In this document: one piece after another, positions 1 through 64,000 of the stretch
Position numbering within the stretch: position 1 is the stretch's first letter
Layout: each line of letters opens with the position of its first letter
Assembly: GCA_964036045.1 (NCBI GenBank)
Contig: OZ038379.1
Coordinates: 29,512,001 to 29,576,000, forward strand
Source: Eutreptiella sp. 'Long Island Sound 2002'
Lineage: Eukaryota > Protista > Euglenida
Direction of reading: 5' to 3'
Length of the DNA stretch: 64,000 nt
Notes under the pieces: model-generated
Database searches by the model: none
Told to the model about the DNA's origin: nothing
The model's input: the letters and a program-made list of their open reading frames with translations, nothing else
Translations under genes and position numbers: made by a program

Positions 1-432
1 TGCACGCTCCTCTGACTGCAGTCCATGCGTACACTACACCATGCGGTGCACTAGGCCGTGTATGGGGGCATGGGGCTTTGTGCACTCGCCCGCGGCTTTA
101 AAGGTGGGGGGCTCGAGTCGCCCATCTAGGTGCATGGCAGGGAGTACTGTACTCAGGGAGCTCATGTCCTGTTTTTCTATTTTTTTCAACCCTATAGAGC
201 CTTACTTACTGTAGCCACCGAGGAGGTGTTTTTTCAGGCTCATCACGGAGGTGGCAGTGCGCTTGAGCCACTGTTGACCATTTCCGTAGAGTCCATGGTC
301 TAACTGGCTCAGCACCACAGCCCGTGCCACGGGCACCAGTGTGTGCACACGCGCACGTGTGTGTGTGTGTGTCAGTGTGTGTGTGTGCGTGTGTGTGTAT
401 GTGTGTGTGTGTGTGTGTGAGTGAGCGAGTGA

Positions 433-493
<61 letters not shown>

Positions 494-1852
494 TGTGCTT
501 GGGTGGTTACACCCATGGCCAGCGAAGGTGAGGGCCGTGTGACCAGCTGTGCGTGCATGCGTGTTCGGCTGTTTTGCGACCGGACGCTTGGTGCAACGAC
601 TTACCCCTCCTTGATGATGGCGATGTCAGTGAGACGTCACACCAAGGTGCTCGCCATTGGAGAGGGATGACTTGGGCGAACCCGAGTGGGAGTGAGTCCC
701 GAGCACCGGTCATCTGCAATGCTGTTGTCCGTTCCTGCTGCTCTCTTGTGTATGTGTGAACGTGTGTCTGTGATTGCGACTTACACTGCTGTCAGTCGCC
801 TGCTCGTCTGAGCGCCAGCATATTTGCTCCTCTGATGAGGATGCTGGAGACTTGTACCCACAGTGCCTCCCGGTGCATTTGTATCCACATTGGTTATCTG
901 TTGTTTCTTGTTCCCTTCACTAAGTGTGTGGTCTGCTGTTGGCACATCCCTGTGAGCGCTCGGCAGTGAAATGTTTGGTGCTCAATGCTCCGCTTTTTCC
1001 ATCTTTCAGTTTCCTCTTTCTGCACCCTGTTGTATGCTGCACGTCTTCGGTACCTTTCTTCTCTCTCCCCCCCCCCCCCAATATACGGTTATGCACTGGA
1101 GTACTCTCTAGGCGAAAATGAGGTTTGCTGGCACCAACTGCTATCTGCCGCTCTGGACACCACGTGTATTGTACTGAGGTTATATCCCGGGTGTGTTGAC
1201 ACGGCTACGTGTCGACCGGGTGGGACCCCCCAGGGAGTGCCGGGGGAGTGAAAGTAAGGATTGCTGGCACCAATTGCTACCTGCCGTCAGTGTTTAATTT
1301 GTACCTTCATGGCTTTCTACTCTTCCTTAGAGCCCGGATTTGTAGACCCCTCCACAGTTCCCCTAGTGCCGGAACGTTTAGGCACACACTGGTTTTATGT
1401 GCCGCGGCGTGCGTTTAGTGCTGTTATGCACGCTCCTCTGACTGCAGTCCATGCGTACACTACACCATGCGGTGCACTAGGCCGTGTATGGGGGCATGGG
1501 GCTTTGTGCACTCGCCCGCGGCTTTAAAGGTGGGGGGCTCGAGTCGCCCATCTAGGTGCATGGCAGGGAGTACTGTACTCAGGGAGCTCATGTCCTGTTT
1601 TTCTATTTTTTTCAACCCTATAGAGCCTTACTTACTGTAGCCACCGAGGAGGTGTTTTTTCAGGCTCATCACGGAGGTGGCAGTGCGCTTGAGCCACTGT
1701 TGACCATTTCCGTAGAGTCCATGGTCTAACTGGCTCAGCACCACAGCCCGTGCCACGGGCACCAGTGTGTGCACACGCGCACGTGTGTGTGTGTGTGTCA
1801 GTGTGTGCGTGTGCGTGTGTGTGTATGTGTGTGTGTGTGTGTGAGTGAGCGA

Positions 1853-1897
<45 letters not shown>

Positions 1898-2334
1898 TGT
1901 GCTTGGGTGGTTACACCCATGGCCAGCGAAGGTGAGGGCCGTGTGACCAGCTGTGCGTGCATGCGTGTTCGGCTGTTTTGCGACCGGACGCTTGGTGCAA
2001 CGACTTACCCCTCCTTGATGATGGCGATGTCAGTGAGACGTCACACCAAGGTGCTCGCCATTGGAGAGGGATGACTTGGGCGAACCCGAGTGGGAGTGAG
2101 TCCCGAGCACCGGTCATCTGCAATGCTGTTGTCCGTTCCTGCTGCTCTCTTGTGTATGTGTGAACGTGTGTCTGTGATTGCGACTTACACTGCTGTCAGT
2201 CGCCTGCTCGTCTGAGCGCCAGCATATTTGCTCCTCTGATGAGGATGCTGGAGACTTGTACCCACGATGCCTCCCGGTGCATTTGTATCCACATTGGTTA
2301 TCTGTTGATTCTTGTTCCCTTCACTAAGTGTGTG
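1..2334. repeat. Tandem/segmental duplication: 1-930 repeated at 1427-2334, each copy containing a (TG)n-rich microsatellite
   Basis: Position 1 (tgcacgctcctctgactgcagtcc) recurs at 1427. The copies run near-identically to ...cttcactaagtgtgtg (930 / 2334) and differ mainly in microsatellite length. ORF-track peptides are duplicated (507-719 = 1911-2123; 553-759 = 1957-2163). Confidence 0.95.
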
Positions 2335-3050
2335 TGTGTGTGGGTGGGTAGGTGGGTCGGTGTGTCCATGTGTAGCAGTGTCTGTCGTTGACTGTTTTTG
2401 TGTGTGCGCGTGTGTTGGTGTGAGGTGCGGGGAGGGTGTGTGTGTATGTGTGTGTGCGTGTGTGTATGGCTTGTGCGTACATGTGGTGTGGTGCTCCTCA
2501 CATCCTCAGACAATTCCCCACACAGGCCCCCACACCCAGAAACAAAGAGACAATCATGCACCCCCCCACACACACACACCCACATACCATCAATGAAATC
2601 AAACCGCCCTGCCACCCCACCCACACCCACACACCGCCCAGCCACACATACCCACACTCACCTGCATAGTGGATGTGTTGTGGTTAGGTATGTGGGGCGG
2701 GATCATTGTGTGTGTGTGTGTGTGTGTGTGGGTGTGGGTGTGTGTGGATTGGTTTGTGCGCGTGGGTGTGTGTTTGTGTGTGGGTGTGTATAAATGACTA
2801 GTTGGGTGCGTGGTTGTGCGTGTGGGTGTGTGGGTGTTGGTGTGAGGTTTGGGACGGGTTTGTGTACACATGTGGTCAGGTGGCCCCCACATCCTCACAC
2901 ACACCAATACACAGACGCACGCCTGCACCGAGAAACAAACAGAAAGTCATACATCCACCCACATGCAAACACCACCATACACCCATACACATCCCCACAC
3001 AAACCGACACACCCCACACAAAGCCACACCCACACACATGTACACATGTT
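2330..3050. repeat. Degenerate compound microsatellite with alternating TG-rich and CA-rich blocks (two roughly 370-bp TG-then-CA units)
   Basis: TG-rich about 2330-2490, CA-rich about 2495-2665, TG-rich about 2700-2880, CA-rich about 2885-3045. Both TG-to-CA switches contain tacacatgtggt/cgtacatgtggt followed by cacatcctca. Confidence 0.85.
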
Positions 3051-3147
3051 GCCTGTGGCCAGGATGCATGCAGGGGTGCATTGGGGGGGGGGGGGTACTC
3101 CGGGTGTTAGGGCAAATGAGGGGGTGGACACGGGTGAAATTTTTTTG

Positions 3148-3243
3148 AATTCGTACGAATTTGCGTGATATTCGCACGAAATTCGTACGAATTCGCACGA
3201 AATTCGTGTGAATTTCACGCGAATTCGTACGAATTCACGCCTA
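3148..3243. repeat. Array of short self-complementary GAATTCGTAC-type units
   Basis: gaattcgtacgaatttgcgtgatattcgcacgaaattcgtacgaattcgcacgaaattcgtgtgaatttcacgcgaattcgtacgaattcacgc; includes the perfect 16-bp palindrome GAATTCGTACGAATTC. Confidence 0.85.
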
Positions 3244-3345
3244 TGAATCGGCTACAGGCTTGCCGGGTTTTGGCACTTTTCGTTTTGGGCGCCGTTTGGG
3301 CATCGTGGATGTGTTTGGGGCGGGACTTTCACTGGATGATGCGTA

Positions 3346-4302
3346 ATGAAGCCTGGGCAAGAATTTTACCCCCTCAAATCCCTCAGAAGCAACCAAAAAT
3401 ATGGCGTTTTGCTCAAAAAACCTCGAAATTTGGGTAAATTTGCGCGAATATTCACACCCCATTCAAACGGCCACTTATCCCCCGTTCACGAAGGGTACAT
3501 TGCTCGTAGCATTGCACGCCTCCGGAGTACTCTGAGCGACAGACATTATCGTCCTGAAATATCGCCCCTAGCTAACACTTTTAAAGACTCTAGGGAGTTC
3601 TCCTCAAGGAGATCTACAAGCACACCACTCAAAGATCCAAAAGATGAGCGAATAGAAGCAGGTGAGCGATGCACATCTTTGCTAGGCGATTCCGCCCCCA
3701 CAAGCACATACTCACGCAAAGATCCCAACGATTCACATAACGAGGACTGTGACTTACAAACTTCTTCAGCAGAAGGAGCGATTGTAGCCACAACCTCGTT
3801 GTTTTTGGCAATGCCGAAGGAAGTTCCTTCCAAAAGGAAGTCTCCGTCCAAGAGGCCGGGCCCCTTGGCGTTAGATGACACAATCTCATCTTTATTAACA
3901 TCATACCGGCTCAATAAGTTCGCAGCCTTGATAGGAGTATCAAGGGCAGCACGATGGTACAACGTTTTTTGGGCAACACCCAAATATTTGGGTTCATCGG
4001 CCAAACTAACCTCCGAGTTTGCAAGTTTTGTGAATACAAGACGCCTACCAATATCTTTCATTATTAAACGGGGACGTTCAAGCAATTGCCCTACCCAATT
4101 TACGGTTCCACATGTTCCGCATGAAAGCATTAAACTTTGGAAATTGCATTGTGGTGGAAAATCAAACCTTGGTTGTCCGACCCGATTGATTGTACATGAC
4201 CGCAAGGCCATTCACATAAGTTCGCATGGACAAAGGACGAATACTGCGAAGAGCCTTAGCATTGTGAGTGGTGTTGTGTGCTTTTTTGGACGTGGGAGAT
4301 GA
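3346..4302 (+). CDS. Open frame of unknown function; part of it may be 5' exon(s) of the downstream gene
   Basis: 318-codon open frame. Its peptide YRPEISPLANTFK is repeated as YRPENSPPSNTFK in the short ORF starting at 4344, with matching nucleotides (attatcgtcctgaaa at about 3546 and 4375). Candidate donors AG|GTGAGC at 3662 (phase 1) and ATT|GTGAGT at 4264. Confidence 0.3.
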   Translation: MKPGQEFYPLKSLRSNQKYGVLLKKPRNLGKFARIFTPHSNGHLSPVHEGYIARSIARLRSTLSDRHYRPEISPLANTFKDSREFSSRRSTSTPLKDPKDERIEAGERCTSLLGDSAPTSTYSRKDPNDSHNEDCDLQTSSAEGAIVATTSLFLAMPKEVPSKRKSPSKRPGPLALDDTISSLLTSYRLNKFAALIGVSRAARWYNVFWATPKYLGSSAKLTSEFASFVNTRRLPISFIIKRGRSSNCPTQFTVPHVPHESIKLWKLHCGGKSNLGCPTRLIVHDRKAIHISSHGQRTNTAKSLSIVSGVVCFFGRGR

Positions 4303-4498
4303 TTTTCCCCATCTAACAGTTTTAGCAATTTTCAGGCCGATAAATGTTAGATGGACCGCGAGATTCATCTGACGATTATCGTCCTGAAAACTCGCCTCCA
4401 TCAAACACTTTTAAACCATCGTTCCAATGCTTGGGTCGTGAGATTGAGGCAGAATACGAGATTTGTGTCTTTTCCAGTGTGGCCCATTTCTCGTTTAG

Positions 4499-4840
4499 GC
4501 TCGTGGGTGCGCAGGACCGACGACCGACTGAGGTCAGTTCTCGCTACCCAACCGAAAAAGGTCGAGCGCCCATTCGGATTGCGTGGAATGGTCCGATATT
4601 GTTCCGATTCAAAAAAGGCGCAGGTGAAGGAAATTGTCGTGCGCTATTTGCGGCAATTGAAGGAAAAGGGTGTTCTGGAGACTATTGCACTTCGAAAAGT
4701 GGCAACCAATGGAGCTTCACACGATGAGATTTTTGTGACCCTTGGGGAAAAGAGTCGGCAGTGGCAAGCTCTTCAAGAACGCGGTGGTCAAAAACGCAAC
4801 CGCAGTGATGTTCGTTGCGAAGACATGAAGCGTCGGAAAG
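4499..4840 (+). CDS. Exon, winged-helix-like repeat 1 (phase 1-1, 342 nt)
   Basis: Acceptor ctcgtttag|gc, donor aaag|gtcccg. Peptide [14 protein letters not shown]...GLRGMV...[13 protein letters not shown]...[18 protein letters not shown]. Confidence 0.7.
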
Positions 4841-7800
4841 GTCCCGTGATTTGTTGGCATGTGAGACACGTATCCAATGGGGTTCCGAAGTTTGACCGGG
4901 GTGGACCCGTCCTACTATCCCAACCCGCACCCTTTCCCACCTTCCGGTCAACACAACGCGAGCGACTGTCTTCAACGAACGCCTGTACTTGGATTCTTGT
5001 TTGCATCCACACCAACGCTATGATGCAGTACACCTCTCTAGGCCAACCGCCCTATGCGAGAGTGCACACTCTCTGAACGTTGTGCATCTCTCACTGTTCA
5101 CTAGCCCTCTTAACCCAGAGGAACTCTTTGGCGAACCCCCACATCTGCAGCAATTCTCCGTTGTCCCAGAGGCTCCATGGTCTGTGGTCATCATTAGCCC
5201 TTGCCAACGCTCCCTAGCCGGCTGCGACCCTCCACCTACCCCAACCCTCCACAACTGGACAATCCTCAACCGCCATCGCATACAGGATCCTACAATTCTT
5301 GGGCGATGGGAAGTTGGTGAGCGTGAGGGTTTTACATAGCGAAAGAAGCATTGGTGTGTGACTGTACTGCAAAGTATGCACCATACAGAACCCAAGGTTG
5401 TGTGACAAGTTACCGGTGGACATGATTGTTGCATGCCGTGCATAGGTTACGCAGATCACAAAACGTGGGAAGCACGCGCAGAAGAGAGATTTCAGCTCAT
5501 TCTGAATTGCAATACGGATAGATATGTTGGGCTGCCCACAATCCTTAAGGGCACGAAGAATGAGCACAGGCGCGAGACATGCCAAAAAGTATTTGGTTAT
5601 TTGCGGCAGCTGAAGGTGGCAGGCATTTTAGAGATGGCGGAATTGGAAGTCGTGCGTGGGCATTTTGGTCGTCCACACTCCGATGTAAAGATCAGTCGTG
5701 GGCGGAGATGGCATGAGTGGGTGCCAGGGCTCCCGGGCCCCAGGGTTCCAGAGCAAGCAGGCCGTCGTTGTAAACAAGCATGTCCTGCTGGCCCTCCCAG
5801 TGAAGATCGCAAGACAGGATGTCCGAAAAGACATGACATTTCCACTATGCTTGTCATCGGACGTGACGTCAAAGGTTTGCCCTCGTTGCCCATGGTTGCC
5901 TCAGCCATCATGTCACAACGTGCTGAGCAATATGTGGTGCGTTTTATTTCTTTTGGGGGCACTTCAGAATCCAACCATGCCAACTTTTCACCAAGTCTGG
6001 TGCTTGTGTGGTTTTCATGTCACGTCGTGACAAGTGGTGTCTCAACAGAGCTGAATACAAATTTAGTGCCAGTGAACATGGTAATAATGCTGCAGCCCCC
6101 CCCCACCACCCACCCACCCACCCTCCGGTCGTTTTGTCATACTAGGCTCCCGCCGGCCCCAAAAAATATCCACAATTCAATTGAAAGCAACTCCATGGAC
6201 CCTCTATTGACAGTTATTGACAGTATTAAAAGTCACCTGCTCTGGAATACTGAAAGATTGTTTCATTTCCGTATTTCGACCCACGAGCGGTTTGGGTTTT
6301 GTGTGTGTTAGTTATATAACCGCGGGACGAGACAAAAAATTTCGTAAATTTCCTGCACAATGGTTGAAACAATTTTTAACTCGTGCAACCACAGTTGCGT
6401 TTTCTGGATTTTCGAGATGCATTATTTAACGACGGACGTTCCGTTCTATCTCAATTTATGTCATCGTGGTAACAAGCTTGATCCAGCAGGCCCGTGGCAA
6501 TCAAAATTGCCCAACTGCTCAGGTTAGTTTTTGGTCCACCGTGTGCCGCCTGGATTGACAAATTCTGCAGGTCAGTGAAAGTGACAGTGAAGTGACAGTG
6601 ACGAAATTGACAGTGAGCGTGACAGTGACACTGACAGTGCTCATGCTATTCACGTTATCCCTTAGAACTCGTGTTCTTTCACCATAATGTCGTCAACCTG
6701 TCACCCGGAAATGGGGTGTGAAATGCAGGGAGCGGACTGAGGGTGAGGAGGTTGAGCCTGATTTGTATGCCTGCTCATCAGGGCTATGGCAATCACGAGT
6801 TGTTGAACAGCTGAAGTCGGTCCTTGGCACCTCGAAGGATGAGAAGCCTGAGCTGACGTTCGGATTGTCAAAGATCCTTCAGCGCGCGCCGAGTGACCAA
6901 CGATTGCGTGTAAAGCATCTAATCCGTGAGGTGCTGCGGCGAATGGCGAGGGATGGCGTGTTGGCAAAGGTGTCGCTGCGAAATGTAATGCACCGAGGCA
7001 GGCGCGTCAGCGAAATCTTCGTGAAACCAGGGCATAGGTGTCGTGATTGGATTCTTGCCCGCGGCAAGAGGCTCCAGAACGCAAACCGAGCCCACCGTCC
7101 TCAAGGGCACAGGCAAGGTATGCGTGTGGCAGATGGCTGCTGTTGGCCAATGCGGAAAGACTTGTAGGTAGAAGGGAAGTCCACAAGGGGACATGGGCTG
7201 TCTATCCATACGGAATCTGTCCCGAGCAACCACGTGTCCGTTTTCATCTTGATGCTGAGTGTTTTCGGCATTTTCCTTTTGAGCCCGTTTGTACACCATT
7301 TTTGCTCCACAGAGGGGGCGGGTGGCGGGCCCGGGCAGGCACCATGCGGTTCTCACGGGGGGCGTTGGGGGGCTGGGAGGCACAATGGGTCCCCGACACA
7401 GATTCTTATGCACCAATCAACACCTCCACCTGGACCACGGTATCCCTGACAGGCACCCGTCTTTCCGCCGGGGTCATGCCCAACCTCTGATCTGTGCTGT
7501 AATCCAGCCAGCCCAGAGGCCGAAGAATGTGTTGCCTGGTCGGCTGGCCTGCACGACTGTGGCGCGCACGCTTATGAACCTGACTGACACTGATATTGCC
7601 CTGCTTCTCCCTTTTCCAGAAAAGAAGATATGGGAAGACCGAACAGAGGACCATCTTTGTGTCGTGCTCAACACCAACACTGCAGAAGCAGATTCACGTC
7701 TTGGAATATGCAAATTGCTCTGCAATGGCAAGGACAGAGATCTTCAGAGGCAAAGGATTTTTCGTTACTTGCAGCAGTTGAAAACAGATGGGATCCTAGC

Positions 7801-10800
7801 AAAGGCGGCTTGGGGAACCGGTGTGCACAGAGGTGCCCAATTCCCTGAAGTATACGTCCGTGCGGGTCAGAAGTGGCGCGATTGGGTCAATTGTACGAAC
7901 AAGCAGAAGCAAATGGAGATGGCTACTCCTCTCCCTGAGAAAACCAATGGAACAGAAGTTGCACTGCCCGCCCGTTTTCTCCCAGGTGCGTTTTGACAAG
8001 GCGCACTTTGCAGTGTATTGCACTGTGTAATGCAAACTGGGGGCCATCGACCGACTACAACAGTGGATGCAGATCAAAGGAGTGGCCTCCGAGCTCTCCA
8101 ACAACCCGTTGAACTGCGTGGATTGGGCTCATTTAACGACTCCAACAGAATTGCAACGAAAGGTCATTGATTTGCGATACACAGATAAAGATGAGCCGCT
8201 GGAAATCGACTGCAAGATTAGAGATCACCCTTCCTACGACCTGCCCGCACGGATTTACTCCAATTTGGCATTACACCACAGATAGTGTAAGTCAGATTCT
8301 TCCGTTTGATTTGTCGATCATTTGTCCACCTCAAGTGCAAACAGTACCCCTGGCGGTGTCCAAAGGAAAACTGAACCCACGTAGTTGCCAGATTTTCCAG
8401 TTGCTCCCCATGAAGGATGTTGCTGTTCTCTTTTTTCCTATTTAGGGCAAAAAATTTTCAGGTGAGGGATGGCAACACACGCTCACAAGGCAAACAATCA
8501 GTATTTGGCATGTCATTTTGTGGCAACCAAGCGGAGCCGTCTGGAAATTTCCTCCTACATCATCGCACCTAGTGGTCATGCATCGCACCCGCGTTCATCC
8601 GTTACCGAGGTATCGTGCACCTTGTGGCTTTCGTTTATGGAGCCAAAGCACAGGCATGCAACCCCTGGGCACATCGTCCAGAGACTCCAACGTCCCGTGA
8701 CCAGCACCTCCACATCCGGCTCCATTTCAGTGACCAATGGCCGTCCACTTTGATCGGCATACAATTCATGAACACTCCTCTTTGACACCCCTTGTCTGGC
8801 ACTCGCCCCATCCCATCTGTTCCATACACCCCCTTATGATTCGACACATTGAACCTGGACAAGCAGCGTTTGGTGCGAGGCAACTACGCATGAGTTGTGC
8901 GGCAATGATCGAGGCGCTGGGCTCTATTTTTCTGTGTGGACTGCGAAGTTGCGATCAGTGGAGTACAGACCAAGGAGCACGTACTGTGTTGAATTGGGAA
9001 TAGTTCACCAATCACACATGTTGCATCTCAGTTGGACTTCAGCTTGCCGATTCCCAAGCCCAAGCTAAAAAGCAGGCAGGAGCAGGCATCCGCGCTCACC
9101 GCCACCGAAATCACCAACTCACTGAACCAGGATTTGGGGTCTGTAAAAATGGGGCAAATGGGGAAAACGGGGGGGAATGGGGGAAAATGGAGGAAAATGG
9201 GGGCAAATGGGGGGAAAATGGGGGGAAACGGGGAGTCATCAACAAAGCAGTATGGAAAATGCAGGGACAAATTCAAGAATGGTAGAAAAGTGGGAGAAAA
9301 ATGGGAGACAGAAGGGAGGAAGTGGGACGAAATACCCATTCTTGACAGTCCCATTTCCCCCATTTTTCTAGTGGCCGAAGATCTTCCCCTCAGTTCCCTT
9401 TGTAAAAATGAAGTCACCGAACTCACCGACGGAAGAATGGGAATTTCTGCCACTCACTGACACTCACCGCAACAGCAGCTAGTGTGGAGGCTTGCAGGAG
9501 GCTCCATACCTCGAAATGTGCAAATTTCACGGATATTCACTGCTGCTTCTCAAAACGGTCGAGTGGTTCATAATTTATCGCCTGCAAACATCCGTAAAAG
9601 CTCGAATTTTTGTTTCAGGTCCGTGATTCGTTGTGGACAAGCCCGAGTTCCCAATTATTATGTTGCATCTCCTTTGCAGATTGATTAATTGATATGGTGT
9701 GCTTTCTTTGCAGAAGTGGCATGGCGAATCACCCAAGTCTGTATTTTCGAGGGTATTTGGGCGCTTCATCACCGTTCCGTCCATCGGCTGGTAGGGCTGG
9801 CGGAGGACCTGCGCCCTCCGCCAGAGACAATGTCCATGGCGTCGTTGAAACAGGCAGCTCATGAGTATCAGGGTTGGCTGCCAATGGTCTCTGCGTTAGC
9901 ATAGGCAAATGACCTGGAAGAATTGTTGCGTATAGCGTATGTGTACAGAGTTGGATATTTTTTGAAGGTGGTATGATGTGTATTTCTCAGTAGAGACTCA
10001 GGAGTGCTCTCATGCCAACCCCCTGATGATGATGGCATCTCTCAGCGGTGCACAACCAGTAAGACAGGCGATACTAGACGATGCCCCCCCCCCCCCCCAG
10101 CAGAAGCCCCATATGTAATACATGCCTTCCCATTTTGGATAATTTGGAGCACGGTGAGCTGGCACAAGTCATGTATTCTGCCTCCGCAGAGGTGTCAGAG
10201 ATGATTCAGGAGCAGCCTGCATTCATCAGTGCTCACAAGTGATTATACCCCTGACAGCATATATATGAATCACCATACAATTTTGAGATTCCGACTGCTT
10301 CTCCAGACCTCAGATTGCAGCCAACAGTTGGTACAGAGTATCTTTGCTCTATGTTGAATGGACGAGCGCAGTCGGCAAGACAAAGAGCCAAATGGCACCA
10401 GACAAATCAGAACACCCCCGCAAGTGGAACACAAAGTTCTATAAGCACACGCAGAAGTGGATAATGATAATATTCACCCATTGTGTCATCCACATCGATT
10501 CATGACAAAAGGTTTGGTCGAATCCAAGTTGCTCGGCTAGCCTGAGTGCCAGGTGGGAGCCTCCACCCAAATGCGGCTTTCTTTGTGGCAGGAAAATTGC
10601 GACGTTCCAAACGCAGCAGTTCTGTGGACGCCCTGAAGCCTCAAGCTTCAGATTCAATGCCTGTTGGTATGTGTCTGTGCGGCGCATGTGCATGTGTGAG
10701 TGTGTGGTGTGCATCGCCAGGGAATATCTCAGTGCAAGACAGGTTTGTGCCAGAAAGCTGTCCCTGCAGATGGGCGTGCATATGCTTGCACATATTAAAA

Positions 10801-13800
10801 ACAATTCATTTGGAAAGAAGGAGGTCATAAATGTTTGGTAATGCAACAAACGGCGCTCTTCGAATGAATTAGATTGCCTGCTTGTTTGCCCACAAGAGCG
10901 CTCTTTGCCAATGGGTTGCTGGGAAAGCCAATCAGTCTGACTGGCTGTTTTGAGTGGTTGGTCTTCGTTTGTGCAGGTGTCGATATGTGAACAGCACGTG
11001 CACAGTGCCAGTTTCTAGTTTATGCGGGGACCCTGGGGTGCACAATTCCAGCACTCTATTATGCTGCATGCTCCCTGTTGCACATACATTACTTCTACAG
11101 CCCTGCAGCCCTGAATATCTGTCGCTGTGTTCTCAGGGAGCAAGCTATGGCAGGTGCACTCACGTAAGACTCACAGAGCGTTGGGGGTGCTCTTCCGCTG
11201 TCAATCTGGAGGGTTTCGCCTCTTTCTGACAGCACAGTGTGTGCACAATGAACCAGTGGGCCTGCCCCATTGGGCTGCAGTTTATCTTCATTCCAATTTT
11301 GTCCCAGCCAGCCCAATTACACCTGTCTCTACAGGCCCTCCTTGCATTTTCCCAAGAGCAACGTCCACAGTGTGGACATGTGATGAACGGCTGAGGCTTC
11401 AGAAGGCTTGGAACCGGGCAGTGAAGTCTGACCCTGCCAAGAAAAATTCTGCTGTGATGAAGGCGTTGAATGAGACCGCTGGTGTGCATCAGCTTCAAAA
11501 CGACTGCAGCGCTTATGGAGACCCGGGCATCCCTGTGGGCACAGCTCTCGCATCACGGGCCCTCGCCAACGTCCTGAAGCTGCACACCCCCCCGATGGCT
11601 GGCATTTGGTGTGGGATTGAGCCTAAAGTGTGCCCGTTCCCCATCGTCTTCAGTATTGTCTTCTGTGGAGGGTATTCAGGTGTGCATCTGCAACCATGCA
11701 TGATGCGTGAGCTGAACTGAAACTTGGTGTGCACTATTCGCAAGTGTCATGGAAATGATGTGGGTACTGTGCATACCTATTTGCATTTTTCCCACTTGCC
11801 AGGCATGCAGACCCCTGTCCCAGGGTCATGAATGTTTTTGAAAAGTTTTGCGTTGCAAGCGCTGCAAAAAGCAAGCACTAACACGGACTGCGAACAACAT
11901 GAAATGACAAGGTGCAATTCAGAAACTAAAAGTGTGTTTTGCAAGAGTATGTGATGCATGTAGTTACTGAAATATAGGACACCACCCTGGGGCAAAGTGG
12001 GTCAGTCTGAGAGCAAAGCACCACCGTTGGGCAAGGTTGGAGCCAAAAATTGTCACATTGCATTTATTGTTGACACCATTTGTGTGACACCGCCTTTGGG
12101 CCAGGTGGGTGTTGGTGTCTGTGAGAGGCACTACCATTGGGTAAGGCAGGAGCCAGTTTGAAAATTGATTGTTTTGTCCCCCACTTCCTTACAGCCAGAG
12201 TGACCATGCTGATATGGGATAGTGAGGGCAAAATGACTGCAGGCACCAAACTGCAAGAGCCGCAAGATGCGGCTCCGAGCCACAACAGCCACCAAACGCG
12301 GTTGGTAGGCGCGAATCCTAGCTAGATGAGCCACGAAACGTGGCTCCAAGCTGTGAAATGTATCTCTGAGCTGCAAGATTCGGTTCCATGCTGCGAAACG
12401 AAACTCTGAGCTGCACGAGCAGCGCGAGCCGCGAAGCAAAGCTTCCAGCCACGCCTCCAACCTGCAAGAGCCGCGAGAGCCACAGAGACACAGCCCCAAT
12501 CCGCAACACACGGCTCCGAGTTGCAAGAGCCACAAGACACGGCTGTGAGCTGCTCTGAGCCGCGAGAGACCGAACGTGATGCCAAGTCATAGGAGCCGTG
12601 AAACTGGCTCTCACGGCTCAAAGCCGCGTTTCGTGGCTCAGACCGCTTGGGATCTGCGAGATGCGCAAGAGCGGCAAAACACAGCCCCAAGCAACTCCGA
12701 GCCACGAAACACGGCCCCGAGCCACTCCCAGCCACAAAATGTGGCTCCAAGCCGCTCCAATCAGCGAACCGCACGTATGAACAGCAAAATGCCTGCCGGG
12801 AAACACGGCTCCGAGCCACGATAGCCACTAAACGAGGACGTAAGTAGGGAGACGTAGCTCCTAGCCACAACCTACTAGAGCCGTGAAACAAATCTTTGCG
12901 CCGCAATAGCAGGGCAAGCTGCAAAACACAGCTCCCACGGCTCCCATCTGTTGCGAGGCACACCTCAGAGCCGCAAGAGCCACGAAGCACGGCTTCTAGC
13001 CGCGACTCCTAAGCCGCGGAACCCTGCCTGAGAGCCTCGAGAGCCGCCCATGAAAGCACCGAAACGTGGCTCCGAGCCGCTCGTAGCCGCGAAACACGGC
13101 TGCAAGCCATGAGAGTTGCGAATCACATCTCTGAGCCACAAAGTGCCAAGCTGCAAGAGCTGCGAAACACAGCTCAGAGCCACAACAGCTGCCAAGCGTG
13201 GCCCCGAGTCGCAAGAGTCAGGATACCTGGCTCCAAACCGCGAAAAGCATCTCCTAGCCGCGACCACGGCTCCAAGTCGCGAGAGCCGCGAAAAGCGCCA
13301 CCCAGCTGCGGAACAAATTTCTGAGCTACGAGAATGGTGTGAGCCATGCAACACAGCTTCAAGCCCCTCCACCCATGAAAAGCGCCCCTAAGAGCTATGA
13401 AATGCAACTGTGAGTTGCAAAACGTGGCTGCTAGCTGCGAGAGCCACCGTGGCTGCAACCCCAGCTATGGGTATAGTAACCAAATGGGCTATCAGACTTC
13501 AGACTTCAGACTTGTATGGACCATCACCCCTAACCCCCCACCCCCACCCCAACACCCTTTCTACCCCCCCCCCCCCCGTGTCAGACTCCCCCCCCCCCCC
13601 CCATGTCCCCCCCAATATCAAACTTGTCCATTGTCACCACACCCTTGAGGTGTAGAAGTGGGTTGTGGTCTCGACCCTAGCGTCTAAAACCCAACCAGTG
13701 CTTGCAACCCCTTCAATGATGGTACGTGCCCCCCCCCCCCCCCAGGGCTTCTTTAGAATAATTAAATATCAAGGGGGAGGGGGGTCCAAAACCCCCTTCC

Positions 13801-16800
13801 TCCCTCCCACAAACCCCCTCCCCCCCCCCCCTTTCCAATTCTGCAAAAGTTCAGTTTTGTGGTTCGTGACAGTGCATACCTACTGGAGGTCCCCCCCTTC
13901 ATTGTGGGGGACCAAATCTGCTGTCTACCCCCCTCACCTTGCTCTCGACTCTTCCCACCGTTAAACAGGGTACTGGGGGCCTGAGACTGCGTCACTTCCA
14001 AAAGTTTTGTTTCTTTTTTTGTTATCTTTTCTTTCCTGTCAGTTAAATGACGCTGTCTGCAGGTCTGGTGCCAAGGTAGGCCAAGGGGTTCTTTGGCCGG
14101 GTGTGGGGGGCCGAGAGGACGCCTTGGCACCAGGGAGTCTACGAGAGAGCAAGGCAGAGGGTTAGCTTAATACTGTAATTAATGCCCCTACGAGACTCTC
14201 GGCCCTCCCCTACTGGCAACCCCTCCTGCTTCGGCTTTTAAAGGTGTTGGTGAGGGAAAAATTGAGTGTAGGACACCGAGGACAGAATCATTGGGATGCT
14301 GCACTGTCCTGCCACCCCCCCCCCATTTTGCCTGTTGTGTTGTGTTCAAAGTATGTGCTCTGTCTGCACATGTCTGCACATTTCTGCTCTATCTGCTTTG
14401 TCTGCACATGCACATGGACCTGGAGGCACAGGGTAGTGGTTCTGGTGATAGTGAAGAAGAGCTGGCTCCTATGACCTCCTGTGACAAGGAAGATGAGGGT
14501 CCCGCTATGACCTACTCCTCGAGCTCCAGCTGTAGCTCCGACTCTAGCAGTAGCTCCAGCTCTGACTCCAGCTCTGGTTCAGAGAGTGAGTAAATGAGAA
14601 TGACCAACAACATGACTTTCACATTGACCAGCATGCAGTACATTTGAACAAGATTGTTTCCGTCTCTACCGGGCCACTATTGCATACGCAGGGCTAGGGC
14701 AAGGGTTGTGCAGTGCTCCAGGAAGTTCAGAATGGTTCCATGAATTAATAGCAACCCTCCAGGAATGAATGATCTGTTTTTACAACAAAACCCCAGCACC
14801 AAAAGGAAAAAAATCTGCTGTGATACATTTTGGTGCGCAAAGACAAGGGGGGGGCTGCTCTGGCCAAACCCCCCCCCCCTCCCTCCCCCGTCGAAACCCC
14901 CACCTCCCCTCCCCCCCCCCGCTCAAAAGAAGCCCTGCCCCCCCCCCCCACCCCATCTCTCTGACTCAAACCGATCGGGGGGCTCATATGGGACTGAAGA
15001 CAAGTGGGAACAGAATCCTGATGTCTGGCCCAAGCAACCTCACCTGAGCTAATCGGGTCGCTTTTGCTGGTGGGGTGGGTGGGTGGGGGTTCATCGGGTT
15101 GGGCCGGAACTGTGGAGAGGGGGGGTAGTGGGTTTCGAGTACGGCACAGCACAGCACGGCACAACACAGCACATCACAGCACATCACAGCACACCACAGC
15201 ACAGCACAACATACAGCGTAGCACAGCATATTACAGCACAACACAGCACCCTACGGCCGCCCAAGAGAGCCTCCCTCCCTCCCTCCCTCCCTCCCTCCCC
15301 TCCCTCCCTCCCTCCCACCCTGTCATTTCCCTTCTTGTGTGGTGAGGTTAGGGAGGGTATGCCTGTTTTTCTTTTTCAGGTTTTCTTTTATAGTAGAGTG
15401 CTTTCCCGCTTGCCAGCTTACCAAGGTCCGAACCCCAAAAAAAAATAGGAGGTATGTTACTCCGTTCCTTAGTTAGTTCCGGTGGACCCCTCTGTGAATT
15501 GTTTACCCCCCTCCGTGAATTATTTGACCGCTCTGTGAATTGTTTACCCCCCTCCGTGAATTATTTACCCCCCTCCGTGAATTATTTACCCCCCTCCGTG
15601 AATTATTTACCCCCCTCCGTGAATCATTTGACCCCTCTGTGAATTGTTTACCCCCCTCCGTGAATTATGTACCCCCCTCCGTGAATTGTTTACCCCCCTC
15701 CGTGAATCATTTGACCCCTCCGTGAATTATTTTACCCCCCTCCGTGAATTATTTGACCCCTCCGTGAATTGTTTACCCCCCTCCGTGAATTATTTCACCC
15801 CTCCGTGAATTGTTTACCCCCCTCCGTGAATTATTTCACCCCTCCGTGAATTGTTTACCCCCCTCCGTGAATTATTTTACCCCTCCGTGAATTATTTACC
15901 CCCCTCCGTGAATTTTTTACCCCCCTCCGTGAATATTTGTCCACAGGGGGGGAGGGGGGCACCACCTCAGTGGAATACCTATCCAGAGGGGGGGGCATAC
16001 ACCACCTCAGTGGAACATTTTTCCACACGGGGGGGGTACACCACCTCAGTGGAATATTTATCTTGAGGGGGGGGGTACACCACCTCAGTGGAATATCTAT
16101 CCAGAGGGGGGGGCGTACACCACCTCAGTGGAACATTTTTCCACAGGGGGGGGGGCACACCACCTCAGTGGAATATTTGTCCACATGGGGGGGGGGGCAC
16201 CACCTCAATGGAATATTTATCCAAAGGGTGGGGGTACACCACCTAAGTGGAATATTTATCCAGAGGGGTGGGTACACCACCTCGGTGGAATATTTATGCA
16301 GAAGGGGGGTGCACAGCAACTCAGTGGAATATTTATCCACATCGGGGGGGGGGGGTACACCACCTCGGTGGAATATTTATCCAGAGGGGGGGGTATACCA
16401 CCTCAGTGGAATATTTATCCAGAGGGGGGGGGGGTACACCACCTCAATGGAATATTTTTCCCGGCCTCCCATTTTCCCCAATGCTCCATTTTTCCACCCT
16501 TTTTTTTCTTTGGGGGGGACTGTTCCCCTCTGTTGCATGGTCTCCCATTCTTCCCAACTTTCAATTTTCATGATGGTTTTTTTTCTGGTGGCTGTGTTGC
16601 GGGGGGGGGGAGTGGCAGACTTTTCCTTGTCCCTTTCCGAGATGAAGGAAGGAAGGGAGGGGTCGGGTACCACACTTTTATCAGACTTTTGCTGAGATGT
16701 GTTCTATTTTATGTCCTTGACACGAGATGCCAAATCAGACTGCAGACTTCAGACTTTATACACATAGCTGTGCAACCCACAAGAGCTGCCACAACTACGA

Positions 16801-19800
16801 AACATGGCTCCAAGTTGTGAGAGCTGTGAAAGGCAGCTCTGAGATGTAGTGAGCCGCCAAACAAACCCCTAGCCCCATTCCGCCTCGTTTGGGGGTTCGC
16901 AGTGGCTTGGAGCCGTGTTCTGCGGTGCATAGTGGCTTGCAGGTGCGAAACGCCATTCCGTTGTCATCTACGTAAGCTGCGAAACACATCCTCAAGCTAT
17001 GAAACACACCGAGCTGCGAGAGCTGAGAAACACGGCTCCAAGCCGCCAGAGACGCGAAACGTGCCTGCAAGTCACAAAAGCTGCGAAATGTGTTGTATGT
17101 CCCCCCTCATACCTTGGTGTAGGCTTCTCACCTAAGCTGGTGCACCGCGGGGAGGGGCACTGAAAGGGAAGATACTTACATGGGGCGCTTGGTTTTGGCT
17201 GTGATGGTTTTCAATTCTTGGTTGCTTCCCCCCGTCAACTTTTTCACTGCTCTCACGGCTCAAAGCCTCATTTTGCAGCGCATTGGGGCGGTTTGCGGCT
17301 TGCTGCTGTGTTTTGTAGCTTGGAGCGGCTTGGAGCCCTGTTTTGTGGGTGGGAGTGGCTTGGTGCCCCATTTTGCAGCTCGAAGTGGCTCGGATGTGCA
17401 TTTCTGTCTCTTGCGACTTGAAGCCGTGTTTCGCGGCTAGGAGCCACATTTCGCAACTTGGAGTAGCTCCAAGCCGAATTTTGCTGCTCCTGCGTGTCTT
17501 GTGGCTCGTAAGTACTTTGAGCTGCGAAACACCCTAACTACTCCGAGTTGCGAAATGTGGGTTTGACTTGCGTGAGCCGCGAAACATAGCTCCAAGCCGC
17601 AAGATCCGTGAAGCACGCGTTCAAGGTGCTAGCCGCGAAGCTTGACTCCAAGCCGCTGTGAGCTGCAAAATGCAGCTGAGGTTTGGCAGCTTGGAGCGGT
17701 TGCGGCCGTGTATTGCGGCATACGTGACTGGGTGCCGCCTTCTGCGTATCTGAGGGGTTCGGAGATGCTTTTCACGCCACATGAGCCACAAATCACAGCT
17801 CCACATCACCACGCAAGCCACAAGAGCCCCAAGACGCGGCTCCGAGCTACTCCAAACCGTGAAACGCTACTCCGAGCCGCAAAAACCGCGAGAGCTGCAA
17901 AACGCGACTCCAAGCCGTGAGAGCCGCCAAATGCGGCTCCTAGCCGCTCCGAGCAGCAAAACGTGGCTATGAGCCGCAAGAGACGCGAAACACGCCTCAA
18001 AGCCACAAGAGGCACAAAAATGTGGCTTCGGAGCCGCGAAACGCACCTATGGGCCGCAACATGCGACTCCGAGCTGCAATATGCAGCTCTAAGTTGCAAG
18101 ATCCAAGTTCCAAGAGCCGCGAAACACTGCGATAGCCCCCAACAGGCGCGAGAATTGCAAAATAGGGCTCCAAGCCGCTTGAAGCTGTGAATCGCGGCTC
18201 CCAGACTAAGCTGCGAAACGTATCTCTGATTTTCAAATGCGGCTTCGAGCCAAAAGAGCTGTGAAATACAGCTCCGAGTCGTGAAAGCCGCGAGAAGTAG
18301 TCCGGCCGGGGAAACACAACTCCAAGCCAGCAAAGCCGCAAAACGCGGCTCAAGGGCAGGATAGCCGCGGAACACAAATCCGACCTGCGAGAGCCGCAAG
18401 TGAGGGGAAACACAGCTTTGAGTCACAAGAGCCGCAAAACGTGGCAACCACCCGCTCCAAGCCATGCAATCGGGGTTGCATTTTGCGACTCAGAGCCGCT
18501 TCTTGCAGTCGAAGCTGCGTTTTGCAGCTGTTGCGTCTTGGAGCGGCTTGTAGCCGCCGTTTGGGGTTTTCAGGGGCTCCAACCTGCACCCCTGAGCTTG
18601 GAGCAGCTTGCACCTTCGACACCCGTGAAAGCCGCGGAACGCGGCTCCAAGCCACTAACTCCGGCTACGAGTCGGGAGGACTGCAAAATGTGGCTCCTAG
18701 CCATGAAATGCGGCGTCAGAGTAGCAAAATGTGGCTGTGAGCCTTTCCGAGCCCGGAAGCGTAGCTTCAAGTAGCGAAATGCGGCACTAACGTTCGATAG
18801 CTGCCAAGTGTGTTCCGCAGCTCTTGCAGCTCGCAGCCTTGTTTTGCGGCTTGGAGCCGCATTTCGCGACTCTTATGACTTGGAGCCAAATTTTGTGGCT
18901 CTTGCAGCTTGGAGCCATGTTTTGTTGCTGTCGCGGCTTGGAGCCATGATCACACAACAAAATGCACATTCTCAAATGCACCATGTTTTGTTGCCATCGC
19001 AGCTCACACCCACTTTTCGTGGCTTGGAGTGGCTAGGGCGGTTTTTTTGGCACTTGAGGCTTAGAGCCGTGTTTTGCGACCTTTGCACCTCTTGTGGCTC
19101 GGAGCAGCTTTTCGCGGTTTAGAGCCGCTCGGAGCTGCGTCTCGCGGCTCGCACAGCTCGTAGTGGCCCGGAGCCGTGTTTCACAGCTCTCGTGGCCGGG
19201 GACAGCGGTTTGCGGCCCCACGGCTTTATGCCACCTTTTACAGCTTAAACACTCGTTTTGCGGTAAAGAGCCGCATTTTGCGGCTCGGAGCTGCTTGCGG
19301 CAGCATTTCGCTCTTGACCCTAGTGGCTCCAGGCCGCGAAAGGCAGCTCCAAACGAGCAAGCCGTGAAACGTAGCGTTGAGCTGCGAGGAACCGCGGAAC
19401 GGGGCTCAAAGCCGCTTTGAGCCGCAAAATGGGGCTCCAGCCCAGCTCCGTGCAGCCCGGAAATGCTCTTGGAGGCTCTTGCGGCTTGGAGCTTGGCCAC
19501 TAAGAGCAGTGCAAGCCGCCAGATACGGTTCCAGACTACTCCCAGGCAACCTAAGGCGCGGAATGTGGCTGCGAGACACGAGAGCCACAAAGCGCGGCTC
19601 CGAGCGGCTAGAGCCACAAAAAGTGCCTTTGGGCAACTTCCACGGCAATGTGCAGCCAATCCCAAGCAAATGGATCCCAAAGGGCCTCAAGTCCGTGCCC
19701 GTTTTGACATTGAGCACCGAACCAAGTGGGCACGCGGGTTTCTTGCGCCGTTTGTTGTCCAAGCATGGCATTGTTAGCCTATGCACCTGCCATATTCTTG

Positions 19801-22800
19801 TGCAATGTGTTGGATCCAAGTCTGCCCACCACGAGATTGATGACCGTTGGTGTTCCCAAACGCTCAAATTGCCACAGTGGTTTTCGGAGAATGGGAGGCA
19901 CAACTGCTTAGGGAATTGCTAAGTGGAGATTGCCACCCCCCCGCCAATTGCAGCATGGGACACATAACAACTGAAACCTCATAACAAACGTATTGCCCAA
20001 TTTAGTAAGGCCACAAGGGGCTGCACAACCATCTTGCACCTATATCAACAAAAAGAGGTGCACCAGGTACCAAAAGCATGGTGTGGTACTCACACTTCAT
20101 ATTTGACTTGGAAACCACCTATATCCGAGTCAAAAATGAGCTCACGAACATACCCCCCCCGCCCTTGCGCAAGCACCAAGAAAGTCAGAAAAACGACGGT
20201 CAGACCGGGTCCCAGTGCTTGGACAAAGCGGTGCTTGCGCGCGACGTGCGGTACTAGCGAAGCCAGGAGTAACGACATCAGTCATGGCTGAAACTCACAT
20301 CAAAACAAACAGTAGTGGGTTGCAGTAGTAAGCATAATGTTGTTATGAGCAGGAGGACTCATCTCAAACATGACACAGCCCCTATTTCCCTCGACAATCG
20401 GCACACAATCACGTTCTGTTAAGTTCTGTTAAGTTTCTGACCATAAAAACTGTGGCCAGAAAAACGATGGTCAGACCAGGTCCGGTGCTTAGACAAGGCG
20501 GTGCTTCCGCAAGAGGGGGGGGGGGGGGTATGTGTGTTGGAGTTGCTGGACACATCCAATGACAACACAACGTCCCATTCCTCCATGCACATGAATGCAT
20601 CCAACGGTTCAATTTTGTGTTTGCTCAGGTGTGCAGACACAAACACACAAAATAATGTTTTCCGATATGCCTCTATGGTAGGAGGATTCCCCCATCAAAG
20701 ACATAGTTCCCAAAAGAGCTTTGCCATTAGATTCAACTATGCGCTTCCACTAGACATCAAGTTAGGGTTAGGGTGACTGAACTGATGGACCAGTTATAAT
20801 CCTCCTTAGCGTGTACGGGGAGCTACCCCTTTCAGCAAGCACCATGAGCAACAGCAGCAAGTAGCAAGCAACCGCAATCCCGGGAGAAATGGGGAAAGAA
20901 GTCAAAAATCCGTGGTGGTGGCTCAGATTTGGCCGAAACTAAAGTGGATGATAGTCATGGGGATGAATCACAATCACAAATAGTTTGGGCAACAAATCCA
21001 ATGGTGGCGGCCAAGAATGGGCGTTGCAAGTAGTGGCAACTCTCAAAATCTGTCAAAAATGACAAAAAATGCCATTTTTGGGCGAATAGGGGAGTCTAGG
21101 ATGTTTGTGGAGGGAGGCATTTGCATTGAAACTAACCTAGATGATGAACAAATAAGACCAGGGAACACTATCTAGTAGCAAGTGGGCTCAATGACCCCCT
21201 TTGGTGGTCAAAAATGGCCAAAATCAGCCTTGACGGTCACCTTCTATGCTCAATTTTTCAAATATCACCTTCCTCCAGTGTGTTTGACTGCCATGGAATG
21301 CCTTTGGCAACCTTGTTGTGATAAATCATTGTGAATGGGAACACTTGGAAGCTATTTCAAGAATGCCAACACCCTTCAATGCCCCATTGGGAAGTGCTAA
21401 GGCAGGGGTAGCGTAGGCCAAATTTGAGCCAGAAAATGGCCCACAATGATTTTTCCCAAAATAAAAAAAAATGTTGCTAGATCACTTTAGTGCATAACCA
21501 ATTGGTTTTGCCTCTGCCCCCCCCCCCCCCCCAAGTCTGGTTGTGTTGTCACAAAAACACACACAATGATCGGCACCAAATACAAACGGCACTGTCTGTG
21601 GTCGGCCTTGCCCCCCAAAACTTACCAAACAACATATAGATTGATTTTGTTTGGTTGGAAATGTGCATAATGAAGCCACAATGATTGCTACACTCCGCCT
21701 TTGATGCCTCTTGGCACCAAATACAAACAGCACTGTCCATGGTTGACCTTGCCCGGAACCGTGTCTTGCGTCTCTCGTGGCTCAATGCCATTTTTCACGG
21801 CTTCAAGCCGCGTTTAGCTAGTGGGAGCGGCATTTTGCCGCTCTCTTAGTTGTCGGGACTTGGGGCTGCATGGCGCGGATCCCCGCCCCGAAATGCGGCT
21901 CCGAGCCACACGGGCCGCTAAAACTCTCGCGCTGCACAGCCGCATTTCGCAGTTGAGAGGTGCACCTCGAAACAGTTGCGGCTTGGAGCGCGGTTTGGTG
22001 GGTGTCGTCACAGCAGCAAGAACCACGAAACGCCGCTCTGAGCCACAAAAGGTGGATTTGAGTTGTAGGAGCCCCAAAATGTAGCTGCAGGTCACGAGAG
22101 TCGCATAATGTGACTCCAGGTCGCTTAGAGCCACGTAAGCGGCGAAACATGGCTGCCCGAAGCGGCTCTGTTTGTGATTAGAAAAGTCAATAACAACATC
22201 TAAACCTCTTCAGCAAAGCACACAACAGGAACACCAAAAGCACATCACATTTAAATCGCTAAGCTATTGGATGCTTTGGGTACACTCCATTGACTCCTAT
22301 TTGCACCACCAAGGTCCTCTTGGACCCATGAGTAAATCAAAATTGCACCTTGGTCATGCATGCAAAGTACGGGCTAACAAAGAAGAAGACGGGGACATGC
22401 AATTTTGTCATTACGAATGAAAGACGCCACTCTCTTTGCCCCCCTCCAAGGAAGCGCTAAATATGGCAATGCACAACAACGGAGGAGAAAGTACTTTCAT
22501 GCAAAGAAAGAGTGAACAACTGACAAGAAACGGCCCTCCAATCTTAAAGGGGTCAACAAGAAGAGGTGCGCTCAAAAAAATTGAAGAGGGAATGTCAACA
22601 AATAGGCAAGGGAACAATTGGATGTTGCATGTGGTTTGGCACAAACCATGGGAACACTTGTCCTATGCTCTTGGCCGTTGGAAGCACCTCCTTCGGTATA
22701 CAAACCATCCAACGAGCACCGTAGCACCTAAGACCAACAGTCCCTATGACCTTATTGGCTGTATCCAACACAATCCTTTTTACACCCCCCCCCTTTTTTC

Positions 22801-25800
22801 CCCTTGTGCCTTACATAACCTGGCAACCAGAGGGAGGGGGGCGGAGGTCCCTCTTCGAGGTGCCTTGCCGAAGGCAATAGACTTTTTGGCCTATACCAGT
22901 AGGGTTGGAAAATTCGTTTCACCACATGTGTCTACACCCAAAATGCTCAGACTTGTGGGTACAAATTTCGTCCCACTGTGGAGGCCCCTTGGCGTGGGAT
23001 TATGGAGCGGTATTGATTTTTCCCCAGTATGGGGCTCTTGAGAAAGTAGGGGCTATGTAGCCATATTGCACATTCATGATTTCTCCCCACTATGGGGACC
23101 CCAAGTCGAGGCTTGGCTTCAGGTTATGGTGCCTCTCTTATTTCCTCTTGGTAGGGGACCCGTTGGCCTGGGTGACGTGGCCACCCGTGGCCAAGGGAGA
23201 TGTGGCCACCAACACGATTGCTTGCAAACAATAGGATGTAAACAGTAGATGAAGACAACGTTGTTGATGTTACTATGTGTTGTGCACTGCTTGCCAGATA
23301 CAAGTTCAGTTTTATATGTATCTTTTCCCGTTCACAGTTGCAACACAGCTGCACTGTGCACTGTCCTGCACCTAAGATCCCAACAAAGACAAAAAAAGGC
23401 AACCACAGCCACAACAGTTTATGCTGAGCAGGTCATTATGCTACCAGTGCGGTCCTGCAGGGGTGCTCCCCCCTAGAACCCCCCCCCCCCCCTCCCGTGG
23501 ACCGTGCCCCGGCCTGGTCAAGCGAAGCCCTGCCCTGCCTGGACAGGGGTGCTCCAGGTCTGGGGCTTCAAACAGCCACAGATGGTGGAGCATGTCTCAG
23601 AGCCTTCACCCCCGCACATAACGTGGAGAAAGAGGCTGAGAGATAAGGCTACTGTGTGGGAGCAGCTGAAGTCTGCAGCCCATGGGGATCGGTTGCATTG
23701 ACAATGCCGAGTTGTACGTAGCCTGGTTTTCGGATTGTTGTTCGTGTATTGGGGAGTTCAGGTTATTTTTTCTTGGCCAAGGGCACACTTTCAATTTGCC
23801 TTGAGCTGGTTAGATTCCCATCCCTTTCTCGTCACCTTCACCTTTTTCTGCTTGGTGGCCAAAGGTTGGGGCAGGTGGTGCTGTGGAAGGAATCAATCCA
23901 CCCGCCCCAAAAGAATATATTATTTAGCCCTCACCATCATGTCACCCAGGTGCACAGGAATGTCCGAAAAGTAGATGAAAGTGGCTTTCTTGAATTGGTC
24001 TGATCCCAGTCCATTCCGCCCCCCTCCCCCCACCACACCAATGTTGCCTTTCAGGCCCCACCCTTTCGGGTGTCACAGCCATTCAGAACTCACCTGCCCA
24101 GTTTTTCCTTGTGTGATGTTGGTTCCCAGCTTTCCGCGCCTCTTCCCTTTTTGTGGGAAGCTTGTGTGAGTCAGCCCGAGGTGGTTTTGGGGCAATGCCA
24201 GTCGCCAAAATATGACAGGCCGGAGCGCCCGATCGTTTGGGCAAAACAAAGGGGTTCCAGTGTTGAAATATTGTACTCAGGGTTAGAAATGGAATTGCGT
24301 TGGGAAATGCTCTTCGATCTTTGTGATTACTTTTCAAACCGTTTCAGGGGATAGTATGCCTGGGTGCTTTTTGCTTGGGAGGGCATGGGTTGTAACATGG
24401 GCTCCATTGAATACTGACACATTTCCTCTTCTTGCAATGTCTCTTGAACTCGTGCTTCCGAGGGTCGGTTGCCTCTAACAGGAGGTATCCCCAAAGGGTT
24501 TGTAGGGATATCCCCAGGGCCTCCCAGAAGTGTGTACCCATGGCAGGGTGCACACGTCTGTAGCACAGCCTTTCCTTGTAGTGCCAGAGACCCCAAAACT
24601 GCAATGAGGCTGCAGGGGAAAGCTGGGAGGACAAGGATTTGCTGCTGTCGGGGGCTGGCAGGGTTTCTGAGCACCTCCCAGAAGCGTACACTGTTGGCTG
24701 ATGCACGCTCATGAATGGTGCTTGTCTGTGTACTGAGAGCTTTGTGCTGTGCAATCGTTTTGTCCAACCTGCCTGCTGCAGAATCAGTGGACCTTGGCAA
24801 TCAGTTGATGTATACTGGGGAAGGACGGGTCGACAAGAAGGGATTTATGCAGGCTCATCAGGAATTGGAGGCTGGCAACCGTGCGCTTCTCCAGTCTATG
24901 ATCCATGGCTCACATGTTCGTGTCATTCGCGGGTCTACAGCAACAAAGGTGGGCGTTCAACCATACCTTCCACCACAAGGATACAGGTTAGACTCTCTTC
25001 TCCTGATTATGCGTTGACCATGCCCAAGGATGCTCAGATTACAAATGGGGCCTTTGTGGGGCCGCCCCAACTTGATTTGGGTAGTCCTCTTAGGAAGGGG
25101 CAGGTTTGGGATGGCATGAGTAGGCAGACAGGTGGAGAGCATTTCTCCTCATTTTGGCCGAGTTTTACTTACCGAACCTTCGTTTTCATTCTTTTGCCCT
25201 CCCTCCCTCCAATCCTGTGTATACACGGGTTGGACCTGCCACAGAACCTGTCAGAACCTCACTCGGCAGCAGGAAGACCATTCGGTGCTGTCCCAGCCCT
25301 GAATTCACATGGTAAGAGCCTCAGACACATACATGTCAGCGCACACAGCCTCACCATGACCCTTGCTTCGTAGAAGCGAGCCCAATTAAGGATGGAGGAA
25401 GGTAGATACTGCCGGGCAAATCAGTGCAAATATCTGTCCACAAATCAGTGCACGTACCATTGCAACCGTCAGTGCCATATTCCTTTGGCTATGATGCAAG
25501 AAACAGAGTGCCTAGGAGAAGGGAGGCCAACCCAGGTGCACAAGGCACCTCTAGAGTTGCACAGATGAATGAATGCACAGACAAGACCGGAGGAAAAATG
25601 ACAAAATGTGTACCGGGGAACACATGTACCCGCATATTGTATCCGGTAACAAAATAATGTTCCCCAGCATGCCTGACGACGAGGACGTCGTAGAAGGTCG
25701 TCAGGCATGTCGGGGAACATGTTGGGTAACATTTTACCAAAATGTGGGAACATTTTCCGTTTCACATTCAAAACACAATTTTTGGACCAAACCACCATTC

Positions 25801-28800
25801 TCAACAGATCCAGCACCCTCAAAAAACCCCCTTGCCCACAAAAGCACAGCAGGTGACCGGTGACGTTGGGGAACACCCCGGGTGGTACCCTCCCCCCCCC
25901 GTGCCCAAGAACCACCTTGCGCAAGAACCAACCCCTGGTTCCGCGGTCAAATTCTCACATCACTTTTTTTACCAGGGTAGTGGGTCTTTCATGTTTCTGG
26001 TGGATGTAGGACAGCTATTCAGGTGTGCAGGACATCATTTCATGTGTGTTACTATGGGTCCCCCCATCAGGGGGGACCCTATCAGTCACTCACAGGCTCA
26101 TGTTTGCTTTTGCACCACCTCTTCCATTCCTTGTTCTGTACCACAGACGTTCCCATGTACACTGCCGGTGAGTCTGTCTTCTATCGGCGATCTGATGGCT
26201 CTCTTGTTCCAGCCACTGTGTTGGGTCCTGGTGCCCAGTCTGAGACCGTGCAGATTGAGTACAAACGCAATGAGCGTCTGGTGAGGCACCCAGCTGCTTT
26301 AATTGCCAACCTCTCGCGTCCCATTCCCACGATCCCCGATCCTCCGGAATGGGACAGTGCACCAAGTCGGTCCCCATCCCCACCCCCAAGGACACGACCA
26401 ATGGAACGATCTGCCAAACGACGCCCACGGCATTCTGCGCCCCCCAGTGTGCGACCTGTCCAGATTCAACCAGAGATTACCAATTTCTTTTCTGCGGCGC
26501 CTGTCCAGAAGCAAACGGAGATCACCAACTTTTTTGGGCCTAATGCTTCACTCCCCACCAGTAGCAGTTCTGCACAGGACACTGCACCCACAATCGTTGT
26601 CCGCGCGGAGCCGGCAGTTCGCAAGCGCAAGCGGTCACGAGCTGAAAGCGACAGGGCGCCAAAGCGTGTGCATTACGATGTACGTCGCAAATTGCGTTGT
26701 TTGGCGTACTCTGACAAGCACGGGCCACGCGAGGCAGCACGCATCTACAAAGTGGGGAGCCACGGTTCGGTGTGTAAGTGGGACGACAAGCGCAAGGCGT
26801 TGGAAAAATTGGCGAAAAAAAAGGGCACGGCAAAGAGTCTTCACCCCGGCAAGCAATCACGGTATCATGAACTGGAGGGGGAGCTCCGAGCGTGGATTGT
26901 CAAGCGACGTGCACGACGCATTTGCGTGACGAAACGAATGGTGATAGCAAAGGCGTACAAGATGAGTACAGAAATAGCACAGCTCAAGGGTGATCGTTTG
27001 GCCAATTGGTGGTCTGGATTTCGGCGCCGGAGGAGACTGACGATGAAGAAAGTATCGTCATACCGCCGCGTGGATGACGAATTGCTGGCACCTTTACTAA
27101 AGCACTACAGGTCCGTATGTGTCCATTTTCGTCCCGCGTGCAGCCATTTTCGTCGTGCGCGCATCAAATTTCGCTGTGTGCGCGTGTACTTTGCAGGGCC
27201 AACATCCACCGTAGCCTTAGAGATCGCCGATATCAGTGGATCGGAAGCGGCGATGAGACTAGCGTGTCTCTCGAGCCAATTGCAAAGACCACCCTTGAAG
27301 CGAAGGGGGTGAGGAAGTCGGTGACGCGCATCCGGGGCCGCATCAAGGACAATGTCACCGTGTATCTTCATTTCATGGTCCGTGTGGAGCACACCACCGA
27401 TGCCGACGGTGATCCCGCACTGGCCCTCACTGATATTTTGCGTGGAAGACCCACCATTGTGTGGAAGGGTAAACCCAATGGTCGCGTGCAACAAGAGGTA
27501 CAGAAAAACAGAGTTGCACGTGTTGCACAAACAGTTCAGGTCAATGCAAAAACGGATGAAAGAACGATGCTATATATTGTAAAAAATGCATTGCCACCGT
27601 TGCCTGCCAAAGACAAGGGCCTGTACCCAGTGGATGGGGCTCCATCACACATGCATGCGTCCGTTCCTTTGGCGATGAAAAAGCAGAGGTATCAGGAATA
27701 TATTAGCCCACCAGGTGTGACCCCATGGGCGCAGGCCTGTGATAAGATAGAAATAAACAAAAATTTTGGCCAAGACATGGAACATCGGTACACAGATTGG
27801 GTCGGAGAGGAGCTGGAACGCGATCCTGATGACCGCAAACCAGTCCCTGCCCCACCCCGGGACCTGTTCGCACAGTGGGTCCGAGACGCCTGGGAGCATA
27901 TCCCTGATGAGGATCTGCGTAAGGCTATGCTGCGTGCTATTTTTCCAGGCGGTTTGAAGCTATCGCAGCTTGAAGATGTTGCGTTTTTTGCAGAGCAACA
28001 CCCAATGAACGTCGATTTTTCTGGGCACGCAGCCCAGAATGACTGTGACTCCGATTCCTGCATGGACACTGGAACAGACACAGATTCAGATTCAGACGCA
28101 GATGCAGATTCTTCCAGTGACTCGGGGTCGGACGTTGGGGATGTCTTTGACTCTGATGACAGTTCTGACTCTGACGGGGCAGGTGATGGTGCTTCTGCGA
28201 ATGACCAGTGTGTGGATATCATCTGGGCAAAGGCAGCCAGGGGTGTCTGGGGCTTGGCACATGTGTTCAACAACAAGCGGTTTTTCACAAGGGACATCAT
28301 GGATGATGATGCAGTCCCCATGCATTTTAATGTCCCAGACCCCAAGCCTAAGCCTAAGCCGAAGCCAGCTCCAAAGGCGGGTGTAGCACCGAAGCCTGGC
28401 CCCAAGGGGCAGCACAGACAGGAATTGAGGATGGTGTATCACAGGAAGAAGGGTTTCACGTCTCAGCCAGTTGAACAGTAGATCATCCCATGCACGTTGG
28501 AAGGCACACTACAGCCCAGTCAGCTGCGATTCACTCCTTTGGTGTTCATTTGTCAACGTGGTTAACTGTGGGAAAGGAGAGGGCACGCATGTCCCGGCGC
28601 AACACGCCGGAAAATTTTTTTTCCGCGGTACGGGGTTGCCCACGGCTGTGCGCAAGAACCAACCCCTGGTTCCGCGGTCAAATTTAGGGGGAAAAGTGTG
28701 CGCAAGAACCAACCCCTGGTTCCGCGGTCAAACATTGCTGGTTCTTGGGCACGGGGGGGGAGGGTAAGGTGGAGGCTGCGAAGCTGAAGGTGGGGAAGCC

Positions 28801-31800
28801 CGTGTTGGTGCAGAAGAGGCAGAGCCGCGGGGGCGTTTACTTCGGCACCATCCGCAAGGTACCCTCGTTCTTTGCACTCCTCGTGTCAGGTTTGCATTTT
28901 TTTCTTCCTGCATTTCTTTTTGCTCTTCTCCTCTGTGCAGTTAACAACGAGGGAGATCATCCTCACCGACACCGTCAGCTACAATGCCTCGCAAGGTAAA
29001 CCAACAAATGTCAGGTTTTCCTTTCGTATTCCTTGTTATTTTCCCATGTTCCCGTTTCCCACATGTATCGCGTTGACCCCGTTTTGCTGCCTTCCCCTTC
29101 TTGTCCTCCGACGTTTCCTTGTGTAGGCGCGTTGCAGTCCACCACTGCCGCCGGGACCGTGTCGTCTCGCTCTGGCGGCTTGTCGACATCAAGGCCCAAA
29201 AGAAGAAGAAGAAGAAGGGGGACTCCAGCAGTGAGGATGAGTCCTCCTCATCGTCGTCATCCTCTTCCGATTCTTCTTCTTCAGCCTCCTCCAGGTATGC
29301 CCGCCTTCTTGTGGGTAGTTTCACTTTTCCACATTGTTCCTCCGCCCTTATCCTTTCGTTGTTCCGTAATGAGAATGAGGATGAGAATGAAGATGAGAAG
29401 GCGGAAGGGGAGTCGTCAGGCGATGTGTCCGAGGTCAAGGTCAAGGAAGCGGAGGACGTCAAGGACGTGAAGGGAAAGGGAAAGGGAAAGAGGGCAAACG
29501 AGGGGAAGGTGGCACCCAAGGACACAGAATTCAAGGCAGAGGGGAGCGCACAGTGTCGCGACAAAGGAAAAGAAGAAAGCAAGAAGGAAGCAACGAAGAA
29601 GAAGTGGCACAGGAAGGACAAAGCAGAAGAGGAAGAGGAAGAGGAAGAGAAGCCCACAAAGAAGAGGAAGGGCAAAGAAGAAGAGGGAGAGGAGGAGAAG
29701 CCCAAAAAGAAGGGCAAGGCGGTTCCCGTCGGTAAGTTAACACGGTTCGCAACCGTCAAACCCTCTAAGGCAGGAGGCGCCAGGACTGTGCCGGTAGGGG
29801 CACCCGCAGGGAGAGGACGGTCGCCGGCGCGTGCCATGCCCACGGGATCCGGAAATTTATCAACAAGCTCGGGGACCTCATTGGCATCAAACTAGCCCAG
29901 GTCAAGCAGCACTATCGTGTTTGCCTAGACAGGGGCAGCCGGTCGGACAAGGGACACGGGCGTGCTCTGCTGGCGGCCTGTGTCATTGCGCCCTGTGAGG
30001 CTGAGGCAGATGTGCCGGACAGGGCCTGCGGCGTGCGGGGGGAATACAGGTACGCGCAAGTACGGGCACAAGAAGGCTAGCGAGATCGTGGGAGATGGAG
30101 GAGGACTGCCCACGGTCGGGGGCATTGATGTACTCAGGTGTGCGTGTTGGGAACACTAAGAACGTTCGGGAACAACTCTATTACCGGGTACATTTAGCGG
30201 GTACACGTGTACCCGACGCTGAGAACGTTGGAGAACAATACTGTTAGCGGGTACAATACGCGGGTACACATGTGTTACCGGGTACAATTAGCGGGCACAC
30301 GTGTACCCGACGCTGAGAACGTTGGGGAACAATACTAGTAGCGGGTACAATACGCGGGTACACATGTGTTACGAGGTACAGTTAGCGGGTACACGTGTAC
30401 CTGGAGCTCAGAACATTGGTTAACAATATTGTTAGCTGGTACAATGCGCGGGTACACATGTTCCCTCTTGTTTTTGTCTTTTGTTACTGTCTGTAGTGGA
30501 GTTCGTGAAGGAAGTGGCGGTGTGCCCAGGGTGTGTGGGGACCGAGAACCCGGATGAGGACGTCAACGTCAACGACGACGATTTCGGCCAGCCGAGCCCC
30601 CTCTCCTCAATCCACAGCCCCCCGGGTTTGAGCGCACAAACCCTCCGTCACCGCGACAAGCAGCAACAACACCAGCAGCCGCAGTGCCACCAGCAGCCGC
30701 GGCACCACCAGCAGCAACAACACAAGCAGCACCTCCAGGTCCCAGTTCCTCACCTCTCGCACAGACGCCAAAGGAAAGGGGGAAGTGTGGCCAATGGCAT
30801 GAGCGGGGGGAGCGACAAAAGCATGATGTTTGGGTATGAGATGGCAAATCTCTGGGAATTGAGCCTCGAAGACTTGATGGCATTGCGTACAAAGTGTGGG
30901 CGGTGGCTGTAGCACATTGAGTTGGAGATAAGGAGCGGCGGCAGGAGCAACGGGACATCATGGACCATCAAGAGGTGGAAAGGGAAGCGGAGGCAGCACG
31001 GCGCGGGAGGCTGAGGGCAGAATCAGATCCCCAATATGACCCAAGTATGCCCACCGACGACGGGGACTGGAACACAGACCCCGCGGTCCACCCCACACCC
31101 GACGCCACCTCAGAGCCCAAGACAGAGGATGACCCGAACGTCCAAGAAGACAATCCGGATCTCTAGGAGGTCCCGCTCGACCCGGAGGACAACCCCGACA
31201 TCCAGCAGCCCGCGCTCCACATGGATGACGACCCGAACGTCCAACAACCCCCGCTCCACATGGAGGACGACCCGCCCAAGCAGCCCCCACCCAATACGGA
31301 GCGTGAAGTCGTGCGGATGTGTCCGAATTGCCGGATGGAGTGGGATGTCAACGCGGCGCCGGAGCTGTGCACCGAGTGCCCAAATACCAAGCGCATCAAC
31401 ATGGAGTGGCCGCCCGGGACTGACCATCATTGCACGATCTTCGGTCCACGGCAAGTATGCATCCTGGTCGTCCCTGCCGCTCCCTTTAGCTGTTCTTTTG
31501 CACGATGGTGTGTGTGTGTGTGTGTGTGTGTTTGTTTCCAGGGGCGGACTGCAAAAGCTGAGGTAGAAGCAGAAGCAGAAGCTGAGGGTGCCGCAACGGA
31601 GGCAAAAGATCAAAAAGAGAAGGAGGAAGAACAGACGGTATGTGTCCGGGTCGTCGCTGTCCGCCCCTTTGGTTGTTCCTTTGCGAAATTGTGTGTGTCT
31701 GTGTTTCCAGGGGTACGCCCAAGAAGGAGAAGCTGCAGAAGCCGAGGTACTGCAACGGAGGAGGAACAGAAAGTATGTGTCCTGGTCATCACTGTCCGTT

Positions 31801-34800
31801 GCTTTGGATGTTCCGTTGTGCAATTGAGTTTGTGGGTTTTCAGGGGCACACGGCAAACGGTGCCGCAGCGGAGGTAGGCACGGAGGCAGAACGGGATGAA
31901 GAAGAGAAGGGGGAAGCACGAACAAATCCTGAAAGCAAAGAGAAAGCACAGGTAGGTCCAACTTGTTGTGTGTGCACGAACAGGGGTACACCCGTACCCC
32001 CGAATTGGACCTGCTGCACCCCAACGTTAGGAACCTTCTAAACGTCGCTGTCGTCCGGGTTCACGTGTACCTGGATAATGTACCTGGTGTTCTGCGACGT
32101 TCTGAACGTTGCTGTCGTCCGGGTGCAGGTGTACCCGAATATGGACCCGGTAACAAATGGTGTTCCCCAACGTCGCTGTTGTCCGGGTACACGTGTACCC
32201 GGATAATGTACCCGGTAACAAAATAGTGTTCCCCAACGTTCTAAACGTCGCTGTTGTCCCGGGTACGCGTGTAGCCACGTAATGTACCCGTTAACATTTA
32301 ATGTTCCCCAACGTTTCTTCAGGCTGCGAAGAAGGAGAAGAAGGAGAAGCGGGAGGCGGCCTTCCTGGCCCACCAGGCAGCTCTGCTGGCCGCCCACCAA
32401 GGGGGCCGGCAAGACCCCCCGTCCCCGAAGGGACCCCCGCTGCTGGCGCAGCATGAGAAGACCGACGAGGCGTTAGGGTTGAAGTGGAGTTGCGGGTGCA
32501 GTGCGCGCGATCCGCGTAGACAACGCGTTTGTGTTATGCGTGAATAGGTTGGAAAAGCAGTGCGCACAATTTGCACAAGAAGCAGTGCGCATGGACCCGC
32601 TGCCTAACTGTGACCCGTGACTTGCATTATTTATTTTTCTTTGGAACCTGGCGACGACTGCACAACATGTGTTGAAAAAAGATCACCCAAACGATCACTT
32701 CGTGCAAAGCGTGCCAGGGCAGGTAGGGACCGAGATGGAACAACTTCGCGGGCTCGCAGGTTCACGGGTCAATGATTGGAACAACTACACAGCTCCGCAA
32801 GTTCACAGGTCAATGATTGGAACAACTACGCAGGTCCGCAGGTTCACAAGTCAATAGGAATTGATAGAACTTGATAGGAATAGCAATAGGAATAGGAATT
32901 GGATTAATGAACCCGCACCGAACCAAGATGTCCAATTGTTATTCTTCTGCCAATAGGAAAGTATGCGATGGAAATGTGGCCCCCTCCGTGCGAGGAAGTG
33001 TGCTGCCCAAATCAGTGCGGGTAAACCTAGGCATGGCCAATGCGTCCTTGAAGGAGCGCGTAGCCCCCTAGACGTTGGGAATGCATGACCGACCCCATTC
33101 TCCGCGTGATTGAAAAGGCACTCATCAAAAAGGGCAAACGGCACCTCACCAGGTACGTGCCCAACTACTTTTGCTTGCGGCTGGCTCTAGGGATGGTGAA
33201 TCCCACCCAGATTGATGACATGTGGGACCCCAACGCCGCTGCTTACAACCCCCGTCTTAGTCGGTTGCTGTCGCGCTGCAAGATCTGGGAACGACACCGC
33301 TATGCGCAACCCAATGTGGTCTAGCTAGTGGCCAAATGCAGCAAACACTGGGCTGCAGCATGGATCATGGGGGCTTTTGTGGCTGCTGACGAGGCCATAG
33401 CCCCACACAAGGGGAAGGGGCCAATGAGGATGTACATCCCCCGCATACCGCATGCGTTAGGGGTAAAGCTGTACGTCTTGGTCGTCGACGCCACAACGCC
33501 CTATGTACTAGACATGTACATCTACAAGGGCAAGTGCAGGCTGCCGGGTGCCCGCCGGTACGAGTGCGCTGGTCGTTTCAAGGCCAGTGAAATTACAAAT
33601 TACTGGGCTGACCAGCTGCCACGGGACACAACACTAGTGTGCGCTAGCTTCTTCGGGAGCCACAAAATGGCGGATACCATTTCTCTTTTTGGCACCCAAA
33701 AATACCAAAGGCGTGCCTGCGGCGGGACAACGACTGAAGGAGGGAGCGTATCGTGTGGGCCACACGGAGGCTGGGTACTCCTTGTATGCCTTCAAAAGCC
33801 CAGCCGTGGGTAGCAAGGCGGGCAGGGTAGTGGCAGTGCTCACGAACTGCGAGGTGGTTGGACAATACACCACCCATAAGTGTGGTTATGAATTGCCAAC
33901 GGTAGTGCAAGTGTACCGGCAGGCATCAAATGATGTGGACGCTTGCAACCAGCTGGCACTACAGCTGCGCGAGACCAATCGCATGCGAACGTGGAGTGCT
34001 GCAGTGCGCGCCCTCGTCATGCGCTATGCCGCCGAACGCTTACACGGCTTCCAATTTGCTGGGCGTGCGCCAACCCAGCCTGACACTTGGTGAGTTTCAA
34101 TGGCTCACCATCAAGGGTGTGTTTCCGGACACTGAGCAGCCAATCGGAGGCGTGGTGCACGTGCCGGTGCAGTGTGACAGGGTACGCATGCGGTGCAAAC
34201 AGTGCGGCGGCGAGACAAACTGGATGTGCAGTGCATGTGGCGACCCTCTCCACGTGAAGTGCTTCGGCGTGCACCACACCGTGTAGCCACGGACATGCAA
34301 GTTAATGGTCATAGGCCATCGGGGGAAGTACCCGGTCGGGAAGCTCCCACTAACGTTGGCCCCTGCAAGAGCTAACGACCCCTGTTGCTGCCGCCCCTCG
34401 AAGGCTCTGGCTGGGGATGGAACCGCAACACCATGGTATGTCGACAACAAATGGGTACATGGGAACATGTGTTACCACTTTTTGTACCCGGGTACATGGT
34501 GTTGTTCCTCACATGTTGTGACATTGTTCCGAACACCGTTATGCGGGTACATGCTGCAAATTGTTCCCCAACGTTCCCACCGTTTGACGCTCCCAACGAA
34601 TCACAACGTGTTTTTTTGCTCTCACGTGGGTATATGCGGGTACCGGTGTACCCTCCGTACCTGGTAGCCAAAGGAACATCAATGCAAACACCAAGTCCGA
34701 CCTGCCACAGTCAGAACCTCATTGATGTGGCGGTGGGAACACCACGCATGTGGCAATCTCACAGTTTGTTTTTCACCTGCCACATTCAGAACCTCATTGA

Positions 34801-37800
34801 TGTGGCGGTGGGAACACCACGCATGTGGCAATCTCAAAGTTTGTTTTTCACCTCCCAAAGAAGCATGCCTATTTTTCATCAAAATAGACGTTCATTTTTA
34901 GTATGTGCCCTCCGAAAGGTAGTTTTTCTTGCTCCATCACGTGGACACATACACCCCCATCTATGGACTTGAATTGTTCGTGTTAGAACTTTTTGTCCAC
35001 GGCGGCTTTCAAAAATTTGAAATACTATTTTTTGGTGGGTGCTCGTGCATTCGTTTGCAGACATGTCCCGAGGTGCTGCCATGTTACAACCACAAACATC
35101 ACACCGCCTTACCATTGCGCCGTACATCGATGCAGAATGCAAGTCCTCTTAGAAACACGGATGCAGGGTACACCGCCCAATTTCTCGCAAACTTGTCAAA
35201 ATGTGTCATTGAAAGTGGACTTGTACTATTTATGTGTTGTGCAAAATACAAAAATTTTAAAATGTGGTATTTCACTCATTCCGGTCTGTATCATGCCGCA
35301 CACGTTACAACGGGCCACCGGATTACACGACTGTCGCTTCTCCTGGGCCTTGGGACCTTTTAATGGCTGTTGTACAACTGGTACCTTGGAGCGTTGCTAG
35401 GCTATGGATCATGGGGATGCAACCCGTGGATACATCCAGTTGGTTACAACACATTGGGGTTGAAGACTCTACCACCAGGTTTGGATGGTGACCTCTCTGC
35501 TGTGTGGACTCGTACCTTAGCTGCTTGCCAATAGGCATTTTCTTCATGGATGTTGTTCATTTCCTCAAATCCAAGGTATGTGCTACAGTTGATGCTATAA
35601 ATCAGTTTCAAAACACGGTAGTGAATATTTTCATCCACCAAAATAGGAAGGCGATGTTTTGCACCTCTTGAAGGCCGTGTATAATAGAGACAAGGTGTGG
35701 GTGGCTGACAGCGTCAAGTCAACAAGGAAGAAAAGTTGCCAAGAAAGGCTGGTAACATCGGTGTGTCGTATGTCCAAGGGACATCGCACATATTTAAGGC
35801 GAACCAGATCTTCCATCAACCAATGTAGTCCGTGATTGAAATTCTTGTGACTGTGTACCAACAGGGCAACAAGATAACCAATCCTCCTCCACAACATATC
35901 CAAACTAGGGAAAGAAGGCAAGACATCAACTGGACTATCCAGCAGCAAGACAACAGCGGCTGTAGAGTAAGGGACCGGTTCTCCCTTCTAGGCACTGGGA
36001 GTTACGTCAATAAAAAATATCAAACCAAAGAACAACTTGTACTCCATCCAGGGAATTCCAAAGAACAGTACAAACGCATTGTGCTTCAATGGAGAATGAA
36101 GGGACATGCTGAGAACATTGACCCATGTGCTCAAGACGCCTATGTTGCTTACAAGTCTTCAGATGGAAATTTGTTGGCCTGTTTGTACGAGGACGACATG
36201 CGTTGTGTAACAGAGACCAAAAGGTTCAAACACTCCTGCTCGCCAACACGGTACCAAAGATTAGGTACTCTATCAACGGCACGTGTGTCCCTCTGCGGGA
36301 CGTACTCCCCAATGGACTTCCCACCTCGGTAGTCCTCCCTAAGATCTAACACCCATTGACAGAACTCCTCAACACCCTTATCCCTCGCTACGGCATCCAA
36401 TAGATGTGCTCAGTACAACCTCCCTTAGTTTCTTACCCACACCCTTGTAGTGTAGGGAACATGGCCCCTATATAAATACCGTGTGGCTCTTTGTTACAAA
36501 AGATGCCCAACTTTCCGAAACCCATCTAGATGGAGCGTATGATTCTCGTTCTCTCCGGTTCACAAGTGGCGTCATAGTACACTGCTTACACATGTGCAAC
36601 GGTTCGTAAATCTTGTGCATCGGTACATTCTAGCTGTGTTTATTATTGGGTCACAAGTCAGGGACTATCATTGCGCGCCCTAGAGGGGGGAGGACGCTGC
36701 AGGCCCTTTACTGAGTCGTTGTGTGCACGTTTTGATGCACCTCACTTTGGGTTATGAGGAGAAAGTTGAGTATGTTCGCACCATTGTTGTTGCCAGGTTG
36801 CTGTGGTCACAATGGTATGCACGCCTCCCAGGTTTGGCACATAGTGAGGAACCGTGTGAAGCACAGTTGAGTAGAGGCGACGATTTCATGGCACATCATG
36901 CACATAATTGTACATTTGAACAGGTCCATGACCTTTTCGTGCTGTCCCCTTGCTGGGCAAGCCCCAAAGGACCCGCAGAACGTTAATGTTCCTAAGGGAT
37001 TGCCACAACTCATTGAGCGCCAAATTGATGCAAAGTTTTCATGTCGTGTCCTCTTGTCTTGGTCCACTCAGAAGACCAGTGTTGTGCTGGCTGAATGCGA
37101 TCTGCAAGATCGATTTTCCTTGTTCTCTAGACAATGTTCTCCTTGCACACCATTATTGTGAATTGTGCAGTAAGACCTTGCAAACCCTTGTGAAGCCCTT
37201 CAAGGTTGATCCTGAGGTAATGACTGAGATGAAGAGGCATGTGCCCCCCCGGAGATTTGGCCAGCACAATAGCACCGGCACATGTTGTGCACGGCGCATG
37301 TAACACACCCCAGAGGTACAAGCAGTGCCGTGTAGCACGTCCCCTTGTGCAGCGTGACACCCCCCGTGCGCTTGCTGCCCCCGAAAATCATGATGATGAC
37401 AATGACAGCGACAACTCCCCCCACCCCCTTTGGCTGCATTTGGAGGTGTGGACCTGTAGGCTGGTGATTTTCTGGGTGATGATGGAGGTAACGTTGACCC
37501 CCCCCCCCCGCCCCAGAAGAGGTGTCCGTTAATAGTGCTCTCTCGGATGCCCTTGTGGCGGTCCGTTCTGAGCTACGGGACTTTCACCCCCGTTTTTTGC
37601 CGGGTGCATCCGAGGGAGATGTAAACTCTGTGTCGTGTGTTCAATCGTCAACCGTTGGAAGTGGACTTGAGAATTAGAGGTGTCTAAGGGGGAGCACCTG
37701 ACACGGCGCGGAGATTTAGTGGTGTGGCGTGGCCTAGCAGCAGCTGCTTTTGCCCAAGGGGCCCCTTGTCCGGGGGTTTTGAACCTGGTGCATGATACTC

Positions 37801-40800
37801 TTTAGTTGAAAAACTGCACCAACTTGTTCCATCAAACCGTCCATGCTTTGAGCGCCAAATCGTGCAAGACGAGGCACTATACAAATGTTGTTAGTTGCTC
37901 TTTGAAGATCCCGCCCTCGAAGCTGAGCCCCGGCGTGTGGTACCAAAGGACCATCTCTCATTCGGGGGCATTTTGGGAGGTGGGTCAAGCTAGCCCCTTT
38001 CGGGTAAACACGTTGGAAAAGTAGTGCATGGTGGCGGTGTGCATGCGGCGCGCACTCGGCTCGCACGCGGCGCAGATACTCCCCCTAAATCTTATCTTTG
38101 GTGTAATGGTGCTAGATTCACTGTGCTGATCCATCCTTTGTCGGCCCCTTTGGCTAGCTATGCCTTTGGAAGAGGAATTACGGGAATGGGTTGAGCACCA
38201 GACCGCGTCGCAGGCCGTCCACACGGCAGAGAGAGCGAGGTCTCAGGCGGAACAGGCTCTAGGACAGCGGGCAGCGAACCAGAAGGCGACAGAGACCTTC
38301 AGAACCACATGGGTCAAGAAGCATTTGGTCAAGATCCAAGTCATGAAGATCAGATTTGACCCGGAGATGACTTGGGGCCAAACAAGAGCCAGGAGCGAGT
38401 ATGCAGTACTACAACGCATGGCCAGCTTGAGGACCAACCCACTGTGCAGACCTAGCTCTCTGCGGAACTCACGAAACAAACCCTGACTTCTTGTGAACCA
38501 TGCAGCAATATAGGGGCTCTCCGGAAGGCGGGACAGAAGCCAAGCCGGCGAAACCGCCGATGCTATGAGAATGAGCAGCCAGACTTCGTCCTCCATCTCC
38601 GTGTTGCATCGGGGAACCACTCCGAGGACCCGCAGCACCCAACCAGCCACTGCCAGACCGATGGTGCTGCTGTTTGCACCCCCATGGCAAATAGAAATCT
38701 TCGGGACCTTCACTCGGAACTTGTTGGGCACACAGAAACAAATCGTCATTTCCTCAAATTCATAAACGGGTGTCCACACTGTTGATCAAAAAAGGAGGTC
38801 ATAATATGCAGCCAGCCCCCACACTCTTTTGAGTCATGCAATTCATTAAGCACGAGCTTAACCTCCATTTGCCACCGGGACCGATTTTCCAGCAACCTTC
38901 AAGACCAAGGGGTGGACATCCTCGAGTTGGCCCTTCATACACTGAATGAAGACCTAGTGAAAAGCACAATTCATCACAGATGGGAACTGGTGCTCCCAAA
39001 TCGTTCGACATTGCATAATGGGACCCCATGTGACCCCATTTTGCTGCCTAACGAGTACACACCATTTTGTAATCCTTCAATGGGATTGCATACGGAATTG
39101 CCTTGCCAGTAGCAATTACAACTGCCTGTGCCCAAGCTCCGTGTGCTTTTGCTCCACCGTGAGGCTTGTTGAGACAAATCGTTGTCGATTTCTCCCCATC
39201 CGAAGTGTTGACCATTTGACTTGTCGGGCTAGTGCAATCCGCAGGTCGGCCCATTCTTCATATGTCCACATCCAATAGCACCTCCTTTGGCTTGCCCTTC
39301 TGTATCACAGCCCATATGCGCAATGCCACGTGACCCATGCTCCGTTTGGTAACAAAGTGTTGAACTGCATTGTGGTGTCCTCTGATAATCTCTGTGATGT
39401 CAATAGGGCACTCATGCTTGATTTCTTTGCAGCTGACGTGATTGAGCCAGTCCGGTAGCACCCGTGAATTTGAATGATCCTCCCGATAGAGGCGTTGGAG
39501 GGCTGTGAGGATATGTGCTCCACCTAGGCAGTATGGCACTCATGTTCAATAACAATGACACACAGGAGGCTCAAAAGTACGGGAAACCTCATACTTTCAT
39601 ACCACGTCAGGGGGGCAGTTTGGTGGGGAGAGAAATATGGGTCATGGCATACCCCGCATGAAGGACCATGCACTGCACATTGCGCCAATTAGTGTTCTGA
39701 CTATCACGTAGTATGTCCACTATATGAGTAGCACTAGATGACGGGAGGGGAGGGTGAGTGTGTGCTTTAGGTTGAGCATTGCCGTTGTTTTCAGTGAGGT
39801 ACGCCTAGCGGCGGAGACATTACCGTTGCGTGCCTTGCAGGGTTGACAATTCTTAGTCATAGTACTTGTAGTGCACAGTAAGATGAGACATGGTGTCGAC
39901 ATGACACTGTGTTCTCTGTAGGTCCGCAACTGATTCGATTGTCACTGCAGAGCCGAAAAGTGCCTAAGGTACCACTGACGAGGAGTTTGTTGTGTTGACG
40001 CGTGCGTTTGGTGTCAACTGGCACTCCACATGTCTCCGTAAGGGGGGGGGGGGGTGCGGGCAGGCCCAAGACCGCCCCCTTGAAGAAGCGACAGGTGTCC
40101 CTGGACGATGGGGATAGTGAGGAGGAGACCCCCGAAGAAGCCCACCAAAAAGGCAAAGGATAGTGCCCTCCTCATTACTTTCCACGCCAAAGTGGAGCAA
40201 GCCAAGGGCAAGAAGTCTACTCCAAAGAAACAGTAGTGTGGTTTGCGCTGTGACCAGCACTTGTCTCTGTGAATGTCCTGTGTTGGGTCCATGGTTTGTT
40301 GTGTGACAGACAGGTATCAAGCTGGTGCCATTTTTCCTGTTTTGAAATTTTTGGGAGCTGCAGTGCCCAAACTCGACAAGTTGCCATTTTTTTGTGCCCT
40401 GCAAGGCCATGTATTGTATTGGATGTGCTGCCCCTTGTTTTTCGCACTGTATTTGGAGCTATTTCTAGGACCTCCTTGCTTGCATTTATGGTGCAGACCT
40501 TGACCACGCTTCGCATACAGTCGCACTGATTGGGTCATTTGCTTTTACAAGAAAATGAAGACCAGACTGTTGCATGTGCTTGCTTGTGTGCATCCCTGCT
40601 ACATTTTTTAGGTTGCATTTAGGGACACCATCTGAAGGGCATGATATGGGGCCATATCAAAGTTGGATTTTCCTACACTTGTGCACTACAACGCACAAGA
40701 ATGAAGGGTATACATGGGTTTTGACTTTCAATTCTAATCCCCCCCCCACACACACAGCCGTACAGGACATAATCCATGGTTTTCGGGGTGTGCGTTGCAC

Positions 40801-43800
40801 GGGGCAAAACTAGATTTTTTGAAAGTAGTTTTTTCCTCCCCAATTTGGGGTGCTACCCATTTTGGAGCCGTGGCAATTTTGGCACCAACCAATAGGGCCG
40901 CAGAAGTAAGGTGAGCCTGTGATTGATCAACGCTTGCATTGGGGGCATGTGCCCCCCCCCCCACCCCCCCCACCCCGAATCGCCCCCCCCCCCCCACCAC
41001 CACCCGACCCTCCCACACCCCCTCCCAAAAAAAAAGCCCCTCCCAGACCTATCTGTGTTCCCGTGCTGTGTTTGATAGCCATGGATTGTGCGAGGCACCC
41101 TTGTGGTGATGAGTAATGATGAAGGGGATCACTTGCAATGTACTTCCATGCTGTCAACACCTACATTGGCCCATGTGATTTCCCCAAAACCTTTGAATTG
41201 GGCAATTTTAGGACGGACAATGCATTCGGGGAGGTCCATGGGGAATGTGCTGTGCTTAAATGGCATGGATTGCGTTGGGCACCCTCGTGGTGATAAATAA
41301 TGATGAAGGGGATCACTTGCAAGCTATTTTTGTGCCGTCAACAACCGTCAATGCCCTAGTGGTGTTGTGCGCACAGTGCACATGCTAGGGTAGGGTTACA
41401 GGGTCACTCGTGGGACCCAAAGTGGCCAAAAATGATTTTCAAAGTCGTTCCTAGACCTGTTGGGGTGCTCAAACAAGGGGTTTTAGGCCATTTTCAGCCA
41501 TCTTGGACCCACATTAGCCCATGCAACCTCCAACAAAATGGGCACATTTGGGACTGACGGTGCAGCATAGGAAGGGCAACGGGGAATGCCGGTGCCATGG
41601 AACACTTTGTGACATACCAAGGGACTCGGGGGAGCGGCCGGCCCGGTCTTTGCGACCCCCCCCCTAGCCTCCCCCCACCCCCGGGTTTGAGAGATAGTTG
41701 GTTGGGGGGCATGGCGCCAACGGTGCCCCCTTTCTTTTACATGGCGCATTTTGTTAATGCTTCTTTTTCATCAGGCCATCAGTGCTTTTGAGCGCCAGAT
41801 TAGCAAGACGAGGCGCTATACAATTGTCGTTTGTTGCGAAGTGCTTTCCAGCGGAAGATTAGCAAGACGGGCCGCTATACAAATGCCGGGGAGCGGGGAG
41901 GGGGGCAAGATGGTGACCCTTAAGACTTTCTTCCCAGCAAGGACGAGAAAGCGCTATTATCGCATACATGGCTCCGTTCCCCCAAACCCCCAGACACACA
42001 TCCCCTCGGGAGGTATGCATGTGGTAGTAGTGGGTCGCGTGCAGGCCCCCCCACCTTGGGAACCCCCCCTGCGGCCGAACCCCCTCCCCCCTACACCCTC
42101 CAGCCGACCCCCCCCCAAACTGCCCCCCCAGCCCCCCCGCCCCCCATGATTTTTGCCAGATAGCTGGGGGGTGGGTCGCATCAGGACCGTTGGTAGTCGC
42201 CCCTCTTGTGCCAAGGGATTTAATATGTCCCAGACAAAGTCATCATTGTTCCGGCAAGGAAATGGGTCACATCCAAGCGGTATTCAAAGCTATTAACTAA
42301 GGCGATCAAGATGGAGAAATCCACAAAAAAGAAGATGTACGATGTAGGTCCTCGTGGCACGGATGCAGACAGTGGGTCCCTTGGCCGACACTTGGGGTAT
42401 TTTCTAGTGCCGGAGGATCCTACTTGGTCCCCAAAAGGAAGCTCGGGCGGTCTTTGGTTTACCACCGTTGCACAAAGAAAACCCGCAAACAATGATACAA
42501 CCCGCCCACATGGACTATGGATAATGGGCACCCTGGGTTCTTACCCACGCCATGCACGGACACCGGGGACCGGTTGCACCCCATTTCCCGCCATCATGGG
42601 GGGATTGACCCCGCGTGTCCTAGGACAGCAACGACCCCCCCCCCCCCAAGGGGCCTCCGTCCAACATGTAGCTGCCAAAGGTGCTAGCCTCAGGAGTACA
42701 TGGGTGCTAAAGGCGCGTGAAGGAATTGTTTGTCCACTTTGCACCCCAATATCCTTAAACCCAACCTTGACCCTAACACCCAACCCAACCCTAAGCCTAG
42801 TCCTACCCCTACCCCTACCCGTAGCCCTCATCCTAGCCCTAATCAAGACTGAATATTGGGACCAAGCCGGTGGGGGAGGGAATGTAAGGTACGGGGTTGA
42901 TGGAGGATGCATGTTGAGGGACACCAAAAATTATTCCCGCCACTTTGACCAATATTCTGCCGTCAAAACCCTTCCTCGCTCGCTTTGCTTCTGGAGAGAC
43001 ATGCCCCGCGGCACTACTCCCGCACCCCTCCCTTTCACCCCTCCCCCTGCATTCCCTGTGGACCCCTGCTTTGGCACTACTGGTCACAAAAGTGCCCATT
43101 TCAGGGCTCTTTTGAAGCTTGTATGCGGTCACATGGGCCCAAAATGCCTCCGCTTTGCTCAAGAGACATGCCACCCAGCCCTCCACCCACACTCCTCACC
43201 TATCAACCTTGACCGCAAGACAACACATAGCATGCGGTCATTGCCACACCAATTCCCAGTTTTCAACCAATTCCCTTATATTGCCCCATTTTCCCCGTGT
43301 TTTTTTTTTTTGGTGAAATCCCATTTTTCCTCCCCCCCCCCCCTTTCCCCATCTATCACCCACTATTACCCATTTTTACCCATTTTCCCCGTGAAATCCC
43401 ATTTTTCCTTCTTTATTTCGCATTTTCCCGCATTGTTGCCCATTTTTCCACTCGGCTATGATGTGCCGGGAGACGTGCCCGATCTATGCACATCCCAGCC
43501 ATGCGGGGTGCCCAGCAGCCCTCAAGCATTTTGACCCCCTCAGGGCGGGCAGCCGGGCTGGGGTCCCAGGTACTCCAACATACATACCTCAAAATGATTC
43601 CTTCGTTGCATTAATCATTTTGAATGCATGGTTTTTGCAAAGAAAAAAATTACTCCTTGGGGAGTCCGGTCCCAATAGCCAGGCTTGGGGGGCTGGAGGG
43701 GCAGGTTAGGGGTCTAGAAAATTTTCATGTTTTGCATGCATATTTGTCTTCCCCATGAAACTTTGAGCATTTTGAGCACACACGGACACACACATGGGGT

Positions 43801-46800
43801 AAAAACGAAATTTTACCCCCCACCGTATGATACAAAAAGTTTCTAGCGCCTTTGGCGCCCCATTGGGACCAAATACTTAGGCGGCCCTAACTCCCCACCC
43901 AATTTTCTGGCAAGTGTCATAAAGAATTGGTTTTGTAAACTGGTAAAAAAGGGGGGGCATTTTGAAGTGGCATTTGTATGCTGCGCGGGGGGGGGGGGGT
44001 CCAGACCCCCCCCAAAAAAAACAGGGGAAAGGCATTTTTTGGGCGTGTGTTTCGCACCCAAGTAGTGACCTCAACAACCTCTTTTCGAGCCCAAAATGCT
44101 CCCAAATCAGCCTTGAGAAGCACCCCTTTTGCATACTTTTTCAAGTTGCACCTTTGTGCCCCATCACCCCTCCCAGCATCCCCCCTCCCAAGCCACCCCC
44201 CGGGGAGCCTCCGGCCAACGGTTAGTGGGGGGGGGGTTAGTTGGCGTCCAAACTGGAGGAGTCCCCCCCCCCCCCGTGCCCCCCATTTCTCCTCATTTGC
44301 CCCCATTTTCCCCGTTTTTCCACTTCCCCCATTTTTCCTCTGGGCACATCATGCAGTATCACAGGGCACACCATCATAAATCTGGTCAGGCACTTTCCAG
44401 CACTGGCACTGTAAGTTGAATGATTTGTGGGTTACATTTTTCGTTGACCCACATCCCGCAGGTCCCCACAAATATTAGCCCTCAAGAGGTTCCCCGAATT
44501 TTCCACCCCCTGTGTTGCATCAGCACAAATGCTTCGTTGCTGTGCAGATACGATGGGCTGTACACTGTCAAGTATTGCTGGCACCAGATGGTTCCTGGTG
44601 TTGATGGCCAGTTGTTCCGCATTTGGCGCTACCATATGCAAAGCGTCGATGATTATTTTCCCAAGCCCTCTGTTCAGCTGACCCAAGCAACCGATGTCCG
44701 CACTGTTACCGTGTCTGTCTGCTTGGACAACAGATCCAGAATTGTTTTAGGTGCTGCAGGGTTCGGGGTCAGGTTGTGGTCGCTGGTATTTGTCTCCCCC
44801 CCCCCCCAACTTCACATATTCCATGCAATCCCCCTCCCATATGGGTGTCTGACTTTCGCCAATTTCTCTGATACGTTCTGCCCATTCATTTGGATTCTGA
44901 GGCAGCTGAAATAAGACGGGTCAAAATGGTCTGAAATTGCTTTACCGTGTGAATTCTAAAGATTTGCGAAAATAATTAATCCTGGCACAAGGTGTTGTTG
45001 TCCGCAGAAAAAAACGCAAGAAAAATTGATTATTGGCTTCATGTCTTACGCAAAAATGGGTTCCGCAAAAAAAAATTGCAAAAATAAAATATCCGAGGTG
45101 CCTTGCCGAAGGCAATAGAATTTGTTTGTTGGTTGTTGGTACACAGGAGTAAACCCGTGGGCCGAAGGTTTCTCCTGGGGGGAAAACAGGCCCACTCGCC
45201 CAAACCAACGTAAACAAAACGTGACCACAGGGGTGGCACGCCAGGCTGTGCGCGCAACGGAGGTACAGCCTTCGTACTTATTTTTCTGTCATTCCCCATG
45301 AGGCAGCTGTGGAGCTTTGCTGCTGCTGCACATGAATGTACCACCGCAGGTCATCTTCGAGGGTACAACAGACGGATGTCACCCCGCAAACACATGTTTG
45401 GAACTGGTTTGTTGAAAAACTGGTAGACCTGAACCATGCTTGTTGGTGCTTATCTGTGCTATGGACTGCAATCCCAGAGTCCAACTGATCGACATTTGTA
45501 TGCCTGTGTAGGAATGGACTGCAATCTCAGAGTCCAAGGTACACGGTTTCTTGCAGTAGCAACAAAATGAATCAACCCCAATCCCCAAAACGCAAAAAAA
45601 AAACCGCAAAAAAATTAATTTTTGGTCCAACACCCCACGCAAAAATGGGTTCCGCCAAAAAAATCGCAAAATTTTTTTTTGCCCATTTTTGCCTATTTTG
45701 GATGCTGCCGCAAAAATTTTGCTTATTATTAATTCAAAACACCCAACGCAAAAATTAGGATTCCGCGAAGCTTTAGGATCTGCACGGTATTTGATTTTTG
45801 TGATAGGAAAATGCATGGATATGAGATTGATGTAATTATGGTTGCTGGGTATGGGGGGTTATGAGGGCGTGATGAGGAAATGGCGCAGATTGTTGTAAAT
45901 CCCCATATAGAATACAACAATGGCTTTATAATGGTCATAGCACAGATGATTTTTCGTCAAAAATGTCAACAGGCCCCTCAAATCAATGAGTGGAATGCAC
46001 CAGTCACAATGAGGTGTTGTCTTCAAGTGCACATTGTTTCCAAAGGTTTGGAATTGATCAAAATGTGCCATTGCCAGACACATTTTTTTTGGGGGGGGGG
46101 ACTATGATGCCTAACTTTTGCCATTGTTAGACCAACGAATTGGGCCGCCCTCACTTCGTTGTTGGGGAGAATGGGGGCAGGGACTGGTGGGGGCTCAGGC
46201 TGGGAAAGCGCACCCACACACCCTTTGTGGTGCTCTCACCCAGTATCCTACACAATGCACGTGTCTAGCTTGCTATCTCTCTAGCTGCCGGTTGATGTCT
46301 ACGCCACGAATGCCACCAAGGGTGGGCAGGGGCACCCAGAGCATTGGGTGAGGCATGGAGATGGGGAGTGGTGTGTCCCTTGCGGGTGTTATGGTGGTCT
46401 GGCTGTGCAGAGCGAACACACAAACCGCAAGGTGCACCCCTACCCAGAGCAGGGTACTTCCTCTGCAGAAAAGACTAAAAAGACTGATCTGCAGAAGACA
46501 AATCCCCAAGGGACCACAGAGGCATCTTTCTGGGGGCAGTAAGAATATTTCCTCGCGTTAATCTGATAGAGGAACACAAAGGACCTAATCTCTTGCACAC
46601 TCAGCTTCTCTAGTGGCAAATTCTTCCGCTGTAGCTCCTTCAGCACCATCTGCTGCTGCTGCAGTGTCTTCTACTACGCACACTGCAGCGGTGGAACCCA
46701 GCAGCATACAATAGGATGCCCAGGGAAAGCTGTGAGACCTTGCCAGCCTGAGACTGTGAAAAAGGGAAGCAACCCCGGGGCGCTGAACATTCACCTCAGG

Positions 46801-49800
46801 GTTGAGAAATCTGGCCAGCACGGGCTGTATGACTGCAACAGCAGGGCTTGGTTTTTGATGGCAATTCTTGTTGCGGAGGGTTACACCAGTGTAGCTGACC
46901 AAAGTGTAGATGGTGGGGCACCTAGGACCATGCATTTTTGCTGTCTTAGACCCCGGACATAGACCACTGAGGTACCACCCATCCTTGACTACATTGGGAA
47001 TGCCGTGCACGCAATGCAAAATTTTGTATGTCGGCAAATACTCGAACCCTAGTTTTGGCCCCTTGGGGGAGCACCTGACGTGGCACGCGCGCAGCGCGTG
47101 CGCGGCGCGGAGATTCGGCCTTCTGGCCCACCCAAGTACCCACAGTTCCTACCCCGGGGGCCCATAGTCTAGGGATTTTAGGCCTGATCCGTGATACTCT
47201 TGAGTAAGAAACGTCGTTTGTTGTTGTTCATTGAACATCCGCGCTAGATTGGGCAAGACGAGGCGCGTAAGAAATGACGTTTGTTGCTCTTTCAAGATCC
47301 CGCCCTCGAAGCTCAGCCCCGGCACGAGGTAGCGGTTGGTGTAGGGCGAAACTTGTCGTTGGGCTGCAATATTGTCGGACCTAGCGCTCGTTTCCGTGGT
47401 GTACATCGCTGTTAAGATCCCGTGGGTACGACGGCTATCGCAATATTTGGAGGGGGCAATGGGACCACCCTTCACAAATCTATTCGCATCTTGTTGTACC
47501 TCACCCAGTTTTGTATTCGGCGCCAAGTTCGCACCCCTCGTATGGCCCTTTGCCCCATGTGCCACCTCATGTGTTGGTTGTTATCTTGTGGGCTTTGCTG
47601 CTTTGCTGTGCTAGCAGACAGGTGGCAGGTGATCTTGGGTGAGTTTCCCAGCAGGTGCATGCAGTGCGCACGCGGTGCAACAACTTGGCCAATTGAGCTC
47701 AACTGTGATATAGAGGTACCAGGGACCAGGGACCGATTGTTTTTTTGGAAATTTCGAAATGATGGGTTTGCAAATGGCCCTAACTGCACAACGACTTGAA
47801 AAAATGACCGCAAATCCGTGTTGGGGGCCCACGTTTGCACTTGTCATTAGGGACGTCTCAGCGGTGAATGCTGCGCATGTCCTCAGGTGAGATGCAGATT
47901 GACATCTTCGACACTGTGGAATCCGTCCAGGCGGCGGTGCAGCAGCTGCTGGCAAAAGCCCGGGCCAGTGGCTATGCCACCGTGTACCCGCTTGAGGAGA
48001 AGTCTCAGCAGTCTGCAATGCACGTTGGGCCTGGTTGCGGATTGCGACGTCGTGGGCCACACCAACGAAAAGTGATCATCATCAGCGGGAAACCAGGTGA
48101 GGAGGAGCTCTTGGCGGCCCAAAGATTCCGAGAGTTGATGGAAAAGGCGGATACAATCACTTTTGCGCCCACTTATGTCAAGGCTGTGGATTTGTGCACG
48201 CAGATGCTTGCGGAGAAGATGGTCTGCAAGAGCGCTGGCACAAGGCTTGGTATGCTCTGGAGAATGTGAAGGCTTGGGTAGCAGACCTGGAGTTTGTGTG
48301 TCTTCCTAAAAGCGGTGGATCTTTTGAATCCCAGCTTTCCAGTTTGTGTGCCCCATGTGTAGGCCAAAGCCCCACCAAAGCGTCCATTTGTATACAAATG
48401 AAGGCCTAATGGGTGCCTGGGTCATTGCCTACCTTGGACCTTGCATCCTCCAAGAGGGAAAAGTGTGGGAAATGTTGTCTGGAGGACCAATCAGTGGGGA
48501 GGGAATGGGGCCAAACTGGGGGGAAACAGGGGAAACAGCAGGGGAAATAGGGGAAGTTTGAGGAGTGGGACAATTTTGTATAAATGGTACTCTGTTGCCT
48601 TCGTGTGAAATGATTGACCCTTGTTCTCTCGTCCTCATGCCCAAATAGACACAAATAGACAGAAATCAACATCACAGACACAGCTTATGCATCGAAATAT
48701 GCACCAAATTATCATCTGGCTCCTAGTCCCTTTCTTGATGCTGAACAACGTATGCAGGTGGGAGTGAAACATGACCACCAAAGTTTTTTGTTCAGGAGTC
48801 AGCCATTGTGCGAGATGAGAGGCATAAGAGGATTTGCACTGATCGTTCGCCTCCTTTGCGTCCTGAGTTTCTGTCCCCTGTGAAGGTGTATCAGCCTCTT
48901 CTTCCGTTGTTCTCCTCTTCTTCCGCTGTCTTCCTCGACCTCCCATGCCCTTGAGTGCCGGGGTATTCCCCTTCCACATTCCCAATGCCTCAACTATATG
49001 TAGATCCTCCTCTCTACATCATCTTCCTCAGCATGACATTTAGGCAGTGGACGCGGCTTTGTGCGGCTATTTTTTTGTTTGTTTTTTGAGTTGGAGCTGG
49101 AGTGGAGGATCCATTTTTTTGTACCGCATGCTCTTTTCCTGAAGCCACTGCATCCCTACATCTATATTCTTCAAGATCATACTACCCCATGCCAGCCCGC
49201 AGCCCAGCATTCTCCATCCCCACCCCCCCCCCTTTCCCCCCCAGTTTTGTCCCGATCCCCCCAGTCTTCCCTGCCCCTCCCCGAATTTCCCCCGCCTTCC
49301 CTGTGTTTCCCCCTGCCCGCCCCCCCCCCTCCCCAGTGTATCCTTGCTTTTGGCGGCCAAACTCTGTTTGGCCCCGGCAAACATGGAGGCCTGACAAGGC
49401 GAAACAAGCATGCGAGTAGGTACAGGATATAATGGTGCCCAGCACAGCAGGGTAAGAGGGACACAGCATCCTAGCGCATCAGGTGAGTGTCCTCAGCTCC
49501 ACCCCAGCAGGGAGCAAGTGGCTTTTAGACACCAGATCATCAAGTGGTTGTGTTGGCTTCACCGATATGGAGGCCTACATGTTGACCTCTATGTTGACCA
49601 TCCCTCCCCACAAACTTTCCGCCTCCGATCGCTGTGAATCAGTTTCTACTAGTGCTGCCCAACCACAGTGTGAAGCTATCCTTCACCAATGGATCTTTTT
49701 CCTGCTATGGATAACCCTGAGAGACAACCTGTGACCCGTCGTGAAACAGGATCAACAAGCTGTGGGCCAAACCAGCCACCAATCTCCACTGAACGATCAT

Positions 49801-52800
49801 TCTCCGCCCGAGCCTACCTCCCCCAGCCTCTCCCAGCTTCCTTTGCGATCTCCATCAGCCACACCGACCTCACCAACCATCCAAAGCCCTCTCACAGCCC
49901 AAATATCCCTGGTGCCTTCCCAGGTCCTCCTAAACTTTCCTACCAGACTCAGAATTGGTGTTGACCCTTCTACGTGGTCACACATGTTTTCTGGGATACA
50001 CTTGCATACACACCAATATGGCAAGGCATGGACAAGGGGAGAGGAATGTTGGCCACGGCAGCAACATCAAGGGTAGGCACCCCATAAACCTTGCTGTGCA
50101 ATGAATACCCAGTCCAAGGTCCAAGGAAGACCCAGGCACCCATGAGGGGCTTTGGGGACGGGACAGGCAACAATAGAGGTCCCACACTGCTTCATGCCCC
50201 CTTCCACTGACTGTGCAATATTTGCAACTCAGGCCTAGGTTCCATTCACGACTGAGGATTTGGTGCATCCCTACCTGTTAGGTGTGTTGGTCTGGTGTGA
50301 GCAGCCATCCTCAAATGATTTTTGTGTTTTCCTAGATGACATAAGGTTGGGGGATCTAGGCACGTGCTGAGTCCGATGAATGTTTGAGGATAGGAAACTG
50401 GTTTGGTCTGTGTTAATCCAGGAAAATGCCATAGGAGGCAAGACAGCGGCAGCCGAAGAAGGTCAAATGATTCAAAGCTGATTGGGCAGAGCCTGGCAAG
50501 ACAACAGATGTCTGTCTAGCACACCACGTACACAGGGTGAGACACAGTGTTGCCCTGGCAGCGTTGCATCCAGCACTGCCTGAGTTTTGGCGCCAGGTCC
50601 TTTAGGTCCTTTTTCTTCATTACTCAGATTACCAGTCCAGAGGCAGAGCTCTGGTTGCTCCGGCAGTAGCATGCACTTATGTTCGTGTGTGCGGGCTAAA
50701 CCAGTGGCTCTGAAGGAGTTTCCATAGCAGTCGTAAGGCTGTAGGCAATGACGTGCCGCGGTTGCAGGAATGTTGCAGCTACTGGCTAAGCTGGGTTTGG
50801 GAAAACATACCATCCGTGTGTTCTTGCACACTCTTGCATTTTCCCCACATTTTTCCATTGGTGTAGATTGCATGGCAACAGTGAGCCAAAGATCAATAAG
50901 AACATTGGGGGCCGAAAGTGGCGTGAGTTTTGCTGGGGAATTGCGGCAAGCGCCACTGGGGTTTACATAATCTATGACAATGGTTGAGCGAATGGAGGAA
51001 ATGTGCAGAAATATTTGGGAACCATGATGTGTTTGTTTAAAGGGGAGGGGAAATTTTCAGGCGGGGAAAATTTCGTGGAAAGTTTTTCAGGAAGATGGTG
51101 AACCCTCCCCCCCCCCCCGAGTGGCGATCGGCCAGTAGGCGCCGCCAGCTGCAGACGAGATCATCACACCATGGCGTCATGCCAAAACCCCCCCCCCGAG
51201 ATTTTCCCAGGCGAACCAGTGCCCTTACGAAAATTTGCCCTCTCGTGTAGTCCCTTTTGCTCTTTGCAAAAAGGCTCCTGGATGCAGTATCAGAGGTCAA
51301 TATTGTTCGTTTCACTGAGCCACGAAATCCATACCTTTTTATTTGCAGGCAACATGGAGCAGCATCGCTTCTTCATCAATGGCGTGCAAGCGGATTTGAT
51401 GCCGCATCTCCGGCCCTTCTCTTTATGCAATTCTTGGAAGGCCACCAACCTCGTTTCCATGGTGCCTCCGCAAATGACCGAAGAGGACCTGGCATGTGGG
51501 CAGGAGGATTTTAAGATCCCTATTTGCAATCCTGAGGTACTTCTGATTGCTGTGCTGGCGTATGTGCCCCCATTTTTTGGCTGGGATTTCGCTGGGAATG
51601 CATCCCGACGAGTCTCTAGGTCCTGGTTGATCCGGATGAACACCAAGATTTCATTGCGGGGCTGGGAGGGTTTGAATACTGGGAGATAGAATTTCGGATC
51701 CCCACCATTCCATTCCTCAGCCCAACCGGTGCCCAAATTTTCCACGGGGCCCTCTGTCTTTTGCGATGGCTGCTGAGAGACTTGGGACTTGAGGGTAGCA
51801 AGGTTCTGCAACCACTTCTAGGGTCGCAATTGTTCCAGGAGGTCTGAAATCAAGCAGCAAGCAACAGTGTGCAGCAACAAGCAAACAACAGCTGCGATGG
51901 GAGAAAATCAGAACTCAGCCGTAGTGGCTGATTCCGCCCAAACAATGCCCTCCAGTATGGTGTTGGGTCACATACCCAAAACAACTCGTTAGTGGTGGCG
52001 GCTCCAGGTGCTGCAAGTGGAGGTGGTGGGTTCTAGAAACCGTCAAAAATGGGCACAAAATGCTGCCTTTTTTATCTGTTTTGGGTATGGGAGAGGCATT
52101 TGGTGGGTGAGTTTTTCATTGGAACTCACTGACTTGATGGAAAACCTCTTTCATTTGAAAAGTTCTTGTCTCTTGGTGATGTGTTTTCATGACCCCCCCC
52201 CCCAAAAAAAAACACTGTCCACGGGGCGCTTCAGATGACTCCAGATGCCCAAATCATCTCAAATAGAGTATCATACAATCAGTTATGCTATGCGAATGAC
52301 CCCCCAAAAAGGCGGCACATATGGCGCTTGTGCCTGTGCTTGATCTAACAACCTATCGCATGTCGAACCCATTGCAAAATCATCATTTTGGGAGACAAAA
52401 TGATGCCCCAATGAATTTTTCGATTTTGACCCCTCTACCCCCCGTACCTAGGTATCACTTTTTAGGGGGCAGGGTGCGGGGGAGTTGGCGGTCAAAACTT
52501 GGTTGGCCTTTGGCCGCCACTGTGCGTTGATTTGGACCTAGGTTCCACTCCATTTTTTTCTCTGATATGCACCCCCTGACCAGTGATGGGGGTTCTGGGT
52601 GCTATCTCGAAGTTTCCAAGATCAGCCCCCCCCATGGGCCCCACGGGTGAGGAGTTTGCAGTCTTCAGCTGTTGGTTTGGCTGAAAAATCGCAATTTCTG
52701 GGTGACCTCTGACAACTCCCAGGGACCCTTGGGCCGTTGTTGGGTGATCATTTGGTGACAATGGGAGTTACACCCTGTCTTGTTCATGTGCGATGACCGA

Positions 52801-54352
52801 TAGCGGACACATTTATTCAGGGTCTGCCTTTGCCAAAGATCATCTACTCAAGGGTATGTGTGGAGATTGGTGACGATAATGAAAGCGAGCAAGCCAGTCT
52901 GCAGCACACCCCATATGATCATTTTCACTGGGGTGACATTTGGAAAGAGGCACATGTAAAGCCGCTGGATATTAGTTTTGTGGATCCGTTTGACAAAAAT
53001 GGGCGTATACTGCACTGGTGGGTGGACAGGTGCTGATTCTTCTTGTCTTCTGTCGTTGTGCAGTCGAGCCAACCTCCCGTCGCCACACTCCGCAATTTGG
53101 TACCGGAATTGTTATTGTTCCAGCATTTATCCTCAAGATGAGTTTTTCAGCATCAACTCCATTTTCTCTCTAGTGCCAGATCTTAGTTGTAGTATCTGAA
53201 GGAGTATCAAAGCAACGCAAATGGTGCTGTGACACCATGCTTTTCTGAGTATGTTGGAACGTTTGTTTTCCCAATTTTGGTTGGAAACGCTGGCCACCTG
53301 CCATCTGTTGATCTTCATCGCCCCTTGATGCTTGGAACCCCCCTCTCTCTCTGTTTGTTTCCCCTTTTGTCTGCAATTCTCTGTTTTGTCTCTCCTGTGA
53401 CAATTGTGGGGCTATGTGTTGCCCATCTTCCTGCGCTGGTCTCACCCACCCTCAGTCCTGCAATCTCGGCACACCCTGCATCAGATGAAAAACGCCACAT
53501 GCTGTGGGCCCCATGGGATAGGGCGGATTGGGTGATCTGTACGACTGCACACAGTCGGAATAAGCCGTTATGAATTGGTTTTTGTGATTCCTCCCTTTGC
53601 TCAACTATGGCAGCTTTGGGGGCATCAAAATGATTGATGAAAAGCAACTCAACACTACTGCCAGTTTGTCGAAGTAGCGAGGCGACTCCAACTCATATGT
53701 GTACACCCATCCACAGGCTGGTAAGGAGGGCAATGCAGACAACTGTTGTGTGCCATGGATGGTGTCATTCGAGGAGTCCTCCCCCTTGGTCTGCGCTTGG
53801 GTCCTCCACACTCAACACGGTGGCAGGGCTGATTGGACATGCTACTTGCAGTTGCTTTGTCCAGTGGAGTCTGCCCATTCTGTCCGGTGTGCCGCCCATA
53901 TATGCCCACCTTCGAGTTCTCAATGGGATTTGAAATGTGAACATTTGATGAAATCTAAGGCCCCAAAGCGCCGCACAGGAATTCGGCTTTTCCTGGTTCG
54001 TCCAGTCGTGTCGGATGCTATCCTCATGTTGTGTGGGATGTCAATGTTCTGTCATTTCTTCAGTGTAGGTGGTTCTTGGGCGCTGGTAACGCATAATTTG
54101 ACTGAAGTGTGTGTATTAATTTGTTCAACTGCTAAAGCTGTGGGGGATCATGCCGGCAGACTGATGTGTGTGTGTGTGTGTGTGTCTGTGTGTGTCTTTC
54201 TGAGTGTCTGTTTTTTTTTTCGAAAGGCGCCTAGCCACATGACATTATTTCTAATAGCCCAACGAAGAGTCTTCACGTCCAGGCCCAGTGTTTTGTCATG
54301 CCATCCGCAGGGCGTTGGTCGGCTGTTGGTGTGTCTGCATAGTGTGTGTGTG

Positions 54353-54387
<35 letters not shown>

Positions 54388-56395
54388 GTGCATGTGTGCG
54401 TGCGTGTGTGCGTGCGTGGGTGTTGTGCGTGCGTGTTGTGGGTGTGGGTGTGGGTGTGGGTGTGGGTGTGGGTGTGGGTGTGGGTGTGGGTGTGGGTGTG
54501 GGTGTGTGTGTGGGTGTGTGTGTGTTTGTGTTTGTGTTTGTGTTTGTGTTTGTGTGTGTGTGTGTGTGTGTCTGTGTGTGTGTGTGTGTCTGTGTGTGTG
54601 TGTGTGTCTGTGTGTGTGTGTGTCTTTGCCTGTGACTCCTCACGGATGATTTCAAACATTCCCGTATCCTGTTTCCCGTATCACTGCAGAAAGGCACCTA
54701 GCCTAATGACTTCATGACAGCTTCAATGCTTTGCCCTGCTTTGTGCTGTTTTGATTGCTCACTGGCCTGACGAGGTGTTCTGGGTGCCATCCGATCCGCA
54801 GTGCTCGTGCTAAGTGACAGTGGTCTTATCGTTTGGTTCCTGCACAAGTGTGTGTGTGTGTGTGTGCGCGCGTGCTTGCGCACGCGCCCGGTGACCAAGA
54901 GGATCTGTGCACATGCTCCTGTGTGCAGGTATTTTGACATTGCTTTCCAGAAGTATCGAAACGTCGTGTCCCACGGGGTGAAAAAGCACGTGGAACTGTA
55001 TTGGGCTGGACCCGAACTGCGCTGGGGAGTACGTGCTCTGGAGGACATCAAGAAGGGGGAGTTTGTGATGACGTACGTTGGAGAAGTCATTACAGATTGT
55101 GAGGTATAGCGAGATGGTGGTGAGATGGTGCACATGACAATCTGGAAGTAAGTAAAACGAATTGAGGGTGCTGTCCTGCAGGGCATGCATGTGCCCTGTG
55201 GCATGCCCTGGGGTCGCATGCATAAGAGTAACCAAGGCAAAATACCGGTGTGGCAGGTTTTGGATGCAACGGTTCATGTGTGGATATATTGTCTCACGGC
55301 ATGCAAATGTGGCGCTTCTTTGTGACATAGCAACACATGATACACTTCAGCTGATTGGCAAGAAAGACAAGTTGTTGATGGATAGGGGAAAAGGGCATGT
55401 GTTGGCATGAGCATGTGTGAAACCAGCCAGAAGAACCCAAACTGCAAACCAGTTTTCAACATTGGTCTCAATCCTTGGTGAAGGACACTCAACGTCGCCA
55501 TTGTATCACATAACTACTGCTGCATGGTGAAGAGTAGGCTTTATTTTTTCACTTTTCTTGCGATCAATGTCCGATGCACGGTCCTACTATTGTGGCACCC
55601 GCTGCTGTAAGCATGCACCTGCTGCATGCTGTAAGCAACCTGTAGTGAACACTGGGTATCACCATCTGCAGCCTCATATTTGGATTCACTGTGTACAATG
55701 AGTTCCCTCCATACTGCAGCCACAGCTGTAGTCACTGTTCCATGTCATGGGCTCTGTTAGGGGGCCCATATTCCGGTTTTGTCTGTTGTTGGGGGAGGAG
55801 GTGGGGGGTTCCACTTTGAGCAGCAAAAAAGGCCACTGTCAAAGAAAAACTTTGCTGCAGCCTTTGGCCTTCTTCATGCCGCTTCAGTCAATTATAAGCA
55901 TTTTCAGTGCAATATTGACATGTGGGGGTGGGAGGGGGGTAGGATGCTTGGGTACGCAAGCTGGATGAGACGAATCGCTGAGCGAACATTTTTGACCACC
56001 GTTCTTAGCATCACTGGGAACCAGACTGGTCACGGCATCATTTTCAGGCTGAGAAGCGTGGTCTCATCTCCGGTCACCATGCCAATTGCAAGATCATGAT
56101 GATGAACGTGCCAGCACACACCGACGATATCCACACGTTCGTGAGGCACGTGGATGCTCAGTTCCTGAGCAACGCCGCTGCGTTCCTTAACCACAGCTGC
56201 AATCCAAATTTAGTCATGGTCAACGTCTACGTCCCCAAGCAGCCCATGCCCATGTTTGCATTTTTTGCCACTGATGATATCAAGAAACATGAGGTGATGA
56301 CAACGTCGTACAACTGGTACAACAAGGATCTGGGGCGGCCTGGGACGGTCCCCTGTCACTGTGGGTACAAGGATTGTTGCGGATGGTTGAAGTGA
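4499..56395 (+). CDS. Multi-exon SUVH/KYP-like histone lysine methyltransferase: 4x winged-helix-like repeat - SRA/YDG - possible beta-grasp insert - atypical pre-SET - SET - post-SET
   Basis: Exon model: 4499-4840, 5446-5874, 6782-7117, 7620-7985, 11335-11679, 24782-24986, 44548-44750, 47887-48249, 51349-51536, 52821-53029, 54929-55103, 56048-56395. All junctions are GT-AG and phase-compatible, about 1,170 codons. The SRA-to-SET part is well supported; attachment of the first four exons and the 5' end are less certain. Confidence 0.75.
5446..5874 (+). CDS. Exon, winged-helix-like repeat 2 (phase 1-1, 429 nt)
   Basis: Acceptor gtgcatag|gt, donor aaag|gtttgc (donor position least certain of the four). 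Peptide [14 protein letters not shown]...GLPTIL...[13 protein letters not shown]...[18 protein letters not shown]. Confidence 0.65.
6570..6640. repeat. Short degenerate (GTGACA)n tandem repeat in intron
   Basis: gtgaaagtgacagtgaagtgacagtgacgaaattgacagtgagcgtgacagtgacactgacagtg. Confidence 0.75.
6782..7117 (+). CDS. Exon, winged-helix-like repeat 3 (phase 1-1, 336 nt)
   Basis: Acceptor gctcatcag|gg, donor caag|gtatgc. Peptide [14 protein letters not shown]...GLSKIL...[13 protein letters not shown]...[18 protein letters not shown]. Confidence 0.72.
7620..7985 (+). CDS. Exon, winged-helix-like repeat 4 (phase 1-1, 366 nt)
   Basis: Acceptor ctgcttctcccttttccag|aa, donor ccag|gtgcgt. Peptide [14 protein letters not shown]...GICKLL...[13 protein letters not shown]...[18 protein letters not shown]. 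Confidence 0.75.
9090..9470 (+). repeat. Dispersed repeat with a GGGGAAAAT-rich core; related cores at about 16465-16560, 43250-43450 and 44280-44340 (reverse) and 48500-48560
   Basis: Repeated ggggaaaatgg/gggcaaatgg units flanked by ctcaccgc/ctcactga motifs; the complementary cccattttcccc motif occurs at the other sites. Confidence 0.7.
11335..11679 (+). CDS. Exon, N-terminal part of SRA/YDG domain (5' boundary uncertain)
   Basis: [34 protein letters not shown]...[10 protein letters not shown] matches the SRA motifs G.iPGipVG...R...H.P..AGI and SIVxxGGY. Donor tattcag|gtgtgc (phase 1). Acceptor ctctacag|gc is tentative because the frame is open from 11127. Confidence 0.9.
12240..13460 (+). 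repeat. Degenerate GAGCC/GGCTC hairpin satellite, block 1
   Basis: Dozens of variants of gagccgcgaaacacggctccaagcc, e.g. gagccacgaaacgtggctc at about 12330. Confidence 0.9.
15142..15320. repeat. (CACAG)n-like pentamer followed by (CCCT)n microsatellite
   Basis: gcacagcacagcacggcacaacacagcacatcacagc... then ctccctccctccctccctcc. Confidence 0.9.
15488..15935 (+). repeat. Minisatellite, 20-22 bp unit (CCCCCTCCGTGAATTATTTAC), about 22 copies
   Basis: GTGAAT counted 22 times at 20-22 bp spacing. Confidence 0.95.
15936..16460 (+). repeat. Minisatellite, about 39-41 bp unit (ACACCACCTCAGTGGAATATTTATCCAGAGGGGGGGGT), about 13 copies
   Basis: The cacctcagtggaat core recurs about 13 times with variable G-run length. 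Confidence 0.95.
16760..19630. repeat. Degenerate GAGCC/GGCTC hairpin satellite, block 2, with orientation switches
   Basis: Same motif family; A-rich orientation (gagccgcgaaac) alternates with T-rich orientation (gtttcgcggctc, cttggagcc), switching near 17.2, 17.55, 18.45 and 19.3 kb. Confidence 0.9.
21770..22170 (-). repeat. Degenerate GAGCC/GGCTC hairpin satellite, block 3
   Basis: ctcgtggctc, gcggctccgagccac, gcggcttggagc, ctctgagccac motifs. Confidence 0.8.
24782..24986 (+). CDS. Exon, central SRA/YDG domain
   Basis: [15 protein letters not shown]...[25 protein letters not shown]...YLPPQGYR matches D.G..l.YTG.G, Q.L..GN.AL and PVRVIRG. Acceptor gctgcag|aa (phase 1), donor tacag|gttaga (phase 2). 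Confidence 0.92.
25605..25760. repeat. GGGAACA/GGGTACA repeat cluster with internal hairpin; same family at 30145-30470, 31980-32315 and 34440-34665
   Basis: Shared motifs gttggggaaca, gggtacacgtgtaccc and ggtaacaaaat(a/g)(a/g)tgttcccc. catgtacccgcata (about 25624) is the reverse complement of tatgcgggtacatg (about 34539). Confidence 0.8.
25888..28764 (+). mobile_element. Full-length pogo-type (IS630/Tc1/mariner superfamily) DNA transposon, 2,877 bp
   Basis: TA|CCCTCCCCCCCCCGTGCCCAAGAACCA (25888-25914) and TGGTTCTTGGGCACGGGGGGGGAGGG|TA (28739-28764) are inverted, differing only by one base in the C/G run. TA on both sides; internal transposase. Confidence 0.93.
26155..28481 (+). CDS. pogo-type DDD transposase, two exons (26155-27110, 27197-28481), 746 aa, apparently intact
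   Basis: CENP-B/Tc5-type HTHs ([10 protein letters not shown]...AARIYKV; [12 protein letters not shown]...[11 protein letters not shown]...[12 protein letters not shown]). Intron tacag|gtccgt...ctttgcag|g (86 bp, phase 2) joins the two ORFs in frame. Catalytic GDETSV, VDGAPSH and TPWAQACD, with 35 residues between the 2nd and 3rd Asp. Confidence 0.9.
28767..32547 (+). pseudogene. Multi-exon gene for a charged low-complexity protein with a Tudor-like start and a CxxC-x12-CxxC zinc ribbon; disrupted
   Basis: GT-AG exons: [31 protein letters not shown] (to 28858), [21 protein letters not shown]-rich exons, [21 protein letters not shown] (about 31320-31385), last exon 32323-32547. In-frame TAG at 31164-31166, an apparent 1-nt deletion in exon 31711-31772, and the pogo insertion at its 5' end. 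Confidence 0.6.
33085..34286 (+). pseudogene. Decayed piggyBac-type transposase
   Basis: [31 protein letters not shown]...YIYKGK (D1 region), LVCASFFGS (D2 replaced by A), [14 protein letters not shown] (D3 region), C-terminal CKQC...CSAC...HVKCFGVHH cysteine-rich domain. TAG at 33322-33324 and two frame changes. Confidence 0.85.
35440..37150. pseudogene. Fragments of an unclassified transposase-like gene family; N-terminal half on - strand (about 35.45-36.40 kb), C-terminal half on + strand (about 36.40-37.15 kb)
   Basis: Peptides [10 protein letters not shown] and [14 protein letters not shown] (- strand) and [19 protein letters not shown] and [13 protein letters not shown] (+ strand). The first four match RCPLDVH, DGNIHYRMTKLCYS, GIRHPYKY and LDYIPALFLL of the 63.2-64 kb copy. 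Stops and frameshifts present. Confidence 0.6.
37688..37960. repeat. Dispersed repeat family; second copy at about 47065-47345, partial copy at about 41790-41885
   Basis: ggggagcacctgac, gcaagacgaggc and ttgctcttt(g/c)aagatcccgccctcgaagct(g/c)agccccggc shared between copies. Confidence 0.8.
42565..42845 (+). repeat. Partial copy of the telomere-like-repeat MITE family (see 58536-59320)
   Basis: gtcctaggac...ggggcctccgtccaac...tgccaaagg...tttgcacccca...tatccttaaacccaacc followed by degenerate CCCTAA/CCCTAC hexamers, collinear with 58560-58915. Confidence 0.8.
44548..44750 (+). CDS. Exon, C-terminal SRA (YDG motif) plus linker
   Basis: Acceptor gctgtgcag|a completes AGA (R), giving [14 protein letters not shown]...FRIWRYHM. 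Donor ttag|gtgctg (phase 1) has the same context as the donor at 53030. Confidence 0.88.
44945..45787. mobile_element. Non-autonomous TA-flanked element (Tc1/mariner/pogo-type MITE), 843 bp
   Basis: TA|CCGTGTGAATTCTAAAGATTTGCGAAAAT versus the reverse complement of ATTCCGCGAAGCTTTAGGATCTGCACGG|TA (imperfect TIR of about 30 bp). Internal direct repeat acgcaaaaatgggttccgc at about 45048 and 45638. Confidence 0.75.
47887..48249 (+). CDS. Probable internal exon (phase 1-1, 363 nt); joined to the previous exon it gives a beta-grasp/ubiquitin-like pattern
   Basis: Acceptor gtcctcag|gt, donor cttg|gtatgc, open 121-codon frame. The join reads [38 protein letters not shown]. Confidence 0.55.
51349..51536 (+). 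CDS. Exon, entry into pre-SET-like region
   Basis: Acceptor tttatttgcag|gc (phase 1), donor cctgag|gtactt (phase 0). [17 protein letters not shown] resembles the D(I/L)SxGxExxPIpxxN start of pre-SET in SUVH/G9a-type proteins. Confidence 0.8.
52821..53029 (+). CDS. Exon, atypical pre-SET-like region
   Basis: Acceptor atttattcag|ggt (phase 0), donor gacag|gtgctg (phase 2). [14 protein letters not shown]...[10 protein letters not shown] resembles P..F.Y and PYd..GrL. Confidence 0.75.
54150..54630. repeat. Compound TG/TGGGTG/TTTGTG microsatellite in intron
   Basis: (TG)n, (GTGTGG)n and (GTGTTT)n runs. Confidence 0.95.
54929..55103 (+). CDS. Exon, N-terminal SET domain
   Basis: Acceptor gtgtgcag|g (phase 2), donor tgtgag|gtatag. 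RNVVSHG...[28 protein letters not shown]. Confidence 0.92.
56048..56395 (+). CDS. Last exon, C-terminal SET plus post-SET
   Basis: Acceptor cattttcag|gct (phase 0). AEKR...[20 protein letters not shown]...[19 protein letters not shown]...[14 protein letters not shown]-stop, with the NHSC motif and post-SET CxC-x4-C. Confidence 0.95.
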   Translation, partial: AEKRGLISGHHANCKIMMMNVPAHTDDIHTFVRHVDAQFLSNAAAFLNHSCNPNLVMVNVYVPKQPMPMFAFFATDDIKKHEVMTTSYNWYNKDLGRPGTVPCHCGYKDCCGWLK

Positions 56396-58535
56396 TGCCA
56401 TGCAGGAAACCTCAAAAGAGGTCATAACCAAGGCCGCGAAGGTGATCCTGTAGATGAATGCAGCGGACACAGCTGAGTGTACGCTTGGCAGAACAGGCAA
56501 AACTGCGGGGCCTCTTCCACTGAGAGTGTCTGGCAATTCCTTTGTGCGTTTATGTGTGTGTGCGTACAAGCGCATGCGTTTTGGCATTTGTGGATATGGA
56601 GGTATGCACATATGCACATGCATGTCCTTTTATTGTGTTTGGTGGGGCCCAGACACACTTTGTGACCCCGCAGCAATTTGGGATGGACACGTACGCGCAG
56701 AGCCTCCTTGTGTGTTACGGGCGATGCCATTCGCAGCGCTACCGGGGACAGGGGCACAACTGCTGACCTGCTGACGCTGCTGCCGCGGCCCGCAAGGTGG
56801 ACCGCGAAGGTGACGAGCCTTGAGAACTGGACCAAGGACTGTGTGGAGGAGCGCCAGGCGATCGTAGCCCTTGCTGCCCCGTTCCTCTGTCTATCGGCAC
56901 GCATCCGGGGGCTGGACAACTGACTGGCCGTGTAAGCGGGCACTGAGTCCTTGACACACTCCCATGAACGAAAGTACAAACCTGTGACGGTGATGTACAG
57001 GCAACAGATTAAGGGGCCTGTCAATTCACCAGCCACACAACGCGAATCAGAGTCCTTGTTTGTCATATCACTCCGGCTTCTCTCGATTGGCAGTAACCGT
57101 TGGTGAGTGCGGTGAGGATGCTCTTACCTGAGGGATGGACTGTGGAAAATGGGACCAGGAACGTTGGTCCCCAACACATGCTTCCTCCTCACCCTTGAAC
57201 TTCAGTCCATTTCAAGATTTGTGATCTTGTAATCATTTCTTCATGCCCCCACATGCCCCGGTTGTCCCCCAGTTCCCCAACCTCCGACATGTTCTCTGAA
57301 ATCCTGATGTGGTGAGTGCGATGGTGGTGAGTGCATGTGCCTGTACACCGTTGACGCGCGTGGCGCACTGGGGGAAGGGGGGGTTGGTGCACAGAGCGGA
57401 CGGGGGGGGGGGGGGTTGGATGCTGTTGGTGCCAGGGGTTTTCAAAACCTGTGGTCTGCAGACTCTGTTTGCTGCAAGCGGACATATAGTCTGCTAAGCA
57501 GACGTTGTCTGTCGAGTTTTTATTTTCAGTTGTGAGGCGCACAGCGTCGTAGCGTGGGGGCAGGGGGCAGCACTGGGTTCACCCACGACCACTGACCAGA
57601 TTGCTCTCTGTCTCTTGTGCTGATGTGGACGTCATAGACAGACTCTTCGTGCCGGGGGGGGGGGATGCAGGGTTGCTTTGGCGCACCATACCTGTGGGCG
57701 CAGGCGGGATGGTGCGGCGATTGGTGCATGGGGAGACAGCAATGGGGGGGGGGGGGGGGGCTGTTGGTACGCCAAATGCGGTAAGTGCGCCAACAGATTG
57801 TTGCCGTGCAACCGCATTGCAAGCTTTTCCCCTTGTGTTGCAAAGCCTGATGGCATTTAGACTGAATCATTTGTTCTGTCAAGTGTATTGCAAAAGTGTA
57901 TTGCACGTTGGTTTGATGTGCAGCTGTGGGCTTCGATGTTGTCGCTATGGATGCGCTTTTCCTCGTTGGCGATATTCCATTCGCTTTGCAAGGAGCATTT
58001 CCAAACCCGTGGTTGCATGTTATCACGAGGGGTGCATCAGCAGTCTGCACCTGCGCACAAGCGCTGCGGAAACCAGTTGCCCTGGACAAGTGCTGCAAGG
58101 TACCTTGAGCGCCAACACTGGGCTACGGTGCAATCCCATGCTGATAATGCATCCCTTACTGCAAGACAGGTGGCATGCCATGGGCCATCGACCGCCGTCC
58201 GGTGCCCACAAACTGCCTCATGAGCGGCAGAGTCTTGTGGGGCTGGAAGGATTGTGGAAAACGAAGCGTCCCGATGATGTGGCAAGCAACCGCCCTTCCA
58301 GAATCCATAGGCACTGAGGACAGTTCTTTGTGTTTGGCAGCAGCTTTCAACGCCCCCCAAATGCAACTGGATCAGGAAATCACTGATCAGGGGCGTTCTT
58401 CTGGGTGTTGTTGCCCTCTGGTTTTGAATCATGCATTCTTTGGTGGTCTTGTCCACTAACATGAGGAGTTGGTTTTGCAGCTTCGGCGGCGCTTGAAGCT
58501 GGAACCTGTGACCCTGGGGAGTTTCTTGGGAAGGA

Positions 58536-59320
58536 CCCGGGGGGGGGGGGGGGCGACTCCGCAGGTCCTAGGACGCCAACTACCCCTGCTCCCCCCCCCC
58601 TAGGGGCCTCCGGCCAACAGTTAGTTGCCAAAGGTGACACCCTTAGGAGTCCATGGGCGCCAAAGGTGCCCGATGCTCCATGGGCACCAAAGCCGCCCAA
58701 AGGAAAATTTTGTCCATTTTGCACCCCAACACTATCCTTAAACCCAACCCTGACCGTAACACCCAACCCAACCCTCAGCCTAATCCTAACCCTACCCTTA
58801 CCCCTACCCCTACCCCTAGCCCTAAGCCTAGCCCTAGCCCTAACCCTAACCCTACCCCTCGCTCTAACCCTAACCGTAGCTCTTCCCCTAACCGTAGCTC
58901 TAACCCTACGCTAGGGTCAGAGTTATTGTTGGGGTCCAAAATGGAGAGCAATGATGTGGCAAAAGCCGCCATGAACGAAATTTGGGGGATCTTGTTCAGC
59001 CTAATCAACATGGCTGGCATGGCTGAACCAGTTCGCTGCAAAGGTTAGGGTTAGGTTTATGGTGATGGTATGGTTAGAGGGAGGGCAAGGGGAGGTAAGG
59101 GAAGCCTGTGCCCCCCCCGCCCCCACCACCCCAAATCGCCCCACCTGGACTGGACCCCCCCCCCCCTAACCGACCCTCCCGGACCCCCCCCCCCCCCCAA
59201 GCCCCTCCCAGACCCCCCCCCCCCCCCCCCGTCCCCCCCCCCCCCGGGGGGGGGCCTCCGGCCAACAATTAGTCAGGGGGGTAGTTGGCGTCTAGAACCG
59301 AGGAGTCGCCCCCCCCGGGG
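58536..59320. mobile_element. Non-autonomous TIR element with 8-bp target duplication (hAT-like by TSD length) carrying degenerate telomeric repeats
   Basis: GGGAAGGA at 58528-58535 and 59321-59328. Left arm cccgggg...ggcgactccgcaggtcctaggacgccaactacccc is the imperfect reverse complement of right arm ggggtagttggcgtctagaaccgaggagtcgccccccccgggg. CCCTAA-like array about 58737-58915 and TTAGGG-like tract about 59042-59077. Confidence 0.78.
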
Positions 59321-61804
59321 GGGAAGGATAGGTCGGAAGGAGCCTTCAGGAAACGTTCCAAAAGGTTTTTTGTCGATGTGAGCCCTTTACAGAAGATGAG
59401 CGAGAGATGTTCCGTTCTTGCTTGTAGAGGTCGTAAATACAGTCTGCGGAAGTCCAAACCGTCCTCACTTTTCAAATCCTCTTTGTGTGCTCAAGTATTC
59501 TGCTCGGCGCTCTGGTGCTTCTCTTTGGTGGTGATGATGCAGCCCCCCTACAGCTCCACCGACGTGGCCTTCATGCATGGGCATAACAGCGCCGCCAGTG
59601 TGGCAGCTTCACGTTCTGCGACGAGCGCACGGAAAAGCCAAAGGACCGACTTGTGCAGTGAGTGGTGCTGGTGGTGGTTGGGCAGGCCAATCCCGGGTGG
59701 GCCTCCAGGTGGGCAACCCAATACCAGGGAACCTCTTGCTGGCCTCACTGGACCCTTGATGTGAGAGCCTAAAGTTTGCAGAGCGACCTTTGACGCCCAC
59801 GTGTATCATCGAAGGCTTGCATAGCAACCGTTGCGACACCATTCAGACCAACCATTGAAGCCCCAGAGTGGCCCATGCACCAGCAATCTACAAGACCTGA
59901 CAAAGCCCACCTTTAAGGTGTGGGTTTCGCGTTTGGTGGTTGTACTCATCCAGGTGTGCTTCGTTTCTGAGCCTAGTGCCCTGCAATTATGTAGCCAGGT
60001 CCCCAACAGCTTTGCCTATGGTTGGGGATGTGTTAGAATGGTTACAATTTTCATGCTTGTCCGGCGTGCCTATGAAGGGCACACCGTTTGAGATGACACA
60101 AACACGCTTCAACCAGTCGTATCCAATTCCTACAATGATCTGCGAACGATGAAGTGTGGCGCTGCAGAAGCAGATTGCATTCGGCTCAGACTGATCTGGA
60201 GCTGCACTTCTGCATATTCATTTTTTTTTATACTTCATCATGTTCCGTTGTGGGACATTACTCGCCGCTGTGGAATTTTCTGACGTATACTGCTCTACGT
60301 TGATCAGCCGGGAGTTTTTACCTGTTTGGGTCCCTTTTTCGGATCCAGAAGAACCAGAATCAGGGATTTTGTTTGCGAAAACAGACTCATGGGTCTGGCC
60401 CATTCCGACTTGCACCCAGGGTGCAGCTACTTGGAGTTCTGATTGACTGGACGAAATTCACATGCACTGTCAGATGCACTGAGCTGCCGCTGCATCTACC
60501 ACCAGATTATGCATGCAACCTGGCATCTTTCATTCATTTCACACTGGGGTGCTGATCACTGCATGCATCCACTCCAGACCCTCAATGTGCAACTCCAAAA
60601 CATGTGCACATGTGCATCCTTGAAAATTACATATGGTGGGTTTGCCACTGTTGGACCTGCTGTGGGTAGCCCAGCATATCCGTCCAAAGTCAGGAATGAT
60701 AGCAAGTTGCAGTCCACTCAAATTTCTGCACTGATTTTGTCAAACCAAGTCATGAACGTCGTGGGACTGTGGCCATCAACCTGCACGTGCACCTGCAGAG
60801 ATCGCCAAGTGCATTATTGTATTTTGACATGGCCCCTGTCTGTCTGCTTGGGTTTATTCCGGAAGCAAGATTTCCTGAAGAAACTGTCCATATGCCCAGC
60901 AGTGACACGAAGGAAAGATGTGAATTATTTTAATTTTTCTGTCCACATATTTATCATCTCCCATGGGGAACTGCTTCCCGCTTGGTGTGTCAATTTTCTG
61001 AAAGAATGAAGGTTAAGAAGGAGGCTACAGAGGAAGGATGCAAGGCACCAAGAAGAAGGTGCACTGGAATTGCAGCACAAAGAGGGGGTAAACATGGGTC
61101 TGCCAGCTGACTCGCCAACGAAAGGGAACACTCGAAATGCAGTGCCATAGTAAGAGCGGAAAAAGCAGCAGACCTGTAACCGGCAGAGGCACACAAGATG
61201 ACAACCAAAATGCAGCTGTGTGCACTGCAAAAGCTGTGGCTGGACAGGTGAGTTTGAGGATTTGAAGCAGCCCTCTTCTGTTGCAAAGAAAGTGAAAGAA
61301 TGGCAAAGGCACTTGGAAAAGAATCTTCTGAGCAGTGTAGTGTGTTCTGGGGGTGATTGGGTGCAGAGCAAGTTCTTCAGCGATGAACGTCTGTGTGCAT
61401 CTGTGTGCACGAGTGAGTGAGTGAGCGAGTGCCTGGGTGCGTGGCGTGTCTCAGTACTGTTGTTCGAAAAGAATGCAGGTTTCGCCTGGCCTCTGTTTGA
61501 GTGGTGAGCCACACCAACCCCTGTCCAAGCAATTTTGCACCCCGTTCACCACAGGACATGGAGTGAGAGAGCAATCACAAATCTGTGCTTTTGTGATTGG
61601 ATTTCAGAGAAACGGAAGTGGATGTGTGTGTGTGTGTATGCATGTTTGCTTTGACCATGCCTGTGTGTTGCTCAAATTTGTGTGTTTGTGTGTGCGTGTG
61701 TGTGATGCTGGATAGGGAGACCCTGGTTTGAGCTGCATGGGCATGCTGGGCAAAGAAAGGGGACATCGGGGGGGTGTCTTTAGCATAGAGTGCGCGCAGT
61801 GCAA

Positions 61805-62090
61805 CGGGGTATGTTGTAATTCGTGTAATTTTTTTTGCGGTAATTCCGTATACCAAAATAATCGTCTAGTTGTGTAATTTTTTTTGCGGCAAGTCGTGTA
61901 AGCCGGTCACACGCATTACCGCAACAGAAATTACGACGTGACGATTTTGTTGTTGCACGCATTTACCGCAAAAAAATTACACGACTTACCGCAAAAAAAA
62001 ATTACACGATGTGACGATTTTTTCCTACACGTGTATACCGCAAAAATAAAAAAATTACACGACCTTACCGCAAAGAAGCAATTACCAATT
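61805..62090. repeat. Foldback repeat built from GTAATTTTTTTTGCGG / CCGCAAAAAAAATTACACGAC units
   Basis: Two T-run units on the left are inverted relative to three or four A-run units on the right. Confidence 0.8.
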
Positions 62091-63278
62091 TTACTGAAAA
62101 TGCATGCATGTAGGCGATGTACCCACTTGTGGCCACGTAGTGGCCGCTAGGCCTATGTAGCCCGTGCCATGGGCGCTCCGAAAGCCCCAAAATTGTTGTT
62201 GTGTAGGCTATGTAGTGGCACCTGAAAAAATTTCACATTTGGACTTTTTCCGAAACCCTTCTGTTGCCCGTAGGTTGTGTTTGGGTGATCATTTGGTGAC
62301 AATACGGGTACTTAAGCGCCCATGGGGACCCACGTAGTGGCCACTGGGCCCATCTAGCCCGAGCCATGGGCCCCCCAAAAGCTTCGAAATTGCTGTTTGT
62401 AGGTGGTTCACTGGATTTGGTGGGCTCGTCTAGGGCGGATGACTCGTCTGGTCGACTTGTTTTGAGGTGCGGGGGCATTTGGGTCATGCACCATGACTGC
62501 GTCGGTGCCATTCGTGACGAGACAGAGGAGCAGGGTGATGTAAAACAAGGTCCCTACTTCTAGGTTTGACTCGCAAGGGGTTTATTAGGGAGGTGCTCTT
62601 CAGGGAAACGCGTGCACAATGGATTAGTGCAGCAGCAAACACGACGAGCGATAGTACAATCACCGGGGAGGCAATCGCAAGCAGTGACATCGCGGGATCA
62701 CATGCAGCATGAGGTGTGACAGCCATGGGTAGCTGTCGTCTGGGACGCGGGGGGCGTGTAGACGTTCACGCGCGTGCTAGCATGACAAGGTTGCCTGCCG
62801 TGAGCGGCTGTCCTCGCCGGCTCTTGCTTCCTCGGAGCCAATAAGCCTTCCAATCTCCCATTTCCACCAATCGGCGTCTACCTCTTCCTGCCTTTCCTTG
62901 GGCAATCGAAGAAGTTCTCCTATGACATTCGCCTGTTGAGTCGCATGTTGGCCTCAAGCTCGCACCGTCCCAAAGTTGGTTTCGAAAATGGTGTTGTGGC
63001 AGACGACTGCGGATGCTGTGTGTTTATATGTGCAAACGAACTCCTGCTCGCCACATTGCTGCTGTTGGAGGGTGACACTCGACTTGAACGACCCAAATGG
63101 GCTCGTAAGCTTACGAACGGTGTCTTCAGGCATCATGTGCGGTACCGTGACAGACACTTGTTCTTCGGCTTCCGGGGTGCTTTCTTTATTTTCTTACGAC
63201 GCATAGGATTTTTTATTGCAAATTGAGCCTTTGGGGGAGGAGCAGGTTGGTTCTTGTCACAAGTTTCAGTGTCCTCGT

Positions 63279-64000
63279 CTAGATCACACTCCTCTCATGT
63301 ACCAAAGGAAACCGGTTCACCGAGCTGCATAGCCTGTAGCCATGTGTCCCAAGGACATATATAAAGCAATCGAACCGTGCCACCGGGTTGCTCAACTCAC
63401 GAGTGAAATTGGCCAGCTCAGTTTGCAACAGAAACAAAGCTGGGATATAATCCAACGACAATGTCTTTAAAGCGGTGACATTAGCCTTCACATGTTGAGC
63501 CCTTGTTGTGGAATCGGCTCCGCATTTCGCAACATTATTCACACAGACGTTCGGTCGAGGCTGCAAAGCGGATGCAGTGACCAGCATACATGCAACCACT
63601 CGTTCAATGTGTAGAAGCTTCGGAAATGCCCGTACTTGAAGAGCGGCCCCAAGGGGGCCATATGTAGTTGCAACAAACAGTGGCTAAAAGACTCGGTAGC
63701 ACAATTGGCACAGTACTTATAAGGATGCCGTATCCCGAAAATGGGTGGTACCTTTGTCAGCAGCCCCCGCGATTCCAAGGGGATATAGGTTGAACTGTAG
63801 CACAATTTGGTCATCCTATAATGAATGTTTCCGTCCACAAACATTGAGAACGGGGTTTGTGTATGTTTTTGAATGTCCGCCATGGTGTGCACTAGTAGTA
63901 CTACATCATCTTGTTTGCCTGTTTGTGCTTGTGTGATCATGAAGGGGTGCCAGGGTTGGCTGGTGTGTGCACATCCAGGGGACAACGTAGGTGAGTCTAA
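63279..64000 (-). pseudogene. Second, collinear copy of the same unclassified transposase-like family (runs off the window end)
   Basis: ORFs 63539-63985 and 63279-63599 contain MFVDGNIHYRMTKLCYS, FGIRHPYKYC and LDYIPALFLL in order on one strand, with frameshifts. Confidence 0.55.

What the first reader, a model, noticed from the sequence alone, without database searches (positions are those of the whole stretch)
4499..56395. Hidden 52-kb gene for a SUVH-like SRA-SET methyltransferase with a new domain architecture
Seen: twelve GT-AG exons scattered over 52 kb join in compatible phases into one frame of about 1,170 codons: 4x wHTH-like - SRA/YDG - possible beta-grasp insert - pre-SET-like - SET - post-SET. 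The SRA is split over three exons separated by 13.1-kb and 19.6-kb introns, so the ORF track shows only fragments. Established: SRA plus SET in one chain is the hallmark of plant and green-algal SUVH/KRYPTONITE proteins, which couple methylated-DNA reading to H3K9 methylation. Inference: this is a divergent DNA-modification-to-histone-methylation coupler with extra DNA/chromatin-binding modules that I do not know from any SUVH. If the host is a euglenophyte, origin from the green-algal plastid endosymbiont is plausible.
Basis: partly seen in the sequence, partly recalled or inferred. Interest (0 to 1): 0.9.

Follow-up and report, generated by a model that had tools for sequence, protein, structure and literature searches.

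The report
Giant split SRA-SET chromatin gene
This euglenid alga has a real gene, spread over about 74 kb in 15 coding pieces, for a protein that joins a reader of modified DNA to a histone-methylating enzyme; an intron-free copy elsewhere in the genome proves every splice junction, and the pairing is known from plants while the extra parts are new.

Summary
Observation confirmed to the base. That copy starts with a spliced-leader relic, so it is a retrocopy of the mature mRNA and records how the window gene is spliced.

Corrections:
- The junction 7985 to 11335 is wrong. A 75-nt exon (10592-10666) lies between.
- Two more coding exons lie about 17.4-17.9 kb before the window start.
- The gene therefore has 15 coding exons over about 74 kb.
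- The protein has five winged-helix-like repeats, not four.

Pfam on the full protein finds a complete SAD_SRA (102 bits) and SET (67 bits) but no Pre-SET. That stretch has 4 cysteines instead of about 9. Post-SET and the SET catalytic motifs are kept. The "beta-grasp" insert could not be assessed.

The gene is "hidden" only in the window. The retrocopy is a plain ORF already tagged SAD_SRA + SET.

No orthologue turned up in any protein search. Green-algal origin is untested, because the SRA is equally close to plant SUVH and to bacterial SRA-HNH proteins.

Verdict: a real, divergent SUVH-like reader-writer, a new variant of a known kind. The scan had noted parts of it on this same window only.

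The parts
4499..4840 (+).
   Evidence: Exact match to L002 5371-5712. Repeat alignments. AlphaFold model pLDDT 76.6 with H-H-H-hairpin-H topology.
5446..5874 (+). Coding exon 4: winged-helix-like repeat 3, phase 1-1
   Evidence: Exact match to L002 5713-6141.
6782..7117 (+). Coding exon 5: winged-helix-like repeat 4, phase 1-1
   Evidence: Exact match to L002 6142-6477.
7620..7985 (+). Coding exon 6: winged-helix-like repeat 5, phase 1-1
   Evidence: Exact match to L002 6478-6843.
10592..10666 (+).
   Evidence: L002 6844-6918 matches the window exactly here. Acceptor ...gtggcag| and donor |gtatgt.
11335..11679 (+). Coding exon 8: helix before the SRA, plus SRA N-terminal third ending GGYS
   Evidence: Pfam SAD_SRA profile positions 3-51. 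Exact match to L002 6919-7263.
24782..24986 (+). Coding exon 9: SRA middle with the base-flipping pocket (Y-S-E-S...Y-T-G-E-G)
   Evidence: Pfam SAD_SRA profile positions 41-118, 48 bits. Exact match to L002 7264-7468. Alignment.
44548..44750 (+). Coding exon 10: SRA C-terminal part (YDGLY...) and linker
   Evidence: Pfam SAD_SRA profile positions 114-146. Exact match to L002 7469-7671.
47887..48249 (+). Coding exon 11: 121-residue insert with no recognisable family
   Evidence: Exact match to L002 7672-8034. No Pfam hit. No Atlas look-alike above 0.60. AlphaFold pLDDT 36.6.
51349..51536 (+). Coding exon 12: start of the region before SET, with the KMT1 N-flank motif [12 protein letters not shown]
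   Evidence: Exact match to L002 8035-8222. Joint to the next exon seen in runs X7 and X8. Sub-threshold match to the same motif in SETMAR and EHMT1.
52821..53029 (+). Coding exon 13: cysteine-poor stretch where Pre-SET would lie
   Evidence: Exact match to L002 8223-8431. Joints 51536>52821 and 53029>54929. No Pre-SET by Pfam. Cys count and shuffle test.
54929..55103 (+). Coding exon 14: N-terminal half of SET (RWGVRA, YVGE)
   Evidence: Pfam SET profile positions 2-27. About 50% identical to G9a/GLP over 48 residues. Exact match to L002 8432-8606.
56048..56395 (+). Coding exon 15: C-terminal half of SET (NHSCNPN, catalytic Tyr), post-SET CxCxxxxC, stop codon
   Evidence: Pfam SET profile positions 51-105. 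PDB alignments to SETMAR and EHMT1. Exact match to L002 8607-8954.
56396..59452 (+). 3' UTR as recorded in the retrocopy (56396-58535 plus 59320-59452). The 784-nt inverted-repeat element at 58536-59319 is absent from the retrocopy.
   Evidence: blastn of L002 against the window. 3 mismatches and 5 gap positions in 2.1 kb. Ends of the element.

Best explanation
The window holds 13 of the 15 coding exons of a nuclear gene of a euglenid alga. The gene spans about 74 kb from start codon to stop, and its introns are filled with transposons and repeats.

The mRNA receives the spliced leader at an AG site 52 nt before the start codon, and all introns are removed at GT-AG sites. It encodes a 1,317-residue protein with this layout:
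- five PadR/RTP-like winged-helix repeats (1-615)
- a basic linker
- a helix plus a complete SRA base-flipping domain (701-857)
- a 121-residue insert of unknown fold
- a cysteine-poor stretch in place of Pre-SET
- a KMT1 (SUV39/G9a/SETMAR)-type SET domain (1176-1291)
- a post-SET

Shown: the gene structure, the processing of the mRNA, the identity and order of the domains, and the retention of the two stacking tyrosines, an acidic pocket residue, NHSC, the catalytic Tyr and the post-SET cysteines.

Inferred: the SRA flips out a modified cytosine (5mC or 5hmC), and the SET then methylates a nearby histone H3 tail (K9-like site). Marked DNA, probably transposons, would thereby acquire repressive histone methylation as in plant SUVH4/5/6. 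The winged-helix array would add DNA or chromatin anchoring.

A very recent LINE-type retroposition made an intact intronless twin on another contig, so the cell now has two genes for the same protein.
For: Gene structure:
- 12 exons form one frame.
- All 12 are exact and abutting in the intronless ORF of L002.
- There are 0 differences in 4,005 nt between the spliced parent and the retrocopy.

Retrocopy origin:
- The retrocopy carries the leader relic CTGAGTGTCTATTCTTTTTCG exactly where the parent has ...ttttag|ACTTCG.
- ORFs with RVT_1 lie on both sides of it.

Transcription:
- The exon 12-13 joint and an exon 15 contig, with no intron cover apart from repeat-family matches, are present in an estuary metatranscriptome, X8.

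Domains:
- Pfam gives SAD_SRA 3.7e-29 and SET 1.7e-18 on P0022.
- The spliced SRA is 34% identical to a plant SUVH over 210 residues, E 2e-23.
- By PDB sequence, the best SRA matches are SUVH9 at 66.7 bits, TagI at 62.6 and UHRF1 at 55.
- The best SET matches are SETMAR at 71, EHMT1/2 at 69 and SUV39H2 at 60.

SRA pocket:
- Y...Y are 12 residues apart with Glu at +2. In SUVH5 that position holds Asp418, and UHRF2 uses Glu498 (PMC4740795).

Repeats:
- Five copies share invariant W, G, L, G, L, G, G, W.
- The AlphaFold model has pLDDT 76.6 and pTM 0.63.
- Nearly all of the best structural matches are winged helices: SarR Z 7.1, kleisin WHD, MarR, PadR, RTP.

Context:
- Euglena DNMT1 is reported to branch within chlorophytes (PMC12344493).
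Against: - No biochemical data exist, and neither the ligand nor the substrate was tested.
- The Zn3Cys9 Pre-SET that all characterised KMT1 enzymes carry is missing.
- The GWG motif reads RWG.
- The SRA pocket motif YEDD, conserved in all compared SRAs, reads YSES.
- Because the two copies are identical in the coding part, the RNA contigs cannot say which copy is expressed.
- The joints seen in runs X4, X5 and X7 may come from retrocopy DNA. Those runs also cover introns at similar depth.
- Structure hits for the repeats are only Z 5-7 and Foldseek E about 0.05, which fits a fold class but no family.
- The 52% identity over 48 residues to a plant SUVH is no higher than the 44-53% identity of the hits to bacterial SRA-HNH proteins.
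Confidence: 0.75

Rival explanations
1. The protein binds modified DNA but is catalytically dead. It would act as a recruiter or scaffold, like Arabidopsis SUVH2/SUVH9, with the five winged helices and the insert serving as docking surfaces.
For: No Pre-SET zinc cluster. The first Gly of GWG is replaced by Arg. The best SRA match in the PDB is SUVH9, an inactive member.
Against: NHSC, YxGE, the catalytic Tyr and a complete post-SET CxCxxxxC are all kept, whereas SUVH2/9 lack the post-SET (established knowledge). SET enzymes without Pre-SET, such as SET7/9 and SET8, are active (established knowledge).
Confidence: 0.2
2. The SRA reads a base other than 5mC, for example 5hmC, 5-hydroxymethyluracil or base J (which I recall as reported in Euglena). 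It would couple that mark to histone methylation.
For: The pocket motif YEDD, invariant in nine compared SRAs, is YSES here, and GG after YTG is GR.
Against: Both stacking tyrosines and an acidic residue at the SUVH5 Asp418 position are kept. A Glu plays this role in the 5hmC-preferring UHRF2. An acid there fits a cytosine N4 amino group better than a uracil O4 (inference).
Confidence: 0.08
3. Only the intronless retrocopy is now used. The 74-kb parent would be a redundant copy on its way to decay.
For: The coding sequences are identical, so all RNA evidence fits the retrocopy as well.
Against: The parent has no disabling change in 4,005 nt and keeps all 14 intron boundaries between its coding exons as GT-AG. 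The retroposition is so recent (3 mismatches in 2.1 kb of UTR) that the parent was clearly expressed a short time ago.
Confidence: 0.15
4. The winged-helix exons and the SRA-SET exons belong to separate genes.
For: Before the retrocopy was found, the join 7985 to 11335 had no support, and exon 6 is followed by an in-frame stop 9 nt after its donor.
Against: The retrocopy carries all parts in one uninterrupted ORF behind a single leader relic.
Confidence: 0.02

Closest known systems
Plant SUVH4/KRYPTONITE, SUVH5, SUVH6 (SRA-PreSET-SET-PostSET H3K9 methyltransferases)
   Same: SRA lies N-terminal to a KMT1-type SET in one chain. A helix precedes the SRA. The long loop before GGY (PI..SI.) has plant SUVH length. 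Post-SET is present. The SRA is 34-36% identical to a plant SUVH.
   Different: No Zn3Cys9 Pre-SET. A 121-residue insert lies between SRA and SET. Five N-terminal winged-helix repeats are added. The pocket reads YSES instead of YEDD. The SET scores higher against SETMAR and G9a than against SUVH4/6. Clade membership was not tested.
Chlorophyte class IV-1B SRA-SET proteins without Pre-SET (Chlorella vulgaris, Micromonas pusilla; PMC5725981)
   Same: SAD_SRA is followed by SET with no detectable Pre-SET. They come from green algae, the lineage that gave euglenids their plastid.
   Different: No winged-helix array is reported for them. I could not fetch their sequences, so similarity and phylogeny are untested.
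Arabidopsis SUVH2/SUVH9
   Same: SUVH9 is the best SRA match among solved structures (66.7 bits). They are SRA-SET proteins with a degenerate catalytic region.
   Different: They keep Pre-SET but lack post-SET and a complete SAM pocket. Here it is the reverse.
Animal G9a/GLP (EHMT2/1) and SETMAR SET domains
   Same: Highest SET scores (69-71 bits). About 50% identity over the N-SET. The SET insert is short and the post-SET is the same.
   Different: They carry ankyrin repeats or a transposase, have no SRA, and have a full Pre-SET.
UHRF1/UHRF2
   Same: The SRA domain flips a base between two aromatic residues. The PGIPVGT motif is identical.
   Different: There the SRA is coupled to a RING ubiquitin ligase, not to a SET domain.

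Membership tests
SUVH (plant/green-algal SRA-SET H3K9 methyltransferases) | Complete SAD/SRA domain | tested here: met
   Pfam PF02182, 101.8 bits, profile positions 3-146 of 148, on P0022 701-857.
SUVH (plant/green-algal SRA-SET H3K9 methyltransferases) | SRA N-terminal to SET in the same polypeptide | tested here: met
   One ORF in L002 and the same exon order in the window.
SUVH (plant/green-algal SRA-SET H3K9 methyltransferases) | Pre-SET Zn3Cys9 cluster between SRA and SET | tested here: not met
   No PF05033 hit even at E up to 10. 4 Cys against 10 in the plant SUVH P0012. Alignment score reached by 36 of 300 shuffles. Class IV-1B green-algal members also lack it.
SUVH (plant/green-algal SRA-SET H3K9 methyltransferases) | Placement inside the SUVH clade in SRA and SET trees | not tested
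   All large protein searches returned no orthologue or too few sequences. Pairwise scores do not separate plant from bacterial SRAs.
KMT1 / SUV39-type SET methyltransferases | SET with NHSCxPN, YxGE, catalytic Tyr, and best similarity to KMT1 members | tested here: met
   [15 protein letters not shown] and the Tyr aligned to G9a FDY. The top PDB hits are SETMAR, EHMT1/2 and SUV39H2. GWG reads RWG.
KMT1 / SUV39-type SET methyltransferases | Post-SET CxCxxxxC | tested here: met
   C-H-C-G-Y-K-D-C at the C-terminus, aligned to the SETMAR post-SET.
KMT1 / SUV39-type SET methyltransferases | H3K9 methyltransferase activity | not testable with these tools
   Needs an enzyme assay.
SRA 5mC readers | Two stacking aromatic residues 12 apart and an acidic residue reading the Watson-Crick edge | tested here: met
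   Y(0), E(+2), Y(+12). SUVH5 uses Tyr416, Asp418 and Tyr428, and UHRF2 uses Glu498. The usual Asp at +3 is Ser.
Winged helix-turn-helix (PadR/RTP/MarR-like) | H1-(S1)-H2-H3-hairpin wing topology, with matches to solved winged helices | tested here: inconclusive
   Model pLDDT 76.6 with the right topology. Nearly all of the best hits are winged helices, but at Z 5-7.1, Foldseek E 0.05 or more and TM about 0.4-0.55. The profile against PDB gives RTP only at E 0.93. No Pfam family matches.
Processed retrocopy (for locus L002) | Loss of all introns at exact exon junctions, plus a mature-mRNA 5' end | tested here: met
   All 15 coding exons abut, with 0 differences. A leader relic sits at the parent's AG acceptor. 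No poly(A) tail is seen at its 3' end.

The most novel reading that the evidence does not exclude
The altered SRA pocket (YSES for YEDD) reads a base other than 5mC, such as 5-hydroxymethyluracil or base J of euglenozoans.
Probability: 0.07. Interest if true: 0.9.

Novelty: new variant of a known kind. Interest (0 to 1): 0.55.

Why it matters
Coupling of a DNA-modification reader to a histone H3K9-type methyltransferase in one chain is the core of the self-reinforcing silencing loop of plants. It is described from land plants and green algae.

Finding an intact, recently transcribed version in a euglenid (Discoba host, green-algal plastid) raises two possibilities. The loop may be older than Viridiplantae, or it may have moved with the endosymbiont. 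A published result fits the second idea: Euglena DNMT1 branches among chlorophytes (PMC12344493).

The protein also shows that a KMT1-type SET with post-SET can persist without the Pre-SET zinc cluster. It adds an array of five winged helices not known from any SUVH.

On the practical side, the intronless twin gives a ready full-length coding sequence for expression and assays. It also shows how retrocopies can be used to validate giant split genes in this genome.

Tried and rejected
- A search of 1.84 billion representatives with the SRA middle exon gave only 16 hits and no orthologue. The best was a plant SUVH at 44%.
- Two scans of metagenome contigs found nothing. One used the predicted exon 14/15 junction and one used an exon 15 word.
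- Profile and single-sequence searches with the repeats and with the insert returned only this genome's own ORFs.
- A full-length search with P0022 690-1317 returned only an animal NSD1 at E 2.6e-6, so no tree could be built.
- AlphaFold of the insert alone failed (pLDDT 36.6), and the structure quota was then spent, so the full-length protein was not modelled.
- The codon-usage log-odds test gave differences too small to use.
- I first read the read laying joints as proof of splicing. After finding the retrocopy I downgraded them, because runs X4, X5 and X7 also cover introns and may be DNA.
- I considered CAHAPVC upstream of 54929 as a remnant of the CxCxxxC motif. The retrocopy shows it is intronic.
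- I rejected the separate-gene model and the pseudogene model.

Full report
**What the window shows**

The window is eukaryotic DNA of about 52% G+C with (GT)n microsatellites and many repeats. Pfam places SAD_SRA profile positions 3-51, 41-118 and 114-146 on pieces at 11.5, 24.8 and 44.5 kb. It places SET positions 2-27 and 51-105 on pieces at 55.0 and 56.1 kb.

Reading the boundaries by hand, GGYS|E|[14 protein letters not shown] and PPQGY|R|YDGLY are restored across introns of 13,102 and 19,561 nt, with GT-AG ends and matching phases. The spliced SRA aligns without breaks to a plant SUVH at 34% identity over 210 residues, E 2e-23. A plant SUVH maps collinearly on the exons.

**Decisive evidence: an intronless twin**

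- The 90% cluster of the exon-11 ORF contains a 1,317-residue protein, P0022.
- It is encoded by a single uninterrupted ORF (L002 5001-8954) on another 1.34-Mb contig of the same ENA assembly. ORFs with reverse-transcriptase domains lie on both sides.
- Each of the twelve exons occurs there as an exact match, and they abut one another.
- The one gap, 75 nt between exons 7620-7985 and 11335-11679, matches window 10592-10666. That stretch has its own AG and GT.
- The first 370 nt of the ORF and the 52-nt 5' UTR are absent from the window. By walking up the contig I found them as two exons, L005 8147-8216 and 8360-8710. These lie about 17.9 and 17.4 kb before the window start.
- The parental mRNA assembled from all 15 exons (4,005 nt) is identical to the retrocopy.
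- The parent has ...aattttag|ACTTCG at the start of exon 1. At that point the retrocopy has CTGAGTGTCTATTCTTTTTCG|ACTTCG, which matches the euglenid spliced leader as I recall it. A second such relic lies in the window at 54197-54220.

L002 is therefore a copy of a mature, trans-spliced and fully cis-spliced mRNA. It records the splicing pattern of the window gene.

The match continues through a 2.27-kb 3' UTR, window 56396-58535 and 59320-59452, with 3 mismatches and 5 gap positions in the first 2.1 kb. No poly(A) tail is visible at the end of the retrocopy.

**RNA data**

On 50500-56499, the joined forms 51536>52821 and 53029>54929 appear in contigs of runs X7, X8 and X5. X4, X5 and X7 are of unknown type and also cover introns at similar depth. 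They may be DNA, in which case their joints come from the retrocopy.

X8 is an estuary metatranscriptome. Apart from repeat-family matches, it shows only exonic contigs (exons 12-13 joined, and exon 15). At least one of the two identical copies is therefore transcribed in nature. Which one is not known.

**The protein**

*Overall domains.* Pfam on P0022 gives SAD_SRA 701-857 (101.8 bits) and SET 1176-1291 (67.4 bits), and nothing else significant.

*N-terminal repeats.* The first 615 residues are five repeats sharing invariant W, G, L, G, L, G, G, W at 23-32% identity.
- One repeat, modelled with its paralogues as the alignment, gives pLDDT 76.6 and pTM 0.63. Its topology is helix, short helix, long helix, beta-hairpin, helix.
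- Nearly all of the best structural matches are winged helices: SarR Z 7.1, kleisin WHD 6.9, MarR, CodY, PadR and RTP. Their scores fit a fold class but no specific family.
- The sequence profile reaches RTP only at E 0.93.
- Language-model neighbours are HxlR and HTH_36-type clusters at 0.90 or below.
- No relative of the repeat was found outside this gene.

*SRA pocket.* Both stacking tyrosines are kept, 12 residues apart. The YEDD motif, invariant in the nine SRAs compared, reads YSES. The published SUVH5 structure uses Asp418 at +2 from the first Tyr, and UHRF2 uses a Glu (PMC4740795). Here +2 is Glu.

*Loop before GGY.* Its length and its PI..SI pattern are those of plant SUVH rather than of the shorter bacterial form.

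*Insert.* After the SRA comes a 121-residue insert, on one exon, with no Pfam hit, no Atlas neighbour above 0.60, and an unusable model.

*Region before SET.* It opens with [12 protein letters not shown], which echoes the N-flank of SETMAR and EHMT1. It contains 4 cysteines against 10 in a plant SUVH. Pfam does not recognise it as Pre-SET, and its alignment to a plant pre-SET is no better than 36 of 300 shuffles.

*SET.* It is KMT1-like: SETMAR 71 bits, EHMT1/2 69, SUV39H2 60, against NSD3 54. NHSCNPN, YVGE, the catalytic Tyr and a complete CxCxxxxC post-SET are present. GWG reads RWG.

**Mechanism**

The most likely reading is a reader-writer like plant SUVH4/5/6. The SRA flips out a modified cytosine, and the SET methylates a nearby H3 tail. 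The winged-helix array adds DNA or chromatin contacts. The gene and protein architecture are shown. The ligand, the substrate and the role of the repeats are inferred.

Context that fits: this genome is packed with transposons, including inside this gene's introns, and Euglena DNMT1 is reported to branch within chlorophytes (PMC12344493).

Rivals: an inactive recruiter like SUVH2/9, because Pre-SET is missing; a reader of another base, because of the YSES pocket; and a parent copy now made redundant by the retrocopy.

**Comparison and novelty**

SRA followed by SET is the SUVH hallmark. SRA-SET without Pre-SET is already described for Chlorella and Micromonas (PMC5725981). The core is therefore a known kind.

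The new parts are the five winged-helix repeats, the orphan insert, the altered pocket and the euglenid host.

No orthologue appeared in any search. The SRA scores alike against bacterial SRA-HNH proteins and a plant SUVH. The proposed green-algal origin stays open.

The gene is hidden only at this locus. The retrocopy is a plain ORF with SAD_SRA and SET on record. The scan had noted the repeats and the SRA pocket on this same window.

Noticed in passing
L002 4928-11215 (contig ctg10654 of the same assembly): Intact intronless retrocopy of the whole gene: leader relic, 52-nt 5' UTR, 3,954-nt ORF and 2.27-kb 3' UTR. It is identical to the spliced parent over 4,005 nt, has no visible poly(A) tail, and lies between ORFs with RVT_1 domains.
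   Followed up: yes
window 58536-59319: A 784-nt element in the parent's 3' UTR with inverted ends (CCCGGGG...GCGACTCC / GGAGTCGCCCC...GGGG) and a possible AAGGA duplication. It is absent from the retrocopy. It is either a transposon that arrived after retroposition or a piece removed from the mRNA like a euglenid non-conventional intron. Its ends are not GT-AG.
   Followed up: partly
window 54197-54220: Spliced-leader-like relic TTTCTGAGTGTCTGTTTTTTTTTT inside the intron between exons 13 and 14, next to a repeat that read laying skipped. It is probably the 5' end of a retroposed element. No shuffle of the window gave a match.
   Followed up: partly
window 26023-28481: Two overlapping plus-strand ORFs (429 and 454 aa) in the 19.6-kb intron, with weak HTH_Tnp_Tc5 and DDE_1 hits: a pogo/Tc5-like transposase.
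   Followed up: partly
window 33328-34286: Frame-shifted ORF pieces with a DDE_Tnp_1_7 (piggyBac-type) hit at 1.4e-7: a decayed piggyBac-like transposase in the same intron.
   Followed up: no
window 30181-30461 and 32036-32315: Two tandem arrays rich in the palindrome GGGTACACGTGTACCC flank a 1.6-kb stretch. They recall the palindrome-bearing transposons noted elsewhere in this genome.
   Followed up: no
window 15487-16461: About 1 kb of tandem repeats (21/41-nt and 39-nt units) inside the 13.1-kb intron.
   Followed up: no
window 24784-24984 (P0022 about 755-775): The SRA pocket motif reads GGYSESVD...YTGEGR instead of GGYEDDxD...YTGxGG, which was conserved in all nine SRAs compared. A Glu sits at the position of SUVH5 Asp418.
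   Followed up: partly
L005 8147 (about 17.9 kb before the window start): The leader-addition site of this gene can be read directly: ...aattttag|ACTTCG in the parent, against leader relic|ACTTCG in the retrocopy.
   Followed up: yes

Follow-up and report, generated by a model that had tools for sequence, protein, structure and literature searches.

A series of four divergent but similarly built segments lying upstream of a putative methyltransferase raises the question of whether these segments belong to the same gene as the enzyme, what fold they adopt, and what they might contribute to its function. We analyzed a eukaryotic window of 64,000 nucleotides (C2:29512001-29576000 of the 2.28-Gb assembly) that is about 50% GC and contains CA/TG microsatellites, and in which four motif strings had been taken to mark four related domains. 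All four strings are present in frame in four units of ~90 aa (repeats 1-4), whose pairwise identity is 22-34% and whose alignment contains invariant W, R, L, G, L, G, L, G, G, and W residues. When all six frames of the entire 2.28-Gb genome are searched with repeat 4, repeats 3, 2, and 1 are retrieved at E values of 4e-8, 3e-6, and 3.5e-5, respectively, and pairwise BLASTP among the repeats yields values down to 1.6e-10 (for a nominal database of 1e8 residues). Judged by these alignments and scores, the four segments are true repeats whose likeness is not due to chance, and the shared motif of the original prediction is borne out.

A polypyrimidine tract and an AG precede each repeat unit and a GT follows it, and the proposed exon lengths of 342, 429, 336, and 366 nt, all multiples of 3, are confirmed. 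The genome itself holds a record of how these sites are used: a second locus (C10:34299428-34305715) matches all coding exons of the gene at 100% identity without containing any intron, and is 99.2-99.6% identical to the parent across the 3' UTR, where 5 mismatches and 2 gaps were counted in 2,493 nt. This C10 copy joins the exons exactly at the predicted AG and GT sites, all in phase 1, as read from the junctions RRKG/YADHKTW, DVKG/LWQSR, GHRQ/EKKIW, and FLPG/KLRRSK. At its 5' end it carries CTGAGTGTCTATTCTTTTTCG, a 21-nt leader relic fused to the base that follows the AG acceptor in the parent gene; apart from a single mismatch, this relic equals the 3' portion of the Euglena spliced leader. 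The exact form of this 21-nt portion is found ~5,800 times in the genome, dispersed on both strands, and has 0 occurrences in the reversed control; all three leader copies inspected are SL-RNA gene units, in which the leader is followed by GTA and the conserved intron part. The leader string also agrees with the spliced-leader primer given for E. gracilis in PMC5654406.

Because it lacks introns and carries the leader at its 5' end, the C10 locus is a copy in DNA of an mRNA that had matured through trans-splicing and complete cis-splicing, and can be used as cDNA evidence. The copy is intact and full-length, with one frame of 1,317 aa that runs from the repeats into the SRA and SET/post-SET domains, placing the repeat exons on the same mRNA as the methyltransferase. 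Splice sites left unused, or exons ending in a separate transcript, had been named as the outcome that would speak against the original prediction; checked against the C10 copy, the sites are used and the frame continues into the SRA-SET half. We ran all full-length analyses on this natural intronless copy, with no exons joined by hand. On its 5' side, the copy abuts the end of a ~460-bp multicopy element that itself lies downstream of gag (zf-CCHC) and RT ORFs; its 3' end has no A-run (poly(A) relic) and directly abuts the start of a very young multicopy element with at least 40 copies at 98-100% identity. Since it has no poly(A) relic, the C10 copy may have arisen as a template-switch chimera, or later insertions may have come to flank it.

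Read from the C10 copy, the four window segments are exons 3-6 of a euglenid gene of more than 65 kb (Table 1), and a fifth repeat (repeat 0) precedes the window's first unit. Repeat 0 lies on its own 351-nt phase-1/1 exon (C2:29494273-29494623), ~22 kb before window position 4499, and is itself preceded by a short exon 1 that holds the ATG and the trans-splice acceptor. All 14 coding introns are GT-AG, with phases 1,1,1,1,1,1,1,1,2,1,1,0,2,0, and the exons of repeats 0-4 together with a 75-nt and a 345-nt exon make up seven consecutive symmetric phase-1/1 exons. Each of the five repeat exons begins 2-7 codons before the first Trp, is in phase 1/1, and has a length that is a multiple of 3. As all five show one domain per exon, the same phase on both sides, and equivalent intron positions, the array most likely grew by tandem exon duplication, to judge from the gene structure. 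The idea of an old exon duplication is thus upheld in its pattern (symmetric phase-1 exons at equivalent positions), whereas the count of four is corrected to five.

Several other features were seen along the gene. Its sole non-GT-AG intron lies in the 3' UTR, at about window 58528-59324, is removed in the C10 copy, and may belong to the non-conventional introns of euglenids. Window 200-3200, within the 22-kb intron 5' of the repeat 1 exon, is taken up by long microsatellite tracts of the CA/TG and related types; the same intron holds two long overlapping ORFs, one on the plus strand (window 3346-4302) and one on the minus strand (3546-4211), neither of which is matched in Pfam. The intron between repeats 2 and 3 contains, at ~6575-6640, a short tandem array of degenerate GTGACA-type units.

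Table 1. Parts of the gene that lie in the window (window positions)
Feature	Position	Strand	Description
Repeat 1 exon	4499..4840	+	342 nt, phase 1/1; domain core 4501-4767, then basic linker; same junctions in C10 copy
Intron, repeats 1-2	4841..5445	+	GT-AG, 605 nt, phase 1
Repeat 2 exon	5446..5874	+	429 nt, phase 1/1; core 5460-5720, then 52-aa Pro/Gly/Arg-rich linker
Intron, repeats 2-3	5875..6781	+	GT-AG, 907 nt, phase 1
Repeat 3 exon	6782..7117	+	336 nt, phase 1/1; core 6784-7056
Intron, repeats 3-4	7118..7619	+	GT-AG, 502 nt, phase 1
Repeat 4 exon	7620..7985	+	366 nt, phase 1/1; core 7628-7891
Intron after repeat 4	7986..10591	+	GT-AG, 2606 nt, phase 1
Linker exon	10592..10666	+	75 nt, phase 1/1; basic Ser-rich linker (KLRRSKRSS...)
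Linker end and SRA start exon	11335..11679	+	345 nt, phase 1/1
Remaining seven coding exons	24782-24986, 44548-44750, 47887-48249, 51349-51536, 52821-53029, 54929-55103, 56048-56395 (stop)	+	rest of SRA, SET, post-SET string
3' UTR	56396..59452	+	as recorded in C10 retrocopy

Five tandem modules of ~90 aa make up the first ~615 residues of the 1,317-aa product (aa 8-97, 125-213, 243-329, 382-472, and 496-583) and are joined by basic linkers that are probably disordered; the linker between repeats 1 and 2 contains a KR-x10-KRRK string that resembles a bipartite NLS and may act as one. The second half contains an SRA (YDG) domain at aa 705-861 (PF02182, SAD_SRA; 3.7e-29, 101.8 bits) and a SET domain at aa 1180-1295 (PF00856; 1.7e-18), in which the NHSC motif is readable within FLNHSCNPN, and ends in a post-SET string, CxCGxxxCxG, that includes the CxCx4C motif. 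Its best sequence matches in the PDB are Arabidopsis SUVH6 (6e-26, over both domains), SUVH9, and SUVH4/KYP, while a word-index protein search with the same half returned one weak and uninformative NSD-type match only. No Pre-SET domain is matched in Pfam at E ≤ 0.01, and the stretch from aa 861 to 1180 shows no obvious nine-Cys cluster. From its domain content, the product is classified as a SUVH-type chromatin enzyme that joins an SRA methyl-DNA reader to a SET/post-SET methyltransferase of the H3K9 type, with predicted activity. At least four further SRA-domain loci are found in the genome (C12:62464889, C4:19501324, C2:171450256, and C21:23153170), with no repeats near any of them by profile search.

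The profile search proposed with the original prediction, run on both the genome and a protein library, found only this species' own copies. In the genome, the repeat profile matches three loci, those of the parent gene and of its copies on C10 and C27, and by this search the array is therefore unique to this gene within the genome. A weak profile match on C24 (E 0.24) was inspected and rejected. Against 1.84 billion representative proteins, the five-repeat profile gave six matches, all to same-species ORFs: the C27 copy accounts for one, and the other five are ORF calls on exons of this gene from a different assembly. This library evidently holds no euglenid transcript-derived proteins, and the result does not extend to other euglenids. 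Word-index protein searches found nothing with the N-terminal 615 aa and, with repeats 1-3, only ORF calls on this species' own assemblies; a literature search retrieved no paper linking Euglena with SUVH-type enzymes. The SRA-SET architecture and the fold class are thus both known, but the sequence family of the repeats and their fivefold arrangement are previously unrecorded.

We built AlphaFold2 models for repeats 4 and 2 from an alignment of seven paralogous sequences; both are confident, with pLDDT 84.4 and pTM 0.72 for repeat 4 and pLDDT 88.1 and pTM 0.73 for repeat 2. According to DSSP, both models consist of a helix H1, a two-residue strand b1, a one-turn helix H2 (4 residues), a helix H3 of 17-20 residues, and a long b2-b3 hairpin, and both follow the winged-helix order H1-b1-H2-turn-H3-b2-wing-b3; the repeat 4 model has an added C-terminal helix (residues 86-93), in place of which repeat 2 has a 3-residue helical turn. 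Foldseek searches of the PDB with both models return nearly all winged-helix proteins (best E 0.026-0.036, TM 0.4-0.5), including LmrR/PadR, HlyU, the N-terminal domain of plant O-methyltransferases, TFIIE-alpha, RAD21/Scc1-C, RTP, and BLM RQC; the non-winged-helix matches are At2g34160 and ZMYND11 (repeat 4) and ALBA1 (repeat 2). In an ESM Atlas shape search, the matches, at TM 0.51-0.62, are PadR, HTH_Crp_2/HTH_5, RPA, and RepL clusters together with a single uS8 cluster. Sequence-based matches are fainter: Pfam assigns no family to the four window repeat exons at E ≤ 10, the five-repeat profile has weak matches only among PDB sequences (best Plakophilin-2, E 0.012; Bacillus RTP and an ETS domain at E 0.3-0.5, both aligned over the H3-wing part), and language-model look-alikes (DUF2582 and IclR/LexA at 0.75, RegA at 0.85) serve as leads only.

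From these models, we predict a winged-helix-like fold for each module, as had been suggested from the motif, whereas the two candidates put forward with that suggestion, LOTUS and linker-histone domains, have no match in Pfam or in the fold lists. The AlphaFold and Foldseek check supports the winged helix in that such proteins dominate the lists, with structural scores that are middling and with the alpha/beta folds of the uS8 N-domain and R3H tying with winged-helix matches at the same Z. A two-layer alpha/beta domain of the uS8-N, R3H, or Alba-like kind, resembling a winged helix in size and element order, would be in line with these ties, which extend to Smr, SepF, and At2g34160, and with an H2 of a single turn that leaves the domain effectively as two long helices on a three-stranded sheet. 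We nevertheless regard it as unlikely, because the top Foldseek lists are almost wholly winged-helix for both models, the Atlas list consists mostly of PadR and HTH families, and the repeats carry the signature L-x3-G-[VI]L after a long helix, a hairpin, and [VI]-x2-G, a common pattern in winged helices of the MarR, PadR, and ArsR families.

The winged-helix-like modules have a consistent charge pattern. Every repeat is basic (pI 9.0-12.0, net charge +3 to +14), as is every linker (pI 9.7-12); repeat 3 (net +12, pI 11.5) is the most basic of the window's four, and the upstream repeat 0 is higher (net +14, pI 12.0). The positive charge clusters on H2, the loop, and H3, with a net charge of +4 to +6 on H3 in 5/5 repeats, whereas most repeats have a neutral or acidic H1 (-3 to +2). 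The H3 face is the side that canonical winged helices present to nucleic acid, and judging from charge, the modules probably bind nucleic acid. Given basic repeats with a charged H3 and the SRA and SET domains as partners, an anchor on DNA or chromatin is the most likely role. We therefore favor, with reasonable though far from complete confidence, a SUVH-type SRA-SET enzyme in which five winged-helix-like modules derived from exon duplication form a multivalent anchor for nucleic acid, most likely DNA or chromatin. Held in this way, the array would lend the SRA domain further affinity or selectivity and could thereby help decide where the SET domain writes H3K9 methylation.

Alternatively, the modules could bind RNA and tether the methyltransferase to nascent or guide RNAs, in the manner of tandem winged-helix or LOTUS arrays (SelB, MARF1) or of the uS8 N-domain, which binds rRNA. 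This is doubtful: the structural scores behind it fall in a non-diagnostic range, its Atlas match shares fewer than 170 features and so counts as a lead only, OST-HTH has no Pfam match at E ≤ 10, and the accompanying SRA and SET domains work on DNA and nucleosomes. We find it unlikely that the modules are winged helices for protein-protein contacts or scaffolding, like those of kleisin C-termini, cullins, ESCRT-II, and Stn1, which would recruit partners or oligomerize the enzyme, since a pI of 9-12 in every repeat and linker and a positive H3 in 5/5 repeats are unusual for winged helices that bind protein only.

A further copy of the gene bears on how the array is processed. The copy on C27 (C27:8977935-8978811, minus strand), the older of the two, is 89% identical to the parent over 841 nt and begins with the full leader (TTTCTGAGTGTCTATTTTTTTTTTCG) followed by 13 extra nt. 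It joins exon 1 to repeats 0 and 1 and to the first part of repeat 2 with no introns between them, then breaks off within repeat 2 and continues directly into four TTAGGG telomere-type units. Both the C10 and the C27 locus lack introns and are headed by a spliced leader, which marks them as retrocopies. The C27 copy records an alternative leader acceptor 13 nt upstream; after the repeat-0 exon it holds 12 more in-frame nt that correspond to the opening bases of the parent intron and point to an in-frame alternative donor. Between the parent and the C27 copy, dN/dS is 0.55 in the domains and 0.63 elsewhere, which, if C27 is a dead copy, weakly suggests that there is some constraint on the parent gene.

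That the array is used combinatorially, with symmetric exons skipped to give isoforms with different module sets, seems to us very unlikely: any subset of the seven consecutive phase-1/1 exons can drop out in frame, and the alternative donor (+12 nt) and the leader acceptor 13 nt upstream indicate that processing is not rigid, but in both fossil cDNAs the repeats follow one another without a skip (all five in C10, and three up to the point of truncation in C27), and the repeat-profile search found no exon-skipped copy and no further partial copy of the gene in the genome. We give still less credence to a bolder proposal, drawn by analogy with PRDM9, in which the five modules would be a lineage-specific, fast-diverging DNA-reading array for sequence- or structure-selective targeting of H3K9 methylation, its targets re-programmable by in-frame exon skipping or by trans-splicing of the leader onto internal acceptors.

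To our knowledge, the guidance of H3K9 methyltransferases outside plants, fungi, and animals is an open question, and euglenid chromatin is almost unexplored. With its SUVH-like enzyme and fivefold winged-helix-like array, the gene offers a tractable case for this question. Its model is validated by the genome's own fossil cDNAs, and such leader-headed retrocopies provide built-in cDNA evidence for annotating very long, intron-rich genes in this genome.

Compared with known systems, the enzyme half is closest to Arabidopsis SUVH4/KYP, SUVH6, and SUVH9, with which it shares the order of SRA, SET, and post-SET Cys motif and sequence matches that span both domains. It differs from them in having no Pfam Pre-SET match, in its host, a euglenid rather than a plant, and in its ~615 N-terminal residues of five winged-helix-like repeats, for which we found no counterpart. 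The repeats themselves share the order H1-b1-H2-H3-b2-wing-b3 with the winged-helix superfamily (PadR/LmrR, MarR/SarA, ArsR/HlyU, RTP, TFIIE-alpha, and the C terminus of the Scc1/RAD21 kleisin), members of which are their top Foldseek, VIA, and Atlas matches, and the C-terminal helix in the repeat 4 model is also found in PadR and RTP. Tandem LOTUS/OST-HTH arrays (MARF1, TDRD5/7) are unlike them, as neither Pfam at E ≤ 10 nor the fold lists contain a match; LOTUS/OST-HTH arrays and the four-winged-helix array of SelB bind RNA or helicases, and we know of none fused to SRA-SET. The globular domain of linker histones H1/H5, a small and very basic winged helix that binds nucleosomal DNA, is likewise set apart, in that the repeats give no Pfam Linker_histone match and this domain is absent from all fold lists. 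PRDM9, in which a SET-family enzyme carries DNA-reading modules in tandem, is alike by functional analogy only, in placing a tandem and rapidly diverging module array on a histone methyltransferase; its modules are C2H2 zinc fingers encoded on one exon, whereas those described here are winged-helix-like, each on its own exon, and their sequence-specific reading is hypothetical.

Follow-up and report, generated by a model that had tools for sequence, protein, structure and literature searches.

Organization of the locus

The window analyzed here, a stretch of 64,000 nucleotides from Eutreptiella sp. 'Long Island Sound 2002' (GCA_964036045.1, OZ038379.1:29512001-29576000), contains three exons of an SRA (YDG) domain and, downstream on the same strand, pieces of a SET domain and of a post-SET-like motif (Table 1). 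SRA domains read DNA by base flipping and connect methylated cytosines with histone marks; this connection is made by UHRF1 in animals, by SUVH proteins in plants.

Table 1. Features of the SRA-SET locus, in positions of the window.
Feature	Position	Strand	Remarks
SRA exon 1	11335-11679	+	Phase 1 at both ends; SAD_SRA profile 3-50
Codons tat tca	11673-11678	+	First stacking Tyr (UHRF1 Tyr466 counterpart) and Ser at Tyr+1
Intron 1	11680-24781	+	13,102 nt, GT..AG
SRA exon 2	24782-24986	+	SAD_SRA profile 54-109; both borders RNA-backed
Codon tca	24784-24786	+	Ser at Tyr+3; unchanged in RNA
Codons tat act	24811-24816	+	Second stacking Tyr (Tyr478 counterpart) and Thr (Thr479 counterpart)
Intron 2	24987-44547	+	About 19.6 kb, gt..ag; donor 24986/24987 backed by the X5 contig
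Pogo/Tc5-like transposon ORFs	26023-28481		In intron 2; HTH_Tnp_Tc5 and DDE_1, both below Pfam cutoffs
SRA exon 3	44548-~44750	+	YDG end of the domain, RYDGLYTV; SAD_SRA profile 117-146
SET domain start	55023-55106	+	Pfam SET 23.3 bits (cutoff 22.4); tblastn with plant SUVH
SET end (NHSCNPN) and post-SET-like Cys motif	56147-56392	+	SET profile 50-105, 39.9 bits

All three SRA pieces were matched by the Pfam SAD_SRA profile (PF02182), exon 1 with 21.9 bits (E 1.6e-4), exon 2 taken alone with 42.2 bits (E 8.6e-11; cutoff 30.7) and exon 3 with 14.6 bits (E 0.029), and tblastn matched exon 1 (11376-11681) and exon 3 (from 44546). Exon 1 can be aligned to SRA homologues over their N-terminal half and retains their invariant His and G-I. 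In a PDB sequence search, the best solved relatives of exon 2 were SUVH9 (E 2.3e-8), TagI (E 6e-5) and SUVH5, while exon 1 gave no match at E 10. Each piece was present as a single copy within the window (motif scan and tblastn). The phases of the splice junctions match across the three exons, and the reading frame is unbroken across the 33 kb over which they are spread. This region is a real SRA domain, transcribed and spliced.

Judged from the sequence alone, exon 1 is delimited by an acceptor (..tctctacag/gc at 11334/11335) and a donor (cag/gtgtgc at 11679/11680). It ends with tgt gga ggg tat tca g at 11679, followed by gt, and its final letter is the first base of a Glu codon. Exon 2, preceded by ag at 24780-24781, opens with the aa that completes this codon (Tyr+2), then reads tca gtg gac, ctt ggc aat cag ttg atg and tat act ggg, and ends with ...VRVIRG...PPQGY and a final ag. 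The 3' border of exon 3 was placed solely from a tag/gt site. Intron 1 is filled with repeats, namely 21-nt and 39-nt units arrayed in tandem (15487-16461) and dispersed repeats of about 65 nt from 12.2 to 19.6 kb.

Further downstream, NHSCNPN lies within an open stretch (56009-56392) and a post-SET-like CHCGYKDCC near 56370; we infer that the SET exons belong to the same transcript as the SRA exons. Since SET and post-SET parts are also carried, the gene is classed, on its domain content, as SUVH-like, of the SRA-SET type. The pre-SET interval between SRA and SET gave one weak tblastn match, on the opposite strand. A euglenid spliced-leader-like sequence at 54197-54220 (0 expected by chance) bears out the euglenozoan host that the initial annotation had considered; an Rfam search of the whole window gave no match.

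RNA evidence and the splice junction

Contigs of two sequencing runs were spliced at this locus, one of the two runs being RNA (X5, an estuary metatranscriptome). In the 641-nt X5 contig, letters 235-442 correspond to window positions 24779-24986, and in the 1051-nt contig of the other run (X6), letters 858-1051 correspond to 24779-24972, with 0 differences in both cases. Both contigs extend upstream with sequence absent from 20000-24778. At the start of exon 2 they read CAG followed directly by AATCAGTGGAC, and this 3-nt overhang equals the final three nucleotides of exon 1 (tCAG); the match to the genome breaks off at the letter that is t in exon 1 and g in the intron. After exon 2, the X5 contig continues for 199 nt, which would fit within the 203-nt exon 3.

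The Glu (gaa) and Ser (tca) codons are thus read directly in the X5 and X6 contigs. Because the contigs read in this way, the mRNA encodes x-Glu-Ser-Val-Asp whatever exon lies upstream. The initial annotation had named another acceptor or a small extra exon restoring Asp among the findings that would overturn its model: the contigs revealed no alternative acceptor or mini-exon of this kind, and a motif scan and tblastn of the introns revealed no second SRA-like piece or Asp-restoring exon.

The contact of exon 1 with exon 2 was deduced, the contig letters being read from 24779 onward, and an exon other than 11335-11679 might directly precede exon 2, in which case the spacing of the two tyrosines would not be 12. 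We consider this very improbable. Indeed, the contig overhang is exactly the CAG of the exon 1 end and stops where exon 1 differs, the phases match, and no further SRA-like piece was found within the window. Moreover, the first stacking Tyr is the last exon 1 residue matched (profile position 50) and the exon 2 match begins at its second residue, profile positions 51-53 being filled by exactly three residues, S, E and S, which leaves no space for a missing exon and creates no overlap. Even with a different upstream exon, Asp would not be restored. It is therefore strongly supported that GGY directly precedes S-E-S-V-D in the mRNA, in accordance with the splicing from 11679 to 24782 initially proposed. 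Separately, an in-frame AIVLS immediately upstream of the exon 2 acceptor was considered as a copy of the end of exon 1 and rejected, its DNA similarity not exceeding that of shuffled controls.

An unusual triad in the base-flipping pocket

Joining 11679 to 24782 places the two tyrosines (codons 11673-11675 and 24811-24813) 12 residues apart, a spacing that depends on the deduced exon contact; both stacking residues are retained, as had been claimed. Also kept are the thumb region (His-x-x-x-A-G-I), G-G-Tyr, Val-Asp, Thr-Gly following the second Tyr, and the VRVIRG and YDG motifs, and among pocket and flipping residues the change is confined to the acidic triad that follows the first Tyr, which reads Ser-Glu-Ser where Glu-Asp-Asp is usual. 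In a gapless alignment, the Ser at Tyr+3 takes the position of UHRF1 Asp469, TagI Asp58 and UHRF2 Glu498, so that the replacement of Asp469 by Ser stands and is read as tca in RNA, and the Glu at Tyr+2 takes that of the cytosine-reading Asp418 of SUVH5.

These positions are documented in solved systems. UHRF1 Asp469 lies at Tyr+3, with Thr479 cited for cytosine preference (PMC5995235); SUVH5 Asp418 binds the Watson-Crick edge of 5mC and 5hmC, as does UHRF2 Glu498 (PMC4740795); TagI Asp58 lies at Tyr+3, and the pocket carboxylate is described as the characteristic determinant of cytosine versus thymine (PMC6212794). By the loop-length measure of PMC4740795, V-F-C-G-G-Y-S-E-S-V counts 10 residues, as in UHRF2, against 9 in SUVH5. 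This length, together with the S-V-D ending, which resembles the D-V-D / E-V-D of UHRF1/2, would favour a register with Ser, rather than Glu, at the carboxylate position.

A profile word search with 9 SRA domains gave 3600 proteins, the 120 listed being nearly all canonical bacterial SRA-HNH proteins. In the resulting sample, which is biased to the consensus, Asp stood at Tyr+2 in 128 of the 130 sequences and likewise at Tyr+3 in 128, and Y-E-D-D occurred in 125 of the 130, mostly bacterial SRA-HNH. The S-E-S triad was unseen elsewhere among about 150 SRA sequences examined. When the exon 1 translation was used in a word search, nothing matched within its length range. An exhaustive phmmer search with exon 2 yielded 16 matches, all of them plant SUVH or bacterial SRA-HNH proteins, the best being 44% identical overall and others up to 53%, and no orthologue. 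The sole match of exon 2 to a metagenome locus was dismissed as a chance match in an unrelated, bacterial-looking contig.

Such a triad may reflect relaxation, with the SRA fold kept for DNA binding or scaffolding and the acidic residues decayed, no particular base being read. All three triad residues are off the consensus of 128/130 sequences, exon 1 is quite divergent (see its profile score and the PDB search above) and no orthologue was found that would show conservation. Nevertheless, we regard this explanation as unlikely: His, G-I, G-G-Y, V-D, Y-T-G, VRVIRG and YDG are all retained, and the frame is intact over three exons of a gene that is transcribed and correctly spliced, which suggests selection on the pocket rather than decay.

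Proposed function

Our preferred explanation, to which we give roughly even credence, is that of an intact, expressed SRA domain in a euglenid SUVH-like SRA-SET methyltransferase, in which Glu stands in for the missing Asp and a 5-modified cytosine is read. From a mechanistic point of view, the domain, split by two very long introns with repeats and a transposon, would still flip out and hold 5mC, perhaps also 5hmC. The Glu at Tyr+2 would take the reading role, combining the position used by SUVH5 (Asp418) with the residue type used by UHRF2 (Glu498). Because SUVH5 Asp418 sits at Tyr+2 and UHRF2 uses Glu, the pocket wall would still have a carboxylate, and this neighbouring Glu may replace the missing Asp. 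The longer Glu and the small Ser may widen the pocket, hence the possible accommodation of 5hmC. As in plant SUVH proteins, the SRA domain would then target the H3K9-type methylation carried out by the SET domain to DNA that is methylated. These analogies are the basis on which we infer what Glu does, what is bound and how this is coupled to histone methylation; by them, 5mC or 5hmC would be the most likely ligand.

Besides the loop length and the S-V-D ending, two observations weigh against a takeover by Glu: a triad altered at all three residues departs strongly from the 128/130 pattern, and no orthologue was found in which S-E-S is conserved. As regards the host lineage, Euglena has been reported to possess a DNMT1, which groups with green algae, a DNMT5 and heavily methylated cytosines (PMC12344493, PMC12455990), so the usual ligand is present there.

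An altered base specificity of the S-E-S pocket, as initially suggested, is possible. If Ser occupies the carboxylate position, selection of cytosine may be lost, and the pocket may instead read 5hmU or its glucoside, base J, or else any 5-substituted pyrimidine that is flipped out. The Ser read in RNA at Tyr+3, the role ascribed to the carboxylate in the preference for modified cytosine against thymine (PMC6212794), the 10-residue UHRF-type loop with its S-V-D ending, which favours the Ser register, and a triad unique in about 150 sequences are in line with such a change, as is a euglenid host, base J being present in Euglena DNA according to PMC1874636. We nevertheless rate it as distinctly improbable, less so than the splice alternative and more so than relaxation. 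The Glu at Tyr+2 can give a carboxylate, like SUVH5 Asp418, and the Thr tied to the cytosine preference of UHRF1 is retained. Canonical SRA pockets, such as that of TagI, lack the room for a glucosylated base, and abundant 5mC is reported in Euglena. Furthermore, no SRA domain reading 5hmU or J was found among the papers that a literature search listed, and the module known to bind J, from JBP1, is described as a novel DNA-binding domain (PMC3141245). For 5hmU or base J in particular, nothing in the analysis favours these ligands, and a reader of either is a minority possibility. That the pocket of this SRA-SET protein reads 5hmU or base J, or does not discriminate C from T, and couples such a mark to histone lysine methylation is slightly less probable again.

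An expressed SRA-SET gene with S-E-S is found in a lineage reported with both heavy 5mC and base J. If Glu takes over, the protein would be an ordinary 5mC/5hmC reader, and a further hint, beside the green-algal-like DNMT1, that in euglenids DNA methylation and H3K9 methylation are joined in a loop of the plant type. If the carboxylate truly lies outside the pocket, the gene would be a natural experiment in SRA pocket retargeting. Should the reading of 5hmU or base J be true, SRA readers would for the first time include one for a non-cytosine modification, and histone methylation would for the first time be tied to the base J pathway.

Comparison with known systems

The present module is an SRA domain by profile, and the J-binding domain of JBP1 has been called a novel type (PMC3141245). 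Bacterial SRA-HNH proteins (TagI, ScoA3IV) have a similar SRA sequence; in TagI, the walls formed by Tyr55 and Tyr67 are also 12 apart and the Ile of A-G-I adjoins the 5-methyl group (PMC6212794), but Asp58 occupies Tyr+3 and the partner is an HNH nuclease. UHRF1 and UHRF2 share G-G-aromatic-x-x-x-V-D...Y-T-G with equal spacing, including V-D after the triad. Their carboxylate stands at aromatic+3, whereas here Ser is found there and Glu one residue earlier, and their partner domains are RING, PHD and TTD, against SET in the euglenid gene. UHRF2, with Glu498 as its reading carboxylate, has a wider pocket and prefers 5hmC.

Plant proteins of the SUVH2/SUVH9 type and SUVH4 (KYP) gave the best sequence matches of exon 2, the plant matches being 51-53% identical (44-53% when bacterial SRA-HNH proteins are included), and plant SUVH proteins share the order of SRA then SET and the post-SET Cys motif; they differ by a canonical Y-E-D-D and by being plant rather than euglenid. 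SUVH5 (PDB 3Q0B/3Q0C, among others) differs by Y416-N-D418-V-L-D...Y428 against S-E-S-V-D, with Asp rather than Glu as the acid, by a Val-to-Val loop of 9 residues instead of 10 and by Gln392 as thumb residue where Met is found here, and is only about 30-50% identical. It is nonetheless likewise an SRA-SET methyltransferase with two Tyr 12 apart, a non-acidic Tyr+3 (Val in SUVH5, Ser here) and a carboxylate at Tyr+2.

Domain architecture and splicing

The SRA domain of the euglenid gene appears to be under selection, to be expressed and to be capable of base flipping. When 11679 is joined to 24782, the translation is exactly the one written in the initial annotation, with two Tyr spaced 12 residues apart, and the exons fall on adjoining ranges of the Pfam SAD_SRA profile. 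Searched alone, the exon 1 translation matched profile positions 3-50 (E 1.6e-4), the last matched residue being Tyr, and the exon 2 translation matched positions 54-109 from its residue 2 (E 8.6e-11, 42.2 bits, cutoff 30.7); exon 3, whose first nucleotide, a, completes the Arg codon opened by the ag ending exon 2, corresponded to positions 117-146. Positions 51-53 are exactly Ser, Glu and Ser, so that the profile leaves no space for a missing exon and shows no overlap. Since both exons match SAD_SRA separately, the SRA identity of the predicted product is not a chance resemblance. By six-frame motif scan and by tblastn with 16 SRA proteins as queries, the three exons were the only SRA pieces in the 64 kb.

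Features of the predicted SRA-SET gene and its introns (window positions)
Feature	Position	Strand	Description
Exon 1, most likely start	11335	+	after ..tctctacag; 345 nt, phase 1 both ends
Exon 1, 3' end	11679 (last nt)	+	tgt gga ggg tat tca g, then gtgtgc
Intron 1	between exons 1 and 2	+	13,102 nt
Dispersed degenerate repeat, intron 1	12259-19619		~65 nt, ~30-nt sub-period
Inverted pair, intron 1	12687-12773 / 17307-17393		87 nt
Two adjoining tandem arrays, intron 1	15487-16461		21-nt units (about 22 copies) and 39-nt units (about 13 copies)
Exon 2, acceptor	24780-24781	+	ag, then aa tca gtg gac ctt ggc aat cag ttg atg tat act ggg gaa gga cgg
Exon 2, 3' end	24985-24986	+	ag, then gt; exon 2 begins phase 1
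Intron 2	between exons 2 and 3	+	about 19,560 nt
Two overlapping long ORFs, intron 2	26023-28481	+	429 and 454 aa; HTH_Tnp_Tc5 and DDE_1 matches, both below Pfam cutoffs
SRA exon 3, start	44548	+	behind ..ctgtgcag; 203 nt; YDG end of domain
Spliced-leader-like site	54197-54222	+	ctttctgagtgtctg(t)11cg
SET-matching open stretch 1	54771-55106	+	Pfam SET 23.3 bits, cutoff 22.4
SET-matching open stretch 2	56009-56392	+	Pfam SET 39.9 bits, cutoff 22.4

Splicing was also evidenced by sequencing runs. In a search with window 24300-25300, DNA runs of 'organism A' covered the whole stretch, and two further runs, the estuary metatranscriptome X5 and X6 (labelled 'organism B'), covered only about one fifth of it, which is exon 2's share. 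The runs were then aligned to window 20000-25999, a region covered continuously by the DNA run X1. Letters 235-442 of a 641-nt X5 contig correspond to window 24779-24986, and letters 858-1051 of a 1051-nt X6 contig to 24779-24972, both with 0 differences; the extra sequence upstream (234 nt in X5, 857 nt in X6) and downstream (199 nt in X5) had no counterpart on 20000-25999. The donor at 24986 is exact, as the X5 match ends there. At the other end, the match extends 3 nt (CAG) beyond the acceptor of exon 2 in the 5' direction. Exon 1 ends in tCAG and the intron in gCAG, so that CAG aligns either way and the match halts at the first differing letter; this overhang is indeed a prediction of the exon 1-exon 2 splice model. 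The X5 flanks of 234 and 199 nt would fit within exons 1 and 3, respectively. Direct joining of exon 1 to exon 2 in the mRNA is an inference, strongly supported. A wrong exon 1 junction is very improbable given the profile fit and the CAG overhang.

Whatever the upstream exon, the RNA sequence across the border is ..c-a-g-a-a-t-c-a-g-t-g-g-a-c.., in codons Nca-gaa-tca-gtg-gac, where N must differ from g, as the match would otherwise have been longer. The mRNA therefore encodes (Ser/Pro/Thr)-Glu-Ser-Val-Asp, with 0 differences from the DNA at those codons, and an alternative acceptor or small exon restoring Asp is ruled out at these positions.

Gene type, host and intron contents

The gene is predicted to be SUVH-like, with an SRA and then a SET domain on the same strand; the second SET-matching stretch carries an NHSCNPN motif and a post-SET-like CHCGYKDCC. 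Among solved structures, those closest to exon 2 were plant SUVH9 (E 2.3e-8), TagI and SUVH5, and an exhaustive search placed fragments of plant SUVH proteins and SRA-HNH enzymes of bacteria closest (44-53% identity). No orthologue was found in the protein collections searched.

The Euglena spliced-leader sequence matched window 54197-54220 with 3 mismatches (0 matches expected by chance), which in part corroborates a euglenid host. The site lies inside the gene, flanked by (TG)n microsatellites, with the first SET-matching stretch about 0.7 kb downstream; it is probably what is left of a trans-spliced RNA that was retro-inserted. Euglena has a DNMT1 grouping with green algae, plus DNMT5 (PMC12344493), the nuclear DNA of E. 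gracilis shows heavy cytosine methylation (PMC12455990), and Euglena DNA is reported to contain base J (PMC1874636), so that the host lineage has both candidate ligands. Exon 2 was present at 100% identity in X5, X7 and X8, which are metatranscriptome and metagenome runs from estuaries; this euglenid, or a strain very close to it, therefore lives there or is carried in by the water. The same spliced transcript occurs with 0 mismatches in X6, labelled as a different organism.

Both introns are rich in repeats, tandem as well as dispersed, and the two long ORFs point to a pogo/Tc5-like transposon in intron 2. Window 20200-20600, 22800-23000 and 25800-26000 gave very deep contigs at 90-95% identity in all four runs, and these stretches look like high-copy dispersed repeats of the genome. 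At 24751-24765 (+), in intron 1 shortly before the acceptor of exon 2, the exon 2 frame encodes AIVLS, which resembles the SRA strand S-I-V-L-S-G-G-Y and through which several tblastn alignments extend. Across the six frames of the window, the pattern [AS]IV[LIVM]S has only two occurrences; the AIVLS stretch has no DNA similarity to the exon 1 end and is absent from the X5 and X6 contigs. It may be due to chance or be what remains of an earlier exon border.

The base-flipping pocket

The euglenid domain keeps the invariant His, A-G-I, G-G-Y, V-D, Y-T-G, VRVIRG and YDG. In the TagI model, the Ile of A-G-I adjoins the 5-methyl group (PMC6212794), and Thr479 contributes to cytosine preference in UHRF1 (PMC5995235). 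The thumb residue is Met, as in some bacterial relatives, where UHRF1 has Val and SUVH5 Gln. After the first stacking Tyr, the sequence runs Y-S-E-S-V-D, with Glu at the second residue (+2) and Ser at the third (+3). Among 130 SRA sequences sharing this 12-residue distance between the two aromatic residues, Asp occupied +2 in 128 and +3 in 128, and the triad was E-D-D in 125; this sample came from our own searches and is skewed to canonical bacterial enzymes. The S-E-S triad accordingly appears rare.

The carboxylate stands at +3 in UHRF1 (stacking Tyr466/Tyr478, Asp469; PMC5995235), in TagI (Tyr55/Tyr67, Asp58; PMC6212794) and in UHRF2 (Phe495, Glu498; PMC4740795). In the UHRF1 register, the initial annotation was literally right in placing Ser at the position of the cytosine-reading Asp. 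The weaker step is its further proposal, a possible loss of cytosine selectivity. The Val-to-Val loop (V-F-C-G-G-Y-S-E-S-V) counts 10 residues, as in UHRF2 and against 9 in SUVH5 (PMC4740795), and the S-V-D ending resembles the D-V-D and E-V-D of UHRF1/2; both features lean towards the UHRF register and hence towards that proposal, although Glu at +2 keeps a carboxylate. For TagI, the carboxylate contact is stated to be what favours modified cytosine over thymine (PMC6212794). A relaxed pocket, reading no particular base, is unlikely. A specificity shifted off cytosine, with 5hmU or base J among the possible targets, draws on the loop features above, has the Glu against it and seems slightly less likely still. 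The observation is confirmed and its interpretation partly supported: a known domain occurs here, in an unusual host, with a new sequence variation.

Sequence alone is insufficient to fix the register of the loop. From a mechanistic point of view, the pocket wall would retain a carboxylate in the Glu at +2, and the chances are about even that the domain still reads 5mC or 5hmC by means of this residue. In SUVH5 (stacking Tyr416/Tyr428), the carboxylate, Asp418, is found at +2 (PMC4740795), the position of the euglenid Glu; the SUVH5 sequence, S-G-G-Y416-N-D418-V-L-D-N-S-D-V-L-I-Y428, has Val at +3, and that of SUVH6 reads Y-D-D-H-L-D. An acid at +2 with a non-acid at +3 is thus the SUVH5/6 pattern, while the euglenid carboxylate is of the same residue type, Glu, as that of UHRF2.
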